Assembly (NCBI GenBank): GCA_034432655.1
Contig: DAOUBP010000162.1
Coordinates: forward strand, 18,827 to 82,826
Length of the DNA: 64,000 nt
Origin: Anaerolineae bacterium
GTDB taxonomy: Bacteria; Chloroflexota; Anaerolineae; CG2-30-64-16
Reading direction: 5' to 3'
Shown here: piece after piece, positions 1 through 64,000 of the stretch
Position numbering within the stretch: position 1 is the stretch's first letter
How the letters are laid out: each line of letters opens with the position of its first letter
Notes under the pieces: generated by a model
The model's input: only the letters and a program-made list of their open reading frames with translations
What the model was told of the DNA's origin: nothing
Database searches by the model: none
Position numbers and translations under genes: made by a program

Positions 1-7
1 CTGCCTC

Positions 8-16
8 TGGTATAAT
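8..16 (+). promoter_or_regulatory. Extended -10 promoter element (TGgTATAAT) upstream of ruvB
   Basis: Exact TG-n-TATAAT about 45 nt before the ruvB ATG. Confidence 0.6.
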
Positions 17-60
17 TGTACAGAAACTATTTTCAGGCAGGAAAGCCGGGATAGAAAGAC

Positions 61-1086
61 ATGGAACGTACGATAGCGCCGCAAAGCCGGCCGGAAGAGA
101 TCGTCGTGGATGCCGCGCTGCGTCCGCGCACCCTGGCCGAGATGATCGGACAAGACCGCCTGCGCGAAAACCTGGAGATTTTGATCCGGGCCGCGCGGGC
201 GCGCCACGAGCCTTTGGACCATGTCCTGTTCTACGGCCCTCCCGGCCTGGGCAAAACGACGCTGGCCCATGTATTGGCCAATGAGATGGGCGTAGGGCTG
301 AAAGTCACAGCCGGCCCAGCCATTGAGCGCGCGGGCGACCTGGCTGCTATTCTTACCAACCTGCGCCAGGGCGACATCCTGTTCATTGATGAGGTGCACC
401 GTCTGGGCCGGGCAGTGGAAGAAGTGCTTTACCCGGCCATGGAAGACTTCGCGCTGGACATCGTGATCGGCAAGGGGCCTAGTGCGCGCAATATCCGGCT
501 GAAACTGCCGCGTTTCACTCTTATCGGTGCGACTACCCGCCTGGCGCTGATGACTGCACCGCTGCGCGCCCGGTTCGGCGCAGTATACCGCTTCGATTTC
601 TACGACCTGGCGGCTATGGAAGCCATCGTGGCCCGGGCCGCCAAACTGTTGCAGGTCCCGATCACGCCGGACGGCATCGCCGAGATCGCCCGGCGCGGCC
701 GCGGCACCCCACGCGTGGCGCTGCGGCTCTTGCGCCGGGCGCGTGACTATGCTCAGGTGAGAGGCGACGGGGCGATCACCGGTCAGGTCGCCGACGAAGC
801 GCTGGCACTGCTGGACATTGACCCGCTGGGGTTAGACGCGCTGGATCGCGGGGTGTTGCGCCGCATCATCCGCGACTTCCGCGGGGGGCCTGTCGGGTTG
901 GAGACCATCGCCGCGTCCCTCTCGGAGGAGCCGGACACCATTATGGACGTGGTGGAGCCATACCTGCTACAGCTCGGCTTCCTGGAACGTACCCCCCGTG
1001 GTCGCGTGGCCACCCGCCGGGCTTATGAGCACCTGGGCGAGCCCTACCCTGAAACCGGTGAGCAGCCGGCACTGTTTGACCAGTAG
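61..1086 (+). CDS. ruvB: Holliday junction branch migration helicase RuvB
   Basis: [12 protein letters not shown], Walker [45 protein letters not shown]. Confidence 0.98.
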
Positions 1087-1152
1087 AAAGCGAATTCCCA
1101 GAGGGACCGGGCCTCGCGGCGCAACTTGATCCCTTCGGGCACCAAATGATGT

Positions 1153-2361
1153 ATGAAAACCAGCGACTTCGATTACTATCTGCCCCCGGAACTGATTGCC
1201 CAGAGCCCGATCGAGCCGCGTGACGCATCCCGCCTCATGGTGGTGGATCGCAGCACCGGTACGATCACCCATCGCATCTTTCGCGACATCCTGGAATACC
1301 TGCGCCCCGGCGACCTGCTGGTGGGCAACGACAGCCGGGTGATCCCTGCCCGGCTACACGGGGTGAAGCCAACGGGCGGCACGGTGGAGATCTTTCTGCT
1401 GCGGCCGGCTCTTATCCCCCTCGGCCCCCCTGCTCCTGAACATCACCTTTCGTTTCAGGGGCAGGGAGGAGGTACAGAGAGCCTCTCCCCCTCTGACTCC
1501 GTTTCTTCTGCCGATGGAACTGCTGTCGGCAGAAGCGGGGCCCGGGGGGTGATGTGGGAATGCCTGGTCGGCGGCAAGGGGCTGCGACCTGGGGTACAGG
1601 TGCGCATCACCAGTCATGACGCAGGGCGCGCTATCACAGCCACCGTCCTGGCCGAAACCGAAGCGGGCGGCCGGATTGTGGCCTTCGATCCTCCGGTGGA
1701 CGAGTGGCTGTGGGACGTCGGCGAGGTGCCGTTGCCGCCCTACATTCATACGCCTCTGGCCGACCCTGAACGTTATCAGACGGTTTATAGCCGCATCGAG
1801 GGTTCCGTAGCCTCTTCCACTGCGGGGCTGCATTTTACGCCGGAGTTGTTGCTGGCAGCGCGCGCCAAAGGGGTCAATCTGGCGTTTGTCACCCTGCATA
1901 TCGGGTTGGACACCTTCCGGCCGGTTCAGGTAGAGGATATCGCACAGCACCAAATCCATCGGGAATGGGCTGAGCTGAGCGCGGAAACCGCACGGCTGGT
2001 CAACGAGACCACCCTGGCCGGCGGCCGGGTGATTGCGGTCGGCACCACTGTGGTGCGCACACTGGAAAGCGCGGCCAAGATCGCGCTGGGTTTCAAACCG
2101 TGCGACGAGATTCCGGCGGGCGTGGTCTGTGGATGGCAACGGGTGGCAGCATTTACCGGTGAGACCGACCTCTTCATCCGGCCCGGTCACGTTTTCCGGG
2201 CGGTGGACGCGCTGATCACCAACTTTCACCTGCCGCGATCCACGCTGCTGATGCTGGTCAGCGCGTTCGCGGGGAAAGCATTGATTGACCGGGCCTACGC
2301 CGAGGCGATCCGGGAGCGGTATCGTTTCTACAGTTTTGGGGATGCGATGCTGATCTTATAG
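1153..2361 (+). CDS. queA: S-adenosylmethionine:tRNA ribosyltransferase-isomerase, with ~45-aa in-frame insertion
   Basis: SDFDYYLPPELIAQ, VPLPPYI, YQTVYS, TAGLHFT, VGTTVVRTLES, TNFHLPRSTL, YRFYSFGDAMLI. Confidence 0.97.
   Translation: MKTSDFDYYLPPELIAQSPIEPRDASRLMVVDRSTGTITHRIFRDILEYLRPGDLLVGNDSRVIPARLHGVKPTGGTVEIFLLRPALIPLGPPAPEHHLSFQGQGGGTESLSPSDSVSSADGTAVGRSGARGVMWECLVGGKGLRPGVQVRITSHDAGRAITATVLAETEAGGRIVAFDPPVDEWLWDVGEVPLPPYIHTPLADPERYQTVYSRIEGSVASSTAGLHFTPELLLAARAKGVNLAFVTLHIGLDTFRPVQVEDIAQHQIHREWAELSAETARLVNETTLAGGRVIAVGTTVVRTLESAAKIALGFKPCDEIPAGVVCGWQRVAAFTGETDLFIRPGHVFRAVDALITNFHLPRSTLLMLVSAFAGKALIDRAYAEAIRERYRFYSFGDAMLIL
1412..1552. repeat. Palindromic miniature element inserted in frame in queA
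   Basis: Imperfect terminal inverted repeats (TATCCCCCTCGGCCCC ... GGGGCCCGGGGGGTGA) enclosing hairpins 1428-1440/1454-1466 and 1505-1514/1526-1535 (perfect 10 bp). Confidence 0.7.
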
Positions 2362-2447
2362 GCGCGTGATGCGACTCGGGCAAGCCCCGACGTCTACAGC
2401 CCTTGAACGCAATTTACGGTGTAAGCGACACCTCTCGTCGCGAGGCA

Positions 2448-3215
2448 TCATGCCAGGCCCAACGCCTTCGCCACCTCATCCGGCTTCCAGTCCACGATGA
2501 TCTGCCCCTTGATCTCAAAAGTGGGCGTGGTCTCATAACCCCGCGCCCAGCCGCGTACTTTGGCGGCTGCCGCCCGATCTTTGGAGATGTCCACTTCGAC
2601 GTAGGGGATGTTGCGCATCTGCAGCCAGGCGCGCGCCTGCCGGCAATCACCGCACCAGGGTGTGCAATAGAGGATGACATCGGCCGCGGAGCGCTCTGCA
2701 GGCGCGGCCGCAGCCGCAACGTGCTCGGCCTCTGCCAGTGCTGCCGCAGCTTCCGGCTCCAGCCCGGCCAGGACTTGGAAGAGCTCGTCGTTGTTGGGCT
2801 GATCGCTGATGTCGTGCACATCCACATAGCGGACGATCCCCTGCTTGTCTACGACGAAGATTGCGCGCTCGGTGAAACCCTCTCGTCGCAACACGCCATA
2901 GAGCTGGGCGACCTGGCCGTGGGGGAAGAAGTCAGAAAGCAGAGGATAAGTGATGCCGCCCAGGCTCTCCGCCCATGCCTTCAGACACGCCGTGCTGTCC
3001 ACGCTGAGGCCCAGAACCTGGGCCTTGATCCCTTCGAACCGGGCCAGAGCAGCCTGATACGAAGGGATCTGACTCGTTCAAACGGGGGTCCAGGCCAACG
3101 GGAAGAAAGCCAGCACGACGTTCGCCTTGCCGCGGTAGTCGCTCAAGGAGATTGTGCGGCCGTCGTGACTCTTCAGGGTAAAGTCTGGGGCAATGTCACC
3201 GACTTTTACCGGCAT
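2448..3215 (-). CDS. Selenocysteine-containing peroxiredoxin (AhpC/TSA) fused to a C-terminal glutaredoxin/NrdH-like domain
   Basis: Manual translation from ATG 3215 (RBS GGAGG): [19 protein letters not shown]...[20 protein letters not shown]... stays in frame with the 2448..3002 ORF; TGA is codon 46 at the peroxidatic Cys position; C-terminal YCTPWCGDC. Confidence 0.9.
3027..3069 (-). promoter_or_regulatory. Putative bacterial SECIS hairpin
   Basis: Perfect 10-bp stem GATCCCTTCG/CGAAGGGATC starting 8 nt 3' of the in-frame TGA (3078-3080). Confidence 0.65.
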
Positions 3216-3861
3216 TGTTTACCTCCGAAAAATGGACCAATTTGTGAGCCAACCAATCCCCGATCCCCGAGAGATCCTCGGTTGGCAAGTAATGGCCGGC
3301 GTTGGCATCGAACAGAATCCGGGCCCGGCCGGGGAATTCCTCATCCCCCTCCCAAAGCTGTACCGCGAGCGCCAGGCGAGGTAACGCCTGAAAACGGAAG
3401 AACGCATCTGGGGGCGCCAGGCCGCCGGCCGGCCCGGCGGTCAACACCGTGCCGCCGAGCGCGAGCGCGGCCTGGCGAAAGCCGGCCACGTCGTTCTCGA
3501 ACCGCTGTGCCAACAATGCCTCGGCATGGTTGGCGAACGCCTGGGCATAGAACATGCCGTCAGGCAGCTGCCGGAAGGCCAGCCAGCGGTCGGCCGGGGG
3601 TGTGCCGTCCGCCTTCAGCAGATAGTGCATCAGCACAATGGCAATGGTAACATGCGCTGGCTTCCCTGTGTCTTGCACCCACGCCTCGCCGGCCGGATGG
3701 GTGAGCAAGTGCAGCCGGCCGAAATAGGGAACCAGCACTCCCTCCGCTGTTAACGTGCAACCGGCCAGCGCAGCGCAACGCGCCGGATCGGCTGCGGCCC
3801 AATCGTCGCAAGCGCGGTCGTAAGCGAGTTGGAAACGGCGGTTAGAGTCGAGTTGGGGCAT
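3196..3861 (-). CDS. DUF3786-like protein
   Basis: [56 protein letters not shown] pattern; start could also be 3879. Confidence 0.75.
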
Positions 3862-3875
3862 GGGTATCGGCGTTC

Positions 3876-5087
3876 TCACAGCCTCGGGTTCGTATACTCG
3901 TTCCCGATCAACTCCCGTGCGATGATCATGCGCATAATGTTCATGCCGCCCTCGGCGCCGATGGAGTAGGAACGGACCCCGCGAATCCCCATCTCGATGG
4001 GGTACTCAGTCGTGTAGCCCATCGCGCCCAGCCAGTTAGCCACCTCGTTGAAGGTCTCAAATGCCATGATGGGCGCGCGCAGCTTGGCCATTGCACCATA
4101 CAAAGCGACGTCACGATGCTTGAATGTGCCCTTGCTGTACATCTCGTCCGCCATCCACGCGGCCTTATAAGTCAACAACCGTGCCGCCTCGATATCGGTA
4201 AAACGCTCGGCGGCCGGGAAGTTGATCCCCTGAAACGCAGCCAGTGGCTTACCGAACGCCTTGCGCTGGCGGATATACTCCACCCCCATCTGCAAGGCGG
4301 TCTCCGCGGCGCCGCAGCAGGTCGCGCCGATCAACGCGCGTGCATAAGTGTAGCCTTCCATCGCGTAGTAGAAACCGCGTCCGACCTCGCCGATCCGGTA
4401 GTGATCGGATAACGGCAGGTTCTCCATGTTGAACCCACCGGTGGAGATGCCGGTGCGGCCCCAGTTATGGATCAGCGTGGTGGTAATGTGCGGGTTATCT
4501 TTGATGGGCACGGCGAAGAAGGTGAAGCCCTTGTGGCCGGCCTCAGGGTCGGTGCGTACCAGCGTCATATACGCGCCGCCCATACGCAGCGATTCCTTGA
4601 TGCCGCTGATATACAGCTTCTCGCCGTTGAGCACCCAGTTGCCGTCCGCAGTGCGTTCGGCCCGGGAGCGCGTTGCGCCCTCGATATCGGAACCGCCGCT
4701 CGGCTCGGTGGACGCAATGCCCAGGAACGCTTTGCCGGCTGTCACTGCAGGCAAGATCTCTTCTTTGAGTGCCTCGCTGGCGTAGCGCTCAAAGACAAAG
4801 CCCCAACTGGCCTGCACCAGGTACATCACCGGGATCGCCAGGCTGATGTCGGCCCGGCCCAATTCCTCGGCCGCAATAGTAGCCATGGTCATGTTCATGC
4901 CCTGGCCGCCGTATTTCTCGGACACCGTCGGCGCCCACAGTCCCATGTCGGCCATCCCCTTGATGATCTCCTCAGGGATGTGATGGCCGCTGTCAATCTC
5001 GCGCACGCGCGGCGCGATCTTCTTTTGCGCAAAGTCGCGCACGGCCTTGCGCCACATCTGTTGCTCTTCGGTCCAACCGAAATCCAT
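3876..5087 (-). CDS. Acyl-CoA dehydrogenase family protein
   Basis: MDFGWTEEQQ, YGGQG, TEPSGGSD, LNGEKLYIS, RKAFGKPL, C-terminal AEGGMNIMRMIIAR. Confidence 0.92.
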   Translation of the reverse strand: MDFGWTEEQQMWRKAVRDFAQKKIAPRVREIDSGHHIPEEIIKGMADMGLWAPTVSEKYGGQGMNMTMATIAAEELGRADISLAIPVMYLVQASWGFVFERYASEALKEEILPAVTAGKAFLGIASTEPSGGSDIEGATRSRAERTADGNWVLNGEKLYISGIKESLRMGGAYMTLVRTDPEAGHKGFTFFAVPIKDNPHITTTLIHNWGRTGISTGGFNMENLPLSDHYRIGEVGRGFYYAMEGYTYARALIGATCCGAAETALQMGVEYIRQRKAFGKPLAAFQGINFPAAERFTDIEAARLLTYKAAWMADEMYSKGTFKHRDVALYGAMAKLRAPIMAFETFNEVANWLGAMGYTTEYPIEMGIRGVRSYSIGAEGGMNIMRMIIARELIGNEYTNPRL

Positions 5088-5106
5088 AACTTCCTCCTTG
5101 AAGTAA

Positions 5107-5167
5107 TCAATGATCAGGTGTCAAGGGTCAGAGGTCGGCCCTGGCTTCTGACCTCTGGCTCCTGTCT
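5107..5167. repeat. Degenerate head-to-head heptamer array
   Basis: TCAGGTG TCAAGGG TCAGAGG followed by complementary-type TGACCTC TGGCTCC units. Confidence 0.45.
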
Positions 5168-5582
5168 ATTCCTGCTCAGCTCCTTGTACCAACGCTTTCA
5201 CCAGGTCGCTGCTGGAGACGACGCCGGCCAGCTTATGCTCTTCGATGACGATGGCGTTCTGGATGCCGACACGCGCCATGAGTTGAGCCACAAAAGGCAA
5301 CCGCAGATTGGGATTCACCACGATCAGCGGCTTCACCATCACATCGGCCACACGAGTGCGCGTGGGAGGCAGCGATCTGGCGATCACGCGGTAGACCACC
5401 TCCTGAAAGGTGAGAATGCCGTAAGCATCATCTTCGTCGGCCCGATCCACAATGGCCACCTGGCAGTTGCACGCCACCATCTTCTCAACAGCTTCCTGAA
5501 CCGTGGCCAGAGGGGAAATGAGGATGAACTCACGGTTCATCACATCTCGCGCACGTAATGAATAGATCTGGTGGGTGTCCAT
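5166..5582 (-). CDS. CBS domain pair protein
   Basis: ARDVMNREF, ATVQEAVEKM, YGILT, VADVMVKP, LAGVVSSSDLV. Confidence 0.88.
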   Translation of the reverse strand: MDTHQIYSLRARDVMNREFILISPLATVQEAVEKMVACNCQVAIVDRADEDDAYGILTFQEVVYRVIARSLPPTRTRVADVMVKPLIVVNPNLRLPFVAQLMARVGIQNAIVIEEHKLAGVVSSSDLVKALVQGAEQE

Positions 5583-5763
5583 AAATCAGGCTCCTTGACC
5601 TGAGGTAACAGGTGATCGTTCGCGTGTACCGGCGTAGCTCTCATCCGCCATGGCCGGCTGTAGACGGCCTCAGTCTAGCACGAAGAGCCGATCTCGACAA
5701 CTTTTATTCACGAACTCAAACCGGACACTGTAACCTTCCCGGGACTTGTGCATCATAAAAATC

Positions 5764-5783
5764 GGCTTGTGAATAATCAAGCC
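5764..5783. promoter_or_regulatory. Palindromic candidate operator in a divergent promoter region
   Basis: GGCTTG-TGAATAAT-CAAGCC perfect 6-bp inverted repeat in the AT-rich gap between the CBS gene and prx. Confidence 0.35.
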
Positions 5784-5844
5784 AACATATTGACCGTTCG
5801 CCGTTGACTGAGAAGTTCTATCCTTACCAGGAGGTTGATCACAA

Positions 5845-6501
5845 ATGGAACCTACACAAGCCACACCTGTATCCCTGCCGCGCCTGAACGAGCCGGCACC
5901 CGCATTCGAGGCCGTCACCACACACGGCGTTATCCGCCTGGCGGACTACGAAGGCTCATGGTTGATCCTGTTCTCGCACCCGGCCGATTTCACACCGGTC
6001 TGCACCACCGAATTCATCGCTTTTGCCGAGATCTATCCCGAGTTGCAAAAGCGCGGGGTAGAGCTCCTCGGCCTGAGCATTGACAGCGTATACTCGCATA
6101 TCGCCTGGCTGCGCAACATCGAGGAAAAGATGGGGGTTAAGATCCCGTTCCCGATCATTGCAGACCTGGACAAAAAGGTCGCAACCCTCTACGGCATGAT
6201 CCAGCCAGGGGAGAGCAACACCGAGACTTCGCGCTGTGTCTTCATCATTGATCCCAAGGGCATCCTGCGCGCGATGATCTACTATCCGCTGAGCCTCGGC
6301 CGCAACATGCAGGAGATCCTGCGGGTCATTGACGGCCTGCAAACCGCCGACAAATATCAGGTGGCTATTCCTGCCAACTGGCATCCCGGTGACAAGGTGA
6401 TCGTCCCGCCGCCGAAGACGATGGAGATGGCCGAGGAACGCCTGGGGGCCGGTTACGAGTGTGTGGACTGGTACCTCTGCCGGAAGACGTTGGAAGGTTG
6501 A
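5845..6501 (+). CDS. Peroxiredoxin (Prx6/1-Cys-type family)
   Basis: FSHPADFTPVCTTEF, GLSIDS, FPIIAD, GRNMQEILR, PANWHPGD, C-terminal CVDWYLC. Confidence 0.95.
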   Translation: MEPTQATPVSLPRLNEPAPAFEAVTTHGVIRLADYEGSWLILFSHPADFTPVCTTEFIAFAEIYPELQKRGVELLGLSIDSVYSHIAWLRNIEEKMGVKIPFPIIADLDKKVATLYGMIQPGESNTETSRCVFIIDPKGILRAMIYYPLSLGRNMQEILRVIDGLQTADKYQVAIPANWHPGDKVIVPPPKTMEMAEERLGAGYECVDWYLCRKTLEG

Positions 6502-6505
6502 ACTG

Positions 6506-6733
6506 ATGGCCTGCGTCAATGCTGATGGCACCCTGACGAAGTCGGCACAAGCTGTCTTGGAGGCGCTGCGGGAACCTGCCACGCCGCCTGAGGTCGCCAT
6601 GAAAACGGGGTTCCCGCTTTATCGCATCCGCAGCAGCCTGCGTGAGTTGAAAGAGGCCGGCCTGCTGGATGAACAGCTCGACGGCCGCTATCATCTAACC
6701 GTTGCCGGGTTGGAACGGATCGGCGCGAAGTAG
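6506..6733 (+). CDS. Small winged-helix protein with N-terminal Cys (MACVNADG...)
   Basis: ATG at 6506 just after the prx stop; TPPEVAMKTGFPLYRIRSSLRELKEAGLL...GRYHLTVAG wHTH pattern. Confidence 0.8.
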   Translation: MACVNADGTLTKSAQAVLEALREPATPPEVAMKTGFPLYRIRSSLRELKEAGLLDEQLDGRYHLTVAGLERIGAK

Positions 6734-6763
6734 CCGCTCACATCCTGCAGGTTGTGAAGTCCG

Positions 6764-6812
6764 GAAGAAATGTTTCGGCGGACAGTTTTGCTATCCGCCG
6801 AAACATTTCTTC
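6764..6812. terminator. 19-bp perfect inverted repeat between convergent genes
   Basis: GAAGAAATGTTTCGGCGGA / TCCGCCGAAACATTTCTTC with 11-nt loop, between the wHTH gene and metF. Confidence 0.7.
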
Positions 6813-6835
6813 GGCCATCTGTTCAGCACGGTTTT

Positions 6836-7819
6836 TTACACCACCGGCCGCGGGTACAACCCCAGCATCTCGCACACCTGCGGCACGGCCGCCGGCCAGC
6901 TCACGGCCATGATGTGGAGGCCGCGCACGCCTTCGATCTCCCGCACCTGGTTGGCGATCTCGCAGCAGATGTCGAGCCCGGCCTTCTGCTGATCTTCCTT
7001 CGACTTCCCTTCCAGCCGCTTGATCACCCAATCCGGCACGTCCATGCCCGCCACTTCGTTCTTCATGTACTCGGCCGCGCGCAGCGAACGCACCGGCCCC
7101 ACCCCGGCCAGGATGACAACTTTCTCGTGCAGTCCCAGGTCCACCACCCGCTTCATGAACTCCCGGAACCGCTCGACGTTGAAGATCAGTTGCGTCTGGA
7201 TGAACTGCGCGCCCGCCACGATCTTCTTCGCCAGCCGATAGGGGCGGTATTCGTACGGCGGCGCAAACGGGTTTTCCACCGCGCCGATGAAAAAGTCGGG
7301 CGCGATCTTGGGGATCGGCTTGCCGTTCTCGAAAACTTGATTGTCGCGCATCATGCGTGCCATGCGGATCAAGTTGATCGAATCCATGTCGTACACCGGC
7401 TTGGCCTGCGGATGATCCCCCCAGATCGGATGGTCGCCGCTCAAGCATAGGATCGTGTTGATGCCGAAGACATACGCGCCCATCATGTCGCCCTGGATCC
7501 CCAGCCGGTTGCGATCGCGACAGGTGAACTGGACCACCGGCTCCATGCCGGCTTGCTTCAGCATGATGCCCACCGCCAGGCTGGAGACATGCACCATGGC
7601 CGATTGGTTATCGGTGACGTTGTACGCGTCGCCGTAGCCCTTCAGGGTCTTGATCTCGCGCTGGATCGCCTCCAGATTCGGGCCAACCGGTGGCGACACT
7701 TCGACGCACACCGGAAAATGCCCTGCCGCAATGACCTTTGCCAGATTGCTGCTCATCCCTTTCAACCCGGTTTGTACCGGAGCGGGTGCCGCAGGCGGAG
7801 TCAGTATAGGTGCGTTCAT
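6836..7819 (-). CDS. metF: Methylenetetrahydrofolate reductase, large subunit
   Basis: VEVSPP, YNVTDNQ, QFTCRDRNRLGIQGD, LCLSGDH, KKIVAGAQFIQTQ; start set at ATG 7819 overlapping the metV stop. Confidence 0.93.
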   Translation of the reverse strand: MNAPILTPPAAPAPVQTGLKGMSSNLAKVIAAGHFPVCVEVSPPVGPNLEAIQREIKTLKGYGDAYNVTDNQSAMVHVSSLAVGIMLKQAGMEPVVQFTCRDRNRLGIQGDMMGAYVFGINTILCLSGDHPIWGDHPQAKPVYDMDSINLIRMARMMRDNQVFENGKPIPKIAPDFFIGAVENPFAPPYEYRPYRLAKKIVAGAQFIQTQLIFNVERFREFMKRVVDLGLHEKVVILAGVGPVRSLRAAEYMKNEVAGMDVPDWVIKRLEGKSKEDQQKAGLDICCEIANQVREIEGVRGLHIMAVSWPAAVPQVCEMLGLYPRPVV

Positions 7820-8322
7820 TTGCCCTCCTGCGGAAGCACTTCGGTCGCATAGCGGATCGTCTTGTCCGAGCCGGTGGTGATCTGATCGCGGCCCAGAGCA
7901 TAGGTGACCCACGATGCCTGGCCTTTGAGCTGCCAGTCCACCGGCGGGTTCAGGCGCAAGATCTCGGCTGCATAGGGTGTCTTCTGGGCACGCTCGATGG
8001 CCTTGACCCATACGCAATCCATCTCCGGTTTGACCTCGCACTTGCCGTCAAGGCGCACGCCTCCGCACGGACCGTTGCGCAGGTTCTTGGGGCAGTTCAT
8101 CGGGCAGGTCATGCCGGTGTAATGCAACACGCACTGTGCGCAATCCTGGCAATTGAAAAGGGCCTTCTTCACGATTTCCTCCGGCACCTTGACAAGCCGT
8201 GAGGAGCGTTCCATGCCCAACTTCTCGAACAGTGGTTTGATCCGCCGCAAAGTCCACGCGGTCGCCTCCCACGCCCAAACAAGAGGGGTGGGGCGGTCTT
8301 GCCAAAAATCTCGTAACGCCAT
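7816..8322 (-). CDS. metV: MTHFR small Fe-S/Zn subunit MetV
   Basis: CQDCAQCVL...CPMNCPKNLRNGPCGG...CEV...CVW; directly upstream of metF. Confidence 0.88.
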   Translation of the reverse strand: MALRDFWQDRPTPLVWAWEATAWTLRRIKPLFEKLGMERSSRLVKVPEEIVKKALFNCQDCAQCVLHYTGMTCPMNCPKNLRNGPCGGVRLDGKCEVKPEMDCVWVKAIERAQKTPYAAEILRLNPPVDWQLKGQASWVTYALGRDQITTGSDKTIRYATEVLPQEGK

Positions 8323-8353
8323 GGTGGATTTCCTTCCGTTGAAGTGCTGAGTT

Positions 8354-8420
8354 GACGAATGACGAGTGACGAATGACGAACGACGAATGACGAACGACGA
8401 ATGACGAATGACGAAGGACG
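8354..8420. repeat. Tandem heptamer array (GACGAAT/C)n
   Basis: About 9 units GACGAAT/GACGAGT/GACGAAC/GACGAAG. Confidence 0.9.
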
Positions 8421-8442
8421 GTGGTTTACCCGATGGCACTCT

Positions 8443-8880
8443 TCAGGCCAGGTCGGCGCCGAAAGGATCGTGTTCTGGCTCGATCGTATACGTTACTTGC
8501 GCTTCACGCAGCCAGGGTTGCTCGGGAACGAGGGTCTTGCGCATGGTATGCAGTTTGGCGACCAGCAATTCGGCATGCTGATAGGCGGCTCGAAGCGCTG
8601 TTTTGTCTTGGATCAGCTTGCGGCGATTGATGATATGCTGACAGGCTACCGATTCAAGCACTGAACGGATCGCCAAACCCAAGAAGCGTGCCTGTTCGGC
8701 ATCAGTTTGACCGGTAGACCCTTCCGCAATGTTGAGCGCCACTGACGTTGCCGCTCTCGTAACCTGCGACTTGAGGTTGTATTCCTCGCTCTTGGGCAGT
8801 TGCGCAGCAATCTGATCTATCAGATCAATATACTCCAACGCCAACCGCCACACCTCAAGCTGCTCGAACTTGAATGGCAT
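8443..8880 (-). CDS. Four-helix-bundle protein (23S rRNA IVP / bAvd-like family)
   Basis: FEQLEVWRLAL, LPKSEEYNLKSQVTRAATSVALNIAEGS, RFLGLAIRSVLE. Confidence 0.92.
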   Translation of the reverse strand: MPFKFEQLEVWRLALEYIDLIDQIAAQLPKSEEYNLKSQVTRAATSVALNIAEGSTGQTDAEQARFLGLAIRSVLESVACQHIINRRKLIQDKTALRAAYQHAELLVAKLHTMRKTLVPEQPWLREAQVTYTIEPEHDPFGADLA

Positions 8881-8990
8881 CTTCGTCCCTCGCCCTTCGT
8901 CTTTCGTCTTTCGTCTTTCGTCCTTCGTCCTTCGTCTTTCGTCCTTCGTCCTTCGTCCCTCGTCCTTCGTCCCTCGTCCTTCGTCCCTCG
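8881..8990. repeat. Tandem heptamer array (TTCGTCC/T)n, inverted relative to the 8354-8420 array
   Basis: About 15 units CTTCGTC/TTTCGTC/CCTCGTC. Confidence 0.9.
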
Positions 8991-8991
8991 T

Positions 8992-9876
8992 CTACGCAAG
9001 GCCATGCTGCAGCTTGAACGCGCGCACCGTATTCGTCAGCAGCATGGCGATCGTCATCGGCCCCACGCCGCCGGGGACGGGGGTGATGTAACTTGCCACC
9101 TCGACCGCCTCGCTGAACGCGACGTCGCCCACCAGGCGGAACCCGCTCTTCTTGGTGGGATCGTCAATTCGATTGATGCCGACATCTATGACCACTGCGC
9201 CGGGCTTGATCCAGTCCCCGCGCACGTACTCAGGCCGGCCGATGGCTGCTACCACGATGTCTCCCCGCCGCACCTTGTCGGGTAGATCGCGCGTCTTGCT
9301 GTGGCAGACGGTGACCGTGGCGTCGGCGTTTTGCAGCAACGCTGCCACCGGCACACCCACGATGTTGCTGCGGCCCACCACCACCGCATCCTTCCCGGCG
9401 ATCTCGATGCCGGAGCGGACGAGCAGCTCGATGCAGCCGGCCGGCGTGCACGGGATGAACTGCGGCGTGCGTCCCTTCATGACCAGTTGGCCGATGTTCA
9501 TCGGATGGAATCCATCCACGTCCTTGTCCAGGCTGATCAGGTCAAGCACGCGCTGTTCGTTCAACCCTTTGGGCAAAGGCAGCTGCACCAGGATGCCGTT
9601 GACGGTCGGGTCGGCGTTGAGGGCGCGCACCAGGTCCTCCAGCTCCGCCTGGCTGATAGTCGCCGGCAGGCGATGGGTGATCGAACCCATGCCGGCCTCT
9701 TCACACGCCTTACCTTTAGAAGCCACATAGGTCTGCGAGGCCGGGTTGTCGCCCACCAGCACGGCCGCCAGGGTCGGCACCTGGCCGGTCAGCGCCTTGA
9801 GCCGGGCCGCTTCGGCCGCGGCCTCCTGGCGCACGGCTTCGGCGATGGCCTTGCCGTCAATAAGTTTCGCTGTCAT
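8992..9876 (-). CDS. folD: Bifunctional methylene-THF dehydrogenase/cyclohydrolase
   Basis: [59 protein letters not shown]. Confidence 0.98.
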
Positions 9877-9898
9877 GGATTGCTCCTTATGACCAGTT

Positions 9899-9968
9899 GT
9901 TGGGATGTTAGATATTGGATATTAGATGTTGGCGGTCACGCTAATACCTGATACCCAATACATACCCA
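9899..9968. repeat. Head-to-head heptamer array (ATATTRG)n ... (CYAATAC)n
   Basis: ATGTTAG ATATTGG ATATTAG ATGTTGG then CTAATAC CTGATAC CCAATAC. Confidence 0.7.
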
Positions 9969-9972
9969 TTTC

Positions 9973-10884
9973 CTAACACTCTTCACACTTTAGCAGGTAC
10001 TCATACGCGTTCAGCGCGGCTTTGGCGCCCTCACCGATGGCGATGACCACCTGCTCGGCCGGCAGATGCGTCACATCGCCGGCCGCGAACAGGCCAGGGA
10101 CGGTGGTCTCGCCGCCGCAGTTCACCACCACGCGGCCCTGTTCGTCCAGGTCGGCCAGCCCTCGTACCAGCTCGCTGTGAGGCCGCAAGCCCAACTCGAC
10201 GAAGATCACGTCCACATCCAGGACGCGTTGGGTCCCATCCGGCGCGCGCACCACCAGCTGCCGCGCGAAGGTGTCCCCTTCCACAGCTACCGGTTCCCAA
10301 TTTTCCAACAACTCCACATGCACCGCCGTCCGGACACGCCGGCCTAACGGTGTATCCAGATCACCGTGCGTCGGAGCTACCAGGTAAAGCCGGTCCACGA
10401 TCTGCATCAGTTCGCCCGCCCCGCGCAGGGCCATGGGGCCAGAACCTACCAGCGCCACCCGCTTGTCAATGTACAGCGGCGCGTAACTGACGGTGGAATA
10501 CGCCACCCCGCGCAGGAAATACCGATCGGCGCCGGGCACATTAAGACGAACGGCATCGGCGCCTGTGGCCAGGATGACGGTACGGCTCTCCAGCTGTTTG
10601 CCACTGGCAGTGGTGACCACAAAACCTTTGGCGGTCTTCTCTAGCCTGGTCACCTTCTCCAACATGCGGGTGAAATCCAGATACTCGATCTCGTTGCGAA
10701 AACGGCGCACCAGGTCGGCTCCGTTGACCACATTGTGCGTGTCCACTCCCTCGACGAGTAGGTGGGCATTGGCCTTGCCGCCCAGGTCAGGGCTGATCAG
10801 CATGCAATTCAGCCGTTTGCGGATGGCATACACGGCTGCAGTCAACCCTGCCGGTCCACCGCCGATGATGATAAGGTCGTACAT
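9973..10884 (-). CDS. Thioredoxin-reductase-like flavoprotein lacking the internal CxxC, with C-terminal CEEC
   Basis: IIGGGPAG and GLFAAGD FAD motifs; RGVAYSTVSY where TrxB has RGVSYCATCD; ends ...LLKCEEC. Confidence 0.85.
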   Translation of the reverse strand: MYDLIIIGGGPAGLTAAVYAIRKRLNCMLISPDLGGKANAHLLVEGVDTHNVVNGADLVRRFRNEIEYLDFTRMLEKVTRLEKTAKGFVVTTASGKQLESRTVILATGADAVRLNVPGADRYFLRGVAYSTVSYAPLYIDKRVALVGSGPMALRGAGELMQIVDRLYLVAPTHGDLDTPLGRRVRTAVHVELLENWEPVAVEGDTFARQLVVRAPDGTQRVLDVDVIFVELGLRPHSELVRGLADLDEQGRVVVNCGGETTVPGLFAAGDVTHLPAEQVVIAIGEGAKAALNAYEYLLKCEEC

Positions 10885-10898
10885 GGTGTGACTCCTTT

Positions 10899-12263
10899 CT
10901 ACTCCGCCGGTGGCTCGGCGATCAACCCTGTCTCCATCATCACTTCCGTCACCTTGCGCGAGCGCAGAATGATTTCCGCGGCATGTTTGAACAGGGTATC
11001 TTCATCAACTTGTAGCCGGGCGATGCCCTGTTCCTGGGCCTTCATGCCGACGGCTACTGCCTCCTGGGCGAACACCTCCCACTCGACCATCGTCGGCAGG
11101 ATGCAGCGCGGATCCATGCCGCCGTCAGGCGCAGCGGCCGCCAACGCCTTGGCAGCCGCAATGCACATTTCATCGGTGATGGTCCGGGCCCGTACATCCA
11201 GGGCCCCGCGGAAGATGCCGGGGAAGCCCAGTGAGTTATTGACCTGGTTCGGAAAATCGGAACGGCCGGTGGCCACGATGCGAGCGCCGGCTGCTTCGGC
11301 CTCCCACGGCCAGATCTCAGGCACCGGATTGGCGCAGGCGAACACGATGGCGTCATCGGCCATGGCGCTGACCCACTCCGGCAAGATGGTGCCTGGCCCT
11401 GGCTTGCTCAAAGCGATACAGACATCTGCCCCGACCAGCGCTTCCGCAATGCCACCTGTCCGGCCCTCCGCGTTGGTCATCTGGCACAGCCGCCATTTGT
11501 CCACGAACTCCGCGCGGCGCATGAAGATATCTTGCCGCTTAGCATGCAGGATGCCCTGGCTGTCCACCACCCGGCATTTCGCCGGATCCACCCCGGCCTT
11601 GAAGCACAATCGCGTAATGGCCACGTTAGAGGCGCCAGAGCCCACGAAAACAATCTGGGCCTCGTTGATCGGCTTGCCCACGATCTTCAAAGCGTTGAGC
11701 AGTCCGGCCAGCGTCACACAGGCGGTCCCTTGCTGATCGTCGTGCCACACCGGGATCTCAGCCTGCTCACGCAAGGTGTCAAGCACGCGGAAGCATTTAG
11801 GCTGCGCAATATCCTCCAAATTAACGCCGCCGAAGGACGGCTGCAGCAGCAGTACCGTGCGGATAATCTCGTCCGGGTCTTTGGTGTCCAACATAATCGG
11901 CACCGCATCCACGCCGCCCAGCCACTTGAACAGCATGGCCTTCCCTTCCATCACAGGCAGGCCTGCTTTCGGGCCGATGTCACCCAGGCCAAGCACCCGG
12001 GTACCGTCCGAGACCACAGCTACGGTGTTCCATTTGTTGGTATACTCGTAGACCAGCTCCGGATCTTTCTGAATGGCGCGGCACGGAGCCGCAACGCCGG
12101 GGGTGTACCAGATGGCGAAATCGTCCAACGAGCGGATGCATCCCTTGGGCACCGTCTCGATCTTGCCACGATAGAAGGGATGCAGCCTCAAGGCATCGGC
12201 CGAGGGCTTTTGCGCTTTGGCCAGCAGCTCCTGGACGTCAGGGACTTCTTTGACTTTGTCCAT
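10899..12263 (-). CDS. NAD(P)-dependent malic enzyme
   Basis: YTPGVA, VVSDGTRVLGLGDIG, PVMEGK, NLEDIAQP, HDDQQGT, FACANPVPE, GRSDFPNQVNN. Confidence 0.95.
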   Translation of the reverse strand: MDKVKEVPDVQELLAKAQKPSADALRLHPFYRGKIETVPKGCIRSLDDFAIWYTPGVAAPCRAIQKDPELVYEYTNKWNTVAVVSDGTRVLGLGDIGPKAGLPVMEGKAMLFKWLGGVDAVPIMLDTKDPDEIIRTVLLLQPSFGGVNLEDIAQPKCFRVLDTLREQAEIPVWHDDQQGTACVTLAGLLNALKIVGKPINEAQIVFVGSGASNVAITRLCFKAGVDPAKCRVVDSQGILHAKRQDIFMRRAEFVDKWRLCQMTNAEGRTGGIAEALVGADVCIALSKPGPGTILPEWVSAMADDAIVFACANPVPEIWPWEAEAAGARIVATGRSDFPNQVNNSLGFPGIFRGALDVRARTITDEMCIAAAKALAAAAPDGGMDPRCILPTMVEWEVFAQEAVAVGMKAQEQGIARLQVDEDTLFKHAAEIILRSRKVTEVMMETGLIAEPPAE

Positions 12264-12283
12264 CGTGCGCCTCCTTGCGCAGA

Positions 12284-12330
12284 CTGGAAGCTGGATACTG
12301 GAAGCTGGATGTTAGCTTCCAGCTTCCAGC
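12284..12330. repeat. Head-to-head heptamer array (CTGGAAG)n ... (CTTCCAG)n
   Basis: CTGGAAG CTGGATA CTGGAAG CTGGATG then CTTCCAG CTTCCAG. Confidence 0.75.
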
Positions 12331-12344
12331 CCCCAATTTTCGTC

Positions 12345-13256
12345 CTACACCCTCAGATACGAGTCCGCGTAGATCACTTTGTTCAGCAAGATTTGGACCG
12401 TCTTCCAGATGGCAACCTGATCGGGATCAGAGAAGTCCACCTTGTCGGGGCTGAGTTCCTCGCCGGCTGCCACCGCATCGTGCAGGGCCAGGACCAGGCG
12501 CCCCACCGGGGTGCTGTCGTCCCGCTGCTCCACGATGCGGATGAACTCCGCCAGTTTGCGATCCAGGGGGTCGGCGATCATCATGTTCAGCCCGGCACCC
12601 ATTAACATGACGCAGTAGACGCGGTTGATCAACGGTCGCATCTCGTTGGGCACTGCGTTGGAGACGTTGCTGAGGCCCACCTGCACCCCGGCCCCGGTCA
12701 CTTGCAGCGTGCGCACCGCTTCGATGCATTCCGGGACATACTCCTGGCAACCGCTGACGGTCAGCACCAGGGGATCAATGATCAGGTCCTCCAGCGGCAG
12801 GCCGACCTCCTCACAGCGCGGGATGAGGTACTCCAGCGCGATGTTCACCCGCTCTTCCGCGCTGACCGGGATGCCCTCGCTTTTCATGGTCAAAGCGATG
12901 AGCTTGGTGTTGTACTTCTTGGCCACCAGCGGCACCTTTTCCAGCCGTTCCGGCTCGGCCGAGGTGGAGTTGATGATGGGCTGCTGTTTGACGATCTCGC
13001 AGGCCGCTTCAATGGCCGCCAGGTTGGTGGTGTCCAGGCTGAGAGGCACATCCACCACCTCTTGCACCGCGCTGACCAGCCAGGGCAAGATCTCATGCCC
13101 TAATTTCTTCTGCGGGCCGATGTTCAGGTCAATGGCCCAGGCGCCCGCCTCGACCTGTTTTACGGCCAGGTCCTGGAAAAACTTGCGATCGCGATTCGCC
13201 AGGGCCTCCTTGACCCTGGGAGAAAGGATGTGGATATTCTCGCCGATGATTTTCAT
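12345..13256 (-). CDS. acsE: Methyl-THF:corrinoid Fe-S protein methyltransferase (pterin-binding TIM barrel)
   Basis: IIGENI, AIDLNIG, LSLDTTN, IINSTS, IIDPLVL, GLSNVS; inside the acs cluster. Confidence 0.88.
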   Translation of the reverse strand: MKIIGENIHILSPRVKEALANRDRKFFQDLAVKQVEAGAWAIDLNIGPQKKLGHEILPWLVSAVQEVVDVPLSLDTTNLAAIEAACEIVKQQPIINSTSAEPERLEKVPLVAKKYNTKLIALTMKSEGIPVSAEERVNIALEYLIPRCEEVGLPLEDLIIDPLVLTVSGCQEYVPECIEAVRTLQVTGAGVQVGLSNVSNAVPNEMRPLINRVYCVMLMGAGLNMMIADPLDRKLAEFIRIVEQRDDSTPVGRLVLALHDAVAAGEELSPDKVDFSDPDQVAIWKTVQILLNKVIYADSYLRV

Positions 13257-13286
13257 TGGTTTCCTCCCGTTGGATTAGGTGACGAA

Positions 13287-14075
13287 TCACCCGACATACT
13301 GCAGCGCCTCACGCGCTTCCTTGCGCACCACATAGGCGCGATCCCATTCATATCGCTCATCCTCGCCCAAGATACGGCGCAGGATGGCGCCCAGCTCCCA
13401 ACGCTCGCGCGCAGTCATATGGCCGTGCTTGGCCAGCTTGCCAAGGCTGCGCACCGCCTTGGCCCGGATGCCAGGGCTGGTGTCGGCCAGATTGCGGATC
13501 AACTGTTCCTGGAACCCAAGCCGGATCTCCTCAGGGAGCTGACCGGCCGGGATGGATTCCGCAAATTTGCCGATGGCGCGTGTGGCCGTATCGCGCAACT
13601 CCTGGTCAGGCGAACTGGCGGCCTCCAGAGCAATGTGCGCTGCCTTGACGATCTCCGGCGACTTGATCTTGCCCAGCGCATACAACAGGAAGGCACGGCA
13701 CGAGGGATCCGGACAGGTGGACTCATACTCGGCCAACAAAGGCGCGATAGCCTTGGCGCCCATCCAGCCCAGGGCCTGAGCGATCGCCATCTGGGCCTTG
13801 ACATCACCGGCCTCCAGGCTGGCGATCAGGCTGGGGATCACGGCCTCACCCAGGCTGGCCGTCACCATGATCGCCTCTTCGATAGCCGGTACATGCTCCG
13901 GATGATCCAGCGGATCAATGTAAAACAACGGCAGGATCAACTCGCAAAGACGTTGCGCATCTTCCGGGGTAGCCGTGGGCGTTGCCGCTTTCACCAGTGC
14001 CAGGCCTTGCAGCAACTCGGCCGGGTTGTGACTGGACAACAGCTCTCCTATCCGCCGATAGGTTTCCTCCTGCAT
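13287..14075 (-). CDS. HEAT-repeat protein
   Basis: Repeated AIAQALGWMG, LLYALGKI, ATRAIGKF, AVRSLGKL helical units. Confidence 0.8.
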   Translation of the reverse strand: MQEETYRRIGELLSSHNPAELLQGLALVKAATPTATPEDAQRLCELILPLFYIDPLDHPEHVPAIEEAIMVTASLGEAVIPSLIASLEAGDVKAQMAIAQALGWMGAKAIAPLLAEYESTCPDPSCRAFLLYALGKIKSPEIVKAAHIALEAASSPDQELRDTATRAIGKFAESIPAGQLPEEIRLGFQEQLIRNLADTSPGIRAKAVRSLGKLAKHGHMTARERWELGAILRRILGEDERYEWDRAYVVRKEAREALQYVG

Positions 14076-14099
14076 GCTTCTTCCTCCTCTTCGTCTCCT

Positions 14100-15128
14100 T
14101 CATGCTACCTTGAGCACTTTGGCGCCGCGTATTTTGCGGGCTTTCAGCTCCTGCAAGGCCTGATTTGCTTCTTCCAGGGCATACACTTGAACCTCGGGGA
14201 CGATTGGGATCTCGGCAGCGAGGGCCAGGAACTCAGAAACATCCTGGCGGGTCACATTAGCCACACTGACGATCTCTTTCTCCTGCCACAAATGAACCGG
14301 ATAATCCAGGTTCATGAGATAGTGTTTGTCCCCCTCCTCCTTGCGGATGGCGTTGATGACCAGGCGGCCGCCCGGGGCGAGGTTGCGGAGCGCCTCGACG
14401 ATCGGCTTCCAGACCGGCGTAGTGTCAATGATGGCATGCAACGGCCGGGGCGCCGTATCTGCGGTATCCCCCGCCCACACCGCCCCCAGCTCACGGGCAA
14501 ACGCCTGCTCGGCCGGGGTGCGGGTGAAGACAAAGACCTGGACGTCGGGGTAACGATGACGCACCATCTTCAACACCAGGTGGGCCGAAGCCCCAAAACC
14601 GGTCAATCCCAGATTCTGGCCGTTGCGCAACCCGCTCAACCGCACCGAACGGTAGCCGATAGCGCCGGCGCACAGCAAAGGTGCGGCCTGGACATCGGTG
14701 AAGACCGCCGGAATCGGCAGCGCAAAGGCGGCCGGCACGACCATCAACTCTGCATAGCCGCCGTGGGCATCGCGGCCGGTGGCCCGAAACTGCGGGCACA
14801 GGTTTTCCCGGCCGGAGGCACAAAACTCGCAGGCGCCGCAAGCAGAGTAAATCCAGGCTACCCCTACCCGGTCCCCTTCACGAAAGCCGGAGACGCCGGG
14901 CCCCAGCGCGGCCACACGGCCGACAACCTGGTGCCCCGGAATCACAGGCAAGACGGGCGGCGGTGTGCGGCCCTCGATCTCATCCAACTCGGTATGGCAC
15001 ACCCCGCAGGCCGCGACCCGCACCAGGATTTCGCCTGGTCCAGGGGTCGGGTCGGGCCACACCACGGGTTGCAGAGGTTGGGGCTCCTCTTCAAGCCGAC
15101 AAAGCCGGGTAAGCACCAGCGCGCGCAT
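14100..15128 (-). CDS. Zinc-dependent alcohol dehydrogenase family protein
   Basis: CGVCHTE, PGHQVVG, CGACEFCASGRENLC, LLCAGAIGY, GFGASAH. Confidence 0.93.
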   Translation of the reverse strand: MRALVLTRLCRLEEEPQPLQPVVWPDPTPGPGEILVRVAACGVCHTELDEIEGRTPPPVLPVIPGHQVVGRVAALGPGVSGFREGDRVGVAWIYSACGACEFCASGRENLCPQFRATGRDAHGGYAELMVVPAAFALPIPAVFTDVQAAPLLCAGAIGYRSVRLSGLRNGQNLGLTGFGASAHLVLKMVRHRYPDVQVFVFTRTPAEQAFARELGAVWAGDTADTAPRPLHAIIDTTPVWKPIVEALRNLAPGGRLVINAIRKEEGDKHYLMNLDYPVHLWQEKEIVSVANVTRQDVSEFLALAAEIPIVPEVQVYALEEANQALQELKARKIRGAKVLKVA

Positions 15129-15138
15129 CGCACCGTCC

Positions 15139-15900
15139 TTACGGGTCGTGATTTCCCAGCAATTTCCGGGCCACCTCGGCCACTGCCCTGCTGATGGGCG
15201 CATCCGCGGGCAGCTCGACCAGTGGCCGGCCCTGGCTATCGAACTCGGCTACCAGCGGATCATAGGGCAACACGGCCAGCAAAGGCACACCCAACGACTC
15301 AGCCCGGGCTTGTAACGATGCCGGCAGCTCGCCGCCCTGGACCCGGTTGATCACCAGATAGGTGTGGCGGACGTTGATCTCCAGCTCTTTGCTCAACGCG
15401 ACCATCGCCTCGGCGGCCGCCAGCCCTCGCAACGTGGGATCGCTGACCAGGAGGAGGTGATCCACGTCACGCGTGGTCCGCCGGCTGAGGTGCTCCATGC
15501 CGGCCTCATTGTCCATCACCACCCAGTCATAGCCGCGGTTGATGCCGTCAATAATGGTGCGCAACAAATGGTTGGCAGCGCAGTAGCAACCCTGTCCCTC
15601 CGGCCGGCCCATTGCTAACAGATCGAAATCATCACCTTCTTCCACCGCCATGCGGACCGCATAGCTGAGAAAATCTTGACGGGTTTGGCCGGGTTGGACC
15701 CCTTCGCGCGCATCCTCGCGGATGTCGCCCACGGTTTGCGTCAACGGCAACCCAAGCACCAGATGCAGGTTGCTGCTGGGGTCGGCGTCAATGGCCAGGA
15801 TTTTGCCCCCTTTGTGGCGCGCCAGATGGCGGATCATCAGCCCGGAAAGGGTTGTCTTCCCCGTCCCCCCTTTCCCGGCGATGGCGATCGTGGTTGTCAT
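15139..15900 (-). CDS. cooC: Ni-insertion ATPase CooC/AcsF
   Basis: AGKGGTGKTT, AIDADP, MGRPEGQGCYCAAN (CxC), DNEAGMEHLSR. Confidence 0.93.
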   Translation of the reverse strand: MTTTIAIAGKGGTGKTTLSGLMIRHLARHKGGKILAIDADPSSNLHLVLGLPLTQTVGDIREDAREGVQPGQTRQDFLSYAVRMAVEEGDDFDLLAMGRPEGQGCYCAANHLLRTIIDGINRGYDWVVMDNEAGMEHLSRRTTRDVDHLLLVSDPTLRGLAAAEAMVALSKELEINVRHTYLVINRVQGGELPASLQARAESLGVPLLAVLPYDPLVAEFDSQGRPLVELPADAPISRAVAEVARKLLGNHDP

Positions 15901-15913
15901 GCAAAACTCCGTA

Positions 15914-16495
15914 TTAGAAATTATCGGCTGGCCGCTTCAAAAAGTTAATGAGCACAATCATATCCAGCGTGTCGCCGTCGGGAGTCATAAACAGATCCTT
16001 CCAGACGAACTGCCGCTCGAACCCCTGCCGCTCAAAAGCGTGGATAACTTGCGGCCGGCTTTCGACGATCTCGGCGATGACCTGATGCAGGCCAAGTTTG
16101 CGGGCGACCTCCACCTGAGAACGGATCATGGCCGAGCCGATGCCACACCGCCGGTACTCTTTGGCGAGAAAGATGCGGATCTCGGCGACGTGCCGGGTGT
16201 AGCCCGATCCCAGATGCAAGGTGCTGTTACCGACGATTTGCTCACCCACCACGGCGACCAGTGGAAAGATGCGCGTGTAATCCGGCTGCTCGGCCCAGCG
16301 GGCAACGACCGTCTTGTCGGCCACGTTGCTGCGAAAGAACTGCAGTTCGTCATCCGGGAGCGAGCTGAACAAAGCCACCAACGAGTCGCGATCCTTGGGC
16401 ATCAACGGCCGCAGCAAGACGCGCAGCCCGTTGGGCAACGTAAGCAGATGCCGATAGGTGACAAGCTGTTCGACCGAAATGTTGGAGATAGCCAT
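15914..16495 (-). CDS. GNAT family N-acetyltransferase
   Basis: LLRPLMPKD, IFLAKEYRRCGIGSAM, IHAFERQGF. Confidence 0.85.
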   Translation of the reverse strand: MAISNISVEQLVTYRHLLTLPNGLRVLLRPLMPKDRDSLVALFSSLPDDELQFFRSNVADKTVVARWAEQPDYTRIFPLVAVVGEQIVGNSTLHLGSGYTRHVAEIRIFLAKEYRRCGIGSAMIRSQVEVARKLGLHQVIAEIVESRPQVIHAFERQGFERQFVWKDLFMTPDGDTLDMIVLINFLKRPADNF

Positions 16496-16512
16496 GAGCC
16501 CTCCTCCTTCCC

Positions 16513-18537
16513 TCAAGCACGCTGCGCCAGCATGGCCTGCACCGACGGGAACCGGCTCAGGTCAGTGTGGGGCAGGAACATGGCGGACATGAACGCATCG
16601 TAGAAAGAATTATCCGCCGACAGCTCCAGGTAGGTCATCATGCGCGCGACATCCACCAGGTGTGCCCGTACATCGCGGCGCAACAGCGCCATGTAGGCAC
16701 CCCGGATGGCCGTATTGCCCAGGAACTTGAAGCGATCCCAGGGGGAATGACTGCCGGGCGGCGGCGGCAGATCGGGCAACAGACCGATCTGCACCGCTTT
16801 CTCAACGTTGATGTACTGGCCGAAGGAGCCGCCGATCAACATCGTTGACACGTCAGCCAGGTCAACCCCCACGCTTTGCGCCATGACGTTGAACCCGGCA
16901 TAGATCGCCGCTTTGGCGCGCATCAGGTTGTCAATGTCCACTTTGGTAATGACGATGTCCTGGCCGGTGGCGGATTCCTCTCCCCAGACGACCACATATT
17001 CCGGGCCGTGTTGGCCCTCGCGGATGCGCGGGGAAGCGCCGATATTCAAGTTGCCGGCTTTGTCAATCACGCCCGTGACGAACATCTCGGCTAACAGGGA
17101 TAGCAGGCCCGAGCCACAGATGCCGCGCGGCTTTTCACCCGGCTTGCCGATCACCCGGTAAGTCGGCTCCAGGGTCTCGCTGTGGATCCATACCTCCTCA
17201 ATGGCGCCTACCGTGGCCCGCATGCCGTGCTGGACGCCGGCGCCTTCAAACGCGGGCCCGGCCGAACAGGCACAGCTGATCATCCAATCCGCGTTGCCCA
17301 GCACGGTTTCGCCGTTGGTGCCCACGTCTATGAACAGCGTCAGCTCCGGCGATTCGTCCATCCGGGCGCTCAAAACGCCGGCACTGATATCTGCACCGAC
17401 GTAGCTGGCCACCCCCGGCAGGCAATCCACAATCGCCTGCGGGTGCGCGGCCAGATGCAGCTCGCCGGCGGTCAAGGTGGGCGGGTGGTTAACCACCGGC
17501 ACATAGGGCGTCAGCCGGATGGACTCTGGCGGAACAGCCAGCAGTAAATGGATCATGGTGGTGTTGCCGGCGATCGTGAGTTTGAAAAGCTCCTCGGTGC
17601 TTACGCCGGCCTGCTTGCAGGTAGCTTTCAAGAGCCTGTTGATGGTGCCCACCACCAGGTCTTGCAGCTCGGCCAGATGGCCGGGCTTCTTGGCGTAGAT
17701 GATGCGCGAGATCACGTCCTCGCCGCGGGCAATTTGGCCGTTGTAGTCGCTGGCCTGGGCCAGCACCTCGCCGCTCTCCAGGTCCACCAGCCAGACGGTC
17801 ACCGTGGTGGTGCCGATATCTATCGCGGCGCCGAAGTTGCGATCTGTCCGGTTGCCGGGCAGCAAGGCCAGCAATTGCGGTGGGCCGTTGGGGCGATCCC
17901 ACGTGTCCAGGGAGACAACCGCGGTTACCTGCCACGGCTGGGCGGTATCGCGCCAGATTTCGGGGATCTCTTCTTCCTCCTGGGTATCAGTGTTGTTTTT
18001 GTCATCATCGGGAATGGCACGCAACACATGCGCCATGCTGCGCAACACGGGAAGACTGACCTGCGGAGCCGGCACGCCCAGCGCGTTGAGCGCCCGCACC
18101 ACCCGGGCCCAGTCGTCAGTCTGATCGGAGAGATCGGGCGGGTCCAGGTCCAGGAAGTAACGCCGGATGGGTTGATGCTGACGGGGGTTGTAGGCAAACG
18201 GCAGCTCCACCCGTGCAGCAGTTTTCTGCGTCACCAGACGGCGCTCGATCACCTCCTGCGGCGGCACGGTGACCCAGGCATCCCCCTCGATCACCGTCTG
18301 ACAGGCCAGGGCATAGCCCCTGGCCACATCCTCCGGCGAAAGACGGATCGTCGAACGTCGGCGGACAGCAGAGCGGCTATCATCAACGATCACAGCGCAA
18401 CGGCCGCAGCGGCCCTGTCCGCCGCAAGGTTGGTTGAGATCGAAGCCGGCCCGCACTGCGGCGTCTGCCAGTGTCGTCCCGCCGGGAACAGTGACAATGA
18501 CGTCGCCGGGGCTGAAATGAATCGTGTATGTGGTCAT
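16513..18537 (-). CDS. acsV: Reductive activator of corrinoid proteins (2Fe-2S + ASKHA/DUF4445; RACo)
   Basis: CGGQGRCGRC...LACQ 2Fe-2S, IDIGTTT, GEDVISRI, IDVGTNGE, AGPAFEG, GICGSG. Confidence 0.92.
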   Translation of the reverse strand: MTTYTIHFSPGDVIVTVPGGTTLADAAVRAGFDLNQPCGGQGRCGRCAVIVDDSRSAVRRRSTIRLSPEDVARGYALACQTVIEGDAWVTVPPQEVIERRLVTQKTAARVELPFAYNPRQHQPIRRYFLDLDPPDLSDQTDDWARVVRALNALGVPAPQVSLPVLRSMAHVLRAIPDDDKNNTDTQEEEEIPEIWRDTAQPWQVTAVVSLDTWDRPNGPPQLLALLPGNRTDRNFGAAIDIGTTTVTVWLVDLESGEVLAQASDYNGQIARGEDVISRIIYAKKPGHLAELQDLVVGTINRLLKATCKQAGVSTEELFKLTIAGNTTMIHLLLAVPPESIRLTPYVPVVNHPPTLTAGELHLAAHPQAIVDCLPGVASYVGADISAGVLSARMDESPELTLFIDVGTNGETVLGNADWMISCACSAGPAFEGAGVQHGMRATVGAIEEVWIHSETLEPTYRVIGKPGEKPRGICGSGLLSLLAEMFVTGVIDKAGNLNIGASPRIREGQHGPEYVVVWGEESATGQDIVITKVDIDNLMRAKAAIYAGFNVMAQSVGVDLADVSTMLIGGSFGQYINVEKAVQIGLLPDLPPPPGSHSPWDRFKFLGNTAIRGAYMALLRRDVRAHLVDVARMMTYLELSADNSFYDAFMSAMFLPHTDLSRFPSVQAMLAQRA

Positions 18538-18554
18538 GATCGGGTTTGTCACCA

Positions 18555-18589
18555 ACTGAAGGCTGGCCGGTTGAAGGTCAGCCTTCAGT
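18555..18589. other. 14-bp hairpin just upstream of the acsV start
   Basis: ACTGAAGGCTGGCC / GGTCAGCCTTCAGT (one non-Watson-Crick pair), 7-nt loop, no U-tract. Confidence 0.55.
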
Positions 18590-18683
18590 CGTTCACTCCT
18601 GATCCCTTTTGCGCTGTAGCATTACTTGCTCTGCGGCATTGGTGTCAAACACACAAATGTCAGGGCGCGGAACAAATTCCACG

Positions 18684-20132
18684 TTACGACTCTTCCGTCA
18701 GGAACTTATGGATGTCGGCTGCGGCGCGTTTGCCCGCCCCCATCGCGCTGATCACCGTTGCCGCGCCGGTGACCACATCGCCCCCGGCCCACACGCCCGG
18801 CTTGGCGGTGCGACCGGTCTCCGGGTCAGCCACCACCGTACCGTGGCGCGTCCGTTGCAGGTCCGGCGCCTCGTTGAAGACGACCGGGTTCGGGCTGGTG
18901 CCCAGGGCGAAGATCACGGTATCCATCGGCATCTCGAACTCCGACCCCTCGATCGGAATGGGGGAGCGGCGCCCCGAGGCATCCGGCTCGCCCAACGTCA
19001 TGCGGATGCAGCGCAACGCCCGCACATTGCCCTGTTCATCCCCCAGGATCGCCACCGGGTTGGTGAGGAAGTCGAAGATGATCCCTTCCTCCTCTGCATG
19101 GTGAAATTCTTCTTCGCGTGCCGGGACCTCGGTGCGCGAACGGCGATAGACGATGTGTACCTCATCGTCGGCCTGGCTCCCGTCGCGCGCCGCGCGCGCC
19201 ATCACCTGCAAACGCTTGGCGCTGCGTGCCGCATCCATCGCCACATTGCCGGCGCCGATCACCGCCACCCGATGGCCCACCTTCACCGGTGTGTCGTACT
19301 CCGGAAAGCGATAGCCTTTCATCAAGTTGACGCGGGTGAGGAATTCATTGGCGGACATGACACCGTTGAGGTTGATCCCAGGGATGCGCATGAAGCTGGG
19401 CAACCCTGCGCCGGTACCCAGAAACACGGCGTCGTATTCGCTAAGCAGCTCATCCAGAGTATAGGTATTGCCGATCACGTGATCTGTGCGGATCTCGATG
19501 CCCAGATAATCCACCGCCACCTTTAGCTCGGCCTGAATGATGCTCTTGGGCAGGCGGAACTCAGGGATGCCGTAGACCAGCACGCCACCGGGCAGATGCA
19601 GCGATTCAAAGATCACCACCTTATGGCCCAATTTGGCCAGGTCCACCGCGCAGGTAAGGCCGGCCGGGCCTGAACCTACCACGGCGATCTTGCGCCCTGT
19701 GGGCGGCGCAGGCTTCGGCGGGTTGGTTTGTTCGCGCAATGCGTAATCGCCCACGTACCGCTCCAGGCGGCCGATCGCCACCGGCTGGCCTTTCTTGCCC
19801 AGCACGCAATAGGCTTCGCATTGCGATTCCTGGGGGCAAACCCGACCGCAAATGGCAGGCAGGTTGTTCTTTTCCTTCATCACGTCCACGGCACCCACCA
19901 GGTCGCCCTCGCGGAGTTTGCGGATGAACTGAGGGATGAGCACCCCCACCGGACAGCCTTCGACGCAATGGGGTTTGGCGCACTGCAGACAGCGTTCGGC
20001 CTCCAGTTGCGCCAGCTCCCAGGTCAGGCCCAGCGCGACCTCCTCGAAGTTGCCGATGCGGACCTCTGGGGCCTGCTCCGGCATCTTCTGGCGCGGGATC
20101 TGCATGCGCTCGCGATTGGTCAGTTCAGCCAT
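18684..20132 (-). CDS. nfnB: NfnB (GltD-like large subunit of electron-bifurcating transhydrogenase)
   Basis: EAERCLQC...CVEGCPV, CGRVCPQESQCE, GSGPAG, YGIPEFRLPK, GAGNVAMD, AGGDVVTGAATV; coupled to nfnA. Confidence 0.9.
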   Translation of the reverse strand: MAELTNRERMQIPRQKMPEQAPEVRIGNFEEVALGLTWELAQLEAERCLQCAKPHCVEGCPVGVLIPQFIRKLREGDLVGAVDVMKEKNNLPAICGRVCPQESQCEAYCVLGKKGQPVAIGRLERYVGDYALREQTNPPKPAPPTGRKIAVVGSGPAGLTCAVDLAKLGHKVVIFESLHLPGGVLVYGIPEFRLPKSIIQAELKVAVDYLGIEIRTDHVIGNTYTLDELLSEYDAVFLGTGAGLPSFMRIPGINLNGVMSANEFLTRVNLMKGYRFPEYDTPVKVGHRVAVIGAGNVAMDAARSAKRLQVMARAARDGSQADDEVHIVYRRSRTEVPAREEEFHHAEEEGIIFDFLTNPVAILGDEQGNVRALRCIRMTLGEPDASGRRSPIPIEGSEFEMPMDTVIFALGTSPNPVVFNEAPDLQRTRHGTVVADPETGRTAKPGVWAGGDVVTGAATVISAMGAGKRAAADIHKFLTEES

Positions 20133-21034
20133 CAGCGACCTCCGACCACAGCAGATTCTTCTAGCGCCTGGACCGCGGCGTCAAGCTGGCATTGGTGCCC
20201 GGCGCTCTGCTGGCGCTGCCAACGTTCGACGGCCAACCGCTCCTCGTTGCGGTAGAACTGGATGCGTGCCAGCAGGTTGTTCCAGTCCACCAGATGGCCA
20301 TCGAACTCCGGGCCGTCTACGCAGACGAACTTTGCGCCATCGGTCATCGCTACTCGACAACCGCCACACATTCCTGTCCCGTCCACCATGATGGTGTTCA
20401 GGCTCACGATGGTGGGCACGTGAAACGGCTGTGTGGTCAAAGAGACGAATTTCATCATGATTGTCGGCCCGATGGCCCACACCTTAGCGATCTGGCCCGC
20501 GCGCACCTCCAGGAGCTCCTTCAGCGGCTCGGTGACCAGCGCTTTGCGACCGTGGGAGCCGTCGTCAGTGCACACGATCAGCTCGTCGGAGACCGCGGCC
20601 ATCTTGTCTTCCCAAAAGAGCAACTCTTTCGTGCGCGCTCCGATGATCGAGATCACGTGATTCCCGGCCGCCTTCAGGTCGCGGGCGATCGGGTACATGG
20701 GCGCAATCCCCACCCCGCCGGCCACGCACACCACCGTGCCGTAGTCCTTGATCTCGGTGGGATGGCCCAGGGGCCCGGCCACCGAGTAGAACGCATCACC
20801 CGGGACCATCCGCCCCATCTGCATGGTGGACTTACCCACTTCCTGGAAGATCAGGGTGATGGTGCCGGTCTGCGGGTTGTGGTCAGCAATGGTGAGGGGG
20901 ATGCGCTCGCCGTGTTCGTCGGCGATCACGATGACAAACTGCCCAGCTCTGGCCTTACGCGCCACGTGCGGCGCTTCGACCACCATCAGCTTCGTCACGT
21001 CGCTGAGCGTTTGTTTCTCGAGAATCTTATACAT
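20132..21034 (-). CDS. nfnA: NfnA (PyrK-like FAD/2Fe-2S small subunit)
   Basis: AGQFVIV, ERIPLTI, GPLGHP, GGVGIAP, MVDGTGMCGGCRV, FVCVDGPEFDG. Confidence 0.9.
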   Translation of the reverse strand: MYKILEKQTLSDVTKLMVVEAPHVARKARAGQFVIVIADEHGERIPLTIADHNPQTGTITLIFQEVGKSTMQMGRMVPGDAFYSVAGPLGHPTEIKDYGTVVCVAGGVGIAPMYPIARDLKAAGNHVISIIGARTKELLFWEDKMAAVSDELIVCTDDGSHGRKALVTEPLKELLEVRAGQIAKVWAIGPTIMMKFVSLTTQPFHVPTIVSLNTIMVDGTGMCGGCRVAMTDGAKFVCVDGPEFDGHLVDWNNLLARIQFYRNEERLAVERWQRQQSAGHQCQLDAAVQALEESAVVGGR

Positions 21035-21086
21035 GGGTGATTGCTCCTCGTTCGAGTTGCCGGCCCGACAACGAGACCGACCATTG

Positions 21087-21113
21087 TCCAGCACCCAGCT
21101 TCCAGCTTCCAAC
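21087..21113. repeat. Short heptamer array (TCCAGCT)n
   Basis: TCCAGCA CCCAGCT TCCAGCT TCCAACT; same class as the 12284-12330 array. Confidence 0.55.
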
Positions 21114-22481
21114 TCACCACGCCGTCTTGAGATAACGCGGCAGGTCCACGGCCTCGCGCGGCCCTACCTTGATCTGCCAGCCGGGCAACTCCTCCTCAAG
21201 CTCACCCATCAACACCGCCACGTGCCCCGGGATCACCACCTTGCGATGGTTGACCTTTTCGGCGATGCCGGTGTTCTTCACCGTCTTGGCGATCTTCTCT
21301 GCGTCGAACTTGCCGGCTGCCCAGGCCGTGAGCACGCTCATACCTTCGGCATCGGCCACCAGGAGCCAGCCGGGCAGGCCGGACGACTCCACCTCGTTGG
21401 CTACTGCAAAGTAGGTGATGGAGAAGTTGGTGGTGACCATCACCGGTGCGTCAGGGCCGGGCTTGTTAATCTCGTAGATACCGGGGTCTACCTGGATCGG
21501 CTTCTGCGGGTCCGTAAAGATGTTCTTGCGCAGCACCAGCAGCGGATAGATGGTCGCCGGGTCGAATCGGCTCAACACGACGAAGCCGGCATATTTGGCG
21601 ATATGCTCGCCTGCCAGCAACGCCTCCATGGCCGGATCGGAGGTGCCCAGGTAAGGGAAGGTGATGATGGGATAGCCCACCGGCCGGAAGGTCTTCTTGC
21701 GCGCCAGGCGGCTGAGCTGGGTGAGCATGTTCAACGAGCCGCCAAAGCTGCGCACGGCCGGATCCAGCACCAGGTCTTCCACGCCGGCAGCCACCAGCTT
21801 CTCGGTCAATTCGGCCAGCTCGGCCACGGTGGCGCCTCGGACGGCCAACGGTGCCTTGGCCTCCTTAGCCAGTTTGGCCATCGCTTCCCAGTTGCCGGCC
21901 GTGGCTGCACAAAGCAGCGGTGTGACCCCGGCGGTCTTCGCCAGGCCGGCGGCCATGACGGCCGGGTCGTCGGCCACTAACACCAGCGGCACTGTGGCAG
22001 CCTCGCGCACAGCGGCGACCGCGGCAGCGAACTGCTCCGCATTGCCGGAGGCTGCTTCCACAGCCAAGCCGTCTAAGACCAATGAAACGCCGACATAGGT
22101 CACCGCGTAGTCAGCCACAGACCTGGCAAGAGCTTTGATCTCAGCCGGCGGCAAAGTGTCTGGCACGCGCACCAAGAGCGCCGTGGGATTGTAGAAGGTC
22201 TTTTCATGCCGGAAGAGCACGATCTCGTTACCGACCTTAACCTGCCGGCCATCGGCCGAGAGGGTGATCAGGCGCACCGGCGGCGCCGCCGCTGCCGAAA
22301 GCTTTGCCCGCGCTTCATCGCTGACATAAGGGCATGCGGCGAGTTCTGCCTGTTTGGCGGCCAGCTTCATCGCAAAGGCCAGACAGGTAGGAAAGCCACA
22401 CTCCTTGCAGTTCGCCTTGGGATGTGGTGGCTTCAACCCGCCGGGGAGCAGTTTATAGATGTCGAGACCAGAAAGAGCCAT
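21114..22481 (-). CDS. acsC: Corrinoid Fe-S protein large (gamma) subunit
   Basis: NCKECGFPTCLAFA...CPY, FRHEKTFYNP, IFTDPQKP, TTNFSITY, SVLTAWAAGKF. Confidence 0.96.
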   Translation of the reverse strand: MALSGLDIYKLLPGGLKPPHPKANCKECGFPTCLAFAMKLAAKQAELAACPYVSDEARAKLSAAAAPPVRLITLSADGRQVKVGNEIVLFRHEKTFYNPTALLVRVPDTLPPAEIKALARSVADYAVTYVGVSLVLDGLAVEAASGNAEQFAAAVAAVREAATVPLVLVADDPAVMAAGLAKTAGVTPLLCAATAGNWEAMAKLAKEAKAPLAVRGATVAELAELTEKLVAAGVEDLVLDPAVRSFGGSLNMLTQLSRLARKKTFRPVGYPIITFPYLGTSDPAMEALLAGEHIAKYAGFVVLSRFDPATIYPLLVLRKNIFTDPQKPIQVDPGIYEINKPGPDAPVMVTTNFSITYFAVANEVESSGLPGWLLVADAEGMSVLTAWAAGKFDAEKIAKTVKNTGIAEKVNHRKVVIPGHVAVLMGELEEELPGWQIKVGPREAVDLPRYLKTAW

Positions 22482-22503
22482 GATGTCCTCCCAAACGCTA
22501 TGT

Positions 22504-23475
22504 TTATCCCGCCATGAGCTCGGCGATCATCTTTTTCACCCGAGCCACAGCCTGCGGGTGGCGCATCACCACGATGTCAGCGCCGGACTGGATCAGGGCC
22601 GCGGCGGTCAGGGCCTCCCAGTTGATCGCGCGTTCAACCCAATCGCCCCAAGCAGCCGGAACGCCATCGCCTGCGCGGGCTTCCTTAGTGCGCCACGCCT
22701 CTTCACCGGGGGTGACGATCATCGGTTGCTGGGTCATGCCGTCGCCCTGCAAAGCTGCCAGCCGCAGACGTTCCATGACGCTGTAGCCGTACTCGATACC
22801 GTAGCCCAACGCGCCGGTGGTCGGGTCGGTGATGATGCGATCCAGGGGCATCCCCATATCGTGGATCAAAATCGTGAGCTGTTTGGACAGGTTGACATCC
22901 ATGGGCGTCTTGGCCGTGACCAGATGGCCGTTGGCCAGTGCGGCCGCCACAATGGTGCGGTAGTTCTTGTCCTCGCACGCGCCGAGGGCCAGCCGTTCGC
23001 CAGCGCCCTCTTCTGCACAGGCCACCAGGATTTCGTTGTCCAACTCAGCCTGGCCGGGGCCCAGTACGATCAAGGGCAGGCCGGTTGCGCCCAAGACGGC
23101 GCGCAAAACCTGACGCGCTACAGCGCCGGTCATCCGATTGCCGGCCGCGTCCACCGTTGCAAAACGCAACGCGATCAGGTCGGCGCCGGCGTCCTCGGCT
23201 GCGCGGGCCCAGGCCGCCGGATCATCCAACACGGCGCCCCAGGCCGATGTCAAGGGAGCCGGCCACTCCTCGTTTGGGTTGCGATTCCACACCTCAACCG
23301 CCACCCGCGGCGGATTGCCGGTCGAACCCTCGAACGATAAAAACGGCAGGGTGGTATGCCCCCCCACTTGCACGACCGCGCGCCGTGTGCCGCCGTCGGC
23401 CGCGGTCGCGCCTAAAGTGACCAGGCGGATACTGCCTGCCCACTTCTCGACAGGAACTTCAACAGTTACAGGCAT
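22504..23475 (-). CDS. acsD: Corrinoid Fe-S protein small (delta) subunit
   Basis: VGGHTTLPF, CEDKNY, TPMDVNLSKQL, DPTTGALGYGIEYGYSVMERLR, SGADIVVMRHP. Confidence 0.95.
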   Translation of the reverse strand: MPVTVEVPVEKWAGSIRLVTLGATAADGGTRRAVVQVGGHTTLPFLSFEGSTGNPPRVAVEVWNRNPNEEWPAPLTSAWGAVLDDPAAWARAAEDAGADLIALRFATVDAAGNRMTGAVARQVLRAVLGATGLPLIVLGPGQAELDNEILVACAEEGAGERLALGACEDKNYRTIVAAALANGHLVTAKTPMDVNLSKQLTILIHDMGMPLDRIITDPTTGALGYGIEYGYSVMERLRLAALQGDGMTQQPMIVTPGEEAWRTKEARAGDGVPAAWGDWVERAINWEALTAAALIQSGADIVVMRHPQAVARVKKMIAELMAG

Positions 23476-23496
23476 GACGGTGAACCTCCTTTGCGT

Positions 23497-23640
23497 TGCG
23501 TATTACGTACTGCGTACTGCGTATTGCGTGCTGCGTATTTCGTATTGGAAACTACGCCTTTATTGTCTGCTGGATTTCCCTGCTCCTGCTTTCTAGCTCC
23601 CCACTTTCCCAGCTTGTTTTCTGGTTTGCCTCGCTTCCTT
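23497..23640. repeat. Heptamer array (TGCGTAY)n followed by a degenerate pyrimidine-rich 7-periodic tract
   Basis: TGCGTAT TACGTAC TGCGTAC TGCGTAT TGCGTGC TGCGTAT TTCGTAT (23497-23547), then a CT-rich tract 23575-23640. Confidence 0.75.
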
Positions 23641-23643
23641 GTC

Positions 23644-24459
23644 TCACCAATAGCGCTCCACATGAATCTGTCCCGCTTCTCGTTTGGTGTTTTCCTTGAA
23701 GCCTTCCTGCTGGAGCATGGCCACCGCACTGTCAATCATCGCTGGACTGCCGCACAGGAAGATGTGCGTGTTTTCGGGCGTGGGCTTGAACCCCCATGCC
23801 TGTTCGATAACCCCGCGCTGCCACAAGTCCTGCACATAGCCTGTGTGGCCTGTCCAGGGAGTCGGCTCGCCTTGTGGCCGACTGATGACCGGGACATAAG
23901 CGAAGTTGCGACATAAATGCTGCAGTGTCATCAACTCAGAACGATACCCCAGATCCCACGAATGGCGTGCGCCGTGCAATACTGCGAAGCGGCGAGCACC
24001 ACCGCACACCAAGTGAGTGGTCAGCATGCTCATGTACGGCGCCAGGCCGGTGCCGGTGGCGATCATTACCACATTTTGATCTTCGGGCACCTGGTCGAAG
24101 GTGAACATGCCGGTAATCTTCGGGGAAAGCCAAAGCCGGTCGCCGATATTCAACGCAAACAGCCGCGGGGTCAACGCACCGGTGGTCACCAGCGCGATAT
24201 AAAACTCCAGATATTCTTTGAGGAGCGAAGACGAAGCGATGGAATAGGCCCGCCGGATGAGCTTGTGCGGGTCAGGCGGAGTTTCATCCGGCTCGGCCAG
24301 GGCGCAGCGCGGGGCGGAACCCGGCAGGCCCAGGACGGCGAACTGGCCGGGGATGAAATCGGGAAGCTGCCAGCCATCAGGTGCTACGCGCAGGATGATC
24401 AACCAAGGGGATATCTCGGTACGTAGAGTAACAACAGCGTTCAAAACAGGTTCAGGCAC
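23644..24459 (-). CDS. fpr: Ferredoxin/flavodoxin-NADP+ reductase (Fpr-type FNR)
   Basis: FIPGQFAVLGL, RRAYSIAS, GALTPRL, IATGTGLAPY, HGARHSWDLGY, FLCGSPAMI, ends ERYW. Confidence 0.88.
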   Translation of the reverse strand: MPEPVLNAVVTLRTEISPWLIILRVAPDGWQLPDFIPGQFAVLGLPGSAPRCALAEPDETPPDPHKLIRRAYSIASSSLLKEYLEFYIALVTTGALTPRLFALNIGDRLWLSPKITGMFTFDQVPEDQNVVMIATGTGLAPYMSMLTTHLVCGGARRFAVLHGARHSWDLGYRSELMTLQHLCRNFAYVPVISRPQGEPTPWTGHTGYVQDLWQRGVIEQAWGFKPTPENTHIFLCGSPAMIDSAVAMLQQEGFKENTKREAGQIHVERYW

Positions 24460-24513
24460 GGGGCTGCTCCTTCAACCAATCTGACTGTGATGTAGCGACT
24501 GAAAGCCAGCCCA

Positions 24514-24544
24514 ATTATACCTCATTGTGATCCAAATCCCACAA
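24514..24544 (-). promoter_or_regulatory. Candidate internal promoter (-10 TATAAT) with adjacent palindrome TTGTG-N10-CACAA
   Basis: Minus-strand TATAAT at 24514-24519; TTGTGATCCAAATCCCACAA at 24525-24544. Confidence 0.45.
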
Positions 24545-24546
24545 GG

Positions 24547-25044
24547 TCACCGTTTTCCCGCCAGACCGTAGCGCTGACGAAACAGATCCATCGGCGTCGG
24601 CCGCGCAGCGTGCATCCCTTGATGCCGGATGTATTCGGGCCCTGCCAGCGCCCTGACCACATCGCGCAGGCTGAGCATGGACGCCGGCCAGGAGCGGCCA
24701 CCGGCATGATGCATGAAAAAGATGTGATCAACGTTCATGTCGGCCATCAGTTGCACGATTGCCGTCAGCGGCAAGTCGGCCGCGGCCTCGGGCACGTGCT
24801 CCGCCATGACGTCAGCGGCAGCAAGGGGGGAAGCACCGGCGGGCAGCGTCGCCAGGCGGACGTAGCCCTGGGCCAGCATCTGCTCGTTGACCCAACCGCG
24901 CGCATCCCCATCATCGTCCAGCACCACCACCGCTGTCCAACCATGCTCCACCATCTGTGCTGCCAGCCGGTCAAGCGGTTCTGTCGGCTTGCAAGTGGGC
25001 ACGCCGATGCGCATCACGTCACGAACAAGGAGAGGGGAAGACAT
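24547..25044 (-). CDS. CBS domain pair protein
   Basis: VRDVMRIGVPTC, VVVLDDDG, ADVMAEHVP, MLSLRDVVRAL. Confidence 0.82.
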   Translation of the reverse strand: MSSPLLVRDVMRIGVPTCKPTEPLDRLAAQMVEHGWTAVVVLDDDGDARGWVNEQMLAQGYVRLATLPAGASPLAAADVMAEHVPEAAADLPLTAIVQLMADMNVDHIFFMHHAGGRSWPASMLSLRDVVRALAGPEYIRHQGMHAARPTPMDLFRQRYGLAGKR

Positions 25045-25061
25045 GGGCAACATATCATTGC

Positions 25062-25144
25062 GACAAACGACGAAAGACGAAAGACGAAAGACGAAAGACG
25101 AAAGACCAAACCGTCCTTCGTCCTTCGTCGTTCGTCCTTTGTCA
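25062..25144. repeat. Head-to-head heptamer arrays (GACGAAA)n-(TTCGTCC)n with no enclosed gene
   Basis: GACGAAA x5 plus variants, then TTCGTCC TTCGTCG TTCGTCC TTTGTCA. Confidence 0.9.
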
Positions 25145-25148
25145 TTGA

Positions 25149-27428
25149 TTAGAAAATCGGATCCATCATCAACGCCGGATGGCCGACCGCTTCCAGATGG
25201 GCCAACAGCCCGTCCACATCGGTGCAGATCGTCTCATCGGCGATCTTGCTGATCAGGTCGGGATCGCCTTCCCGCTCGGCCACCTTCTGGAGTTCCTCGG
25301 CCATGGTCTGCTTCAGGATGCTGGACATCCAGACGACGCGCTTGAAGCCGCCGTCGGCCGAGATGAACTTGGGGCTGGTCAGGTAATACTTGCCCACGCC
25401 CATCACGCCCGGGGTCTGCAGGCCGCCGCCGGCCATGCCGGCCAGGGTCGAGAACGTCATGCCGGCCGGGGTCATGCTGGGATCTTCGCGGCTCACCACC
25501 ATCACGCCGTTGGCTTCAGGGATCAGCATCACGATGCACTCGAAGCAACCGCAGGCCGTCATCGGGCTGGTCATGATGGAGTACATGGCCACCTCTTGCA
25601 CGGTGCCGTTCGACTTCTGTTGGGCGATCTCGTTGAGGCCGGCGTAGATGCCTTTCTCGCGGTCAATCACCATCCCTTTGCGCACCGGCTGGTTCGGCCC
25701 GGTCGGATTAATCTGGTAGGACGCGGCGCAGTCCAGGTAGTTGTATGCGCCACACAGGCCCAGCCGCTGTGGGCTGACCAGACACACATGGGTCGGCGCG
25801 AAGGACTGGCACAGCGTGCAGGTGTAGAACTCCTCCACCGCTTCATCGGTCAGGTCGGCCAGGCGGCGATTACGGTAGTCGTAGGCCTCACGCGCCTTCT
25901 GCAGCCACTCGGCATGCAGCGCCGGGTCGGTGATGAGCTTGACCTGTACCTTGTCCACAATTGCGCCGAAATCCGCCATGAAGCGAGCGTGCAGAATATC
26001 GCCGAAGTGTTTGAGGGTAAAGCCCTTGTCGGCCGCCGCCTTGCTGATCCGGATCCAGGTGATGTCGCGCTGACCGATGTGCTGGATGCCGCTGGCCCCG
26101 TTGATGAAGTAGTGGATTTGGCGTTCCAGCACCGGCTCGAAGTCCTTCTGCATCTTCCGGCCGGCCACTTCCACCAGGATGCCCAGGTCCATGGCGCCGC
26201 CCACCGGCACATCTTCGAAACCGGGGCCGATCACCTCGATCTTGCCGTCCTCCACCTGATCCATGTCCACCATGCGCAGGTACTCGAACGCGCGGCTGTA
26301 CTTACCGCCGAACTCGACGCGCATGTCGGCCTTGCGCACTACTTCGCCCTCAAACGCGGAACCGTAAGGCACCGGGATCGGTACTTCGGTCAGCTTGATC
26401 TTGACCCCGCGGGTCTCGATGCACTTCTGGACCAGCTTCTCGGCCCGCTCCAGATCGTCCTTGCCTTCGATCTCGTTGAATGGCATGGAGATGACATGCT
26501 CATAGGTGGTGACGCCGGTAGGCAAGATCTGCGGGATGCGGGTATCAGCGATGACCGGGAAGCCGTAGTTGATGGCGCCGGCCGCGGCCGCATACTTCAG
26601 ATCATCCACTTCGCCCAGCGCCAACACAAACGCGAACACGCGCGCCCGGTTGTACAAGAGGATTTCCTTGGCCTGGCCGCCTTTCAGGCCGCCGAAAGTC
26701 AGCGCAGAACGGGTGGCGAAGCCGATGGGGTAAATGGCCGAGAGGGTGTCCAGGCCGAACGGCACGATGTACGTGTCATAGCCCATCTCCACGCCCTCTT
26801 CCATCAGCTGATGGATCACCGAGCGGCCGTTCACGTTGCCGCACAGGAAGATCAGGATGTTACGCCGCTGCAGCTCGCGCACAATCTTGACCGCCACCTC
26901 GTTGCTCTTGGCGCAGCCGACGATGGCTGCGAAGCCCGGCATGCGGCCATCTACCAGCTGGATGCCCCAAGCGCGCAGCTGGACGTCATCAATCGGGCCG
27001 TTCAACCGGCCATTGCCGTCCCCTGCTTCGCCATCAGGGCTGGTGAAGCTGCCGCCCGTCATGCGCAAACCGGGCAGCCGGCCCGGTTCCTCGCCATACA
27101 CAAAGCGGATCGCCTCGATGGTCTCGGCGGCCAGCAACGTCGCAATGCCACAGTCCAACGTCTCGCCCAGATAGGGGGTCCAGCATTGGGTGGTGGGCAC
27201 GGGATGCAGCAAGTCCCTGGCGTGCTCCAAGACGGGCTTCAGTTGACCCAGCTTGCTGACTTCGCGGCCGGTCAGGCCCAGAATGGTCGGCAGGTAATAG
27301 GCAGTGTTCGGAAAAGCGACCGGGGTTTCGGGACCTTTTTCACGGAGCGCCTTTTCCAACAGCGCCTCAGCCTCGGCCACAATCAAGTTTGCGCCGCGGA
27401 TGGCACGGGTAGCGATGTAACGTGACAT
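25149..27428 (-). CDS. acsB: Acetyl-CoA synthase (bacterial-type, A-cluster)
   Basis: FPNTAYYLP, ERQIHYFIN, YTCTLCQSFAPTHVC, GLCGA, MTACGCFEC. Confidence 0.97.
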   Translation of the reverse strand: MSRYIATRAIRGANLIVAEAEALLEKALREKGPETPVAFPNTAYYLPTILGLTGREVSKLGQLKPVLEHARDLLHPVPTTQCWTPYLGETLDCGIATLLAAETIEAIRFVYGEEPGRLPGLRMTGGSFTSPDGEAGDGNGRLNGPIDDVQLRAWGIQLVDGRMPGFAAIVGCAKSNEVAVKIVRELQRRNILIFLCGNVNGRSVIHQLMEEGVEMGYDTYIVPFGLDTLSAIYPIGFATRSALTFGGLKGGQAKEILLYNRARVFAFVLALGEVDDLKYAAAAGAINYGFPVIADTRIPQILPTGVTTYEHVISMPFNEIEGKDDLERAEKLVQKCIETRGVKIKLTEVPIPVPYGSAFEGEVVRKADMRVEFGGKYSRAFEYLRMVDMDQVEDGKIEVIGPGFEDVPVGGAMDLGILVEVAGRKMQKDFEPVLERQIHYFINGASGIQHIGQRDITWIRISKAAADKGFTLKHFGDILHARFMADFGAIVDKVQVKLITDPALHAEWLQKAREAYDYRNRRLADLTDEAVEEFYTCTLCQSFAPTHVCLVSPQRLGLCGAYNYLDCAASYQINPTGPNQPVRKGMVIDREKGIYAGLNEIAQQKSNGTVQEVAMYSIMTSPMTACGCFECIVMLIPEANGVMVVSREDPSMTPAGMTFSTLAGMAGGGLQTPGVMGVGKYYLTSPKFISADGGFKRVVWMSSILKQTMAEELQKVAEREGDPDLISKIADETICTDVDGLLAHLEAVGHPALMMDPIF

Positions 27429-27464
27429 GTAAAATGCCTCCCTTGCTTGCTACAACATCTAGCT

Positions 27465-27535
27465 TACTGCGTATTGCGTGCTGCGTACTCTCCTGAAACC
27501 TGACGACGATCGCGCAACACGCAATACGCAGTACG
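27465..27535. repeat. Head-to-head heptamer array (TGCGTAY)n ... (RTACGCA)n
   Basis: TACTGCG TATTGCG TGCTGCG then CGCGCAA CACGCAA TACGCAG. Confidence 0.75.
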
Positions 27536-29524
27536 TTATCCGTACAACTCCGCCATCTGCTCTTCCAGCGGCTCCTCCAGGAATACCTGGATCGGCACAT
27601 CGCCGGAGGCACCGAAACGAGAAGGATCATAAGGCGGCAGCTTGAGCGCAGCGCGTTTCTTGTCAATGTGTTCCAGTGTGCGGCGGACGATCTCATCCGC
27701 TTCGGTTACAAACTCCAGCTTGCCACCGAAGCGCTCTTCCCACTCCTGGGACAGGATATGGGAAACCGTATCGGAGAACTCCACCGGATTGCGCACGCCC
27801 ATGATCACATATGCCCCGGAGCCGACACAGTAAGTCGCAATGGCCAACGCTTTCTCGCTCATCCATTCGGGTGCCAGGCCCACGGCGGGGATGTCACTGA
27901 TGTCATCGCCCAGGCCCCCTTCCGTGGCCATCTGGCTCAATACCGTGAGGATGCGGCTGTTATCCACGCAGGAACCCAGGTGCAGCACGGGCGGGATGCC
28001 GATGGCCTCGCACACCTCGCGCAGGCCAGGCCCGACCTTTTCAGGATCGAGAGCGGTCGAGCCCTTAAGATAACCGTATTTGCCCGCCGCAATCGCGCCG
28101 CAGCCGGTGCTGACCACCAGCACGTCGTTCTTCAACAGCTGCGTCACCACGTCCATATGGACCTGGTCCTGGGTCAATGCCGGGTTGTTGCAGCCCACAT
28201 CGGCGGCCACCCCGCGGATGCGGCCGGCTGCAATGGCATCGTTCAGCGGCCGGAAGGAGGCGCGGTAACTGCCGCCCTGCATGTAGGCCAGATACTCGTG
28301 GCTGAAACCGGGCACCACATCCTCGTAGATGTTCTGGGGGATGCGCGTCTCCCCGCGGTTGACATAGTTGTCGCAGGCACGGCGCACGATACTCTTGGCA
28401 ATATCCAGCGCCCGGTGTTCGTCGAACTCAATATGCGTTGCGCCGGTGATCCTGACCTTGGGGCTAGTGGTGATGATCTCGGTGTGGAAGTGCTTCGCCA
28501 CATCGGTCAACGATTGCATAATGCACTGCACATCCACCACCATTGCCTCTACCGCGCCCGTGAGGATGGCCAGCTCCTGATTGAGGAAGTTGCCGGCCGA
28601 GGGGATCCCCTGGCGCATCATCACTTCGTTGGAGGTGCAGCAGATGCCGGCCAGGTTGATGCCTTTGGCCCCTTTGCTCTTCGCATATTCCAGCAGCTCT
28701 GGATCCTGGACAGCCGCCACGATCATCTCACTGAGGGTGGGCTCATGGCCGTGGACGATGATGTTCACCTCATCATCCTTCAAGCATCCCAGGTTCACCC
28801 GGCCTACCTTTGGGCTGGGTGTGCCGAACAGGATATCGGAGATATCGGTGGCCCACATCGAGCCGCCCCAACCATCGGCCAATGCCGTGCGCACCGCGGC
28901 CAACAGGATATGGCTGGCGTCCTGGTCATCGCCCATGTGGGTGCGATGGAGGATCTCTACCACTTCGCGGTCAATGCCGCGGGGGACCACCTTCTGATCG
29001 CGCCAGATCTTCTGGCGTTTCGGCGGTGCGATCGAGATATAGCTCAGCTCCCCGCGCTGTTGGCCGAACTCGCTGATGGCCTTATTCGCAACATCCAGGG
29101 CGATCTCCTTGATCGTGCGGCCCTTGGTGGGGATGTTGTGTTTGGCAGCCACAGCGAGAAGCTTGGCCTCATCGCGGATCTCATAACCCTGTGCTTCGCC
29201 CTTGGCCACGGCCTGGAGCGTAAAAGCCAGATCGCGGCCGTGATCTGAGTGAGCCGCCGCGCCGGCCGCAATGGCACGCGCCAGGTTACGTGCGGCGATG
29301 GTCTCCAGGGTGGCGCCGCAAATGCCTACCTGTCCGTCCTTGGTGATACGGCAGGGCCCCATATAGCAGTTCTTGCAGCACACGCCCGCCTGTCCACTGC
29401 CGATAGTGCAGGGCTTATGCTCCGCCGCACGACTGAACGAGGTCGGGATGCCCATCGCGGTCGCAAAATCCAAGACATAGCACGCGGCGGGGTCAATCGT
29501 CGGAACGATCTTTTGCTTAGCCAT
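27536..29524 (-). CDS. cooS: Anaerobic Ni-CO dehydrogenase catalytic subunit (CooS/AcsA)
   Basis: CCKNCYMGPC (B cluster); C-cluster ligand motifs HGHEP, ICCTSNE, DVQC, GCNN, TGCG, GSCVD; MSEKA. Confidence 0.97.
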   Translation of the reverse strand: MAKQKIVPTIDPAACYVLDFATAMGIPTSFSRAAEHKPCTIGSGQAGVCCKNCYMGPCRITKDGQVGICGATLETIAARNLARAIAAGAAAHSDHGRDLAFTLQAVAKGEAQGYEIRDEAKLLAVAAKHNIPTKGRTIKEIALDVANKAISEFGQQRGELSYISIAPPKRQKIWRDQKVVPRGIDREVVEILHRTHMGDDQDASHILLAAVRTALADGWGGSMWATDISDILFGTPSPKVGRVNLGCLKDDEVNIIVHGHEPTLSEMIVAAVQDPELLEYAKSKGAKGINLAGICCTSNEVMMRQGIPSAGNFLNQELAILTGAVEAMVVDVQCIMQSLTDVAKHFHTEIITTSPKVRITGATHIEFDEHRALDIAKSIVRRACDNYVNRGETRIPQNIYEDVVPGFSHEYLAYMQGGSYRASFRPLNDAIAAGRIRGVAADVGCNNPALTQDQVHMDVVTQLLKNDVLVVSTGCGAIAAGKYGYLKGSTALDPEKVGPGLREVCEAIGIPPVLHLGSCVDNSRILTVLSQMATEGGLGDDISDIPAVGLAPEWMSEKALAIATYCVGSGAYVIMGVRNPVEFSDTVSHILSQEWEERFGGKLEFVTEADEIVRRTLEHIDKKRAALKLPPYDPSRFGASGDVPIQVFLEEPLEEQMAELYG

Positions 29525-29537
29525 AACTCAGCCTCCT

Positions 29538-30158
29538 TTATGATTTCTTGGCATCCCGCGGGTCAGTGCGGGTCTGGCGGAACCCCAAGCGATCCCATGC
29601 CGGATCTTTGCGGCCATCCTGCACAGGCACGGGCTGGGCGATCACCCCGCTGCCATCTGTGGCAACAGGATAGCCGGCCTCCTCCAGGGCCGCCATGAGG
29701 GCGCCAGGACTGACGACTGCCGGATCGTACGAAATGACAACCATACGGAAGGCGGAGCTGGCAATGACGTCTTGGACCCCGGGTGTGTTGGTCAGGACGT
29801 CTCGCACCTTCAGCGTGTGGTGATCTGCCCATAGGTTTGGCACATTGAATTGAACTTTTTCGACCACAGACCTGCCTCCTTGGGGTGAACTGAGATAGCG
29901 GACTGATTCGGGCGCCGCAGACCCCGGCGCAGCTTGTGCAATTGCCAGGATCTCGCGGCGATGCTCAAGATAGATTTGGCAAAAATCGCATGAAACGTGC
30001 AGGGGTGCACAACAACAGGCTTCCCCTCGACACTGCTCCCAACACGACAAACCGGAGTCGAGCAACAGACACTCGGCACAGGTGAATGACCAGCCGTCAT
30101 GCTTGCCGTTGCCTGTCTGGTGTAACAGGTCCTGCCTGATTTGCCAACACGTCCGCAC
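29538..30158 (-). CDS. Cys-rich (two CW motifs) domain in frame with a His-type HMA-like domain; alternative GTG start at 29867 gives the HMA domain alone
   Basis: HMA fold pattern VQFNVPNLWADHHTLKVRDVL...PGVQDVIAS...ISYDP...LEEAGY; RBS GGAGG 7 nt before GTG 29867; N-terminal 60 aa hold 10 Cys. Confidence 0.65.
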   Translation of the reverse strand: MRTCWQIRQDLLHQTGNGKHDGWSFTCAECLLLDSGLSCWEQCRGEACCCAPLHVSCDFCQIYLEHRREILAIAQAAPGSAAPESVRYLSSPQGGRSVVEKVQFNVPNLWADHHTLKVRDVLTNTPGVQDVIASSAFRMVVISYDPAVVSPGALMAALEEAGYPVATDGSGVIAQPVPVQDGRKDPAWDRLGFRQTRTDPRDAKKS

Positions 30159-30297
30159 AGGGAGAAACCCTTTCTAACAACAATCAGGCTCAGAAATGGC
30201 CTGAGCTATCTCCTGCGGCGAACATCACGAAGTTTGCCATGATCTCGCCTTACATACTATGATGCCCATCATGCTCAAGCATACAAAACACAGAAAT

Positions 30298-30339
30298 AAA
30301 AAAAACGCCTGCCCGCGCAAAAACGCCCGGGCAGGCGTT
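30298..30339 (-). terminator. Intrinsic terminator upstream of the CODH/ACS operon
   Basis: 12-bp stem AACGCCTGCCCG/CGGGCAGGCGTT; minus-strand T8 tract (first two T pair in the stem). Confidence 0.85.
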
Positions 30340-30342
30340 CGT

Positions 30343-30405
30343 CACCTGTCGTTGGTGCAGGCCGCCATCAGCCTGCTGCTTGGATATGACGAATGTAATA
30401 TATCA
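30343..30405 (-). promoter_or_regulatory. Extended -10 box plus two tandem hairpins (candidate ANTAR-type leader)
   Basis: TGaTATATT at 30405-30397; hairpin GCAGGCT-GATGGC-GGCCTGC (30376-30357); hairpin CACC-AACGACA-GGTG (30357-30343). Confidence 0.55.
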
Positions 30406-30448
30406 GAAGACGACAGAGTGCACTATGATCGGCGTCAGGTTTGGCCGG

Positions 30449-31027
30449 TCATAACAGCTGATCCGCCAGCACGATGGCCTGCGCCACCTCGGCCAGCTTA
30501 CGATTGGTATCCTGGCTCTGACGTTGAAGCCGACGGAACGCTTCCTCTTCGGTCAGGTTGAGACGGCGCATCAAGATGCCTTTGGCCCGCTCGATCACCT
30601 TGCGCGCCTCCAATGCCTCGCGCAGGTCGGCCACCTCTTGCCGCAGAGCTTGAAATTCACGAAAACGCGCCAGGGCCAGGGTGATAGCCGGCAACAGATC
30701 CTCCTCGGCCACGGGTTTCATCAGATAGGCCGAGACGTTGGCGCGGGCGGCCCGTTCTACCAGCTGTGATTCACTGTACGCGGTCAAGAGGATGATGGGG
30801 ATGGGCCGCATTTGCGTGATCTGCTCGGCCGCCTCGATCCCATCCATGACGGGCATCTTAATGTCGAGGATGGCCAGGTCCGGTTGTGTCTGTCGCGCCA
30901 GAGCCACCGCTTCTGCGCCCGTGGTCGCTTCAGCAACCACCTGGTGGCCCAACGCCGTCAACTGGGCTCGCAGGCTGAGCAGGCGGATGCTCTCGTCATC
31001 AGCGATCAAAATGCGCAGTGGCTGCAT
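30449..31027 (-). CDS. Response regulator with REC + ANTAR RNA-binding domain (PdtaR/EutV-like)
   Basis: ILIADDE, PDLAILDIKMPVMDG, YLMKP; EARKVIERAKGILM...EEEAFRRLQRQSQDTNRKL. Confidence 0.96.
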   Translation of the reverse strand: MQPLRILIADDESIRLLSLRAQLTALGHQVVAEATTGAEAVALARQTQPDLAILDIKMPVMDGIEAAEQITQMRPIPIILLTAYSESQLVERAARANVSAYLMKPVAEEDLLPAITLALARFREFQALRQEVADLREALEARKVIERAKGILMRRLNLTEEEAFRRLQRQSQDTNRKLAEVAQAIVLADQLL

Positions 31028-31030
31028 CGT

Positions 31031-32212
31031 CTACTTGTAAAAGACCAGGGTGACCTGACTGCCGCCGTTTTTCCCGGGCTCGAAGCGCAACGTGCCGGCC
31101 AGATCTTTTTCCACCAGAGTACGCACGATCTGCAGGCCCAGCCCGCGCGTGCGGCCGATGTCGAAATCGGAAGGCAGCCCCCGGCCGTTGTCGCTGACCG
31201 TCACCGTCACCTGGGGGCCCTCCTGTGCCAGGCGGATTTCCAGCCGGCCGTGCTGTCCCACAAAACTGAAGGCGTGCTCCAATGCGTTGGAGATCAGCTC
31301 GTTCATCACCAGGGCCAGGGCCGTAGCCTGCTTGGATGGCAGGTAGATCGGCGGCCCCTCAATGATGGCTTCCACGCGTTGGTCCGGCCGCACCAGGTGG
31401 CGCAGCGAGATGTCGCATACCTGGCGAGCCAGCTCGGTGATATCGGTCAGCCGGATGTTCTCTGCCGAAAGGAGTTGATGCACTGCTCCGATGCTTTTGA
31501 TGCGCGTAATACTGTCGCGTAGGCTCTTGCGCGCAGCAGGGCTGGGGCTGGCCGACATCTCCAGGCTCAAGAGGTCTGCCACGGTCTGCAAGTTGTTCTT
31601 AATGCGATGGTGCATTTCCTGGAGCAATGTGGTCAGCGCCTCAGCCTGACGCGCCTCCTCACGTAGCCGCATGTTCTCCAGCGCAATGCCCATCTGCGCA
31701 GCTACGGAGCGCAACAGTGCCATGTCGCCCTCACTGAACGGCGCGCCCTGGCGATTGGCGACGTGCAGCACCCCCAGGGCGCGCTCTTTTGCCAACAACG
31801 GCACTGCGGCACATGCATAGCCCCGGTAACGACGGCAGCCGTGCTGGAGCACTTCGGCCGCCTGCTCTGCGCCCAATGCGGTAAAAGGATCGCCCGCGAC
31901 GGCAACCAGGTCGCAGGCGCAGAACTCGGCCGCTTCCGACGCACTGCCTGGGGCCCCAGGCAGCGGCTCCCCTTCAGCTGCAGCCAGGACCAGGCGGCCG
32001 GCGGCCGCATCCCATAAGTAAATGCGGCCGCTTGCCAGTTTCAAAACCGGCAACACCTGCTTCAGCGCCTGCGAGAGGGCCTCCTGCTCGGTCAGTGCCT
32101 GGTTAATCGCTGCGGCGACCGCGTAGAGGGCCGCCAGCTCACGCGTCCGTCGCTGATCTTCAGCCGACGTATTGATCTGCTGCGCGTTGACCTCTGAGAC
32201 TCCGATCCCCAT
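31031..32212 (-). CDS. GAF-domain sensor histidine kinase, HisKA_2 type (PdtaS/EutW-like)
   Basis: GAF segment (AVPLLAKERALGVLHVA), QEMHHRIKNNLQ, ELISNALEHAF, VSDNGRGLP, GLGLQIV. Confidence 0.94.
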   Translation of the reverse strand: MGIGVSEVNAQQINTSAEDQRRTRELAALYAVAAAINQALTEQEALSQALKQVLPVLKLASGRIYLWDAAAGRLVLAAAEGEPLPGAPGSASEAAEFCACDLVAVAGDPFTALGAEQAAEVLQHGCRRYRGYACAAVPLLAKERALGVLHVANRQGAPFSEGDMALLRSVAAQMGIALENMRLREEARQAEALTTLLQEMHHRIKNNLQTVADLLSLEMSASPSPAARKSLRDSITRIKSIGAVHQLLSAENIRLTDITELARQVCDISLRHLVRPDQRVEAIIEGPPIYLPSKQATALALVMNELISNALEHAFSFVGQHGRLEIRLAQEGPQVTVTVSDNGRGLPSDFDIGRTRGLGLQIVRTLVEKDLAGTLRFEPGKNGGSQVTLVFYK

Positions 32213-32221
32213 TCCGTGTGA

Positions 32222-32416
32222 TCACTTCTGCTCGCCGGCCGCCCCCTCAACCTTCTCTTCCTTTTTCTCGGATTTGTCAGGCTCGCGCGAAGCCTCGCGA
32301 AACTCACGAATGCTCCGGCCAATTGCGCCGCCGATCTCAGGTAGCCGGCCCACACCGAACACGATGAGAACGATCACCAACAAGATGAGCCATTCCCAGC
32401 CGCCAAGATTAAACAT
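32222..32416 (-). CDS. tatA: Twin-arginine translocase TatA/E subunit
   Basis: LGGWEWLILLVIVLIVFGVGRLPEIGGAIGRSIREFR. Confidence 0.93.
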   Translation of the reverse strand: MFNLGGWEWLILLVIVLIVFGVGRLPEIGGAIGRSIREFREASREPDKSEKKEEKVEGAAGEQK

Positions 32417-32430
32417 CTTCTTCACGCTCC

Positions 32431-33978
32431 TCACTTGGATGATTTTCTACGCTGCGTTTGCAGCAATGCTGCCGCTTCAAACCCGAGCGTAACCAACCGC
32501 TGCATGAAAGGCACCTCCTCCGGCGGTCGGTCGCGCAGCTGAGCAGCTGCCAGCCGGGCCAGGGCGGCTGCCTTGGGGTCACGAGCCACTGCCAGCCAGA
32601 GCGCCATCCGTTCCAGGCGGCTCTGATAGGCAGTGGCCATTTCGGGCCCAAACCGCTGTCTCAGAAATTGCGTCATGACGGCCGCACGGTCGTGGCCTTG
32701 TCCCACAAAAGGCACGGCTTCTTCGGCCAGCGCAGCCCACCAGCTCCAAAAGGCAGGGTGGTTCACCAAAGCTGCGGTGGCATCAGGCTCCGCCTCGGCT
32801 TGCCGTCCGGGAACCTCGGCGGCCGTTTCCGGTGCTGATGCCGTCTGACCCGAAACGGCCAGCCACAACGGCAGGTTCAACAGACGATAAGGCACCGGTG
32901 TGGGCGTCGCACTGGCCCAGTTCAACGCCAGCGCCTCCTGCAGAAACTGCTGCCCAATCGCCAGGGGCGCTTCCAACAAGAGCAGCCCATCATGCTGCTG
33001 ATCAAAGGCCACCTGATGCAATGTGCCGACCGGCTGCTCACCGGGCAGGTCTGTTACCGCCATGCTCAGGGAACCTGACGCCGCACTGACGCCTTTGCCT
33101 TCCTCCAGCAGGAGGCTGATCAACAGGGCGCGTTCTTCGGCCGGTACACGGCCGACAAACCAAAGAAGCTGCGCACCGGTGCCATCTACCGGCGAGACCA
33201 AAGCCCGCCATTCACGGCCAGGCACGAACCAGGGCCGATCCATGGTGTCGGCCTCGTCGGCGAGGCTTACACCGCTCAGAGCCAGCTTACGGACCCCGCG
33301 CTCGGCCAGTGACGCCAGGGAAGGCGGCAACGTCTTCGCCAGGGCGGCCAGCGCACGCGCCGCCGCAGGGGAGCGGATGCGCCCCAGATGCTCCAAAGCA
33401 CTGCGGGCCAGCCTGGCATCGGAACCCTGGGCCAACATCCGCAACAAAGTGATCAAAGCCCCGGTGACCGGCGCAGCAGGCACGGCTTGCAGCAGCAAAT
33501 GCGGCACATCCGGCGGCTGCTCTTCCAGCTGTGCCAGGTATTCGAGGATGCTCAGCGGCTCTTGCGCCATGGTCCTGGCCAACTCATCCAACGAGCGCAG
33601 GGCAGTCGCCTCCGGGCTCTCCAGGCTGTCCAACAACGCCTCGTCGGGAGGTTCGTTGAAGTAACGGTCCAGGATGATCAGGGCGGTCAGGCGGGCCTGC
33701 GGGCTGCGTTCACGCGCGCGGGCGGCCGCCCGCAGCGCCGCAAGCACCTGGGCGCGCGGCAGCCGAAGCGCCACCTGTCCCAAACCGCCGCGCAGCTGCG
33801 GATCGTCGGTGTCCAGCGCGGCGATCAGCGCGGCCAGCGCGACGTTGCCATGCTGCGCGATAGCGTTTGCGCGCTCGGCCAGCTGGCCAGGGTCTGTGAT
33901 GGCAGCCAGCTCCGCGATCGCAGCGTCCACAGCACGTCGCTCGGCCAGGCCGGTCAAAATCTTCGCTTCCGAACTCAT
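32431..33978 (-). CDS. Hypothetical helical protein (HEAT-like N-terminus)
   Basis: Long Ala/Leu-rich ORF co-oriented with tatA; no family motif recognised. Confidence 0.7.
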   Translation of the reverse strand: MSSEAKILTGLAERRAVDAAIAELAAITDPGQLAERANAIAQHGNVALAALIAALDTDDPQLRGGLGQVALRLPRAQVLAALRAAARARERSPQARLTALIILDRYFNEPPDEALLDSLESPEATALRSLDELARTMAQEPLSILEYLAQLEEQPPDVPHLLLQAVPAAPVTGALITLLRMLAQGSDARLARSALEHLGRIRSPAAARALAALAKTLPPSLASLAERGVRKLALSGVSLADEADTMDRPWFVPGREWRALVSPVDGTGAQLLWFVGRVPAEERALLISLLLEEGKGVSAASGSLSMAVTDLPGEQPVGTLHQVAFDQQHDGLLLLEAPLAIGQQFLQEALALNWASATPTPVPYRLLNLPLWLAVSGQTASAPETAAEVPGRQAEAEPDATAALVNHPAFWSWWAALAEEAVPFVGQGHDRAAVMTQFLRQRFGPEMATAYQSRLERMALWLAVARDPKAAALARLAAAQLRDRPPEEVPFMQRLVTLGFEAAALLQTQRRKSSK

Positions 33979-33987
33979 TGTAGTAAA

Positions 33988-33996
33988 ATTATAGCA
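33988..33996 (-). promoter_or_regulatory. Extended -10 element TGcTATAAT
   Basis: Exact match 9 nt upstream of ATG 33978, suggesting a near-leaderless transcript. Confidence 0.6.
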
Positions 33997-34061
33997 CACA
34001 AGCCGGCCCACAAGAAACAGGCGCCAAGCGCGCCGATCAGACAGGAGAACAAGAGCCCGTC

Positions 34062-34622
34062 ATGGACATAGAACCGACCGCCCTTCCCGACGTCTTGATC
34101 ATCACCCCTACCGTGTTTCATGATCCGCGCGGCTTTTTCTTCGAAAGCTACAATCAAGAAGTCTGGCGCGCCCGCGGCATCCACACAATCTTTGTCCAGG
34201 ATAACCACTCCAAATCGGTCAAGGGCACGCTGCGCGGCCTGCACTTCCAATTGCCCCCTGCGGCCCAGGTTAAGCTGGTGCGCGTGGTGCGTGGTGTCAT
34301 CTGGGACGTGGCTGTGGACCTCCGCGTCGGATCACCCACCTTTGGCCGTTGGGTAGGGGTTGAACTGAGCGCGGACAACTTTCGGCAGCTCTATATCCCG
34401 ACCGGTTTTGCTCACGGTTTCTGTGTGCTCAGCGACGAAGCCGAGGTGCTCTACAAGACCAGCGCCGTGTACAACCGCCAGCTCGAACGCGGCATCATCT
34501 GGAACGACCCGCAACTGGCCATCGCCTGGCCCGTGGCCGACCCGTTGCTCTCCGAGCGCGATCGCCGCGCGCCTTCCCTGGCCGAGTACCTGGCCGAACG
34601 GCCCTTCGTTTTCGAGACTTGA
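34062..34622 (+). CDS. rfbC: dTDP-4-dehydrorhamnose 3,5-epimerase
   Basis: DPRGFFFESY, FVQDNHSKS, LRGLHFQ, KLVRV, DVAVDLR, PTGFAHGF. Confidence 0.96.
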   Translation: MDIEPTALPDVLIITPTVFHDPRGFFFESYNQEVWRARGIHTIFVQDNHSKSVKGTLRGLHFQLPPAAQVKLVRVVRGVIWDVAVDLRVGSPTFGRWVGVELSADNFRQLYIPTGFAHGFCVLSDEAEVLYKTSAVYNRQLERGIIWNDPQLAIAWPVADPLLSERDRRAPSLAEYLAERPFVFET

Positions 34623-34638
34623 ATAGTTTCGGCTCTCG

Positions 34639-34647
34639 TGCTATAGT
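34639..34647 (+). promoter_or_regulatory. Extended -10 element TGcTATAGT
   Basis: Upstream of the GMC oxidoreductase gene. Confidence 0.4.
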
Positions 34648-34688
34648 GGACATGTCGCGCCGCGGCATGAGCACACGGGAGGTGCACA

Positions 34689-36305
34689 ATGACAGCAGTG
34701 ATGGATGATACAACTTTCGACTACATTGTGATCGGCTCGGGCTTCGGTGGCAGTGTTTCTGCCATGCGGCTGGCAGAGAAAGGCTACCGGGTGCTGGTGT
34801 TGGAACAGGGCAAGCGTTATCGCGACGAGGACTTTGCCACCACTAACTGGCAGATCTGGAAGTACCTCTGGCTCCCGCCGCTGCGGTGTTACGGCATCTT
34901 AGAGCTCACTCCGTTTCGCAATGTGGTGGTATTGCACGGCAACGGTGTGGGGGGTGGCAGCCTCGGCTATGCGAATGTGCTGACCGAACCCGACCCCAAA
35001 CTGTTCGACGCGCCCGCCTGGCGGCATCTGGCGGACTGGCAACGCATCCTCCGCCCTCACTACGAAACCGCCAAGCGCATGCTGGGAGTTACTACCAACC
35101 CGTGCCTGTGGCCGGCCGATCACATCATGAAAGAGATTGCCGCAGGACTCGGGCGGCCCGAAGACTGGCACCCCACTTCGGTCGGTGTCTTCTTCGGCCC
35201 CGAGGGCGTAGAAGTGCCCGACCCCTACTTCGGCGGGCAGGGGCCGGCACGGCGCGGCTGTACCCACTGCGGTGCCTGCATGGTGGGTTGTCGCTATAAC
35301 GCCAAGAACACCCTGGTGAAGAACTATCTGTATTTTGCCGAGAAATGGGGTGCCGAGGTGCGCGCCGAGGCTCAAGTGACCGAAATCCGGCCGCTGGGGG
35401 CCAATCAGCCGGACGGTGCGCGCTACGAAGTAATTTATCGCAAAACTACCAATCCTCTGGCCCCACGCCGTAGCGTACGCGGCCGCAACGTGATCCTGGC
35501 GGCCGGCGTGATCGGCACATTGCGCCTGCTCTTCCGCTGCCGGGACATCCTGCGCACGCTGCCCCACATCTCGCCGCGGCTGGGCGACATGGTGCGCACC
35601 AACAGCGAATCGCTGACCGGTGTCATTGATCGGGATGCGGAATTCGACTTCTCCAAAGGTATCGCCATCACCTCGATCCTCCGTGCCGATGAGGTGACCT
35701 ATGTGGAACCGGTGCGCTACCCGGCCGGCTCATCGCTGATGCGTTTTCTAGCCGGCCCGATGATCGAGGCGGGGAACAATGTGGTCGAGCGGTTTGCCAA
35801 GGTGCTGGGCAAGACATTCCGTTACCCGGCCGATAGCTTCAGGCTGGCACTGAAACCCGGTTGGGCCAACCGCACCACCATCCTGCTCACCATGCAGACC
35901 AAAGACACGCACATGCGCGTGCGCTTGGGCCGCCACCTGCTCACTCTCGGCCGGCGTGGTCTGGTCTCCCGGCTTGACGATGGGCAACAAGAGATGGGAC
36001 AGGTGGCACAGGCCCATGAACTGACCTATGCCTTTGCCGACAAGATCAAAGGTGTCCCGGCTGCCTCCATCACCGAATCCCTTTTCAATGTGCCCATGAC
36101 AGCACACATCCTGGGCGGTACGCCGATAGGACGAAACGCTGAGGAAGGGGTCGTCGGCCTCGATTTTCAGGTACACAACTATCCTGGCCTGTACGTAATA
36201 GACAATTCGGTCATGCCGGCCAATCCGGGGGTGAACCCAAGCCTTACCACCACAGCGCTGGCAGAATACGCCATGAGCCATGTGCCGCCGCGTTCGGGGC
36301 GGTAA
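34689..36305 (+). CDS. GMC oxidoreductase, cholesterol-oxidase (ChoD)-like
   Basis: IGSGFGGSV, GVGGGSLGYAN, CTHCGACMVGC, KNTLVKNYL, TAHILGG, NPGVNPSLT. Confidence 0.9.
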   Translation: MTAVMDDTTFDYIVIGSGFGGSVSAMRLAEKGYRVLVLEQGKRYRDEDFATTNWQIWKYLWLPPLRCYGILELTPFRNVVVLHGNGVGGGSLGYANVLTEPDPKLFDAPAWRHLADWQRILRPHYETAKRMLGVTTNPCLWPADHIMKEIAAGLGRPEDWHPTSVGVFFGPEGVEVPDPYFGGQGPARRGCTHCGACMVGCRYNAKNTLVKNYLYFAEKWGAEVRAEAQVTEIRPLGANQPDGARYEVIYRKTTNPLAPRRSVRGRNVILAAGVIGTLRLLFRCRDILRTLPHISPRLGDMVRTNSESLTGVIDRDAEFDFSKGIAITSILRADEVTYVEPVRYPAGSSLMRFLAGPMIEAGNNVVERFAKVLGKTFRYPADSFRLALKPGWANRTTILLTMQTKDTHMRVRLGRHLLTLGRRGLVSRLDDGQQEMGQVAQAHELTYAFADKIKGVPAASITESLFNVPMTAHILGGTPIGRNAEEGVVGLDFQVHNYPGLYVIDNSVMPANPGVNPSLTTTALAEYAMSHVPPRSGR

Positions 36306-36402
36306 GAAAAGTCGACGGCCAGACCGGGATGGACGGCAGGCCACTTGACAAAGAACCGTTGCTCCATTATGCTTTTCGCCAATTGAATTCAGGGAGCATG
36401 GT

Positions 36403-36915
36403 ATGGCATATCCGGTTGTTGAGTTGGATCCCGTCACCCACATCACTGCGGGCGCGCTGGGCAGGCCGGGCCACCGCACCTTTTTTATCCAGGCCGAACG
36501 CGGGCTGGATCGCGTAACGCTGCTTTGTGAAAAGGAGCAGGTGCTGGCGCTGGCCGAGGCCATTGATGAGATGCTCGAAAATCTGGAAGAGGAGTTCGGC
36601 CTGGCACGTCACGAGGGGCTCAAGGTGGACGACGTCGCCATGAGCATCAAAGAGCCGGTGGACCCGCTGTTCCGCGTGGGGGCGATGGGCCTGGGCTATG
36701 ACGCGAACCGCGATCGCATCCTGCTGGTAGCCCAGGAAGTGCTGGATGAAGAAGCCGAAGCGGATCCGCGGGAGGCCCGTTTCTACGCCACCCGCGCTCA
36801 GATGCAGGCGCTCAGCATTTACGCCCGCGGCGTGGTGGAAAAGGGGCGCACCCCCGATCAGGTGGTGCTCCAGGCCGAGGCGTATGTGCGTCGGAATGGA
36901 CATGGAGACGGATAG
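36403..36915 (+). CDS. DUF3090-like protein
   Basis: HITAGALGRPGHRTFFIQA, EKEQV, EPVDPLFRVG, LGYD, VEKGR, RRNGH. Confidence 0.8.
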   Translation: MAYPVVELDPVTHITAGALGRPGHRTFFIQAERGLDRVTLLCEKEQVLALAEAIDEMLENLEEEFGLARHEGLKVDDVAMSIKEPVDPLFRVGAMGLGYDANRDRILLVAQEVLDEEAEADPREARFYATRAQMQALSIYARGVVEKGRTPDQVVLQAEAYVRRNGHGDG

Positions 36916-36941
36916 ACACCGGACAGGCCGACAAAGCATGG

Positions 36942-36975
36942 ACGGCTCGCCCGAGTTGGGTGGGCCGTTTTATTT
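36942..36975 (+). terminator. Intrinsic terminator
   Basis: ACGGCTCGCCC/GGGTGGGCCGT stem (with G-U pairs) followed by TTTATTT. Confidence 0.6.
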
Positions 36976-37065
36976 GGCGCAGGTTTCGGCAATCGTCCGC
37001 TCCCCTACGTTTCCCCGCGCCACTCTATGATACATTCTGGTACACAGAGTCATAAGTCACGCCAT

Positions 37066-37128
37066 TACGCAATACGCAGTACGCAATACGCAGTACGCAG
37101 TACGCAATACGCAGTACGCAGTACGCAA
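37066..37128. repeat. Tandem heptamer array (TACGCAR)9
   Basis: Nine units TACGCAA/TACGCAG. Confidence 0.92.
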
Positions 37129-37142
37129 TCCCGGAGCCATCC

Positions 37143-39284
<2,142 letters not shown>

Positions 39285-39312
39285 TCGGGCGCAGTATTTT
39301 CAAGTGTGAAAG

Positions 39313-41187
39313 TTACCGGTGTGCCGGGCTGATCGTTATGACGTGCTGGCGCCGCTCAAGACCATGCCGATAGATCAGCCGCTGCCGCCCCCGGTCTTGT
39401 TCGAACGTCCCGTCGCTCACCGCAACCCGGTAGCCGTCAGGATACTGCAACGCTGGCACGAAGATCTCGGTGGGTGCAACGACTTGCGGGTCATGCCGAA
39501 ACTCGAACGTGAAGGTGCGACGTTTCAGGTCGAATGCCATGCGCAGCGGTTCACCGGCAACTGCCAGCGGGTAGGGCCGCACTACTGCCTGCAAGGCACG
39601 GCCGCCGGAGTTGATGTCGGCAGGGTCATCCTGTTGATCGCGACTGAAGATCGAGAAGTCCTCCCCATTCCAACCGTCGCCGTGGGCATTGGTGTTGTCA
39701 GCCGTGTAGTTCCACAGGGTGCAACTTAACAGGTTTTCTTCCACAGAACGGAAGCTGCGATCCAAAGCCCTGATCTGTGCGCCGAAGTCGCCTGTGTCAT
39801 AGGCCTTTTTGTCATCCAGGTCGAACGGGATGCCGAACTCTCCCAACAGGACCGGCATCCCGGCTCCTTCCGCCTCACGCCTGAGATCTGCGAGTTGTGC
39901 TGTAAACGACCTGCGGATAGGGCCGGGCAGGAAAATCGGTTTCCGGGTACGAACATCAACCGCCAGGAAGGGGCTGAAGTGCTTGGTCATCAGCACATAG
40001 GCGTCGTACCAGTGCGGCGCGTAGACGAAGCCTTGCGCGGAGTCGTGCCATGAGGGCAGCGAAGTGCCCGGAGGGGGTTCCAGGAAGATCACTGCTCTGG
40101 GATCAACGGCATGAATGGCTCGGGCAAAACGTTCCGCAAAGGGCCGGTAGTAATCTCTGCCGAAATCTACCGGCCGCCCTGCCACCTGGCAGAAATGGTC
40201 GGGGCGAACCAGACGCGGCCGGCCAGCAGCATCCAGATCCCATACGCCGTTCTGACGCCAGATGCAGTCGTGGCCGTCCTGCCAAACGCGTTGCCTGTTC
40301 TTGTTCAGCAAACGCGTCCCCTTCCGCTGGATGCTGAGGAGGCCTAGCTCCCAAACGCCCACTTCCTGCGCCATGCCAGCGCCGAGCAGCATCCCCTGAA
40401 AGGGGGTGGGGCAGGCGCCGAGCAGCACGGGGCCGCCCGGGGCATTCAAATCGCGGCAGCCGATGTAGCCGGGCAACGGCTCGTTCATGGTATCATAGCC
40501 GACCACGTTGGGGAGGTCTGCCAGACGCAGCGCCACCTGTTGGATCGCTGCGATATAATGCCGCTGCAGGAATTCCTGGACCGGCTCACCGGCCACCCTG
40601 GTCTCTGGCGCAAAGTCGTTCCCGCCGAAGAACAGGGTGAACATCGTGGCCGCAGCCAGCTTCCCCCCGTTGGTCGGCCAGATCATCTTGGGAAAAGGGT
40701 CGCCGTGGGTTGCGTGCACGATGGCGGCGCCGGTCTCCGCAAAACGGGTGATGTCGAACCCGACAGCTTCCAGCGTCCAACCGGGCGCGCCGTCACCGCC
40801 GGTAAAGCGGCTCCAAACATCTTGATGGGGATCAATGAAGAGGTCAATGCCGTGCTCGGCGGCCTTCTTCACAACTGCACGTACATAATCGAGATACGCT
40901 TCGTCGTAAAGGCCCGGCCCGGCGTGCTCAATGGCCTCCCAGGTGACCAGGAAACGCAAAAAGGTGAACCCCCAAGCGGCCAGGCGGCCAAGGTGCTCAT
41001 CGGCCTCGGCCAGCGGAAACGGCCGGCCGACGAACGAGACGTCTCGATGCGCGAAGAAACCCTCGCGGCGATGGGTCGCGCCGTCCGGCCGGCTGGGGAC
41101 TTTGCTGCTGCCGCCCAGGTTGACCCCGCGCAACATAAGGGTGCGGCCATATTCGTCTCGAAAATGGGGACCAGTAATGCGGATCAT
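39313..41187 (-). CDS. GH5 glycoside hydrolase (endoglycoceramidase/steryl-beta-glucosidase-like)
   Basis: LRGVNLGG, TWEAIEH, DPHQDVWSR, GYDTMNEP (acid/base), LLGEFG (nucleophile), WNYTADN; start could be 41217. Confidence 0.88.
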   Translation of the reverse strand: MIRITGPHFRDEYGRTLMLRGVNLGGSSKVPSRPDGATHRREGFFAHRDVSFVGRPFPLAEADEHLGRLAAWGFTFLRFLVTWEAIEHAGPGLYDEAYLDYVRAVVKKAAEHGIDLFIDPHQDVWSRFTGGDGAPGWTLEAVGFDITRFAETGAAIVHATHGDPFPKMIWPTNGGKLAAATMFTLFFGGNDFAPETRVAGEPVQEFLQRHYIAAIQQVALRLADLPNVVGYDTMNEPLPGYIGCRDLNAPGGPVLLGACPTPFQGMLLGAGMAQEVGVWELGLLSIQRKGTRLLNKNRQRVWQDGHDCIWRQNGVWDLDAAGRPRLVRPDHFCQVAGRPVDFGRDYYRPFAERFARAIHAVDPRAVIFLEPPPGTSLPSWHDSAQGFVYAPHWYDAYVLMTKHFSPFLAVDVRTRKPIFLPGPIRRSFTAQLADLRREAEGAGMPVLLGEFGIPFDLDDKKAYDTGDFGAQIRALDRSFRSVEENLLSCTLWNYTADNTNAHGDGWNGEDFSIFSRDQQDDPADINSGGRALQAVVRPYPLAVAGEPLRMAFDLKRRTFTFEFRHDPQVVAPTEIFVPALQYPDGYRVAVSDGTFEQDRGRQRLIYRHGLERRQHVITISPAHR

Positions 41188-41415
41188 GTCCGTTTCTGGG
41201 GTACGGCCTCCAGCCATGCGTCATCTCGACATCGGTCACGCCGTCATAAACGGATAGACCTTTTTGGGCCGCAACGATTCATTCGTACATTATTCTAGCA
41301 TCCTTTGCGGGTCGCAGCAACCCTGGCCCATCCAGTGGGGGTGCATTTTGCGTTGTGGGCAAGAAGTGGTAGAGCGTCCAGAACTGAAACACATCCCATC
41401 CAGAAAGGATGCACT

Positions 41416-42285
41416 ATGATCGTCGTCCTGGGCGACATTGCAGTAGACATCATCAGCATCTTGCGCACGCCCCTGTTGCGTGGCAGTGACGCGCCGGCAA
41501 CCGTGCAGTTGATGCCCGGGGGGTCCGGGGCCAACGTTGCCGTGTGGCTGGCGCGCCTGGGCCAGCCGGTCACCTTCATCGGCCGCGTTGGGGATGACCT
41601 TTTCGGCGCCTGGCTACGTGCGGATCTGCGCGCTGAAGGGGTTGAACCGGTGCTGATCACCGATCCGGCGCGGGGCACCGGCGTGATTCAGGTGTTGGTG
41701 GAACCGGACGGCGAACGGACCATGGTGCCCGATCGCGGGGCCAATGCCTGTTGGCAACCTGAAGAAATCCCCCTGGAGGTCATCGCCAGCGCTGAACTGT
41801 TGCACGTGGTCGGCTACATGCTGTTGGACGAGGAGAGCCGGCCCGGCGCGCTGGCCGCCATGGCGCACGCGCGCACCCACGGCGTGCCGGTCAGCCTTGA
41901 CCCCAGTTCACACGGGCCGCTGGCTCGCCTGGGGGTTTCTGGCTTCTGGGAACTGGTCGGTCGCCCCGACATCCTGCTGCCCAACCGCGGCGAAGCGCGT
42001 GCGCTGACAGGCTGCACTGCGCCGGAAGAGATGTTGGCAGCGCTCCGGGGCTGGGCGGACGTGGTCGCCATCAAACTGGACCGGGAAGGGTGTCTGGCCG
42101 CCGCGGGGAGCGAAGTTGTGCGGGTGCCGGCCGCAGAAACACACGTCGTGAACGCGACCGGCGCCGGCGATGCTTTCAACGCCGGCTTTTTAGCCGCCTG
42201 GCTGACAGGGTTGGGCCTGGCGGCCGCGTGCCGCGCCGGGGTCAGGCTGGGCACGTTGGCCGTGACACTGCCGGGTTCGCGGTAG
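41416..42285 (+). CDS. PfkB family carbohydrate kinase
   Basis: GGSGANVA, GRVGDD, PNRGEA, NATGAGDAFNAGF. Confidence 0.92.
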   Translation: MIVVLGDIAVDIISILRTPLLRGSDAPATVQLMPGGSGANVAVWLARLGQPVTFIGRVGDDLFGAWLRADLRAEGVEPVLITDPARGTGVIQVLVEPDGERTMVPDRGANACWQPEEIPLEVIASAELLHVVGYMLLDEESRPGALAAMAHARTHGVPVSLDPSSHGPLARLGVSGFWELVGRPDILLPNRGEARALTGCTAPEEMLAALRGWADVVAIKLDREGCLAAAGSEVVRVPAAETHVVNATGAGDAFNAGFLAAWLTGLGLAAACRAGVRLGTLAVTLPGSR

Positions 42286-42322
42286 AAACCGTGTGACGGC
42301 GCTGCAAGCTGGCAAACGCAGG

Positions 42323-43171
42323 TCAGGTCCGGATCAACCCCCGCAGCACCCGCAAATTCTCCACATCTTCGTGCATATCCTCGCTCTTGGGCGTCTCCAG
42401 GATCATGGGAACTTGCGCCAAACGCGGATCGTTGAGGAAAAAGCCAAACGCGGATAGCCCAAGCTCGCCGGTGCCGATGTGATCATGGCGGTCAACCCGG
42501 GAGCCGAGCGGCTTTTTGGCATCGTTGAAATGGATGCATTTCAAGCGGTCTAATCCCAGCAACCGGTCAAACTCGGCCATGGTCGCCGCATAAGCCTCCG
42601 GCGTCCGAATATCATAGCCGGCCACAAAGATGTGACAGGTGTCCAGACAAAAACCGATCCGTTCCGGTTCGCGCACCCCTTCGACCATCATCCTCAGCTG
42701 ATCGAAAGTGTAACCCAACACGGTGCCCTGACCGGCCGTTGTCTCCAGCAGCGTCAACGTCTTGTAGCCAGAGGTAGCAGCGTGGGCGCGATCCAGCCCG
42801 GCCACGATGCGGGCGATGCCGGCCTCCTCGCCGCTGTCCATGTGCGCGCCGGGATGGAGCACCACGCCCAGGATGCCGAGCTGCTCAGCGCGGGTTAGTT
42901 CGTCAATCAGCGCGTTGACCGACTTCTCCCACAGCGCATCGTCGGGAGAGCCCAGGTTGAGCAGGTAGGCTGCATGAGAAACCACCGGGCTGATGCCGGT
43001 TTCTGCCTGTGCCCGAAACCAGCGTTCAATCTCCTCCGGCGAGGCAGGTTTCTGCTCCCAGCGGTTCTGGTTCTTGGTGAAAATCTGCATGGTGTTGATG
43101 CCGATCGAACGCGCGCGTTCAAAAGCCAGGCTGAGACCGCCCGCAACAGACATATGTGCGCCAAGAAGCAT
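42323..43171 (-). CDS. nfo: Endonuclease IV
   Basis: GAHMSVAGG, HAAYLLNL, HPG, LETTAGQG, CLDTCH, HFND, DRHDHIG, ILETP. Confidence 0.96.
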   Translation of the reverse strand: MLLGAHMSVAGGLSLAFERARSIGINTMQIFTKNQNRWEQKPASPEEIERWFRAQAETGISPVVSHAAYLLNLGSPDDALWEKSVNALIDELTRAEQLGILGVVLHPGAHMDSGEEAGIARIVAGLDRAHAATSGYKTLTLLETTAGQGTVLGYTFDQLRMMVEGVREPERIGFCLDTCHIFVAGYDIRTPEAYAATMAEFDRLLGLDRLKCIHFNDAKKPLGSRVDRHDHIGTGELGLSAFGFFLNDPRLAQVPMILETPKSEDMHEDVENLRVLRGLIRT

Positions 43172-43208
43172 GTGGGTTCTCCGTGAATGTGCTGAGTAGC
43201 GCGTGCTG

Positions 43209-43763
43209 TCAATCATCTGCCGCTAACGTGAATTGCTGCACGCCGGCTGCCCGGTCCTCAACGCGGCCCATAACAAACAGCAGGGAAGACAAACGGTTCA
43301 AATAGCGCAAAGGCACATCGTCTCGCACCTCGGCCTCATGCGTCAAACGGGCCACCAGGCGCTCGGCGCGGCGGACCACGGTGCGCGCGATCTCAAGCGC
43401 TGCGCCACTGACGCTGTCGCCGGGTACGATGAACGCTTTGGGCATTTCCACCTCGGCGCCCAGTACATCAGTAACCTGCTCCAGCCAGGCAACCCGCTCC
43501 TCGGCCAGCCAGGGGGGGCGGGTGGCCGTCTCGGGCAGGGTGGCCAGGTCGGCCATCAAATTGTAGAGGTCGCGCTGCACGGTCAGGATGAGCTCGCGTA
43601 CGCGCGGATCGTGCACTTGTGCCCGTGCCAGGCCCAGAAAGGCCGAGGCCTCGTCCACGGTCCCGTAAGCCTCGGGGCGCAGCGCGTACTTAGGCACGCG
43701 CTCCCGGCCCAACACGCCCGTGTAACCATCATCGCCGGATTTGGTATACCATTTGATATCCAT
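43209..43763 (-). CDS. pduO: Cob(I)alamin adenosyltransferase, PduO type
   Basis: YTKSGDDGYT, EAYGTVDE, ARTVVRRAER, YLNRLSSLLF. Confidence 0.93.
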   Translation of the reverse strand: MDIKWYTKSGDDGYTGVLGRERVPKYALRPEAYGTVDEASAFLGLARAQVHDPRVRELILTVQRDLYNLMADLATLPETATRPPWLAEERVAWLEQVTDVLGAEVEMPKAFIVPGDSVSGAALEIARTVVRRAERLVARLTHEAEVRDDVPLRYLNRLSSLLFVMGRVEDRAAGVQQFTLAADD

Positions 43764-43773
43764 GTCACCTCAA

Positions 43774-43852
43774 GGAATTGGGAATGGCGAATGGCCGTCA
43801 TTCGTTGATTCAAGATTCGCCAATTCGCTGATTCGAGATTCGCCGCTTCGCC
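43774..43852. repeat. Head-to-head degenerate heptamer array (GAATGG..)/(..ATTCG)
   Basis: GGAATTG GGAATGG CGAATGG followed by repeated ATTCG-containing ~7-nt units. Confidence 0.6.
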
Positions 43853-44290
43853 CTACTTCACGCCAACGCCGAATTGATACACCAGCCTGCCGCCCAGCCA
43901 ACCAGAAACCAGCACCAAGAGCACCACCGCCGACAAAAGGACCAGATAGCCCCAGCGGACGCTGTGGTTGCTGTGCAGCAATTGCCTGTTGCGCAACGGC
44001 CAGTACAACGCCAGGCCAATGGCCACTGCCAACAGGATGCCCGCTGTGATATGCTGGTTGATTAACGCGAGAACTGCTGCTTCTTGCGGCGCGCCGGACT
44101 GATCAATCAACCCGGTGAGAGCGGCTGCCAGCGTACCCAGTCCGCCTAACAGCAAGCTGAGTTGTCCATAGCTGAACCAGCGCTCCTGACGCCTGAGAAG
44201 GCCGATCGCGGCGAACAGAGCCCCGACCAAAGACAGGGCAATGGGGAAATGCACCACGCGCGGGTGAAGAGGAGTCAGCCAGTCCCACAT
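43853..44290 (-). CDS. DUF2231-like membrane protein
   Basis: PLHPRVVHFPIAL, four hydrophobic segments, GWLGGRLVY. Confidence 0.8.
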   Translation of the reverse strand: MWDWLTPLHPRVVHFPIALSLVGALFAAIGLLRRQERWFSYGQLSLLLGGLGTLAAALTGLIDQSGAPQEAAVLALINQHITAGILLAVAIGLALYWPLRNRQLLHSNHSVRWGYLVLLSAVVLLVLVSGWLGGRLVYQFGVGVK

Positions 44291-44303
44291 ATGGCCAGTC
44301 GCC

Positions 44304-45068
44304 TCAGTCCGCTACGACCATCGTCGCCAGGCCGATGGGCCCATATCTGGCCGCCATCAACCGCTCGGCGAAGTGTTTGCCCCGCGGGAGCCCGCCCACG
44401 CGCATTTGATGTGCCACCACCGGCACATCGTAGAACACCCGATGATGTTCTGCGTGCCAGCCGCGGCCATCCCAGGTAAGGATTGCGTACGCGGCCCGCG
44501 GGTCGCCGTCCATCGACAGCCCTGCGCTGGCCACATCCACCAGCCAACGCCCTCGCCAGCGACGCACAAACGGCACGTGCACATGGCCGAACGCTAAGAC
44601 CTCCCAATCGGGTTCGCCGCGTTCCAACAACAAAAGGTCCAGCTCATCCTCCGGCATTTTCGGGACGATGGCGCGTTCCAGGTCCCAGGGATTGGCGTGT
44701 ACGATCAACAGGTCATGCCCGGGTGCTGGCGAAATGCGATGTGCAAAGGGTAGATTGGCCAGATATGCCGTCCGTGCGGGGCCCAGCTGTTCACACATCC
44801 AGGTGAGATGGGCGGAAAAACGTTCCTCGTTCTTGCCGGGTGGCGTCTCGTGCGCCGCTCGTCGGAAAAACGCGTCGGTGTTGCCCTGAAGCACCACGGC
44901 CTCCAAATCTCGCACCCGATCCACCACTTCCGCCGGCCAGGGGCCCGACCAAACCAGGTCGCCCGCCACGATTACTTGATCAAACGGACCTTGCCTGGCC
45001 ATATCGGCCAGCACTGCTTCGAGTGCCACGAGGTTGCCGTGGATATCGGACAACAACGCCACACGCAT
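44304..45068 (-). CDS. Metallophosphoesterase (calcineurin-like)
   Basis: LSDIHGN, AGDLV, QGNTD, VHAN, FGHVH. Confidence 0.9.
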   Translation of the reverse strand: MRVALLSDIHGNLVALEAVLADMARQGPFDQVIVAGDLVWSGPWPAEVVDRVRDLEAVVLQGNTDAFFRRAAHETPPGKNEERFSAHLTWMCEQLGPARTAYLANLPFAHRISPAPGHDLLIVHANPWDLERAIVPKMPEDELDLLLLERGEPDWEVLAFGHVHVPFVRRWRGRWLVDVASAGLSMDGDPRAAYAILTWDGRGWHAEHHRVFYDVPVVAHQMRVGGLPRGKHFAERLMAARYGPIGLATMVVAD

Positions 45069-45108
45069 CTTTGCGCTCCTTCCCCGTGGATAGGAAAACA
45101 GATTGCGC

Positions 45109-45954
45109 TTACTTGCGGATCAACGCTGCGCCCAGCGCTCCTGGCCCGGCATGGGCAGCAAAAGCAGGGCCGGCCTCCACCACGATGATCTCGTTAACTG
45201 CCTGGTTGGCCGCAGAAGAAATCCGACTCACCAGATCGGAAACTGCATCACAACCGCGCGTGTAAGCCGCGGCCAGTGCAGCCACGGGCAACCGGCTGCG
45301 CACCTCGTCCTCCAGCTTTTGCAGCGCATTGCGGGTGGAGCGGGTGATGGTCACCAGACGAAATTCGCCGTTGCACATCTCCAGCACCGGCTTGACGCGC
45401 AACATGCGCGCCGCCCGATCAATCAACGGGATGATACGATCCAGGCGGCCGCCGCGGCGCACCCACTCCAACGTGTCCAGCACGAAGATGATCGAGGTGC
45501 GCTCGCGCAAATTTTCGACCACTTGTTGGATGAAATCGGCGCTCCGGCCGGCCAGCGCCTCCTTCGCCGCAGTCAATACCTGCAAACCCATCCCCAGGGA
45601 GAAGGAACCGGTGTCCAATACCCGTACTCGCTCCCCGAAATCCTGGGCGGCTAACAAGGCGGCGTTATAGGTTCCGCTGTGTTTGCCGGGCAACGTCATG
45701 CAGATCACATCATAGCCCGCAGCCACCAGCTTCTGAAAAACTCGATAGAAGGTGCCGGGCGCGGGGGAAGAGGTGCCGGGCGCCTGGTCCGAGCTGCTGG
45801 CCCGCTGCCAGAACTCCTCGTTGGTCAGGGTATCGCTGGCGATCATCTCCTGCCCAAACCGCACGAGGACCGGGACGATGGTGATCTGATATTGATCTGC
45901 CAGGGCTGGGGGCAGATCACATCCGCTATCCGCAACGATACGCACGCTTCTCAT
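45109..45954 (-). CDS. DegV family fatty-acid-binding protein
   Basis: IVADSGCDLP, TSSPAPG, SGTYNAA, DTLEWVRRGGR, AHAGPGALG. Confidence 0.92.
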   Translation of the reverse strand: MRSVRIVADSGCDLPPALADQYQITIVPVLVRFGQEMIASDTLTNEEFWQRASSSDQAPGTSSPAPGTFYRVFQKLVAAGYDVICMTLPGKHSGTYNAALLAAQDFGERVRVLDTGSFSLGMGLQVLTAAKEALAGRSADFIQQVVENLRERTSIIFVLDTLEWVRRGGRLDRIIPLIDRAARMLRVKPVLEMCNGEFRLVTITRSTRNALQKLEDEVRSRLPVAALAAAYTRGCDAVSDLVSRISSAANQAVNEIIVVEAGPAFAAHAGPGALGAALIRK

Positions 45955-46174
45955 GGCTCCTCCAAGAGTGTATGATGAAAATAAGGGAACGATGGCGGCA
46001 GCAGCCTTGACAACCAGGCGCACAGGCTGGAGCACAAGTATCGTTGCAACCTTATACTTTGCTCAATTATACCACCGGTCGCAGTAAGCGCAATCACAGT
46101 AGGGCAACTCCTTGCGGAGTTGGGCCACTGTTACTGCACCCGGCCCAAAAGACGTTGCCGCCAGGCACACTTTA

Positions 46175-46183
46175 TGTTACAAT
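46175..46183 (+). promoter_or_regulatory. Extended -10 element TGtTACAAT
   Basis: Upstream of the 46224-48309 plus-strand gene run. Confidence 0.45.
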
Positions 46184-46223
46184 CTCGCCTGTCGGATGAG
46201 GTGGAGCATCAGGGAGGTGAATC

Positions 46224-46586
46224 ATGCGGCCCAAGATCGAAGAGACCTGGTTCGGCAGCATCACGGTTGAAGGAAGGCGTTACGAGCACGACATCATCAT
46301 TCGCCTTAGCGGAAAGGTGCGCAAGCGCAACAAGCAACTTTCCAAAGCCGTCTACGGCACCTCGCATACTCTCAGCCTGGCCGAGATCAAAGACTTGCAC
46401 CGCAAGAAAGCGGAACGGATCATCATCGGCACAGGGCAGGAGGGCCAGGTGCATCTGTCGCCCGAGGCTGCCGAATTCCTGAAAGAGAAAGGTTGCCAGG
46501 TTGACCTCTGGCCGACCCCCGAAGCCATCAAACACTGGAACAAAGCAGAGGGCAAGGTGCTGGGCCTGTTCCACGTCACCTGCTGA
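46224..46586 (+). CDS. Mth938-like (DUF498) protein
   Basis: FGSITVEG, IIIGTGQEG, TPEAIKHWN, GLFHVTC. Confidence 0.85.
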   Translation: MRPKIEETWFGSITVEGRRYEHDIIIRLSGKVRKRNKQLSKAVYGTSHTLSLAEIKDLHRKKAERIIIGTGQEGQVHLSPEAAEFLKEKGCQVDLWPTPEAIKHWNKAEGKVLGLFHVTC

Positions 46587-46604
46587 GGCTAAAGGAGCAC
46601 AAGG

Positions 46605-47513
46605 ATGACCATTGCCATCATCGTGCACGGCGGAGCCTGGGACATTCCCCCGGCTTTGCACGCCGATCACGAGGCCGGCTGCCGTGCAGCAGCCCGGGCC
46701 GGTTGGGAAGTCCTGGCGCGCGGCGGTTCGGCCCTGGATGCCGTGGAGGTCGCCGTGCGCGTGATGGAGGACGACCCTGTTTTCGATGCAGGCTATGGCT
46801 CCCACCTCAACGCAGACGGCCTGGTCGAGCTCGACGCGGGGATGATGGACGGCCGTACCCTGATGGCCGGGGCCGTGGCTGCCGTCAAGCGCGTGGCCAA
46901 CCCTATCAGCCTGGCGCGCCGCGTGCTTCATGATAGCCCGCACGTGTTCCTGGTCGGGGAAGGCGCGGAGCGGTTCGCGTCTGCAGTGGGCCTGCCGCTG
47001 TGTGATCCGGCTGACCTGGTGGTGGAACGGGAACGCCTGCTGTGGGAAGAGCGAAGAAACACACAGCAAGAAGGGCGTTCGGCCTTCGGCGGCAGCGATA
47101 CGGTGGGCGCGGTGGCCATGGATGCGGACGGCAACCTGGCCGTGGGCAATTCGACCGGTGGCACCTTTTTCAAGCATCCGGGCCGGGTGGGTGACACACC
47201 CATCATCGGTTGTGGGCTATATGCCGACAACACGCTCGGCGCAGCTGCCTGCACCGGGTGGGGCGAACAGATCATGAAGACAGTGTTGGCCAAGACCACG
47301 GTAGATCAGATTGCTTTGCTGGGCAATGCTTCGACGGCAGCCAACGTCGCCATCGCCTATTTTCGCCACCGCGTCGGTGGCCTGGGCGGCGTCATCTGCA
47401 TCTCACCGGACGGACAGGTTGGCCTGGCGCACAGCACACCCTACCTGGCCTATGCGTATCGCACGGCAGACCTGCCCGAAATGGTGAGCGGCCTCAAGGT
47501 CAACGGTGGGTAG
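46605..47513 (+). CDS. Isoaspartyl peptidase / plant-type L-asparaginase
   Basis: IIVHGGA, ELDAGMMDG, DTVGAVA (Thr nucleophile), STGG, GRVGDTP, TGWGE. Confidence 0.92.
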   Translation: MTIAIIVHGGAWDIPPALHADHEAGCRAAARAGWEVLARGGSALDAVEVAVRVMEDDPVFDAGYGSHLNADGLVELDAGMMDGRTLMAGAVAAVKRVANPISLARRVLHDSPHVFLVGEGAERFASAVGLPLCDPADLVVERERLLWEERRNTQQEGRSAFGGSDTVGAVAMDADGNLAVGNSTGGTFFKHPGRVGDTPIIGCGLYADNTLGAAACTGWGEQIMKTVLAKTTVDQIALLGNASTAANVAIAYFRHRVGGLGGVICISPDGQVGLAHSTPYLAYAYRTADLPEMVSGLKVNGG

Positions 47514-47519
47514 TCAGCT

Positions 47520-47795
47520 ATGGATCAGAAACGGGTGAAAGTCGTGATTAGCGGCCGGGTGCAGGGGGTAGGGTTCCGGGCCAGTTGCCAGCGCCAGGCT
47601 GTGGCGTTGGGCCTCACGGGGTGGGTGCGCAACCGTTGGGACGGCACAGTGGAGGCGCTTTTCGAAGGGCCGGCCGAGGCGGTGGATGCCATGTTGGCCT
47701 GGTGCCACCAGGGGCCGCCGGCGGCATATGTGACCGGGGTTGAAGTTACTATCCCCCCGGATGCGCCACCGGAGCGTTGGTTCCGGATCCGCTAA
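47520..47795 (+). CDS. acyP: Acylphosphatase
   Basis: [25 protein letters not shown]. Confidence 0.95.
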
Positions 47796-47817
47796 CACAC
47801 CACGAAAGAGACCGGAC

Positions 47818-48309
47818 GTGTCCGACCCTATCCCTGTCATTATCTACACCGACGGCGCGTGCGCGGGCAATCCGGGCCCGGGCGGTTGGGCTGCTATCTT
47901 GCGCTATGGCCCGCATGAGAAGGTGCTGCAGGGCGGCGCATCATTGACCACCAACAACCGCATGGAGCTGCGCGCGGCGATTGCCGCGTTCCAGGCACTG
48001 ACCAGGCCGTGCACGGTGGAGTTCTATACCGATTCGGAGTATCTGCAAAAGGGCATCACCGAATGGCTGCCGACCTGGTTGCGCAACGGCTGGCGCACAA
48101 AGCGCAGGAAGCCCGTGAAGAACCAGGATTTGTGGCGGGCCCTATCGGCCGCCATTCAGCCGCATCGGGTAACCTGGCATTGGGTGCGCGGCCATGCGGG
48201 GGATGAATACAACGAACGGGCCGACCGCCTGGCCCTGCAGGCGCTTGACACCATCGGTGTGAAGGGCAAACCGGATCTGGAGGGAGCAGACGCTGCCTTA
48301 CCGGTCTAA
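47818..48309 (+). CDS. rnhA: Ribonuclease HI
   Basis: [46 protein letters not shown]; GTG start 47818. Confidence 0.95.
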
Positions 48310-48379
48310 AGGGGCAGGCCAGCCACAGATAACCGGCGGCCGGTCTTTTGTAGCTGAAGAAACAAGGACACCCCACTGA

Positions 48380-49450
48380 ATGACGCTCATTCTTGCCATC
48401 GAGACCTCCTGCGATGAGACCGCGGCGGCAGTGATCGAAGACGGGCATCGCATCCGATCCAACGTCGTTGCGTCGCAGATCGAACTCCACCGCCCCTACG
48501 GCGGTGTCTTCCCAGAGATCGCATCGCGCCAGCACATTTTTGACATCGTGCCGGTGGTCACGCAGGCGATGACCGACGCCGCGGCCACATGGGACGACCT
48601 GACAGCTGTGGCAGCGACGCGCGGGCCGGGACTGGCCGGCTCGTTGCTGGTGGGCGTTAACGCGGCCAAGGCTATCGCCTGGAGCCGAGGACTGCCGATC
48701 TGCGCCGTGAACCATCTGGAGGGACATCTTTACTCCAACTGGCTGGACGAAGGCGGCAAGATCGGGCCCGAAACTATTACCCGGCCCAGCCTGCCTGCGC
48801 TCGACGCCGAGGGCCAGGCCTTCCCTTTGCTGGTGCTGATCGTCTCAGGTGGGCACACGGAGCTGATCCTGATGGTGGGCCACGGCCGCTATCGGAGGCT
48901 GGGGGCAACCCTGGACGACGCAGCCGGTGAGGCGTTCGACAAAGTGGCACGGCTGTTGGGGCTGGGCTATCCCGGTGGTCCGGCCATCCAGAAAGCTGCT
49001 GAGGGGGGCAACCCGGCCGCCTTCCCCTTCCCGCGCGGGTTGAGCAACTACGCCATTCAGCCGGAGCATCGGTACAACTTTAGTTTCAGCGGTTTGAAGA
49101 CGGCTGTCCTGCGCCAGGTGCGCGAGCTGGGCGCGCCTTTGCCCGTCGCCGATCTGGCGGCCAGCTTCCAGGCAGCCGTAGTGGACGTGTTGGTAAGCAA
49201 GACTGCAGACGCAGCACTGGCTTTCGGTGTAAAGCGCGTTTGTGTTTGCGGCGGAGTGGCGGCCAACAGCGCGCTGCGGGCTGCCATAGCCGAACGTTTG
49301 CCGGTGCCTGTCTCCATCCCACCCCTTTTCTTGTGCACCGACAACGCCGCCATGATCGGCTCGGCTGCGCACTATCGCCTGTTGAGCGAAGGGCCTGCCA
49401 CGCTGGATTTCGATGTGGAGCCGGATCTGGGTTTGATGGCAGAGGGGTGA
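48380..49450 (+). CDS. tsaD: tRNA N6-adenosine threonylcarbamoyltransferase
   Basis: [55 protein letters not shown]. Confidence 0.97.
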
Positions 49451-49526
49451 GGTAAGGGCCGGTACAACGGAACTCTTGAAGGACTTAAGGGATAACGCGA
49501 GAAACCGTAGAACTGGGGAGCGGCGA

Positions 49527-50060
49527 ATGGCATCTGTTTTGACGACTGAGCGGTTAATTCTGCGGCCTTGTCTCGAGGGCGAAGCGAAGCTGGCCGATGA
49601 GTTCACCCGGGCGGCGCGCCCAGGCGATGCTTTTGATCCAGGTGCGGTGCTGGCCCGTGGCCGGGGCGCAGGCCCTGCCCATACCTTTTTAGCCCGGGAC
49701 GTGCAGAACAACGACAGAACTCTGGTCATCACTTTGAAAGACACGGGACTGCCCATCGGCCAGGCCGGTTTGCGGCCGCGCATCCTGCCCTGGCAGCCCT
49801 ATGCCACCGCTGAGGTCGAGCTGCACTGCACACTGGAGCCTGGCTACTGGGACGCCGGCTATGCCGAGGAAGCGTGTCGCGCTTTGCTACGCCTCGCCTT
49901 TGGCGAGATGAACCTTCTGCGGCTGGTGGCCATCGTCGAACCGGACGATCAGCGCACCGAAAGCCTGCTGACACGGCTGGGGTTCATCCTCGCCCCTGCC
50001 CCGGATCCGTGGTTGCCCGCACGCATCGGTGTCCTGGTCAACCCGGCCTGTCACGCCTGA
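49527..50060 (+). CDS. GNAT (RimJ/RimL-like) acetyltransferase
   Basis: LTTERLILRP, PGYWDAGYAEEA, SLLTRLGF. Confidence 0.75.
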   Translation: MASVLTTERLILRPCLEGEAKLADEFTRAARPGDAFDPGAVLARGRGAGPAHTFLARDVQNNDRTLVITLKDTGLPIGQAGLRPRILPWQPYATAEVELHCTLEPGYWDAGYAEEACRALLRLAFGEMNLLRLVAIVEPDDQRTESLLTRLGFILAPAPDPWLPARIGVLVNPACHA

Positions 50061-50072
50061 TTCGCTGCTTCG

Positions 50073-50483
50073 CTACACTTCCTTCCATACCTTCCCCAGA
50101 CTCTCCCCGTACACCTTCAACTCCCACTCGTTGAAGTATCCGAACGGCGTGACCCATACCTGGTACCCGGTAGCGCGCAGGCGGTCGGCCAGCTCGGCGA
50201 TGAAGGCGCCGGCGAACTCAGGCGTGGCGTTCTCGCCCCCCAGATGGGTGAATGAATGGAGCACCACCCGCTTCAAGTCCCGTTTGTTGGCCAGCCATTT
50301 GATGTTCTTCAGCGTCTTGCGGAAGACCTCATCCCGGTTTGCCGCATCCCTGGCCTCCACCTGCATGAAGATCACGGCCGCGTCGGTCACTTCGTCCTCC
50401 ACTGCCACATCTTCAACCTCCACCAGGGTCTTAGAATAAGACTTCCACCAAAAACGCTGGGCCAGGAACATCAACAGTCGCAT
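50073..50483 (-). CDS. Free-standing archaeal-type threonyl-tRNA synthetase editing domain
   Basis: MRLLMF, AAVIFMQVE, VVLHSFTHL, TPFGYF. Confidence 0.82.
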   Translation of the reverse strand: MRLLMFLAQRFWWKSYSKTLVEVEDVAVEDEVTDAAVIFMQVEARDAANRDEVFRKTLKNIKWLANKRDLKRVVLHSFTHLGGENATPEFAGAFIAELADRLRATGYQVWVTPFGYFNEWELKVYGESLGKVWKEV

Positions 50484-50554
50484 ATTTGTCCTCCTGATTT
50501 ATGCATAGTACAATAAAATCACAAAAACGCCACAACCTGACAGGAGCGTGCCAA

Positions 50555-52297
50555 ATGACCGAAGACCAGGATGGAGTGCCTGCTGAAATCGCGTCCCTGG
50601 TAGATTTGCTTTGCTGGCGGGCGACCGAACAGCCCGCGCGGCAAGCAGCCGCCTTCCTGGATGATGAAAGTGATCTGGTAGGCCGTCTCAGTTACGCCGA
50701 ACTGGATCGCAAAGCCCGTACCATCGGGGCATTGTTACAAGAACATAACCTGGCAGGCGAACGGGCCCTGATGTTGTACAGCCCTGGCCTTGATTTTGTG
50801 GCCGCGTTCTTCGGCTGTCTTTATGGGGGCACCATCGCCGTGCCGGCATATCCGCCCCGGCCGCGCACCCTGAGCCGCCTGCTCAATATTGTCAAAGATG
50901 CCCGGCCCGCTGTCATCCTGGCCTCTCGCGATGTGCGCGAGCTCATTGAACCGATGTTGACCGAAGCGGAAGGCTTCCCCAGGCTGCCGTGGCTCACCAC
51001 GGATGACCTGCCGGACACCCTGAGCGAAGTCTGGCATCACCCCGGAGCGACCCGTACCAGCCTGGCTTTCCTGCAATACACCTCCGGCTCCACCACCACA
51101 CCGCGTGGGGTGATGGTAAGCCACGGCAATCTGCTGCACAACCTGAGCCTGATCCGGGCAGGCTTCGAGACTACCCATGCAGATAGCGGCGTGATCTGGT
51201 TGCCTTTGTACCATGACATGGGGCTGATCGGCGGTGTATTGCAGCCGATCTTCGCGGGCCTGCCTGTCACCTTGATGTCGCCGCTGACCTTTCTGCAGCG
51301 GCCGTTCCGCTGGCTGGAGGCCATCACCAAGACCCGTGCCACCATCAGCGGGGGCCCGAACTTCGCCTACGACCTGTGCGTGCGCAAAATCACTGCCGAA
51401 CAGCGTGCCAGGCTCGATCTCAGCCGCTGGGAAATCGCTTTTAGCGGCGCAGAACCGGTGCGCGGCGAGACTATTGAGCGTTTCACGCGCACTTTTGCGG
51501 AATGCGGCTTTCAACCCACCGCCTGGTTGCCGTGCTACGGGCTGGCGGAGGCCACCTTGTTCGTAACCGGCGTCCAAAGGGCCACGGGGCCACGTTTTCT
51601 CACCGTCTCAACCCTGGCTCTGGAGGCGCACAAAGTTGTGCCGGTGGCGGACGACGGGCCTGGCGGCCGGAGGTTTGTCAGTTGCGGTTTCCCTCGAGGT
51701 GACCTTAAGGTCGCGATCGTAGACCCCGAGTCTGCGACATTGGCCCCGCCTGATGCTGTCGGCGAAATCTGGATATCAGGCCCCAGTGTCGCCGGTGGCT
51801 ACTGGGGACAGCCGCAAGAGAGCGATCGGGTATTTCGCGCTCAAGTTGTCGGCGCTGAAGATGCCAGGACCTGGCTGCGGACCGGCGACCTGGGCTTCCT
51901 GCACAACGGTGAACTGTTCATCGCCGGTCGCATCAAAGATTTGATCATCATTGACGGTCGCAACCACTACCCCCAAGACATCGAGCTGACGGTGGAGGGC
52001 AGTCATCCGGCGATCCAGCTTAGTGGCGTGGCTGCCTTCTCGGTGGACAGCGCAGACACTGAGAGGCTGGTGATCGTCGCAGAAATCGCACGTGAACACG
52101 TGCCCGGCCGGCCCGGCGCTGCGCCGTTGGCCGAAATCGCTCGCGCGGTGCGAAGGGCTGTATCTGAACAACATGCCGTTCAAATCAGCGACCTGGTCTT
52201 GATCAGGCCGGGCACCGTGCCCAAGACCACCAGCGGCAAAATCCAGCGCCATGCGGCTCGCGCGGCATATCTGGCCGGGACATTGAGCCGGGTCTGA
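50555..52297 (+). CDS. Fatty acyl-AMP ligase (FAAL)
   Basis: FLQYTSGSTTTPRGV, WLPLYHDMGLIG, GPNFAY, GAEPV, CYGLAEATL, LRTGDLG, GRNHYPQDIE, PKTTSGKIQR. Confidence 0.92.
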   Translation: MTEDQDGVPAEIASLVDLLCWRATEQPARQAAAFLDDESDLVGRLSYAELDRKARTIGALLQEHNLAGERALMLYSPGLDFVAAFFGCLYGGTIAVPAYPPRPRTLSRLLNIVKDARPAVILASRDVRELIEPMLTEAEGFPRLPWLTTDDLPDTLSEVWHHPGATRTSLAFLQYTSGSTTTPRGVMVSHGNLLHNLSLIRAGFETTHADSGVIWLPLYHDMGLIGGVLQPIFAGLPVTLMSPLTFLQRPFRWLEAITKTRATISGGPNFAYDLCVRKITAEQRARLDLSRWEIAFSGAEPVRGETIERFTRTFAECGFQPTAWLPCYGLAEATLFVTGVQRATGPRFLTVSTLALEAHKVVPVADDGPGGRRFVSCGFPRGDLKVAIVDPESATLAPPDAVGEIWISGPSVAGGYWGQPQESDRVFRAQVVGAEDARTWLRTGDLGFLHNGELFIAGRIKDLIIIDGRNHYPQDIELTVEGSHPAIQLSGVAAFSVDSADTERLVIVAEIAREHVPGRPGAAPLAEIARAVRRAVSEQHAVQISDLVLIRPGTVPKTTSGKIQRHAARAAYLAGTLSRV

Positions 52298-52301
52298 GCC
52301 G

Positions 52302-53159
52302 TCAGCGTGTTGTTTTTACCCACATGCTCGCCCCATCGCTGATCACCTCGACCCGGCCGTGTTGATCGGTGCGCAGCACCTGAACCTCGGCCAGACGTTC
52401 CAGCACGGCCGGGTGTGGGTGACCGAAGGAGTTCTCCCGCCCGACCGAGATCACGGCCAGCCGCGGCTGCACGGCGGCAACAAACGCGGCCGAGGTGGAC
52501 CCGTTGCTGCCGTGATGCCCCACTTTCAACACATCGGCGCGCAGCGGCAAACCCGCCGCAATGAGGGCCTCCTCTGCTTCACGCTCGGCATCGCCTGTCA
52601 ACAACAAGCTGAAGCGGCCGTAATCCAGCCGCAACACAATCGCGTTGTTGTTGTCGTCCGAGGCTGTGCCGGTCAAAAGCTGTGGCCCAGGATGCAGCAC
52701 CGTGAGCAGCACGTTCCCCGCCGGCAAGCGCATTCCGCGACGGGCGTAGGCGCGCGGGATGTCACGCGCGCGCAGTCGTTCCAGCCAGGGTGCCGCCTCG
52801 GGCGCACTATCCGATTGGGGCACATCCAGCACTTGAGCCACGCGATAGCGATCCAGTAACGAGATCAACCCGGTGATGTGATCGCCGTCGGGATGGGTCA
52901 GCACCACCAGATCCAGGCTGCGGTCCCAAAAGGGCAGCACCGTGCCGAGCTCATTGAGCAAGGCGGTGGGGCTGGGCCCGCCATCCACCAGGATCTGGCG
53001 GCCATCGGGCGCCACGATCAAAATCGCGTCCCCCTGGCCCACGTCCAGAAAGTAGACGTGTAGCTTGCCATCGGGCAGCCCGCGCGTCCCCAGCCAGACG
53101 ATCGCCGCCAGCAGGGCCAACAGCGCCACCCACCGCCAACCGGAGAAAAGTCCTTTCAT
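52302..53159 (-). CDS. ComEC/Rec2-type metallo-beta-lactamase-fold protein, standalone with N-terminal membrane anchor
   Basis: FLDVGQGDAI, VDGGP, THPDGDHITG, LLTGDAE, KVGHHGS, FGHPHP. Confidence 0.9.
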   Translation of the reverse strand: MKGLFSGWRWVALLALLAAIVWLGTRGLPDGKLHVYFLDVGQGDAILIVAPDGRQILVDGGPSPTALLNELGTVLPFWDRSLDLVVLTHPDGDHITGLISLLDRYRVAQVLDVPQSDSAPEAAPWLERLRARDIPRAYARRGMRLPAGNVLLTVLHPGPQLLTGTASDDNNNAIVLRLDYGRFSLLLTGDAEREAEEALIAAGLPLRADVLKVGHHGSNGSTSAAFVAAVQPRLAVISVGRENSFGHPHPAVLERLAEVQVLRTDQHGRVEVISDGASMWVKTTR

Positions 53160-53228
53160 TTCCCCTTTCCCGTCCCCCGGTTTATACTACGCCCGGCACG
53201 TGACACCTGTCAAACAATGGAGTGTAAC

Positions 53229-54053
53229 ATGAAAATCCTGGTTGCAGCTGACATGGAGGGCATCACCGGGGTGGTTCACAGCGATCAGACCAACCCCAGC
53301 CATGCCGAATACGGTCGTTTTCGCGAGCTGATGACGGCCGACGTCAACGCGGCTGTGCGCGGCGCGTTCGACGCAGGCGCCGACGAAGTGGTCGTCAGCG
53401 ACGGGCACTGGGACAACCGCAACATCCTGATCGAACGGTTGGATTCCCGGGCCAGGCTAAATGCAGGCGGCCCCCGGCCGTTTGCGATGGTGGAAGGCAT
53501 TAACAGCGGTGTAGATGGCGTGTTTTTCATCGGCTATCATGCGCGCGTCGGCACGACAAATGCGATCCTGGATCACACGTGGTCCACACAGCGGGTCGCC
53601 GGCCTGTGGTTGAACGGCCAGGAGATAGGGGAGATCGGCCTGAACGCGGCTGTTTGCGGCCATTTCGGCGCGCCGGTGCTGATGATCTCAGGGGATCAAA
53701 GCGCCTGCGCCGAAGCGGTTGCGCTGTTGGGCCAGGTGGAGACCGCAGTAGTCAAACGCGCCACAGGCCGCACTTCGGCCGAGTGCCTGCCGCCCGAGAT
53801 CACCGGCCGGTTGATCCAGGAGGCAGCGACGCGGGCCGTGCGCCGTCTGGTTGCCGGAGAAGCGCCTGCTCCGCTGCAGCTGGCACTGCCCGTCACCGTC
53901 ACCGTTGAATTCGGACGCTCCGAGATGGCGGACGCTGCTGCGCTTATGCCCGGCGCAGAGCGGCTGGAGGGCAAACGAGTACAGTTCATCGCCCGGGATA
54001 TGTTGGAGGCCTACCGGGCCTTCCGGGCGTTGGTGGGGCTGGCGAACGCCTGA
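53229..54053 (+). CDS. dppA: D-aminopeptidase (M55, DppA family)
   Basis: ADMEGITG, DGHWDNRN, FIGYHA, LDHTW, GEIGLNA, SGD. Confidence 0.9.
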   Translation: MKILVAADMEGITGVVHSDQTNPSHAEYGRFRELMTADVNAAVRGAFDAGADEVVVSDGHWDNRNILIERLDSRARLNAGGPRPFAMVEGINSGVDGVFFIGYHARVGTTNAILDHTWSTQRVAGLWLNGQEIGEIGLNAAVCGHFGAPVLMISGDQSACAEAVALLGQVETAVVKRATGRTSAECLPPEITGRLIQEAATRAVRRLVAGEAPAPLQLALPVTVTVEFGRSEMADAAALMPGAERLEGKRVQFIARDMLEAYRAFRALVGLANA

Positions 54054-54060
54054 CTGTCCG

Positions 54061-54624
54061 ATGCGCATCGTTGACCTTGACCCCGACGATACATCCCTGG
54101 TGCGCCAGGCAGCCGAGTTGCTGGTGATCGGCTTCCGCGAGCACTGGCCCAAGGCCTGGCCGGACATGCAGGCCGCCCTGGCCGAAGTGCGCGAGATGCT
54201 GGCGCCCGAGAACATCTGCCGCGCCGCCATTGACGACCAGGGCGTGTTGCTGGGCTGGATCGGCGGCCTGCCCGGCTACGGCGGCAACGTGTGGGAGCTG
54301 CATCCGCTGGTAGTGCGCCCCGACCGCCAGCGCCAGGGGATCGGTCGGGCGCTGGTGGCCGACCTGGAGGCGCAAGTCGCCGCGCGCGGGGCCCTCACCC
54401 TCTGGGTCGCCACCGACGACGAGGACGACATGACTTCGTTGGCCGGGATTGACCTGTACGACGACCTTTTGGGCCACCTGGCAGCCATCCGCGACCTCAA
54501 AGGCCATCCGTTTCGCTTCTACCAAAAGTGCGGCTTCGTTATCGCGGGCGTGGTGCCCGATGCCAACGGGCCGGGCAAGCCGGATATTCTGATGGCGAAA
54601 CGGGTACGGCGGTCAAGCGACTGA
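54061..54624 (+). CDS. GNAT acetyltransferase, AAC(6')-Ia/Ii-like
   Basis: GWIGGLPGYGGNVWELHPLVV, GIGRALV, TDDE, HPFRFYQKCGF, VVPDANGPGKPDILMAK. Confidence 0.85.
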   Translation: MRIVDLDPDDTSLVRQAAELLVIGFREHWPKAWPDMQAALAEVREMLAPENICRAAIDDQGVLLGWIGGLPGYGGNVWELHPLVVRPDRQRQGIGRALVADLEAQVAARGALTLWVATDDEDDMTSLAGIDLYDDLLGHLAAIRDLKGHPFRFYQKCGFVIAGVVPDANGPGKPDILMAKRVRRSSD

Positions 54625-54631
54625 TGTGCCT

Positions 54632-56890
54632 TCATCGCAGGCGCTCGCGGCCCAGCCGCCGCAGCCACAGCCGCGCCCCGTCTGTAACTACCTCGACGAT
54701 GGCGTCGGCCGGGACGCGCGTGGCGCCGCGCTGAGCTAACAGCTCGGCCACGTCCGGCGGGTAGGCCGTCTCCTCGGGCCAGAGGATGATCTGGGGCGCG
54801 GCCGCGGCCAGGAACCCGGCTGTGGGCCAGGTGCCGGTGTCCGGGCCGGGCGCTTTGAGCAGGGTGACGCGCAGATCGGTACCGTCTTGCAGCAGTTCGG
54901 CTTGCGTCGTGACCGTGAGCGCGGCCGGCCACAGAACACGTAATTGCCCGTATTCCAGCGCCAGGGCCGGCTGCTCGCCCTCACCCAGGCGGGTCAACGT
55001 CACGCCTTCGGCCAGGCGGATACCCGTGCCGGGCTCAAGTTGCGCCGGGTCAACGCTGATCCCGGCCGGCCACAAGCTGGCGCCAGCCGGGCCGATGGCT
55101 GCGTCCACCCTGCGTTGCGGCCCACGCAATAACGGTTGGGCCGCGCCGGCCAGCCCCTCGGCGTCCCCCCGGCCATCCCAGAGCCATACCTGTTTGCCAT
55201 CGGGCGTCACCACCAACGTTGCTTCACCGCCTTCGACCGGCACGAAGAACAGATGCAGCCGGCCATCAGGCAGCGCCTGCCACGCTGTTAGACCCAGCCA
55301 GACGGGCACGATCAATGCCGTGGCCCCAAGCAAAGCTCGACGGGCGGGCACTGTCGTCCAGCCGCGCCGGTACGCCAACTGCCAACACATCCCGCCGATC
55401 AAGGCTGCCAGATAGACCAGTGCCGCCACGCGACCCACAGCGCCAGTCCCCACCGACGCCAGCGGCACCGCCGCGGTCAGCCGCACCACTGCGGTCGTGT
55501 AAGTCAGAAACAGCCAGGGGATCACCGCCAGGACACGCCCCAGCGGCTCCCACAGCAACCCAAAGACCAGCGTCGCCATACCGCCGGTCATGATGGGTGG
55601 CTGCGCGGGCAAGATCAGGAAATTGGTGACCAGGGAGATCAATGAAAGCCGGCCGAAGTGATAGACGATGATGGGCAGCGTCAACACTTGCGCTGCCAAC
55701 GTCACGATCAGCGCATCGTTCAGCAGGCCCATGACCTGCCGGAGCCGTTCCCTTGTCAGCCGGCGGGCCAGCACGCCTTGCATCTGCTGAGCGATGGGCC
55801 GGGTGAAGAGTACCAGCCCTAACGTGGCTGCAAAGCTGAGCTGAAAGCCGACATCCCAAAGAATCAAAGGGTTCCAGGCCAACATCGCCAGCGCCGAGGC
55901 GCAGAGCGAGACATAGGCCGTGCTCTGTCGGCCCAGGTAAACGGCAAAGATGTAAAGAATGCCCATGATGCCGGCGCGCAAGGCGGCCGCGTCAGCGCCC
56001 ACCAGCAGGACATAGAGCGCAATGCCCAACGCGGCCGGAAAAACCGCCCGCCGTCTGCCCAACAGCCGGCTCAGCGCAGCCATCAGCACGCCCGAGAGCA
56101 GCGCAATGTTGCTGCCGGAAATTACGATCACGTGCGATGTGCCGGTAGCCACGAAGGCTGCGTCCACGTCGGGTGCGATGCCGCTCTCGATGCCCAGCAA
56201 CATGCCGTTGGCCAACGCAGCTGCCGGTTCGGGCAACACCCGGTTCAACAGCGCAGAGCCCTGTGCCTTCAACCGGAACAGCAGATGCCAGAAAAGCTGA
56301 CCCTCCCCCTCTCCGATCTTCTCCAACCGGCTGCGGCGCATCAGGCTGTAGATCCCGCGCCGGGCCAGGTGGGTGCGATAGTCGAAATCGTCCAACACGG
56401 GCGGCGTCTGAAGGTTACCTGTGGCACGCAAGCGGTCACCGTAGCTGAACTCGGGAAAACGACGGGCCTGGACCAACACATCGCCTTGCACCGCGTACGC
56501 CCGGCCGTCCAGCGTCAGCTTCTCCGCGCGCAGCCGGTAGTAGGTTTGCACGTCGCGCACGTCGGGATAGCCGATCACCACCCCTTCGACGGTAACCCGG
56601 GCCGGATGTGCCTCATCGCCGTTGAAAAAAGCCACATGGGCAGGGGTGGGACAGGCAGCCAACGCGTAAGCATGATAACGCCAGGCGGCAAGAAGGAGGA
56701 AGAAGACAGCTAACGCGATTAACCGTTGGCGGGGTTGTTTGCGCGTGGCGAAAACGGCCACCATGCTCCAGGCTGTGAGCAGCATCCACGGCCAGCCGGC
56801 CGTAGAGCAACTCAAAAGATGGGCCCGCCAGAGCCAATGTGCCAGCAGGATCCCGCCCGCCCAGGCGATGGTCAGGTAGACCAGCAACAC
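54632..56890 (-). CDS. comEC: Competence protein ComEC/Rec2 with a decayed C-terminal MBL domain
   Basis: OB-like DUF4131 region, ATGTSHVIVISGSN, ALRAGIMG, DVGFQLSFAAT, multiple TM segments; GTG start with GGAGG RBS. Confidence 0.88.
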   Translation of the reverse strand: MLLVYLTIAWAGGILLAHWLWRAHLLSCSTAGWPWMLLTAWSMVAVFATRKQPRQRLIALAVFFLLLAAWRYHAYALAACPTPAHVAFFNGDEAHPARVTVEGVVIGYPDVRDVQTYYRLRAEKLTLDGRAYAVQGDVLVQARRFPEFSYGDRLRATGNLQTPPVLDDFDYRTHLARRGIYSLMRRSRLEKIGEGEGQLFWHLLFRLKAQGSALLNRVLPEPAAALANGMLLGIESGIAPDVDAAFVATGTSHVIVISGSNIALLSGVLMAALSRLLGRRRAVFPAALGIALYVLLVGADAAALRAGIMGILYIFAVYLGRQSTAYVSLCASALAMLAWNPLILWDVGFQLSFAATLGLVLFTRPIAQQMQGVLARRLTRERLRQVMGLLNDALIVTLAAQVLTLPIIVYHFGRLSLISLVTNFLILPAQPPIMTGGMATLVFGLLWEPLGRVLAVIPWLFLTYTTAVVRLTAAVPLASVGTGAVGRVAALVYLAALIGGMCWQLAYRRGWTTVPARRALLGATALIVPVWLGLTAWQALPDGRLHLFFVPVEGGEATLVVTPDGKQVWLWDGRGDAEGLAGAAQPLLRGPQRRVDAAIGPAGASLWPAGISVDPAQLEPGTGIRLAEGVTLTRLGEGEQPALALEYGQLRVLWPAALTVTTQAELLQDGTDLRVTLLKAPGPDTGTWPTAGFLAAAAPQIILWPEETAYPPDVAELLAQRGATRVPADAIVEVVTDGARLWLRRLGRERLR

Positions 56891-57050
56891 AGCGCCCCCT
56901 CCCGACGCGCGCGGATTTCGACGGGGCAAGGGGGGACCGACACGGCAGAATCGGCATGCCCGGCTCGATGGCATCATTTTCGCGCACCCGGCAGCCTTTG
57001 CGCAAATGCGCCGGGCCCGGGCGAAAGCGTTTTCAAAATCGTCGAAGCGC

Positions 57051-57059
57051 TGGTATACT
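57051..57059 (+). promoter_or_regulatory. Extended -10 element TGgTATACT
   Basis: About 30 nt upstream of ATG 57091. Confidence 0.45.
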
Positions 57060-57090
57060 TGAATTGCACGGCTATACGGAGGTTCTGCTT

Positions 57091-59433
57091 ATGCGCACAC
57101 GGGACGAGTCGCTCTATATCCCTAAGATGCATCGTATTCATATGATCCTGGGGCAATACCCCATCCTGGGCGAGGTGATCCGCGAACGGATGCGCCAGGA
57201 GCTGTTTCGGCGGGGCGTGATCAGCAAAGAGCGCTTCGAGGCAGAAGCGCGCGAAAAAGCCGTTCAATCGCAAATACGCGAAGGTATTATCAACCCCTAT
57301 CAGGAAGAATCGGCCGAGGTGTGGGAACGGCGCTTGGCGAAAGTGCGGGACAATCTGACGGAGTTCTATTGGGCCTACAACCTGAGCGTACAACTGTTCG
57401 AGGAGATCGTCCGCCAGGTGTTGAATCAGCGCCCCACGGCCGAGCAGGTGTTGAGCCTCAATCCGGAAATGGCCTCCATGGAGATCTTGTTCCAGCAGCT
57501 GGAACGCTTTGAAAGGCTGCCAACGGAGGAAAAAGCCAAAGCCCAACACCATATTCAAGAGACCAAGGTGGTGCTCATCAAGGCGTTGATCAGCGACGAA
57601 CTGGAATTTGTGCGGGTTGCCAAAGAATACCTCACGCTGCAGGACCTCAAGTGGATTCGCGACCACCGCATCGGCCGCGGCAAGATCGGGGGCAAAGCGG
57701 CTGGCCTGGTGCTGGCCTGGAAGGTCCTGGCTTCGACGTTGAGCCGGTTTTGCGACACCTGCCAGCAGATCAACCTGGTCATGCCTGAGACCTACTTTGT
57801 GGGCGCTGATGTAAGCTATGATTTCATGGCCATGAACGATCTGGTCGGCTACTTGAACCAGAAGTATAAGCCGGCGGACCAAATCGAACGGGATTATCCG
57901 GAGCTGCAGGCTGCTTATGCCCGGGGACGCTTTCCGGAGGAAATCCTGGACGAGTTTCGGGAATTGCTGGGCCATCTGGGCAATCAACCGCTGATCGTGC
58001 GCTCGTCCAGCTTGTTGGAAGACAACTTCGGCACATCCTTTGCCGGTATGTACGAAAGCGTTTTTTGTCCCAACCAGGGCACACCCGAGGAGAACCTGGA
58101 GGCCCTCACCCAGGCGATCATCAGAGTCTATGCCAGCATCTACAACCCGAACGTGTTGCTCTATCGCAAACAACATGCCGTTTTAGATTTCGATGAGCGC
58201 ATGGCGGTTATCATCCAGGTGGTGCAGGGAACGCGCTATCGCGACTATTATTTCCCCCCTGTGGCAGGGGTGGCTTACAGCCGCAATCCGTACCTCTGGA
58301 ACCCCAAACTGCGGCGGGAGGACGGCTTTGCCCGGCTGGTTGTGGGTCTGGGCACGCGTTCAGTAGATCGCGGCGGTGAGGACTATCCCAGGTTGGTTGC
58401 GTTGAGTCATCCGGCATTACGGCCGGAAAAGACCGCCAAGGAAATCCGACACTATTCTCAGTACTACATGGATGTCATCAATCTGGCTGCCAACCGCTTT
58501 GTGACGCAGCCGATCCATGAGGTTCTGGCCGGCGACTACCCGGGTTTGCGGATGCTGGCCTCTGTGCTCAGAGACGATGAGCTCAGCCCCATGGTCACGA
58601 CCGATCGCAGTCTGGACCCACGGTCGCTGGTGGTTACCCTGGATGGCTTGTTGACGCAAACATCCTTTGCCGCCGATCTGCGCACCGTGCTCAAAGCGCT
58701 TGAGGTCGCTTACAACCATCCGGTAGATGTCGAATTCACGGTGAGCCTGGCCACCGATTACCCGCCGCGCGTCAACCTGCATCTGCTACAATGCCGGCCG
58801 CAGATCAATCCCCTGGATACAGAGAAGATCAGTTTGCCGCAGAATCTGCCCCAGGCCGACATCATCTTCGGCACCAACAAGCTGGTGCCCACAGGCGCAG
58901 TGCGTGGGATAACTTACATCGTTTACTTTGACCCGGAGAAGTATGCCCTGGCCACTCCCAGCCAGAAACTGGAGCTGGCGCGGCTGGTGAGCCGGCTCAA
59001 CCAACGTCTAGAGGGTCAACGATTCATCCTGATGGGACCAGGCCGCTGGGGCAGCTCGAATCCCGATCTTGGCCTCAAAGTCAACTACTCGGACTTCTAC
59101 AACACCCGGGCGCTGGTCGAGATCGCCTGGCCGGGCAGACAGATGACGCCGACCCTCTCCTACGGCACGCACTTCTTCCAAGACCTGGTCGAATCGCGCA
59201 TTTTCCCCCTGGCGATCTATCCCGGCCAGCCGGATAATCCGTTCAACAGCGCGTTCTTCACCTCGGCATTGAACGCGTTACCGGCGTTGTTGCCCGCGGA
59301 CGCTGGTTGGGCAGACTTCGTGAAAGTGATCAACGTGCCGGCCACCACCGGCGGCCGGGTTTTGGACCTGGTCATGAGCGGCGATGAAGGCCGTGCACTA
59401 GCTTACCTGACCAGCCCACGCTCGCAAAGCTAG
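57091..59433 (+). CDS. PEP/pyruvate-binding (PPDK_N ATP-grasp) domain protein without a phosphocarrier domain
   Basis: GKIGGKAAGL, IVRSSSLLEDNFGTSFAGMYES, DERMAVIIQ, LGTRSVDR, LLQCRP, GPGRWGS, GTHFFQDL. Confidence 0.85.
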   Translation: MRTRDESLYIPKMHRIHMILGQYPILGEVIRERMRQELFRRGVISKERFEAEAREKAVQSQIREGIINPYQEESAEVWERRLAKVRDNLTEFYWAYNLSVQLFEEIVRQVLNQRPTAEQVLSLNPEMASMEILFQQLERFERLPTEEKAKAQHHIQETKVVLIKALISDELEFVRVAKEYLTLQDLKWIRDHRIGRGKIGGKAAGLVLAWKVLASTLSRFCDTCQQINLVMPETYFVGADVSYDFMAMNDLVGYLNQKYKPADQIERDYPELQAAYARGRFPEEILDEFRELLGHLGNQPLIVRSSSLLEDNFGTSFAGMYESVFCPNQGTPEENLEALTQAIIRVYASIYNPNVLLYRKQHAVLDFDERMAVIIQVVQGTRYRDYYFPPVAGVAYSRNPYLWNPKLRREDGFARLVVGLGTRSVDRGGEDYPRLVALSHPALRPEKTAKEIRHYSQYYMDVINLAANRFVTQPIHEVLAGDYPGLRMLASVLRDDELSPMVTTDRSLDPRSLVVTLDGLLTQTSFAADLRTVLKALEVAYNHPVDVEFTVSLATDYPPRVNLHLLQCRPQINPLDTEKISLPQNLPQADIIFGTNKLVPTGAVRGITYIVYFDPEKYALATPSQKLELARLVSRLNQRLEGQRFILMGPGRWGSSNPDLGLKVNYSDFYNTRALVEIAWPGRQMTPTLSYGTHFFQDLVESRIFPLAIYPGQPDNPFNSAFFTSALNALPALLPADAGWADFVKVINVPATTGGRVLDLVMSGDEGRALAYLTSPRSQS

Positions 59434-59444
59434 GGGAGAACCAC

Positions 59445-60725
59445 ATGGGAAACTGCCTGGACCTGACCCTGGACGCCATTGCCCACGGTGGCGAGGCGAT
59501 TGGCCATCACACAGGCAAGACGGTTTTTGTGCCGTATGCCATCCCGGGCGAGCGCGTTCGCGTCGAAATCGTGGAAGAAAAGGCGCGCTGGGCGCGTGGC
59601 CGGTTGGTTGAAGTGCTTGTCTCCAGCAGCGATCGGATAGCCCCGCCCTGCCCCTACTTCGGCCCAGGCCAGTGCGGCGGTTGCCAATGGCAACACATCG
59701 CCTACCCACGACAGGCGGAGCTGAAACAAGCCATTGTAGCCGATCAGCTGCGCCGCCTGGGCCGGATCAGCGACCCACCGGTGGCCGACATCGTCGCGTT
59801 GGCCGATCCGGCGGCACCCGAAGACGCCCCTCGCTTTCTGGCGTATGGTTATCGCAACCATGTGCAGTTTGCCCTGACGTCGGACGGACAAACCGGGTTC
59901 CGACGCACGGCCAGCCACGATGTCCTGCCAGTAGCGCGTTGCCTGCTCCTGCACGACTTGCTCGACGAACTGCACAGCGCTCTGGAGCTTGCAGATTTTC
60001 CGCTCCAGGAGATCAGCCTGCGGGCCGGGATCAACACCGGCGAGACTCTGATCCTCCTGGTCGGCGTCACAGAAGAACAACCCGAACTGGAGCTTAACCT
60101 GTCCGCAGCGGTCGCGCTGCGCACCTCGCGCGGCCTCCAACCGTTGATCGGCCATCCCTGGCTGACCGAGGAGGTGCTGGGGCGACGTTACCGCGTCTCG
60201 GCCGAAAGTTTTTTCCAGGTGAACACGGTGGGGGCTGCTGCGTTGGTAGAGCTGGTGACCGCTTATGCGGACGTGCGGCCGGGAGACGTGGTCCTGGACG
60301 CCTATTGCGGTGTGGGCCTGTTCTCCCTGCCGCTAGCCGACAGGGCAGGCAAGCTGATCGGCGTGGAAGAGGCGCCTTCGGCTTGCGATGACTTCGCGTT
60401 CAACGCGCGCGACCTGGACAACGTCGAACTGCATGAAGGGCCGGTCGAGGCGGTGTTGCCTGCACTGCAAACAGCAGGACAGCATATAGACGTGGCAGTG
60501 ATGGATCCGCCCCGCGCGGGAGCCGGGCAGGAAGTAATCACCCAACTGGCAGCACTGGCGCCCCGGCGTATTGTGTACGTCTCTTGTGATCCTGCTACCC
60601 TGGCGCGCGATGCCGTTCACCTATCGCAGGCAGGTTTCCACCTGGTTGAAACGCAGCCGGTTGATCTCTTCCCGCAGACGTTTCATGTGGAGACAATCGC
60701 CCTGTGGGAAAGTTTGGCCACGTGA
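59445..60725 (+). CDS. rlmD: RlmD/TrmA-family RNA (uracil-5)-methyltransferase
   Basis: TRAM domain, CPYFGPGQCGGCQWQH, FFQVN, DAYCGVG, DPPRAG, YVSCDPATLARD. Confidence 0.9.
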   Translation: MGNCLDLTLDAIAHGGEAIGHHTGKTVFVPYAIPGERVRVEIVEEKARWARGRLVEVLVSSSDRIAPPCPYFGPGQCGGCQWQHIAYPRQAELKQAIVADQLRRLGRISDPPVADIVALADPAAPEDAPRFLAYGYRNHVQFALTSDGQTGFRRTASHDVLPVARCLLLHDLLDELHSALELADFPLQEISLRAGINTGETLILLVGVTEEQPELELNLSAAVALRTSRGLQPLIGHPWLTEEVLGRRYRVSAESFFQVNTVGAAALVELVTAYADVRPGDVVLDAYCGVGLFSLPLADRAGKLIGVEEAPSACDDFAFNARDLDNVELHEGPVEAVLPALQTAGQHIDVAVMDPPRAGAGQEVITQLAALAPRRIVYVSCDPATLARDAVHLSQAGFHLVETQPVDLFPQTFHVETIALWESLAT

Positions 60726-60733
60726 GACGGCTG

Positions 60734-60742
60734 TGCTACAAT
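60734..60742 (+). promoter_or_regulatory. Extended -10 element TGcTACAAT
   Basis: Upstream of the Wzc-like gene. Confidence 0.45.
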
Positions 60743-60806
60743 TGAACCCAAGCTGGTGGGATGACGACGGATCATGCCATCAGGGGTCTGTTTTGTGGAG
60801 CAGAGG

Positions 60807-62429
60807 ATGGAACTACGTCAGTATGTTGCGCTAATCAGAAAATGGCTCTGGCTGATTGTCCTGTGTACTGTGGTGGCAGCCGCGGCGGCCTACGTGGTCA
60901 GTCGCAACAGCCAGAAAATATACCAGGCCTCGGCCACGTTGATGGTCAACCAGGCCGCGAATCCTTCCGGTTCTACCGCTTACTCGGACATTTTGACCAG
61001 TGAACGCCTGGCACGCACTTACGCCAACCTGCTGACCAGCCGTCCGGTGCTCGAAGAGACGGCTAACCGGCTGGGCATCCCGGCCCGCGGCCTGGAACGC
61101 AGCATCAACGTCACACCGGTACGTGATACGCAGCTCCTGACGATTAAAGTCGAGGGGGCTGATCCGGCCCTGGCGGCGGCGATCGCCAACACCTTGCCAC
61201 AAGTTTTCATCGAACAAAATCGCGAGTGGCAGTTGGGGCGGGTCCTTGAAGCACGCGCCACGCTGGAAGAAGAGATCAACAATACACTGAACGATATCGC
61301 CCGCACTCAACAGGAGCTGAAAGCGGCGACCGATGACGCCACGCGCACCCGCCTGGAAACCAGCCTGGCGCAGTATCGCACCACCTATTCCAGTTTGGTG
61401 GCCAGCTATCAGCAGGCTAAGTTGACAGAGAGTCAATCCATCAACAATATCGTCATCGCCGAGCCGGCCACTGTCCCGGTTGTCCCCATTCGACCGCGCA
61501 CTACCACCAACACGCTGCTGGCCGCAGTGGTCGGTGTGATGATCGCGTTGGGCGCTGCGTTTCTGATCGAGTACCTGGACGACACGGTAAAGACGCCGGA
61601 CGACATCAACCGGGTCAGCGGCCTCTCGACCCTGGGCGCGATCGCGCGGTTGAAGGATACTGGTGGCGCCCGTCAGCTGATCGCCTGGCTGCGCACAAAA
61701 GCCCCTGAGACAGAAGCCTATCGCACCCTGCGCACCAATATCCAGTTTTCTAGCGTGGATAAACCGATCCGTACATTGCTGGTCACCAGCTCAAGCCCTG
61801 GGGAAGGCAAAAGCACCACCACTGCCAACCTTGCAGTGGTGCTCGCGCAAACCGGACAGCGTGTGGTCGTGGTGGATACAGACTTGCGCCGGCCTGTACA
61901 GCATAAAATATTCGGCGTACCGAACAACACCGGCCTGACCACAGCATTGCTGAACGGCGATAGCATCCACCTGGACGGCCATCTGCAGCCCACGGAGATC
62001 GAGAACCTGCAAGTACTGACCAGCGGCCCTATTCCGCCCAACCCATCCGAACTCCTTGGCTCGCACCGCATGTCGAGGCTGATCGAGACCCTCTCCCAAC
62101 AGGCCGACATCATCCTCTTCGACAGCCCGCCGGTGCTGGCCGTCACCGACGCCGCCGTCCTGGGACGCCAGGTGGATGGTGTGCTGCTGGTGGCAGATGC
62201 CGGGACGACCCGGGAACATGCCCTGGCCAATGCCGCAGAGGAATTACGCAAGACGGGCGCCAATGTCTTGGGCGTCGCTCTAAACCGGCTGGATGCTCGT
62301 CGCGGCGGTTATTATTACTATTACTACTATTACTACACCGATGAGAGCGGCGAACGCCGACGTCGCTCGGACGTCGAAAACGTCAACCTGTCCAGGTTGA
62401 GGCTGCCCTGGCAGCGTAAGGCCGCTTGA
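60807..62429 (+). CDS. Polysaccharide co-polymerase / BY-kinase fusion (Wzc/CpsCD-like)
   Basis: Two TM segments; EAYRTLRTN, TSSSPGEGKST, VDTDLRRP, FDSPP; Tyr cluster GGYYYYYYYYY. Confidence 0.93.
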   Translation: MELRQYVALIRKWLWLIVLCTVVAAAAAYVVSRNSQKIYQASATLMVNQAANPSGSTAYSDILTSERLARTYANLLTSRPVLEETANRLGIPARGLERSINVTPVRDTQLLTIKVEGADPALAAAIANTLPQVFIEQNREWQLGRVLEARATLEEEINNTLNDIARTQQELKAATDDATRTRLETSLAQYRTTYSSLVASYQQAKLTESQSINNIVIAEPATVPVVPIRPRTTTNTLLAAVVGVMIALGAAFLIEYLDDTVKTPDDINRVSGLSTLGAIARLKDTGGARQLIAWLRTKAPETEAYRTLRTNIQFSSVDKPIRTLLVTSSSPGEGKSTTTANLAVVLAQTGQRVVVVDTDLRRPVQHKIFGVPNNTGLTTALLNGDSIHLDGHLQPTEIENLQVLTSGPIPPNPSELLGSHRMSRLIETLSQQADIILFDSPPVLAVTDAAVLGRQVDGVLLVADAGTTREHALANAAEELRKTGANVLGVALNRLDARRGGYYYYYYYYYTDESGERRRRSDVENVNLSRLRLPWQRKAA

Positions 62430-62444
62430 GCAATACGTTCATCG

Positions 62445-62474
62445 GGGGCTGCCAGGCTGAGTTCTGGCAGCCCC
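62445..62474 (+). terminator. GC-rich hairpin after the Wzc-like gene
   Basis: GGGGCTGCCAG/CTGGCAGCCCC 11-bp stem; no U-tract. Confidence 0.45.
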
Positions 62475-62484
62475 ACAACTCTCT

Positions 62485-63594
62485 ATGGCCTTCTCAATCT
62501 ATCGCCTGCTGGCTATCACCGTCAAAGAATTGCGCCACATCACGCGCGATGTACGCATCTTCTTTTTAGTTACACTCTCGCCGGCTTTCCTGCTCCTTGT
62601 ACTGGCGAACATCTTTGCCCTGGATGCCGGCAATGCCACGGTGGCATGGCTGGATTACGATCGCACCCCCACCTCCCGCGCTTATCGGGCCGCGATCACC
62701 GCCGACGGCACCTTCCGCATTACCGAAATCGTCGAGACCTATCAGGCGGTCGAAACAGCCCTGGCGCAAGGCCGGGTGGATGTGGCGCTGATCATCCCTG
62801 CCGGCTTCGAGGCCGATCTGCTGCGCGGCGTCCGGCCGGCCGTGTTGCAGGCAACGGCCGACGGCACGGATGCCATCATCGCTTCGCAGTTTCTGGGCAA
62901 CCTTTCGGCGCGCACTGCGGCCTTCGGTGCGACGCTGACCGGGACATCTGGGCGCCTGGAGGCGCGCAGGAGAGCCTGGTACAACGGCGAGCTGAAGTCG
63001 CTTTGGAGTATGGTGCCAGGCCTGGTGGCCATTGTGTTGATCCTGCCGTCTCTGGCGTTGACGTTGGCGGTGACCCGCGAAGGAGAGGTCGGCACGCTCG
63101 AAGCGTTGATTGCCTCGCCGGTACGCGGGACCGAGTTCCTGTTGGGCAAGCTGATAGCTTACATCCTCAGCGGTGTGGTCAGCGCAGGGCTGACAGTCGC
63201 CGCGGCCATCGCCTGGTTTGGCGTGCCGTTCCGCGGCAGCCTGCCGCTATTCTTGCTGTTAACCGTGGATTTTTTCCTGGCCTGTATGGGGGTCAGCCTG
63301 TTGATCGCCCAGTTCGTCCCTAGCCAACAGACCGCCATGCTGATGGTGCTCTTCGTCTTCTTTGTGCCGGCCTTCTTCGTCTCCGGATTGATTCAACCGG
63401 TGAACTCCGACTCAACGGCTTCGCTTGCCGTCTCTTACGCGCTGCCCTCCACCCATTTCATCGCTATTGCGCGCGCCCTCTTTCTGAAAGGCACTGCGCT
63501 GGACGGCCTGACCTTCCACGCCGGCATGTTGGCCCTCACCGGCGCTGTGGGGACGTTGGCCAGCCTGGCCGTCTTCCGTAAACGCATCGGTTGA
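62485..63594 (+). CDS. ABC-2 type transporter permease
   Basis: KELRHITRD, DGTDA, WYNGEL, TREGEVGTLEAL, PSTHFI. Confidence 0.9.
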   Translation: MAFSIYRLLAITVKELRHITRDVRIFFLVTLSPAFLLLVLANIFALDAGNATVAWLDYDRTPTSRAYRAAITADGTFRITEIVETYQAVETALAQGRVDVALIIPAGFEADLLRGVRPAVLQATADGTDAIIASQFLGNLSARTAAFGATLTGTSGRLEARRRAWYNGELKSLWSMVPGLVAIVLILPSLALTLAVTREGEVGTLEALIASPVRGTEFLLGKLIAYILSGVVSAGLTVAAAIAWFGVPFRGSLPLFLLLTVDFFLACMGVSLLIAQFVPSQQTAMLMVLFVFFVPAFFVSGLIQPVNSDSTASLAVSYALPSTHFIAIARALFLKGTALDGLTFHAGMLALTGAVGTLASLAVFRKRIG

Positions 63595-63600
63595 GGACAT

Positions 63601-64000
63601 ATGTGGCACCGCATCTGGAGCCTGGCGACCAAAGAATTCCTCCAGCTGACGCGCGATCGGCTGATGGTCACTTTTTTGATCCTGTTGCCCGTGTTGCAGC
63701 TGGTGCTGTTGGCGCAGGCAACAGGCCAGGGCGTGCGCAGGCTGTCGCTGGCTGTGGCCGACCTGGATCAAACAGCGCTCAGCCGCAATTTGATCCAGGC
63801 GTTCGACAACGCGCCGGAGCTGACATGGCGTTACGCGCCGGCCGACACAAAAGCTCTGACTGCCCTGGTCGAAGAGGGCAGGGTCGTAGCAGGCGTGGTC
63901 ATCCCATCCGGTTTCGGCGCCGCATTAATGGCCGGCAAGGCTGTGCCTCCCTTGCAAGTGCTGGTAGACGGCAGCAACACAGTGACCGCGGCAACCGCAC
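63601..64000 (+). CDS. ABC-2 type transporter permease (truncated by window end)
   Basis: MWHRIWSLATKEFLQLTRDRL..., VADLDQTALSR, VDGSN; open to the end of the window. Confidence 0.85.
   Translation, partial: MWHRIWSLATKEFLQLTRDRLMVTFLILLPVLQLVLLAQATGQGVRRLSLAVADLDQTALSRNLIQAFDNAPELTWRYAPADTKALTALVEEGRVVAGVVIPSGFGAALMAGKAVPPLQVLVDGSNTVTAATA

Follow-up and report, generated by a model that had tools for sequence, protein, structure and literature searches.

A hidden selenoprotein of 255 residues is probably encoded in the window (the whole 64,000-nucleotide stretch of Anaerolineae DNA that was analyzed), a reading to which we assign a probability of about 0.8 on the strength of sequence comparisons. 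UGA-46 of this gene would be recoded as selenocysteine (Sec) via a downstream hairpin, and the product would consist of an AhpE-type Sec-peroxiredoxin (Prx) linked to a mycoredoxin-like glutaredoxin (Grx). The original prediction of a selenoprotein at this site is supported by the existence of Sec/Cys homologue pairs, the retention of TGA in the great majority of related loci, conservation of the coding sequence flanking the TGA, a covarying hairpin that is missing in the Cys forms, and the use of TGA as a normal stop elsewhere in the window.

Reading frame and sequence integrity

Direct reading of the sequence located the ATG, preceded by a ribosome-binding site, from which translation had been proposed to start, together with a single in-frame TGA at the peroxidatic Cys position in the context PLAWTPV-U (Table 1). 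Beyond this codon the frame continues into the anticipated CGDC glutaredoxin domain, where CGDC lies within YCTPWCGDC. The open-reading-frame list splits the gene in two, at 3215..3078 (45 aa) and 3002..2448 (184 aa). In a Logan assembly of run SRR7903765 (L081), obtained independently of the contig, 8,396 bases were identical to the window, TGA included. Extending the contig past the window added only about 1 kb at either end.

Table 1. Features of the Prx-Grx gene and its neighbors, in window coordinates
Feature	Position	Strand	Description
Sec-Prx-Grx reading frame (putative), complete	2448..3215	-	255 codons plus TGA stop at 2450..2448; predicted U at codon 46; from translation and Pfam
Shine-Dalgarno GGAGG	3222..3226	-	6 nt 5' of ATG 3215..3213; read from the sequence
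In-frame TGA, predicted to be read as selenocysteine	3078..3080	-	Codon 46; peroxidatic position of PxxxTxxU (P39, T43, U46)
SECIS-like hairpin	3027..3069	-	Lower stem of 10 bp, upper stems, apical loop GCUCU at 3050..3046
AhpE-type peroxiredoxin domain	2823..3203	-	Residues 5-131 by Pfam; fold reaches ~residue 150
Ala/Glu-rich linker	2682..2762	-	Residues ~152-178; variable in length and sequence
Mycoredoxin/YruB-like glutaredoxin domain	2451..2678	-	Residues 180-255
CxxxCxxC motif	2643..2666	-	C184-TPW-C188-GD-C191; invariant columns; C188/C191 form the CxxC redox site
DUF3786 gene	3196..3879	-	Final 20 nt shared with the start of the Prx-Grx frame
Acyl-CoA dehydrogenase gene	3876..5087	-	Overlaps the DUF3786 gene by 4 nt

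Conservation of the UGA codon and relationships of Sec and Cys forms

Homologues were inspected for Cys or U at codon 46, and TGA was found in 76 of 80 related loci, with TGT or TGC in the Cys forms. Of these TGA loci, 30 were Prx-Grx fusions, which with few exceptions came from Anaerolineae or other Chloroflexota, and the remaining 46 were stand-alone Prx of Acidobacteriota, Bacillota, Gemmatimonadota, and other phyla; Cys-form homologues accounted for 29 of the best 120 clusters. Codon 46 aligned with Cys in homologues P0012, P0049, P0051, P0055, P0073, and P0100, as well as with Cys45 of Mycobacterium tuberculosis AhpE. The residues N-terminal to the TGA were invariant or almost so, and coding was kept on both sides of it. 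The locus therefore shows marks by which selenoproteins are recognized, namely, a Sec/Cys homologue pair and a UGA that is conserved, with its flanking coding sequence, among orthologues.

In a neighbor-joining tree, which carries no support values and was built from a sample biased to relatives of a Sec query, the fusions formed one clade adjoining the stand-alone Sec forms, while the Cys forms were spread over at least five separate sub-clades and the window gene fell within an all-Sec sub-clade of 13. The fusion is probably lineage-wide in Anaerolineae and derived from a widespread stand-alone Sec-AhpE-like peroxiredoxin, with Sec apparently being ancestral in the fusion and replaced by Cys several times afterwards. 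Such a history would differ from that of Zhang et al. 2006 (PMC1794560), who inferred only Cys-to-Sec changes for Prx.

A conserved hairpin follows the UGA

The perfect 10-bp hairpin predicted after the TGA was recovered, its stem GATCCCTTCG/CGAAGGGATC pairing 3069..3060 with 3036..3027 and further pairs extending it up to the GCUCU loop. The stem begins 11 nt past the U of the UGA, and the minimum free energy (MFE) of the 70-nt segment is -31.1 kcal/mol (z = -3.2 against dinucleotide shuffles). Compared with synonymous-codon resamples, the window hairpin scored -26.4 versus -13.8±4.0, and 0.8% of the resamples were equally stable. The mean 48-nt MFE profile reached its lowest point overall at +9 past the TGA both in 31 Sec fusions and in 46 Sec stand-alone genes, the depth of this minimum being 3.6 and 2.7 standard deviations under the gene mean in the two groups.

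Pairing is also maintained across the family. When the codons were aligned without gaps, 83% of the hairpin cells could pair, versus 24 to 46% with slid partners, and double changes were seen in 8 of 15 hairpin pairs; compensatory cells numbered 31, against 11.8±2.8 in shuffles, and none of 500 shuffles reached 31. Among 32 Sec fusions, the stem started at nt 12 in 23 and the loop at nt 30 to 32 in 30, while the first two loop bases included G in 24. The Cys-form fusions (n = 6) lacked the hairpin (-7.8 versus -19.3 kcal/mol in the Sec forms; Mann-Whitney p 1.5e-4), an energy gap that is due in part to the differing GC over the hairpin stretch (0.53 in Sec and 0.45 in Cys forms).

RNAalifold predicted no hairpin on the ungapped 31-sequence alignment because the register of the lower stem shifts by 1 nt between sequences, and the structure was assessed instead by counting pairs explicitly and by MFE profiles that need no alignment. 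Searches of Rfam in gathering and permissive modes returned no matching family for the hairpin. What was found is a conserved stem-loop right 3' of the UGA, at a spacing of ~11 nt and with a small apical loop, as is characteristic of selenoprotein genes. This hairpin probably acts as a bacterial SECIS that recruits SelB·GTP·Sec-tRNA(Sec) to the ribosome.

Genetic code and Sec machinery

TGA is the commonest stop in the window, ending 26 of 46 Pfam-supported genes, and it also terminates the Prx-Grx gene itself; since it is thus a genuine stop, an alternative code in which TGA specifies Trp or Gly (code 4/25) was ruled out. ARAGORN, run on the 64-kb window and on 60 loci, detected no tRNA-Sec, and Pfam annotation of ~50 window open reading frames revealed no SelA, SelB, or SelD. 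When Escherichia coli SelA, SelB, and SelD were compared by tblastn with all fetched related loci, only a generic GTPase match was returned, and a scan of the 64-kb window for other TGA-interrupted frames gave only off-frame artefacts. Overall, no selA, selB, selD, tRNA-Sec, or second credible TGA gene was present in the window or in the flanks of the related loci (~0.85 Mb). Sec-specific elongation factors are encoded by Anaerolineales single-cell genomes and by Anaerolinea thermophila UNI-1 (PMC4959059).

Domain architecture

With U replaced by C, the read-through product matched Pfam AhpC-TSA (PF00578) at 3.5e-40 over residues 5 to 131, across the TGA, with 137.2 bits versus a cut-off of 26. 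T43 and R117 were invariant, the latter aligning with R116 of AhpE, and the domain score, the PxxxTxxU motif, and the catalytic Arg together identify a peroxiredoxin. M. tuberculosis AhpE was the best PDB sequence match of this domain (E 1e-30) and also a top structural match (TM 0.88 to 0.91, rmsd 1.6 Å) when the predicted model of a Cys homologue with 60% identity was compared. The Prx domain is assigned to the AhpE type rather than to Prx5 on the basis of its nearest relatives in sequence and structure, its ~150-residue core, and its lack of a conserved resolving Cys. Cys77 was present in 107 of 117 fusions, and S or T was found in most of the stand-alone Sec forms examined. Against the PrxU model NF040737, the window protein scored 69.8 bits versus a cut-off of 270, and the stand-alone relatives scored 66 to 92 bits.

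The alignment columns of the linker contained gaps and no conservation, and pLDDT dropped to about 78 to 81 in the matching blocks of the Cys-homologue model. Downstream of the linker, residues 180 to 240 of the read-through product (U as C) matched Pfam Glutaredoxin at 2.8e-13, and the best PDB match was M. tuberculosis mycoredoxin-1 (2LQO; E 2.3e-8). The domain scored below the curated cut-offs of TIGR02196 YruB (52.1 bits versus 88.55) and TIGR02200 mycoredoxin (46.8 bits versus 89.5); it resembles mycoredoxin/YruB and is a member of neither by threshold. CxxxCxxC was present in all of the best 120 clusters, and its C184 is an extra invariant Cys that is absent in mycoredoxin-1, where the aligned site is TTSWCGYC.

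Comparison with known systems

Bacterial Sec peroxiredoxins, to which the original prediction appealed, are already known as the TxxU family of the bacterial selenoproteome (Söhling et al. 2001; Zhang et al. 2006, PMC1794560; review PMC13188914). The window protein shares with them the AhpC/TSA fold, a predicted Sec at the peroxidatic position of PxxxTxxU, and the existence of Cys homologues, and TxxU Sec-Prx likewise occur in anaerobes, as well as in Acidobacteria and Bacillales. However, the characterized member PrxU (NF040737, Eubacterium acidaminophilum type) belongs to a different, Prx1/AhpC-like subfamily, and, unlike the window protein, none of the listed Sec-Prx selenoproteome families has a fused Grx domain. 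Sec-Prx itself is known, and the fused AhpE/mycoredoxin-like form appears to be undescribed.

The nearest Prx in sequence and structure, M. tuberculosis AhpE (Rv2238c), likewise follows a 1-Cys-type mechanism, its Prx domain having no conserved resolving Cys, and mycoredoxin-1 (Mrx1; Rv3198A) is nearest to the Grx domain. The two M. tuberculosis proteins have been demonstrated to work as a peroxidase and its reductant, AhpE being reduced by Mrx1 either directly or via mycothiol (PMC4360819, citing Hugo et al. 2014). In mycobacteria, these are two proteins with a peroxidatic Cys, whereas the window protein, from a chloroflexotal host, is one polypeptide with a predicted Sec at the peroxidatic position, and its Grx site is C-x3-C-[GP]-D-C rather than the CGYC of Mrx1. 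Mycothiol is not known to occur in Chloroflexota.

The analogy with the Prx5-Grx fusions of Haemophilus, which had been drawn at the outset, held for the domain order and failed for the domains themselves. Like the window protein, Haemophilus influenzae PGdx (1NM3) has an N-terminal Prx and a C-terminal Grx in one chain, a self-sufficient peroxidase that carries its own reductant, but it is a Prx5-type Cys enzyme with a classical GSH-dependent Grx and no Sec, unlike the AhpE-type Prx and mycoredoxin/YruB-like Grx found here. Over the whole chain, 1NM3 and the Cys-homologue model superposed poorly (TM 0.47 to 0.49, rmsd 11 Å, 21% identity), and 1NM3 did not appear in the top 60 PDB sequence matches of the Prx domain; domain order alone is shared with the hybrid Prx5-Grx proteins.

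Proposed mechanism

The window protein probably functions as an AhpE-type 1-"Cys" peroxiredoxin in which Thr43 and Arg117, both invariant, would activate the peroxidatic Sec46, with a flexible Ala/Glu-rich linker joining it to the mycoredoxin-like glutaredoxin domain. By analogy with M. tuberculosis AhpE and mycoredoxin-1, the Sec46 selenolate would reduce H2O2, an organic hydroperoxide, or peroxynitrite and be converted to the selenenic acid. The selenenic acid would next come under direct attack by Cys188 of the fused CxxC, most likely that of another subunit; in a second scheme, a low-molecular-weight thiol might form a selenenylsulfide first, to be removed by the Grx domain. The mixed bond would be resolved by Cys191, and the resulting Grx disulfide would be reduced by a cellular thiol or flavoprotein-reductase system.

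Genomic neighborhood

Judging from the gene overlaps, the DUF3786 and Prx-Grx genes are probably co-transcribed and translationally coupled, and the acyl-CoA dehydrogenase gene probably stands first or second in that transcription unit. Synteny with DUF3786, acyl-CoA dehydrogenase, or Wood-Ljungdahl genes was conserved in none of the 80 related loci. The placement of the gene beside a CODH/ACS cluster, as first described, is correct only loosely, in that the Wood-Ljungdahl cluster begins 3.6 kb off while CODH/ACS itself is 22 to 26 kb away. A role as a dedicated guardian of CODH/ACS was rejected as unsupported because none of the 80 related loci has the same neighborhood. A conventional 1-Cys Prx6 gene lies 3 kb away in the window. 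Next to the oxygen-sensitive Wood-Ljungdahl genes, at least one other peroxidase is encoded besides the Prx-Grx fusion, and the gene order supports no functional link.

Alternative explanations

Gene callers yield pieces of 45 and 184 aa at this locus and homologues with TGT or TGC are known, as would be the case if an ordinary Cys-Prx-Grx gene had been inactivated, either by an assembly or sequencing error or by a nonsense mutation that turned TGC/TGT into TGA. This possibility is effectively refuted because the TGA is shared by nearly all of the orthologous loci (76 of 80), which belong to several phyla; moreover, coding is conserved on either side of the TGA, the hairpin after it is under selection, and the second assembly is identical. 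Scarcely more credible is the production of two polypeptides, a short peptide ending at UGA-46 and a 184-residue Grx protein initiated from GTG 3002, with the hairpin serving as a pause or coupling signal rather than a SECIS. Most databases do annotate the orthologues in this way ("glutaredoxin," 185 to 205 aa), but the 184-aa form would be without the first three strands and the entire active-site helix of Prx, and with them P39, T43, and the peroxidatic residue, and the residues upstream of UGA-46 are nonetheless invariant. Furthermore, the Cys forms are single full-length proteins, and the annotated starts of the truncated forms differ between orthologues, as expected if gene callers chose them arbitrarily.

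It is unlikely, although less so than either of the above, that UGA-46 is not decoded as Sec in this organism, the machinery having been lost and the codon being read inefficiently by a near-cognate tRNA (Trp or Cys) or mostly causing termination, in a decaying or weakly functional gene. The window contains neither Sec machinery nor another selenoprotein gene, and Sec has been replaced by Cys several times among lineages of the family, so dependence on Sec is sometimes given up. On the other hand, 64 kb is a small fraction of a genome, Anaerolineales are known to have Sec-specific elongation factors (PMC4959059), the window gene sits in the all-Sec sub-clade, and its hairpin has stayed whole and ranks with the most stable ones in the family (-26.4 versus a mean of -19.3). 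The alternative that deserves the most attention, while still having only a small probability, is a genuine selenoprotein with a role other than general peroxide removal. It could relay or sense redox signals or reduce a different substrate, such as reactive sulfur species, selenium species, or a protein disulfide, and Grx would then hand oxidizing equivalents on to a target. The invariant extra Cys184 of CxxxCxxC is not explained by the AhpE/Mrx1 model, a conventional Prx6 is already encoded nearby, and the gene lies in a putative operon with acyl-CoA dehydrogenase and DUF3786 genes. However, all of the catalytic Prx residues (P39, T43, U46, and R117) are conserved, the modeled fold is that of AhpE, whose peroxidase activity has been demonstrated (PMC4360819), and the neighborhoods are unconserved and therefore imply no specific partner. 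A self-reducing Sec peroxidase remains the preferred reading.

Implications for annotation and for selenocysteine use in Chloroflexota

The mis-annotation that had been foreseen is widespread: orthologues appear in the databases under the names "glutaredoxin" and "redoxin domain-containing protein," truncated to 185 to 205 aa, or else split into two fragments or given W or G at the Sec position, and for a W form the DNA reads TGA at the Sec codon. Dozens of Anaerolineae genomes carry the fusion and many Acidobacteriota and Bacillota carry the stand-alone form, and no NCBIfam model captures the gene. Carriers include Leptolinea sp. HRD-7 (AP024710.1) and Anaerolineaceae bin52 (CP070708.1), both with complete genomes, and the cultured Ornatilinea apprima. 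A dedicated model would mend this systematic annotation error and revise the selenoproteomes of Chloroflexota, Acidobacteriota, and Bacillota.

The fusion would also provide independent support for the AhpE-mycoredoxin electron path, otherwise known only in mycobacteria, and would extend it to Chloroflexota. More tentatively, the protein could be an ancestral self-reducing selenoenzyme, an AhpE-mycoredoxin "Rosetta-stone" fusion with a CxxxCxxC relay, and the main, perhaps the only, selenoprotein that sustains the Sec machinery in many Anaerolineae. If this speculative view is true, it would account for A. thermophila UNI-1 having SelB yet no annotated Sec enzyme, and the repeated Sec-to-Cys replacements would constitute a natural experiment on the contribution of Sec to peroxiredoxin catalysis. 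Close Sec and Cys versions of one two-domain enzyme would offer a clean system in which to measure the advantage of Sec in catalysis or in resistance to over-oxidation.

In-frame TGA of the peroxiredoxin-glutaredoxin gene

The minus-strand reading of positions 2300-3400, together with the translation of 3215..2448, bore out the original description of a frame with a ribosome-binding site, an in-frame TGA, and a hairpin behind it. The mechanical ORF list splits this peroxiredoxin-glutaredoxin (Prx-Grx) gene, retaining only a 45-aa and a 184-aa piece. With the internal stop translated as Cys, Pfam searches returned AhpC-TSA at residues 5 to 131 (3.5e-40) and Glutaredoxin at residues 180 to 240 (2.8e-13), and the AhpC-TSA match therefore crosses the TGA at codon 46. 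The bases at 3078-3080 were TGA rather than TGC or TGT, also in an independent Logan assembly of SRR7903765 that was identical to the window across 8,396 bases. An alternative genetic code was excluded because TGA is an ordinary stop in this window, ending 26 of the 46 Pfam-supported genes, the Prx-Grx gene itself among them.

Features of the Prx-Grx gene, its surroundings, and three related loci
Feature	Position	Strand	Remark
Shine-Dalgarno GGAGG	3226..3222	-	six bases, then ATG at 3215
Prx-Grx frame	3215..2448	-	255 sense codons; stop TGA 2450..2448
Sole internal TGA	3080..3078	-	codon 46
Hairpin lower stem	3069..3060 with 3036..3027	-	10 bp, perfect; begins 11 nt past the U of UGA
CxxxCxxC of Grx domain	2643-2666	-	C184, C188, C191; protein alignments A1, A3, A4
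DUF3786	3196-3879	-	overlapping series ending in Prx-Grx
Acyl-CoA dehydrogenase	3876-5087	-	overlapping series ending in Prx-Grx
Second peroxiredoxin, Cys-type 1-Cys Prx6	5845-6501	+	AhpC-TSA + 1-cysPrx_C; 2.6 kb from Prx-Grx, opposite strand
Wood-Ljungdahl cluster	6836-29524	-	carbonyl and methyl branches, near-complete
TrxR-like flavoprotein	9973-10884		within Wood-Ljungdahl cluster
NfnAB/GltD-like genes	18684-21112		within Wood-Ljungdahl cluster
ACS	25149-27428
CODH	27536-29524
ANTAR-domain response regulator and GAF/HisKA_2 histidine kinase	30449-32212	-	~1 kb upstream of CODH, same strand
Putative ORFs	32431-34011, 46209-47177, 36367-36939	-	526, 322, 190 aa; no Pfam match at E ≤ 0.001
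Thiol-redox protein	37143-39284	+	713 aa; N-terminal thioredoxin-like DUF255 (Thioredox_DsbH) domain
Bacillaceae TrxR-like genes	L041:4913-5818, L049:4967-5872, L054:4908-5813		loci of relatives

Hairpin downstream of the TGA

Above its lower stem, the hairpin continues into two short upper stems, ends in a GCUCU loop, and has a minimum free energy (MFE) of -31.1 kcal/mol (z = -3.2). When synonymous codons were resampled from the window's own codon usage, recodings gave -13.8±4.0 versus the observed -26.4, and only 0.8% were equally stable. Three independent tests (MFE profile, pair counting, and comparison with Cys forms) argue for a conserved structure after the TGA. Along the genes, the mean MFE of 48-nt windows reached its global minimum at +9 from the TGA both in 31 Sec fusions (-19.5 versus -11.4±2.3) and in 46 stand-alone Sec genes lacking the Grx domain (-16.7 versus -10.9±2.1), and this dip was absent from Cys forms. 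On an ungapped alignment built without reference to a structure, 83.2% of hairpin cells were paired versus 24 to 46% with slid partners, while 31 compensatory cells were counted versus 11.8±2.8 in shuffles (0 of 500 reaching 31), with double-sided changes in 8 of 15 pairs. Moreover, the mean MFE was -7.8 in six Cys-form fusions, in which the same peptide (QIPSY...) is encoded, versus -19.3 in 32 Sec fusions (p = 1.5e-4), a gap for which GC content (0.45 versus 0.53) accounts in part. RNAalifold predicted no hairpin on the ungapped codon alignment, because the window's lower stem pairs in register i+j=66, whereas that of most sequences pairs in i+j=65. Hairpin geometry was uniform: of the 32 Sec fusions, 23 have a stem beginning at nt 12, 30 have an apical loop beginning at nt 30 to 32, and 24 have a G at loop base one or two. 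This geometry (spacing, small loop, G near the loop start) is consistent with the published bacterial SECIS consensus.

Neither the window nor 60 related loci contained tRNA-Sec, SelA, SelB, and SelD were absent among the ~50 annotated window genes, and probing the flanks of related loci with the E. coli proteins found none. No further credible TGA-interrupted gene occurred within the 64 kb. For the order, elongation factors specific for Sec and formate dehydrogenases of the Sec type have been reported from Anaerolineales single-cell genomes (Fullerton & Moyer 2016, PMC4959059), and the same paper notes a Sec elongation factor, but no annotated Sec dehydrogenase, in A. thermophila UNI-1.

Distribution and evolution of the fusion

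A search of 5.8 billion proteins yielded two classes of homologues, the closest (65 to 89% identity) all being 185 to 205 aa long and starting just past the TGA position, and the full-length ones being more distant (52 to 63%). The 120 best clusters comprised 76 shortened forms and 29 with Cys, 12 with W, 2 with G, and 1 with R at the aligned position. At the DNA level, scanning a single genome for each species yielded 80 loci, of which 76 had TGA at codon 46. Thirty of these 76 were fusions, labeled nearly all as Anaerolineae or Chloroflexota and including Leptolinea sp. HRD-7, Ornatilinea apprima, and an 'Anaerolinea thermophila' MAG; the other 46 were stand-alone Prx of ~153 aa from Pyrinomonadaceae and other Acidobacteriota, Bacillaceae, Sulfobacillus, Heliobacteriaceae, Gemmatimonadota, Eremiobacterota, and a deltaproteobacterium. 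N-terminal to the TGA, A9, L14, P39, T43, P44, and others were invariant in full-length alignments.

In a neighbor-joining tree of the Prx domain (129 sequences, a biased sample, without support values), all fusions formed one clade adjoining stand-alone forms that are almost entirely Sec, and the window protein fell in an all-Sec subclade of 13. Cys fusions nested in at least five separate subclades among Sec forms, and the tree suggests that Sec was ancestral in the fusion and was repeatedly replaced by Cys.

Enzyme type and proposed mechanism

The best solved relatives of the Prx domain were Mycobacterium tuberculosis AhpE entries (E ~1e-30), and that of the Grx domain was mycoredoxin-1 (Mrx1) of the same species (2LQO, E 2.3e-8). 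The AlphaFold model of P0012, the closest Cys homologue (60% identical to the window protein; pLDDT 91.9, pTM 0.81), superposed on AhpE with TM 0.88 to 0.91 and rmsd 1.6 Å, whereas it matched the Haemophilus influenzae hybrid Prx5-Grx (1NM3) only at TM 0.47 to 0.49, rmsd 11 Å, and 21% identity. No NCBIfam model reached its cutoff for the fusion or four stand-alone Sec relatives; these scored 66 to 92 bits against the characterized Sec-peroxiredoxin PrxU (cutoff, 270), and the top models for the Grx domain, YruB-type and mycoredoxin, were both under cutoff.

In AhpE, a 1-Cys peroxiredoxin, Mrx1 reduces the sulfenic acid either directly or via mycothiol (PMC4360819), and the fusion therefore unites relatives of a known peroxidase/reductant pair in one chain. 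Sequence and comparative evidence underlies the proposed SECIS recoding and active-site residues, and all catalytic steps beyond these are inferred from AhpE/Mrx1. By this analogy, Cys188 in the tethered Grx domain, or a small thiol acting before it, would attack Sec46-SeOH, possibly across subunits; Cys191 would next resolve the bond, and a further system would re-reduce the Grx disulfide. C184, C188, and C191 were invariant, with CxxxCxxC in all 120 best clusters; C184, four residues before the CxxC site, has no counterpart in Mrx1 and is unexplained by the AhpE/Mrx1 model. Many fusions have Cys77 in their Prx domain, but most stand-alone forms examined have S or T there, so that Cys77 is probably not an obligatory resolving residue.

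Genomic context

Prx-Grx is the last gene of an overlapping minus-strand series, upstream of which lies a CBS-domain gene. The Wood-Ljungdahl cluster comprises MetF/MetV, FolD, AcsE, CooC, RACo, large and small CFeSP subunits, ACS, and CODH, with malic enzyme and GNAT genes also interspersed; formate dehydrogenase and formyl-THF synthetase were not seen in the window. The original placement of the peroxidase beside CODH/ACS was thus loosely right (6.8 to 29.5 kb), but gene order lends no support to a dedicated protective role, because the window neighbors adjoined the orthologue at none of the 80 loci. The ANTAR/histidine kinase pair may regulate the cluster via transcription antitermination. 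In three Bacillaceae genomes, a TrxR-like flavoprotein gene ends ~180 nt upstream of a stand-alone Sec-AhpE-like Prx (~6001), an arrangement that may be an operon supplying the unfused form with a reductase of its own.

Novelty and annotation

As a selenoprotein family, Sec-peroxiredoxins carrying the (P)xxxTxxU motif were established by 2001, and they appear in comparative surveys (PMC1794560; 2026 review PMC13188914). No Prx/Grx fusion is among the selenoproteins listed in that review, a peroxiredoxin structural review gives only the Prx5-Grx hybrid and a Prx-nitroreductase as fused forms, and literature searches turned up no account of an AhpE that contains selenocysteine or is fused to a glutaredoxin; the fusion therefore appears to be a novel form within a known family. 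It is mechanistically suggestive, yet introduces no new principle.

The Sec-Prx-Grx fusion is real, widespread, and, as had been foreseen, misannotated, systematically so. Orthologues are deposited as 'glutaredoxin', 'arsenate reductase-like glutaredoxin family protein', or 'redoxin domain-containing protein' (e.g., UCC86836.1, 188 aa). Public metagenome calls place W (P0006, P0010, P0020, P0034, P0035, and others) or G (P0007, P0018) exactly at the Sec position, and in the one W protein checked (L085, 298-300) the codon was TGA. The full-length homologue P0048 has Arg there; possible explanations are a CGA substitution, a paralogue without activity, and a further calling artifact. The W and G residues seem to be gene-caller artifacts, short selenoprotein-bearing contigs pushing callers to genetic code 4 or 25, and such miscalling would be a general origin of both false 'recoded' contigs and hidden selenoproteins.

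Follow-up and report, generated by a model that had tools for sequence, protein, structure and literature searches.

Arrays of 7-nt units and their placement

The locus considered here raises the question of why gene junctions of a single operon should hold tandem arrays of 7-nt units that are unrelated in sequence and alike in architecture, and of what links them to the four-helix-bundle gene that two of them enclose. The window, i.e., the whole stretch of 64,000 nt that was analysed, derives from a Chloroflexota genome (Anaerolineae-like), and its acs/fol/met block (3.9-30.2 kb) is a Wood-Ljungdahl (carbon-fixation) operon.

Arrays were detected with TRF and with a separate stringent scan, the site at 5.1 kb lying under the TRF score and being seen in the sequence. 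The stringent scan returned 7 arrays of period 7 in the window and none of periods 8-15, whereas 20 third-order Markov shuffles averaged 0.1 period-7 arrays; the 7-nt arrays noticed in an earlier reading of the sequence alone (the sequence-only reading) are thereby confirmed. The arrays consist of tandem head-to-tail 7-nt units, extend beyond chance length, and are thus heptamer arrays of the LSSR/STRR-like kind. Their period, described in that reading as conserved, is preferred and not obligatory among the arrays of related loci: 518 kb of such loci contained 235 period-7, 55 period-8, and 70 period-9 arrays, and some of the period-8 arrays have the same architecture. Higher-order periods of 14 and 21 nt also occur within arrays.

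Intergenic sequence makes up 10.9% of the window and harbours 11 of the 12 arrays (p = 3e-10). Eight of these 11 start within 0-7 nt of the stop codon that precedes them, and the Shine-Dalgarno sequence that follows stays free, in agreement with the stop-to-RBS placement previously noted. Occupied gene junctions are concentrated in the acs/fol/met block, as the same reading had it (9/23 vs 2/30 elsewhere; p = 0.006). The arrays therefore have the placement of LSSRs, being predominantly intergenic, situated shortly after the ORF that precedes them, and often arranged as convergent pairs.

Folding of the arrays

Local inverted pairs occur at five sites, three of which are predicted to form strong hairpins (z from -5.7 to -8.0); all features lie on the minus strand unless indicated. 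The strong hairpins comprise a class C (CTGGAAG) array in the gap between acsE and a malic-enzyme gene (12283..12330; -38.3 kcal/mol, z = -8.0), a gene-less class A (GACGAAN) array 5 nt past the stop codon between the acetyl-CoA synthase gene and a CBS-domain gene (25062..25143, TRF 25069-25143; -50.4 kcal/mol, z = -7.6), and a class B (TGCGTAY/RTACGCA) array directly adjoining the CODH stop codon in the CODH/ACS gap (27465..27535; -40.6 kcal/mol, z = -5.7). The gap separating a pyridine-nucleotide oxidoreductase gene from folD contains an imperfect class D (ATATTRG/TAGRTAT) hairpin of moderate strength (9903..9960, TRF 9903-9932; -22.8 kcal/mol, z = -3.5), and the one that separates a CBS-domain gene from an acyl-CoA dehydrogenase gene has a weak class E (GGTCAGR-like) hairpin (5107..5160; z = -1.7). 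The orthologue of the latter array in L212 (12181-12228) has about 7 units.

Four arrays are in a single orientation, so that no local hairpin is possible: a TRF-detected class C array of 3.6 units, 2 nt past the acsC stop codon (21087..21111); a TRF-detected class B array of about 7 units, 20 nt 5' of the acsD start codon (23496..23547); a class B array of 9 units on the plus strand, with a 21-nt higher-order period (97% matches), in a divergent intergenic region 14 nt 5' of the DUF255 gene start (37066..37129, TRF 37066-37127); and a period 7/8 array (GCGAATC/CGCATCA), also on the plus strand (38524..38599, TRF 38566-38599). The last, missed by the sequence-only reading, was placed by TRF, translation, and Pfam inside the DUF255/YyaL-like ORF 37143-39284, at about aa 461-486. 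The sequences at 23496..23547 and 43770..43852 folded no better than shuffles, and the fold of 37066..37129 was not significant. Mixed period 7/8 GAATGGC/GATTCGC repeats at 43770..43852 (TRF 43800-43852, period 7/8/23) begin right after the DUF2231 gene stop, and their hairpin is unconvincing (z = +0.8). The description of most arrays as head-to-head thus stands for the five local pairs and for one further pair across a gene, and fails for the four single-orientation arrays and the 43.8 kb site.

Folding also agrees with the proposal that inverted pairs give RNA hairpins, predicted to be very stable within stop-to-RBS gaps. The further suggestion that such hairpins tune operon stoichiometry is not supported. 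In a strand-specific test, counts of G.U pairs were nearly equal on the sense and antisense strands (8 vs 7), with no sense-strand enrichment, so that selection at the RNA level is so far not indicated. An Rfam scan of the window returned no rRNA or other family.

A PF05635 gene enclosed by inverted arrays

The pair across a gene consists of GACGAAN arrays at 8353-8420 and 8881-8992, which form inverted flanks of an ORF at 8443..8880 (minus strand, 145 aa). The 5' array, whose units read GACGARG on the mRNA strand and number about 16 (TRF x16), spans from the folD TAG stop to the ATG of this gene; the 3' array, with about 10 units (TRF x9.7) reading YTTCGTC on that strand, is its reverse complement and lies between the stop of the gene and the metV RBS. 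The resulting cassette (5' array, ORF, reverse-complement array) is co-directional with folD and metV, between which it sits. In the predicted fold of the whole of 8330-9005(-), the two arrays pair with each other and enclose the ORF, and this holds for the MFE and the centroid structure alike (z = -5.8).

[quoted passage not shown] Homologues fall into more than 2300 clusters (E <= 0.001), and identity is 70-96% in the best 120. Sixty-three of the 145 positions are invariant. With a near-neutral core (pI about 7.9) and an acidic tail, the protein is not obviously a nucleic-acid binder to judge by its composition, and no known catalytic motif was found in it. The window holds this single PF05635 gene although several unit classes coexist there.

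An association of arrays with four-helix-bundle genes, proposed earlier as a check, is the key result. Among GTDB loci, inverted cognate period-7 flanks were present at 27/70 PF05635 genes and at 8/316 other ORFs (OR 24, p = 6e-16); the loci were picked by similarity to the 8443..8880 protein, and the 39% of flanked genes is consequently not a family-wide estimate. The GACGA core is oriented consistently, being mostly sense upstream (30:6) and antisense downstream (30:5). Divergent PF05635 genes carry other flanking units, namely TACGCAR (L143 and L144) and TAGGTRT, which is TAGRTAT-like (L128), while three adjacent PF05635 genes in L035 have GACGATG, GACGAAG, and GAGATTG units, respectively. 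For classes C and E no cognate gene is known.

The cassette occupies the FolD|MetV junction in four further loci (L001, L002, L216, and L217) and the JAB|ThiF junction in three (L004-L006), and further operons, other Chloroflexota, and Bacteroidota contain the same array-gene-inverted-array design. In Xanthomonas, units of the GGGAATC type, the heptamer of that genus, and their inverse surround a PF05635 gene in the accB/accC gap, an arrangement present in 2/2 lineages examined. Cognate class A hairpins also stand elsewhere in cassette-bearing operons, at 25.1 kb in the window and in L001, L002, and L011. The link between arrays and PF05635 genes appears to be new, no description of it having been found in the literature.

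Turnover between relatives

The FolD|MetV junction is empty in L215 and in L212, whose FolD and MetF are 95% identical; in L214 it is occupied by a class D hairpin without a gene. At the AcsE|malic-enzyme junction, four occupant types were found over five genomes with conserved flanks, other classes replacing the class C array of the window in L002, L212, L214, and L216. The class D hairpin at 9903..9960 is missing from the corresponding junction in L212, L214, and L216, and the 5' cassette array has 4-5 unit copies in the orthologues of L001, L002, and L216 compared with about 16 in the window. Units are thus added and lost locally, and whole arrays are gained, lost, and swapped for other classes between relatives with 95%-identical FolD and MetF; their turnover at junctions is fast. 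The FolD|MetV cassette protein is 82-96% identical across copies and tracks the host genes; this cassette looks vertically inherited and, given also the accB|accC arrangement in both Xanthomonas lineages, does not move frequently.

Since unit classes recur across junctions and genomes while the junctions of close relatives differ, local slippage alone is insufficient, and a common generating or dispersing process exists; in this form the earlier proposal of a shared 7-mer-generating mechanism holds. The presence of the same classes at many junctions in many genomes indicates spread by copying and not separate local origins.

Interpretation

The best explanation, to which we assign a probability of roughly 55%, is that the arrays are REP-like palindromic repeat families and that the PF05635 cassettes correspond, on mRNA, to the intervening sequence (IVS) of 23S rRNA. 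Tandem-heptamer palindromes, a simple-sequence analogue of REP/BIME, would fill the few tolerated bases between stop codon and RBS. Inverted arrays would fold on the polycistronic mRNA into long stems that are not terminators and may block exonucleases or serve as RNase III sites, uncoupling neighbouring cistrons. The cassette stem would enclose the four-helix-bundle ORF just as the 23S IVS stem encloses its PF05635 ORF, allowing the cassette to sit harmlessly within essential transcripts. The protein is a putative class-specific partner that binds, maintains, or spreads its own repeats, in which case gene-less hairpins would be non-autonomous copies. Counted against this explanation are the single-orientation arrays, the G.U parity, the near-neutral protein core with its acidic tail and no known catalytic motif, the apparent vertical inheritance of the cassette, and the two classes (C and E) lacking a known cognate gene.

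A possible, though less probable, account is that the arrays are neutral or selfish palindromic microsatellites acting at the DNA level only, with the four-helix-bundle gene as cargo that persists or spreads along with them. Tandem heptamers would come from replication slippage and the inverted arm from fold-back template switching, ectopic copying would spread them, and they would survive only where insertion is harmless, between stop codon and Shine-Dalgarno sequence. The very fast turnover and the interchangeable occupants of one junction fit this account, as do the symmetric pairing without sense-strand G.U excess, the variable copy number, and the 14/21-nt periods. Empty junctions have merely 0-5 nt from stop to Shine-Dalgarno sequence, so that post-stop placement would follow from constraint alone. 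For heptanucleotide LSSRs, Mrazek et al. (2007; cited in PMC4679880) reported an excess and suggested that the heptamer preference stems from polymerase slippage. Left unexplained are the unit and fixed orientation proper to each PF05635 subfamily across phyla, the conservation of the protein, and the enrichment in one highly transcribed operon.

The pairing of protein subfamily and repeat unit would suit a trans-acting regulon, which we regard as rather doubtful. Each PF05635 protein would be a putative sequence-specific binder of its heptamer, as RNA or DNA, controlling translation, processing, or decay at class-bearing junctions and itself through its own flanking arrays; the repeats would be regulatory sites and not mobile elements. 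The cognate class A hairpins elsewhere in the same operons are in line with this, 2GSC, the only solved relative, was deposited with five chains, making repeated binding surfaces conceivable, and a post-transcriptional regulator was proposed for TAACTGA repeats by MacGregor (PMC4679880). However, orthologous junctions of close relatives are empty or class-switched, which would be odd for a regulon, the protein is not basic, and several classes face one PF05635 gene in 64 kb.

That the hairpins are intrinsic terminators or attenuators partitioning the operon transcriptionally is very improbable. Their predicted stems are very stable and come right after stop codons, but typical terminators, which combine a GC-rich stem-loop with a U-tract, have far shorter stems; no U-tract was found after any array hairpin, and a terminator scan listed none of them, its count (16) being close to that in shuffles (14.6).

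Templated repeat addition, one of the mechanisms suggested in the sequence-only reading, is hardly credible. A reverse transcriptase with an Avd-like four-helix-bundle protein would reiteratively copy a 7-nt template, as in telomerase or DGRs, and the product would integrate. The sharp unit-length preference and the homology, with a shared four-helix-bundle fold, of PF05635 to Avd, the DGR reverse transcriptase accessory protein (PMC10053308), speak for it. With a profile of the 8443..8880 subfamily, Avd was not matched in the PDB at E <= 0.01. The annotated ORFs of the window and the surroundings of the cassettes examined contain no reverse transcriptase or transposase; the neighbours are FolD and MetV, with no template or variable repeat (TR/VR) nearby, period-8 arrays have the same architecture, and the 14/21-nt periods suit slippage better than copying of a single template.

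A G-quadruplex or phase-variation role, which has been put forward for GGGAATC in Xanthomonas and GGGGAYT in Nostoc, can scarcely be entertained. The genomic architecture matches that of the Xanthomonas repeats (PMC4692102), but the GACGAAN, TACGCAR, CTGGAAG, and TAGRTAT units, which lack G-runs, contradict this reading, and all arrays but one lie outside coding frames, most of them downstream of genes and not in promoters.

Comparison with known systems

The architecture itself is not new, as heptamer repeats and convergent post-ORF pairs are known in Xanthomonas, cyanobacteria, and Beggiatoaceae. Cyanobacterial STRR heptanucleotide repeats occur as several classes per genome (STRR1-3) and, like the present arrays, are intergenic and tandem. 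The TAACTGA repeats of Beggiatoaceae and cyanobacteria are often found just 5' of start codons and in ribosomal-protein operons, in sets that are almost all direct (1/170 inverted; MacGregor, 2015; PMC4679880), in contrast to the inverted pairs described here, and no protein-family association has been reported for either group. Xanthomonas GGGAATC repeats are tandem 7-nt units in 2-26 copies, about 90% intergenic and on average 28 nt past the upstream ORF, with convergent (inverted) pairs at 70-75 sites per genome and with presence and copy number varying among related species (Rehm et al., 2015; PMC4692102). The window arrays follow the same pattern, but their units are not G-rich, which excludes G-quadruplexes as the feature common to both; a single operon holds several unrelated classes side by side, and the four-helix-bundle gene goes unmentioned in that study (PMC4692102).

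The comparison with REP systems concerns both repeat and gene. REP/BIME elements are short palindromic extragenic repeats after stop codons inside operons that stabilise mRNA 3' ends, and REPIN/RAYT systems combine many dispersed gene-less copies with a 'master' gene that lies between inverted repeats of the class belonging to it, each gene subfamily having its own repeat class. Dispersed palindromes (class A, 25.1 kb) and a gene between inverted class A arrays are likewise present here. The flanked gene, however, is PF05635, without known catalytic activity, instead of a Y1 (IS200/IS605-like) tyrosine transposase, and the arms are tandem heptamers instead of a unique 20-40 nt palindrome.

RNase III cuts intervening sequences out of 23S rRNA, and PF05635 proteins are encoded in some of them (bioRxiv 10.1101/2024.02.27.582315). 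The cassette lies in the mRNA intercistronic gap folD/metV and not in a 23S rRNA helix, and its stem arms are tandem heptamers. It nonetheless resembles these elements in encoding a PF05635 protein, in having complementary termini that form a predicted stem around the ORF, and in being co-oriented, embedded in an abundant essential transcript, and sporadic among relatives.

Period-7 arrays in the Wood-Ljungdahl gene block

The G+C content of the window is 58-68%, and its 3.9-30 kb region is a Wood-Ljungdahl block on the minus strand, in which Pfam searches identified metF, metV (DUF5981), folD, a pyridine-nucleotide oxidoreductase, malic enzyme, acsE, cooC, RACo, an NfnAB-like pair, acsC, acsD, ACS and CODH. 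The remainder consists of ordinary chromosomal genes (ruvB, queA, tsaD, comEC and sugar genes), and the close homologues derive from Anaerolineae/Anaerolineales MAGs.

The period-7 arrays described in the sequence-only reading were confirmed by TRF, by a scan against shuffles and by their placement. TRF matched all the sites except that at 5.1 kb, where the array is weak and was missed, still being visible in the sequence. A stringent scan of the window returned 7 arrays of period 7 and zero of periods 8-15; Markov shuffles averaged 0.1 period-7 arrays. Eleven of 12 arrays are intergenic, with an intergenic share of only 10.9% of the window (p = 3e-10). The proposed concentration in the acs/fol/met block was also borne out, since 9 of 23 junctions are filled there versus 2 of 30 elsewhere in the window (p = 0.006), as was placement between stop codon and RBS: eight arrays begin 0-7 nt past the upstream stop codon, leaving the next Shine-Dalgarno sequence unobstructed.

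The claim that most arrays are head-to-head pairs holds for those at 25.1, 12.3, 27.5, 9.9 and 5.1 kb, and fails for those at 21.1, 23.5, 37.1 and 38.5 kb, each of which has a single orientation. Folded as mRNA hairpins, the inverted pairs at 25.1 kb (-50 kcal/mol, z = -7.6), 12.3 kb (-38 kcal/mol, z = -8.0) and 27.5 kb (-41 kcal/mol, z = -5.7) are very stable, and stability drops to moderate at 9.9 kb (z = -3.5) and to weak at 5.1 kb (z = -1.7); the 43.8 kb array folds no better than shuffles. Intrinsic termination was rejected, no array being followed by a downstream U-tract or called in a terminator scan, and Rfam returned zero families anywhere in the window. ANTAR proteins, raised for window 30449-32212, act on RNA hairpins; heptamer arrays are not among their known targets, which are paired hexaloop stems.

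Superimposed on the heptamer, many arrays (23497-23547, 25062-25110, 37066-37129, 9903-9932 and 12283-12310) have a longer period of 14 or 21 nt, with the variable seventh base cycling, as in TACGCAG-TACGCAG-TACGCAA (97% matches); this cycling suggests array growth by blocks of two or three units. Arrays also occur in coding sequence. At 38524-38599 a period 7/8 array of GCGAATC / CGCATCA units is translated inside a 713-aa DUF255/YyaL-like ORF (37143-39284), and appears to be an intergenic-type repeat taken into the coding region. In L004, a contig of another genome, an inverted GGATTGC/AATCCGC heptamer pair lies inside a called P-type ATPase ORF (3683-3761), and a (CCATCCAA)12 array (13360-13457) overlaps the beginning of a GMC oxidoreductase gene, being interpreted there as a 'PT repeat'.

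A four-helix-bundle gene between the two largest arrays

The two largest arrays, at 8881-8992 and 8353-8420, are mutual reverse complements, and between them lies a PF05635/TIGR02436 gene (8443-8880, minus strand) encoding a 145-aa protein of the '23S rRNA intervening-sequence' four-helix-bundle family. In mRNA sense, the folD stop codon TAG is followed by about 16 GACGARG units up to the ATG, the ORF, about 10 YTTCGTC units and the metV RBS. When this whole cassette (676 nt) is folded, both arrays pair as one long stem enclosing the ORF (z = -5.8), with roughly six pairs and one mismatch in each unit. The encoded protein is not basic, its exact sequence has no database record, and PADLOC matched it to no defence model; the sole relative with a solved structure is XCC0516 of Xanthomonas campestris (PDB 2GSC).

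Turnover between relatives

The closest relative found, L212, whose FolD and MetF are 95% identical to those of the window and MetV 89%, has a 2-nt spacer and no cassette at the FolD|MetV junction. In place of the window's 650-nt cassette it carries ACGGAAAGGACTTTCTGAC (L212 9984-10003), and folD runs through to a new stop (..LATERTF*). This stretch resembles one GACGAAAG unit opposite one CTTTCGTC unit and may, judging from the sequence, be an excision or one-unit footprint. The same junction is empty in L215, holds a class D (ATATTRG/TAGRTAT) hairpin without a gene in L214, and carries the cassette with the same gene and array orientation in four other assemblies (L001, L002, L216 and L217), with 4-5 units versus 16 in the window. 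Divergence of the four-helix-bundle protein at this junction parallels that of host proteins (82-96% identity), so the cassette appears to have been inherited vertically there and lost now and then.

Occupancy of the AcsE|malic junction differs between genomes: the window has a class C (CTGGAAG) hairpin, L214 and L216 have class D, L002 has class A (GACGAAN), and in L212 there is an 8-mer array. The stop codon, like the RBS region GCGCAAGGAGGCGCA, is conserved in all five genomes. The window spacer just before the class C hairpin (TAGGACGAAAATT, 12337-12347) holds a lone class A-like unit (GACGAAA) which, together with the full class A hairpin in L002, suggests class replacement. In L212, a (AGTTGGTA)n 8-mer array (6568-6629) and its inverse (TACCAATG)n (8118-8140) enclose the whole 1.36 kb malic-enzyme gene; ordinary genes can therefore also have inverted-array flanks, with period 8 and the same architecture. 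Among the relatives compared, the class D hairpin before folD is confined to the window, and the class E (GGTCAGR) array is common to the window and L212 at different copy numbers.

The arrays are thus palindromic repeat families built of heptamers, with quick turnover. At empty junctions the distance from stop codon to Shine-Dalgarno sequence is just 0-5 nt, which is sufficient alone for surviving insertions to abut stop codons, and no target-site duplications were evident between occupied and empty junctions. Relevant to the expression of Wood-Ljungdahl and other large operons is that a junction with tight coupling in one strain holds a 50-110 nt hairpin in the next. The arrays also bear on annotation and metagenome assembly: the L217 contig, with a 96%-identical homologue, begins within the upstream GACGAAG array (1-36), and long arrays probably break short-read assemblies.

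Coupling of heptamer arrays to PF05635 genes

The association with four-helix-bundle genes, suggested as a check in the sequence-only reading, was upheld: inverted cognate period-7 flanks accompany 27 of the 70 PF05635 genes in GTDB loci and 8 of the 316 remaining ORFs there (OR 24, p = 6e-16). In 80 GTDB loci, collected by a search with the window's own protein family, the GACGA core is oriented in sense upstream (30:6) and in antisense downstream (30:5). Neighbours of PF05635 genes are co-oriented on both the upstream (58:7) and the downstream side (56:12). Across the classes Anaerolineae and Chloroflexia the cassette protein retains 70-78% identity and 63 invariant residues, and as it diverges the unit drifts through GACGAAG, GACGATA, GACGACA, GACGACC and GACCACA. 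The junction between a JAB-domain gene and thiF also holds this cassette, with equally oriented arrays, in another Anaerolineae MAG (L004-L006). Some homologues (P0030, P0077, P0078, P0097, P0102 and P0118 in alignment A1; L010, L012, L014 and L043) end in C-terminal tails like DEGPMTKDEGPMTKDE or TNDERRVTNDEQRMTDGE, which are translated sense GACGAAN arrays downstream of the ORF; array slippage consequently alters the tail of the protein.

The coupling extends to other units. A metagenome scan with the class B unit, (TACGCAR)3, yielded 120 contigs picked irrespective of protein content; these contain four PF05635 genes, three of them with inverted cognate heptamers on both sides. Class B flanks surround a PF05635 gene in L143 and L144, TAGGTRT flanks resembling class D do so in L128, and the L207 gene is bordered by an array on a single side. 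With the GACGA loci included, a cognate cassette is known for each of the window's classes A, B and D, and none was found for classes C and E among the loci examined through the protein-family and class B unit searches. In L035, a Caldilineales MAG contig, three PF05635 genes lie in tandem (1133-4858), each enclosed by inverted copies of a different heptamer (GACGATG, GACGAAG and GAGATTG). Divergent genes such as the third of these were missed by a narrow Chloroflexota-subfamily HMM, and were recovered as ORFs between inverted arrays with subsequent Pfam confirmation.

In Xanthomonas, accB and accC enclose the XCC0516 homologue, with GGGAATC-type heptamers running from the accB stop on and their inverse up to the accC start. 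GGGAATC has approximately 186 sites per Xanthomonas genome, 70 of which are convergent pairs, at a mean of 28 nt past the upstream ORF; the PF05635 gene is without mention in that report (Rehm et al., PMC4692102). The arrays are coupled to PF05635 genes specifically and in an oriented manner.

Interpretation and rival explanations

The most economical model, drawn by analogy with REP/BIME and the 23S rRNA intervening sequence (IVS), is that the cassette would be an mRNA-borne counterpart of the IVS, with gene-less hairpins as its putative non-autonomous relatives. A broader reading, to which we give a probability of about 0.3, is that PF05635 proteins might, throughout bacteria, serve heptanucleotide repeat families as dedicated partners, with every subfamily recognising and maintaining or spreading its own 7-nt unit. 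If true, it would explain the heptamer excess in Xanthomonas, Chloroflexota and probably cyanobacteria and Bacteroidota, as well as the function of the PF05635 family, and would define a new repeat-plus-protein genetic element living in operon transcripts and rRNA.

A selfish or neutral origin of the arrays at the DNA level stays a serious rival, because G.U pairs show no sense enrichment (8 sense versus 7 antisense by stop, Shine-Dalgarno and ORF criteria, at low power, since an orientation could be assigned to just 22 of the 74 hairpins), the protein is not basic, and transposase and reverse transcriptase (RT) are absent from the window and from beside the cassettes. Another serious rival is a pure 'regulon', in which the PF05635 protein is a repeat-binding regulator. 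Of the mechanisms advanced in the sequence-only reading, hairpins and a shared generating process were retained, and RT-templated repeat addition was rejected, since neither the window nor the neighbourhood of any examined cassette yielded an RT. A G-quadruplex reading was rejected from the unit sequences, and is disfavoured as a general explanation since the PF05635 coupling also holds with non-G-rich units.

The specific, oriented cross-phylum coupling gives an experimental handle on the heptamer excess and PF05635 alike: Xanthomonas campestris can be cultured, carries ~186 GGGAATC sites and has a solved protein structure (2GSC).

Comparison with known systems

In many bacteria heptamers are, as has been recognised since 2007, the long simple repeats with the strongest over-representation, and to our knowledge nobody has explained this excess; the only attribute we know of for PF05635, a large and widespread family, is that some members lie within 23S rRNA IVSs, Avd, the accessory protein of DGRs, aside. 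Several heptamer classes per genome are a feature of cyanobacterial STRR sequences. The heptamer excess is already described (Mrazek 2007, via PMC4679880). Post-ORF placement and convergent pairing (PMC4692102) and a suggested post-transcriptional role (PMC4679880) are also published, so the arrays as first noted are a new instance of a described phenomenon. What appears new is the coupling of repeat to PF05635 gene, for which no precedent was found in the open-access literature, absence there not being proof.

REP/BIME elements are post-stop palindromes which stabilise upstream mRNA segments, and their master copies flank the gene of the REP-associated transposase (RAYT); the cassette, lacking a Y1 transposase, is not a member. 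In the 23S rRNA IVS, RNase III cuts the stem and the loop can encode a PF05635 protein (bioRxiv 10.1101/2024.02.27.582315), whereas the cassette lies outside rRNA and is not an IVS proper. Nor is it a DGR, being without RT, and the array hairpins, devoid of a U-tract, are not intrinsic terminators. By analogy, the system formed by array and PF05635 gene would work like REP/RAYT and the IVS, belonging to neither.

Follow-up and report, generated by a model that had tools for sequence, protein, structure and literature searches.

An Anaerolineae CODH/ACS gene cluster carrying NfnAB and an Fpr-type reductase among its acs genes

The window analyzed here, a 64,000-nt stretch of the genome of an uncultured Anaerolineae bacterium, contains at positions 6836 to 30158 a cluster of 21 genes, all on the minus strand and spanning ∼23.3 kb, in the order HMA(DHH)-cooS-acsB-CBS-Fpr/FNR-acsD-acsC-nfnA-nfnB-RACo(acsV)-GNAT-cooC-ADH-HEAT-acsE-malic enzyme-TrxR-like-folD-IVS-metV-metF (Table 1). 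Pfam and NCBIfam back the identity of every gene named in a preliminary description of this DNA, which had placed cooS, acsB, acsD, acsC, acsV, cooC, acsE, folD, metV, and metF on one strand with FNR, NfnAB, malic enzyme, a Zn-dependent alcohol dehydrogenase (ADH), and a TrxB-like flavoprotein embedded among them; all of the embedded genes were found, on the same strand. Its statement that the window lacks fhs, fdh, hydrogenase, rnf/ech, and hdr/mvh was also correct, none of these being present in the 64,000 nt, the remainder of which consists of unrelated housekeeping genes. Five genes of the chain had not been listed before, encoding the HMA-like, CBS-pair, GNAT, HEAT-repeat, and 23S-IVS-type proteins. 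Peroxiredoxin genes flank the cluster.

Table 1. Genes and sequence features of the acs cluster and its boundaries, in window positions
Feature	Positions	Strand	Evidence or remark
Rho-independent terminator	30290..30340	-	aacgcctgcccg..cgggcaggcgtt then T run, read directly from sequence
acs leader region	30160..30289	-	small hairpin 30188-30206, terminator-like
HMA-like protein, first gene of acs unit	29538..30158	-	weak HMA match, E 1.4e-4
cooS, Ni-CODH catalytic subunit	27536..29524	-	Prismane 532 bits; TIGR01702 582 bits, cut-off 478
acsB, acetyl-CoA synthase	25149..27428	-	NF040764 961 bits, cut-off 800
Inverted heptamer arrays, acsB/CBS	25054..25148	-	(GACGAAG)n/(CTTTCGT)n, stem ∼33 bp, -51.5 kcal/mol, z -7.9
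CBS-pair protein	24547..25053	-	profile match; acsB/acsD junction
Fpr-type ferredoxin/flavodoxin-NADP+ reductase (FNR)	23644..24459	-	NAD_binding_1, Fpr-like
acsD, CoFeSP small subunit	22504..23475	-	NF003376 360 bits, cut-off 280
acsC, CoFeSP large subunit	21114..22481	-	NF003195 557 bits, cut-off 306
nfnA, NfnAB small subunit	20132..21034	-	PRK06222 409 bits
nfnB, NfnAB large subunit	18684..20132	-	TIGR01316 593 bits; 1-nt overlap with nfnA
RACo/acsV, ATP-dependent reductive CoFeSP activator	16513..18555	-	Fer2, linker, middle, and ASKHA domains
GNAT acetyltransferase	15914..16516	-	4-nt overlap with RACo; kept across clade
cooC-type Ni-insertion ATPase	15139..15900	-	CbiA family, P-loop, CxC motif GQGCYCAANH
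Zn-dependent alcohol dehydrogenase family protein (ADH)	14100..15128	-	TIGR02822 287.5 bits, cut-off 283.5
HEAT-repeat protein	13287..14075	-	profile match; kept across clade
acsE, methyl-THF:CoFeSP methyltransferase	12345..13256	-	Pterin_bind
Archaeal-type small malic enzyme	10899..12263	-	456 bits to P. horikoshii 1ww8
TrxR/AhpF-fold flavoprotein	9973..10884	-	motif check; CxxC replaced by SxxS
folD	8992..9876	-	NF010785 404 bits, above cut-off
23S-IVS-type four-helix-bundle cassette	8353..8992	-	gene 8443-8880
metV	7816..8322	-	DUF5981
metF	6836..7819	-	MTHFR; start overlaps metV stop as ATGA
Hairpin 3' of metF	6760..6815	-	perfect, ∼24 bp, -60.8 kcal/mol, z -6.9

The locus is a variant of the known carbon-fixing CODH/ACS (Wood-Ljungdahl) operon and not a new system. 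RACo, which activates the corrinoid iron-sulfur protein (CoFeSP), has AcsV as its top NCBIfam match (582 bits). FolD, encoded by a single gene in the genome, has the GRS-motif Arg, which we take to mark NADP-type enzymes. MetV is likewise present in a single copy, and MetVF-type reductases accept reduced ferredoxin in vitro (PMC8760232, PMC8515935). All cofactor preferences given here for FolD, malic enzyme, the formate dehydrogenases, and MetVF are predictions.

NfnA scored 321 bits against Pyrococcus furiosus NfnI (5jca_S), with the DGTGMCG.CRV cluster motif aligned, and NfnB matched Thermotoga maritima NfnB (4ylf_B) over its full length with 575 bits; the pair is the only one in this genome. 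The Fpr-type reductase, also a single-copy gene, has 3fpk and 1fdr as its top PDB matches, with RAYS, ATGTGLAP, and the C-terminal ERYW aligned, and its alignment with the Escherichia coli and Salmonella Fpr proteins covers both the FAD and the NADP motifs as well as the YW at the C terminus. A precedent for pathway-linked NfnAB exists in Moorella, where nfnAB (Moth_1518, Moth_1517) adjoin folD (Moth_1516) (PMC4320612, PMC5736913).

The flavoprotein described before as TrxB-like has SxxS in place of CxxC and hence is no thioredoxin reductase; in a sequence motif check neither the redox CxxC nor the HRRxxxR motif for NADPH was present, and a part for this protein in NAD(P)H/ferredoxin balancing would be conjectural. 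Its gene follows that of malic enzyme, itself a single-copy gene here, in a pairing conserved among relatives. The pair is a separate, independent two-gene module and not part of an acs redox set as first proposed; it lies away from acs in most genomes searched and adjoins acsE in some lineages only, with at least five changes of linkage on the tree, and in some lineages it settles beside acetyl-CoA-producing genes.

In the HMA-like protein LWADHH replaces the usual CxxC, and homologues lie immediately before cooS in loci L027 and L044 to L046. In many of the more distant Anaerolineae, too, the CBS-pair gene sits between acsB and acsD. ADH is accessory: among 10 relatives' loci covering the cooC-HEAT junction 5 have it, about half of the clade. 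The IVS gene, flanked by complementary heptamer arrays (TGACGAA ×9.7 and CTTCGTC ×16) and found among the loci compared only here, between folD and metV, and in L056, between acsE and folD, is a repeat-flanked inserted cassette outside the pathway. Two junctions, acsC/nfnA and acsB/CBS, hold toxin-antitoxin inserts in relatives, namely, RHH-PIN and HigA-like genes. Insertion into the acs cluster can evidently be neutral, and mere embedding is no evidence of function because the cluster also gathers such selfish inserts. The accessory elements, which include ADH, the IVS cassette, and the hairpins of heptamer repeats, fall outside the redox-coupling logic.

With start codons refined, the intergenic gaps range from -4 to 168 nt, with overlaps (ATGA or 1 to 4 nt) at nfnA/nfnB, RACo/GNAT, and metV/metF. 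Judged from gene spacing alone, the cluster most likely forms a single long transcription unit. Its 5' limit is the strong terminator that closes the upstream GAF-kinase/ANTAR-regulator unit, and its 3' end is likely the hairpin directly past the metF stop, which faces a convergent peroxiredoxin gene. Strong hairpins at cooS/acsB, acsB/CBS, and acsE/malic enzyme (-46 to -52 kcal/mol) could split or attenuate the unit. The acsB/CBS array stem is the sole terminator-like intergenic site within the cluster, where counts of such sites show no excess over shuffled sequence, and transcription is perhaps attenuated after acsB. Period-7 repeat arrays are ∼3-fold denser at the cluster than genome-wide.

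The 43 nearest RACo loci all come from Chloroflexota metagenome-assembled genomes, the majority of which bear the label Anaerolineae or Anaerolineales, and an origin of the DNA in Chloroflexota is borne out. Within the clade, every one of the 10 relatives' loci covering the acsC-RACo interval has NfnAB there, and all 7 covering the junction of the CBS gene with acsD have FNR at that place (8/8 clade loci). On the RACo tree, NfnAB within acs requires a single change, one gain, in a clade with 100% SH-aLRT support. In all clade loci that cover them, both junctions are constant across species with RACo diverged to ∼69% identity; the selfish inserts, by contrast, vary from one species to another. 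By gene order, NfnAB and Fpr are inserted among the acs genes across the whole clade. None of 20 more distant Anaerolineae genomes searched has NfnAB inside the acs cluster. Of these, 16 show just an unpaired NfnB-like gene at ∼40% identity, 3 have a pair that is 58 to 60% identical but lies outside the cluster, and 1 gave no match at the threshold used. More distant Anaerolineae also have RACo without the Fpr-type reductase. Co-conservation of the embedded redox genes with acs holds for NfnAB and FNR but not for ADH or malic enzyme/TrxR-like.

A search of the rest of the genome, suggested in the preliminary description, recovered fhs, two formate dehydrogenases, including a selenocysteine enzyme with NuoEF, PFOR, an ADP-forming acetyl-CoA synthetase, and MvhD in an MvhADG module that also has NuoEF and an HdrA-like protein. 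Also present are four NiFe hydrogenases, the hydrogenases including two of membrane type, uptake enzymes, and a group-3b-like enzyme, as well as two complex I loci and three homologues of heme-copper oxidases. The genome encodes modules that link H2 and formate to NAD(P); Rnf and acetate kinase were not found in the genome.

The acs cluster of this lineage might be a highly expressed, permissive locus in which unrelated genes accumulate, and NfnAB, Fpr, malic enzyme/TrxR-like, ADH, GNAT, and HEAT would then be housekeeping genes or hitchhikers not specially tied to the pathway. The toxin-antitoxin genes of relatives, the IVS cassette at different junctions here and in L056, the patchy ADH, the inconstant linkage of the malic enzyme pair, and the density of period-7 arrays are all in keeping with this, and NfnAB, malic enzyme, and FolD, each without a second copy in the genome, must work for general metabolism too and not for the pathway alone. 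We nevertheless consider such accretion unlikely: the NfnAB and Fpr junctions are fixed clade-wide while the selfish inserts vary by species, the two enzymes are apt biochemical partners of the ferredoxin- and NADP-dependent steps, and Moorella provides an independent precedent. Less probable still is a role of Fpr in repairing the corrinoid instead of balancing bulk redox, through a putative route from NADPH via Fpr, directly or through flavodoxin or ferredoxin, to the RACo [2Fe-2S] center, which would drive the ATP-dependent return of inactive Co(II) CoFeSP to its reduced state. In E. coli, Fpr and flavodoxin reactivate cobalamin-dependent methionine synthase, to which the putative route can be likened. 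The Fpr gene directly precedes acsD and acsC, which encode the corrinoid protein, RACo is in the same unit, and the reductase falls in the same subclass as E. coli Fpr; the genome has three heme-copper oxidase homologues and the flanking genes encode peroxiredoxins, and oxidative corrinoid inactivation is therefore likely. However, no flavodoxin gene lies in the cluster, and more distant Anaerolineae have RACo without such a reductase.

The direction of flux is a separate matter. Mainly oxidative operation, taking acetyl-CoA or methyl groups to CO2, is a tentative possibility, in which FolD would yield NADPH that NfnAB bifurcates to NADH and reduced ferredoxin, with electrons passing to hydrogenases, formate dehydrogenases, or a respiratory chain. 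The two complex I loci, the two membrane-type NiFe hydrogenases, and the three heme-copper oxidase homologues suit it, as does the reversible ADP-forming acetyl-CoA synthetase in a genome where acetate kinase was not found, and NfnAB has been invoked for NADPH re-oxidation in Anaerolineae proposed as syntrophic acetate oxidizers through the reverse pathway (10.1101/2021.07.06.451242). The same inventory, however, suits H2- or formate-driven CO2 fixation or use as an electron sink; it includes the uptake hydrogenases, MvhADG/HdrA-like/NuoEF, the group-3b-like hydrogenase, the selenocysteine formate dehydrogenase with NuoEF, and PFOR, and the ADP-forming acetyl-CoA synthetase has also been proposed as the acetate-forming enzyme of acetogenic Chloroflexi (PMC3971608). 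The gene inventory is compatible with either direction, and genomics alone cannot set it.

The explanation that we favor, and consider probable, is an acs cluster with built-in NfnAB/Fpr redox coupling in one unit. The ancestor of this family-level clade would have gained, and its descendants retained, three additions to the plain Anaerolineae cluster, cooS-acsB-CBS-acsD-acsC-RACo-acsE-metVF, namely, an Fpr-type ferredoxin-NADP+ reductase gene following CBS, a genuine NfnAB pair in the acsC-RACo interval, and folD ahead of metVF. CODH/ACS would work with ferredoxin and MetVF-type reductases would take it in reduced form, while FolD, and possibly a formate dehydrogenase, would work with NADP(H). 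NfnAB would conserve energy by exchanging 2 NADPH against NADH and reduced ferredoxin, and Fpr would offer an uncoupled route between ferredoxin or flavodoxin and NADPH. Of the module with its own redox balancing proposed at the outset, the part supported is NfnAB, which is single copy, and Fpr, both fixed in position, and not the TrxB-like protein, malic enzyme, or ADH. Coupling of the pools is plausible because NfnAB and Fpr occupy fixed junctions in the clade, NfnAB is the genome's sole Nfn, and distant Anaerolineae mostly do not have the pair. A built-in exchange among NADP(H), NAD(H), and ferredoxin is therefore a reasonable proposal from the genes, and co-expression with the pathway may allow an organism without Rnf to match its three electron pools to pathway flux.

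The acs genes form an unbroken chain of 21 minus-strand open reading frames in the ORF listing of the window, from 6836 to 30158, and the gene list of the preliminary description proved correct, with matching Pfam and NCBIfam domains for all of the genes that it named. CooS, AcsB, AcsC, AcsD and FolD exceed their NCBIfam cut-offs; AcsE and AcsV are the top NCBIfam matches for their own genes, yet both fall under the strict cut-offs. The cluster contains everything by which a bacterial CODH/ACS is recognized, namely CooS with AcsB, the CoFeSP subunits, AcsE, RACo (the acsV product) and CooC. The adjacent metV and metF genes overlap in an ATGA, and their domains are those of a MetVF-type reductase; no hdr, mvhD or rnfC gene was found in the window, and a PDB search for a solved relative of MetF returned only distant, classical MetF proteins (≤56 bits) and no solved MetVF. 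As previously described, the 64 kb contains no gene for fhs, formate dehydrogenase, hydrogenase, rnf/ech or hdr/mvh: our survey assigned the remaining window genes to RuvB, QueA, an acyl-CoA dehydrogenase, a DUF3786 protein, a peroxiredoxin, a GAF-kinase/ANTAR pair, sugar and cell-envelope functions, ComEC and others. Directly before cooS, both here and in the loci L027 and L044-L046 of more distantly related Anaerolineae, lies the gene for a small HMA-fold protein with ADHH instead of CxxC, which may be a candidate metal-handling partner of the Ni-CODH.

Genes of the acs cluster and intercistronic gaps occupied by heptamer repeats (window positions)
Feature	Position	Strand	Basis
HMA-like protein	29538-30158	-	Pfam/NCBIfam
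CooS	27536-29524	-	TIGR01702, 582 bits (cut-off 478)
AcsB	25149-27428	-	NF040764, 961 bits (cut-off 800)
CBS-pair protein	24547-25053	-	Pfam/NCBIfam
Fpr-like FNR	23644-24459	-	Pfam/NCBIfam
AcsD	22504-23475	-	Above NCBIfam cut-off
AcsC	21114-22481	-	Above NCBIfam cut-off
NfnA	20132-21034	-	Pfam/NCBIfam
NfnB	18684-20132	-	Pfam/NCBIfam
RACo/AcsV	16513-18555	-	Pfam/NCBIfam
GNAT acetyltransferase	15914-16516	-	Pfam/NCBIfam
CooC	15139-15900	-	P-loop and CxC motif
Zn-ADH	14100-15128	-	Pfam/NCBIfam
HEAT-repeat protein	13287-14075	-	Pfam/NCBIfam
AcsE	12345-13256	-	Pfam/NCBIfam
Malic enzyme	10899-12263	-	Pfam/NCBIfam
TrxR-like flavoprotein	9973-10884	-	Pfam/NCBIfam
FolD	8992-9876	-	Above NCBIfam cut-off
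23S-IVS-type four-helix protein	8443-8880	-	Pfam/NCBIfam
MetV	7816-8322	-	DUF5981, zinc-ribbon/Fe-S protein
MetF	6836-7819	-	MTHFR TIM barrel
Heptamer-repeat gaps	25054-25148, 27429-27537, 12264-12346, 23496-23547, 21087-21111, 9903-9932		Repeats, often inverted pairs

To place this arrangement among its relatives, we ran all cluster proteins by tblastn against 46 loci of species-representative genomes and built a RACo tree. The nearest RACo loci all belong to Chloroflexota metagenome-assembled genomes (MAGs), mostly labelled Anaerolineae or Anaerolineales (82 to 54% identity), followed by matches in Gaiellales and Actinomycetes at 37 to 38%; the names of the relatives' MAGs suggest anaerobic reactors and stratified waters. 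The window and 10 other loci form a clade with 100% SH-aLRT support, and two further loci with partial RACo hits have the same gene order. All clade loci that cover the acsC-RACo interval (10 relatives and the window) have NfnAB there, and all that cover the CBS-acsD junction (7 relatives and the window) have the FNR gene at that place. NfnAB and the FNR are thus co-conserved with the acs genes at fixed junctions, and the presence of NfnAB in the acs cluster requires a single change on the RACo tree. Clade loci also share folD, the GNAT gene (most loci) and the HEAT gene (all loci covering its position). The alcohol dehydrogenase, listed with the embedded redox genes in the preliminary description, is not generally co-conserved, being present in half (5/10) of the relatives' loci that cover its position. 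Anaerolineae outside the clade have the plain order cooS-acsB-(CBS)-acsD-acsC-RACo-acsE-metVF. Whole-genome searches of 20 such distant Anaerolineae found only an unpaired NfnB-like gene of ∼40% identity in 16, an NfnAB pair (58 to 60% identical) elsewhere in the genome in 3, and no NfnAB match at the threshold used in 1.

The acs cluster clearly tolerates neutral insertions, and being embedded in it therefore says little by itself about function; the informative sign is that a gene persists at one fixed position. The four-helix IVS gene was found only in the window and in L056 among the compared loci. Here it sits in a cassette (8353-8992) between folD and metV, flanked by the complementary arrays TGACGAA ×9.7 and CTTCGTC ×16, and it appears mobile-like because its homologue in L056 occupies another junction (acsE/folD). 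In L020, a close relative, toxin-antitoxin genes lie inside the acs cluster (L020:1925-2821 and L020:6726-7393): the acsB/CBS junction carries a HigA-like antidote, and the acsC/nfnA junction an RHH antitoxin together with a PIN toxin. At L100, from the same genome as L025, folD and the malic enzyme gene each match in two adjacent or overlapping tblastn pieces, which may be a frameshift or a long-read indel error of the MAG.

The methyl branch differs between the two groups. At L028, a locus of a distant Anaerolineae genome, MetV and MetF are fused into a protein of 546 amino acids (L028:12922-14562), in place of the split genes at window positions 6836-8322. The fusion is 35 to 39% identical to the split MetV and MetF of the clade, far below the 55 to 77% of the other acs proteins, and the sequences therefore suggest that the reductase was replaced or diverged rapidly between the clade and the distant Anaerolineae. 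We had also considered Hdr/MvhD beside MetVF as the counterpart of Nfn in the distant Anaerolineae and dropped the idea; the L028 fusion is followed by unrelated genes.

NfnAB consists of a PyrK-like small subunit (FAD, [2Fe-2S]) and a GltD-like large subunit (two [4Fe-4S], FAD) encoded side by side, and here both adjacent genes encode full-length homologues of characterized NfnAB. NfnB matches Thermotoga maritima NfnB (4ylf_B) over its full length with 575 bits, while NfnA scores 321 bits to Pyrococcus furiosus NfnI and 277 bits to T. maritima NfnA, with the cluster-binding motif DGTGMCG.CRV aligned. By homology, NfnAB is thus a bona fide member of its family. The FNR carries the three features that mark Fpr proteins, as seen in the alignment with 3fpk: the RxYS FAD motif (RAYS), the GTGxAP motif of the NADP domain (ATGTGLAP) and, at the C-terminus, an aromatic residue stacked on the flavin (ERYW versus EHYW). 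These motifs place it in the Escherichia coli Fpr subclass of ferredoxin/flavodoxin-NADP+ reductases, as a divergent member because the NCBIfam Fpr model gives 108 bits against a cut-off of 390. NfnA, NfnB, the FNR, FolD, the malic enzyme and MetV are all without a paralogue in the genome.

With start codons refined from N-terminal sequences, intergenic gaps range from -4 to 168 nt, with overlaps of 1 to 4 nt at nfnA/nfnB (1 nt), RACo/GNAT and metV/metF, and from gene spacing alone we infer cotranscription of the cluster. Upstream, a textbook terminator closes the ANTAR regulator gene at ∼30290-30340, a GC stem followed by a T run; downstream, a perfect hairpin of ∼24 bp (-60.8 kcal/mol, z = -6.9) follows the metF stop, where the peroxiredoxin gene is convergent. 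Inside the cluster, terminator-like and promoter-like matches showed no excess over shuffled sequence, and the acsB/CBS hairpin is the sole intergenic terminator-like site. Several intercistronic gaps are occupied by tandem heptamer repeats, often as inverted pairs, and the repeats fold into very stable hairpins at cooS/acsB (-45.7 kcal/mol), acsB/CBS (-51.5 kcal/mol) and acsE/malic enzyme (-45.8 kcal/mol). Period-7 arrays reach 4.7 per 10 kb in the cluster (11 in 23.6 kb), ∼3.3 times the genome-wide 1.4 (629 in 4.43 Mb). Such heptamer-repeat hairpins could serve in stabilization, processing or attenuation of a polycistronic RNA, all three being conceivable.

The upstream genes, on the acs strand, encode a GAF-histidine kinase (HisKA_2) and a REC-ANTAR regulator (30290-32212, with the strong terminator at the end); the pair resembles a PdtaS/PdtaR-type system and has a paralogous pair on contig C110 of the same genome. 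Near it, the acs leader carries a small hairpin. On the other side, peroxide-defence genes flank the oxygen-sensitive acs operon (2448-6501), including a 1-Cys-type peroxiredoxin (5845-6501), and the same region also encodes a DUF3786 protein and an acyl-CoA dehydrogenase.

The assembly (4.43 Mb, 98.6% complete) encodes outside the window much of what the window lacks. It contains one fhs gene, two of its formate dehydrogenase alpha subunits exceed the cut-off (an in-frame TGA interrupts one of them), and the Wood-Ljungdahl pathway is complete across the genome because of this inventory. Of the genes that the preliminary description gave as missing from the window, fhs, fdh, hydrogenase and MvhD/HdrA-like genes thus occur elsewhere, but Rnf does not: a genome-wide search for an RnfD/NqrB homologue found none, and the same was true for acetate kinase. 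There are four NiFe hydrogenase loci, two complex I loci, three homologues of heme-copper oxidase subunit I, a PFOR of 1253 amino acids along with other 2-oxoacid:ferredoxin oxidoreductases, and an ADP-forming acetyl-CoA synthetase above cut-off. Three soluble redox modules are gathered on contig C90 (25000-55000): NuoE-NuoF-(Fe-S/HdrA-like)-MvhD-MvhG-MvhA; FdhA-NuoF-NuoE, with FdhA of the selenocysteine type; and a hydrogenase of group-3b-like (sulfhydrogenase-like) character, with a fusion between its beta subunit and a response-regulator/histidine-kinase protein. The HdrA-like ORF (C90:33408-33995) ends directly after an FPTLDCS motif. This is no classical acetogen of the Rnf or Ech type; its gene set resembles that of a facultative respirer whose H2 and formate modules are soluble and NAD(P)-linked. 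The preliminary description had considered that the pathway might run oxidatively or as an electron sink, and the inventory allows CO2 fixation, an electron-sink role and acetyl-CoA oxidation alike.

The closest precedent is nfnAB-folD of Moorella thermoacetica, in which a bona fide NfnAB, interconverting NADH plus reduced ferredoxin and 2 NADPH, is likewise linked to an NADP-dependent FolD. The Moorella genes lie apart from the acs cluster, whereas here nfnAB sits inside the carbonyl-branch genes (acsC/RACo), with folD and metVF in the same unit. Moorella also differs in having an Hdr-MvhD-linked MetVF and Ech, while here metVF is without an adjoining hdr and terminal oxidase homologues are present. 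Moorella nfnAB corresponds to Moth_1518 and Moth_1517 (PMC4320612), beside the NADP-specific folD Moth_1516 (PMC5736913). The ∼15-gene cluster of Clostridium ljungdahlii and C. autoethanogenum similarly joins carbonyl and methyl branches on one strand (acsV/RACo, cooC, folD, metVF, acsDCEB). Its embedded flavoprotein-type extras include lpdA and gcvH; in our cluster the order differs, the inserts are NfnAB, Fpr, CBS, GNAT, HEAT and the malic enzyme-TrxR-like pair, and fhs lies elsewhere in the genome. The clostridial nfn is a single fused gene (PMC4600107). CooS-CooF-FNOR clusters (PMC6344411) also have a gene for a pyridine-nucleotide-linked flavoprotein, an FAD/NAD(P) oxidoreductase, beside Ni-CODH, a hint that CO/CO2 chemistry is coupled to NAD(P)H there; FNOR (COG1251), however, is a single protein working with CooF and a stand-alone CODH (PMC6344411), whereas here a complete two-subunit NfnAB is found in an ACS-type cluster with no cooF. 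A search of the accessible literature for nfnAB located inside acs clusters turned up no account of it, an absence that is no proof of novelty. The cluster is the known bacterial acs operon in a form specific to this clade.

CODH/ACS uses ferredoxin, and FolD here has the Arg of a GRS motif, which is typical of NADP-dependent enzymes. MetVF-type reductases accept reduced ferredoxin in vitro (PMC8760232, PMC8515935). Gene content, order, conservation pattern, single-copy status and the family membership of NfnAB and Fpr were established by the analysis; from them and this background we infer the most likely wiring. NfnAB would interconvert 2 NADPH with NADH and reduced ferredoxin, and Fpr would provide an uncoupled link between ferredoxin or flavodoxin and NADPH or, alternatively, feed RACo. 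If expressed together with the pathway, these enzymes would keep the three electron pools in step with its flux in an Rnf-free cell.

The flavoprotein previously described as TrxB-like is not a thioredoxin reductase. Its top PDB matches are AhpF and TrxR (152 to 142 bits), with which it shares the two-domain fold, the FAD motifs (GGGPAG, FAAGDVT) and the C-terminal helix, while TIGR01292 gives 211 bits against a cut-off of 343. We rejected a true TrxB/AhpF since the catalytic CxxC is absent: AhpF GVTYCPHCDGPLF aligns with GVAYSTVSYAPLY of the TrxR-like protein, so that YCPHCD becomes YSTVSY. SxxS is present in all 19 orthologues, and HRRxxxR is found neither in these (0/19) nor in the YSxxS proteins of a wider survey of 1.84 billion representative proteins. 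Among the top 150 representatives (at 50% identity clustering) of that survey, ∼60, as estimated by reading the alignment, belong to a YSxxS clade with a GxGxxA-L-R signature, and canonical CxxC proteins score below it. A YumC-type ferredoxin-NADP reductase has no similarity support either (∼70 bits versus 140 to 150 for AhpF/TrxR). A loss of GxGxxA in the family was also considered and is weakened by the wider survey, in which the motif is mostly retained; it reads GSGPMA here and is kept in most of the wider clade, with the second Gly varying in about half of the distant Anaerolineae orthologues. The public labels "thioredoxin reductase" and "AhpF" are misleading for these proteins.

The malic enzyme belongs to the small, archaeal type, with malic N-terminal and NAD(P)-binding domains and full-length homology to solved enzymes (456 bits to Pyrococcus horikoshii 1ww8). 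The TrxR-like gene lies directly downstream of it in all 19 Anaerolineae genomes with an orthologue (42 to 79% identity), regardless of acs proximity, and the pairing persists in metagenomic contigs down to ∼40% identity, with two examined representatives lacking it (window 9973-12263; L098-L116 and L128-L134 for the genomes and contigs together). The pair is next to acsE in several Anaerolineae lineages, and at L129 the genes before it encode an AMP-forming acetyl-CoA synthetase and an acetate permease of the SatP/YaaH type. Linkage to acsE or metF requires at least five changes on the RACo tree and, as the pairing is also kept away from acs, the pair is thus an autonomous module that has repeatedly landed beside acetyl-CoA-producing genes. 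The earlier proposal that the embedded genes give the pathway its own redox balancing is therefore plausible for NfnAB and Fpr, co-conserved and placed in their families by homology, but is not supported for the TrxR-like protein, which is no TrxB, the patchy alcohol dehydrogenase or the autonomous malic enzyme pair.

A reasonable proposal is that the SxxS TrxR-fold flavoprotein may link the NAD(P)H of malic enzyme to a low-potential carrier. A more far-reaching and rather unlikely reading is that the two proteins form a new two-component system, with a carrier such as ferredoxin or flavodoxin. Pyruvate derived from acetyl-CoA via PFOR would then be reductively carboxylated to malate or, in the other direction, malate oxidation would yield low-potential electrons; such a system would explain the recurrent placement beside acetyl-CoA-producing genes. 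Alternatively, the pair could oxidize malate as an NADPH supply. If the two-component system were real, the operon, with its fixed NfnAB and Fpr, would be a self-wired CO2-to-C4 route in an Rnf-free organism. The searchable literature yielded no description of malic enzyme paired with a TrxR-like gene, which again does not prove novelty. The pairing is a side result, yet it is the most original element and may matter more than the NfnAB finding: a widespread, mis-annotated, cysteine-less flavoprotein that almost always follows malic enzyme points to an uncharacterized partner of a central metabolic enzyme.

For the acs cluster itself, nfnAB between acsC and RACo is a simple genomic marker that sorts Anaerolineae acs clusters into two types. 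How the Wood-Ljungdahl pathway is supplied with low-potential electrons in nonacetogen lineages has practical weight for the reading of MAGs, notably Rnf-free ones, and so has the decision whether the pathway runs forward or backward in them. A clade whose sole NfnAB and Fpr-type reductase are fixed in the acs operon offers a clear, testable case of NADPH-centred wiring.
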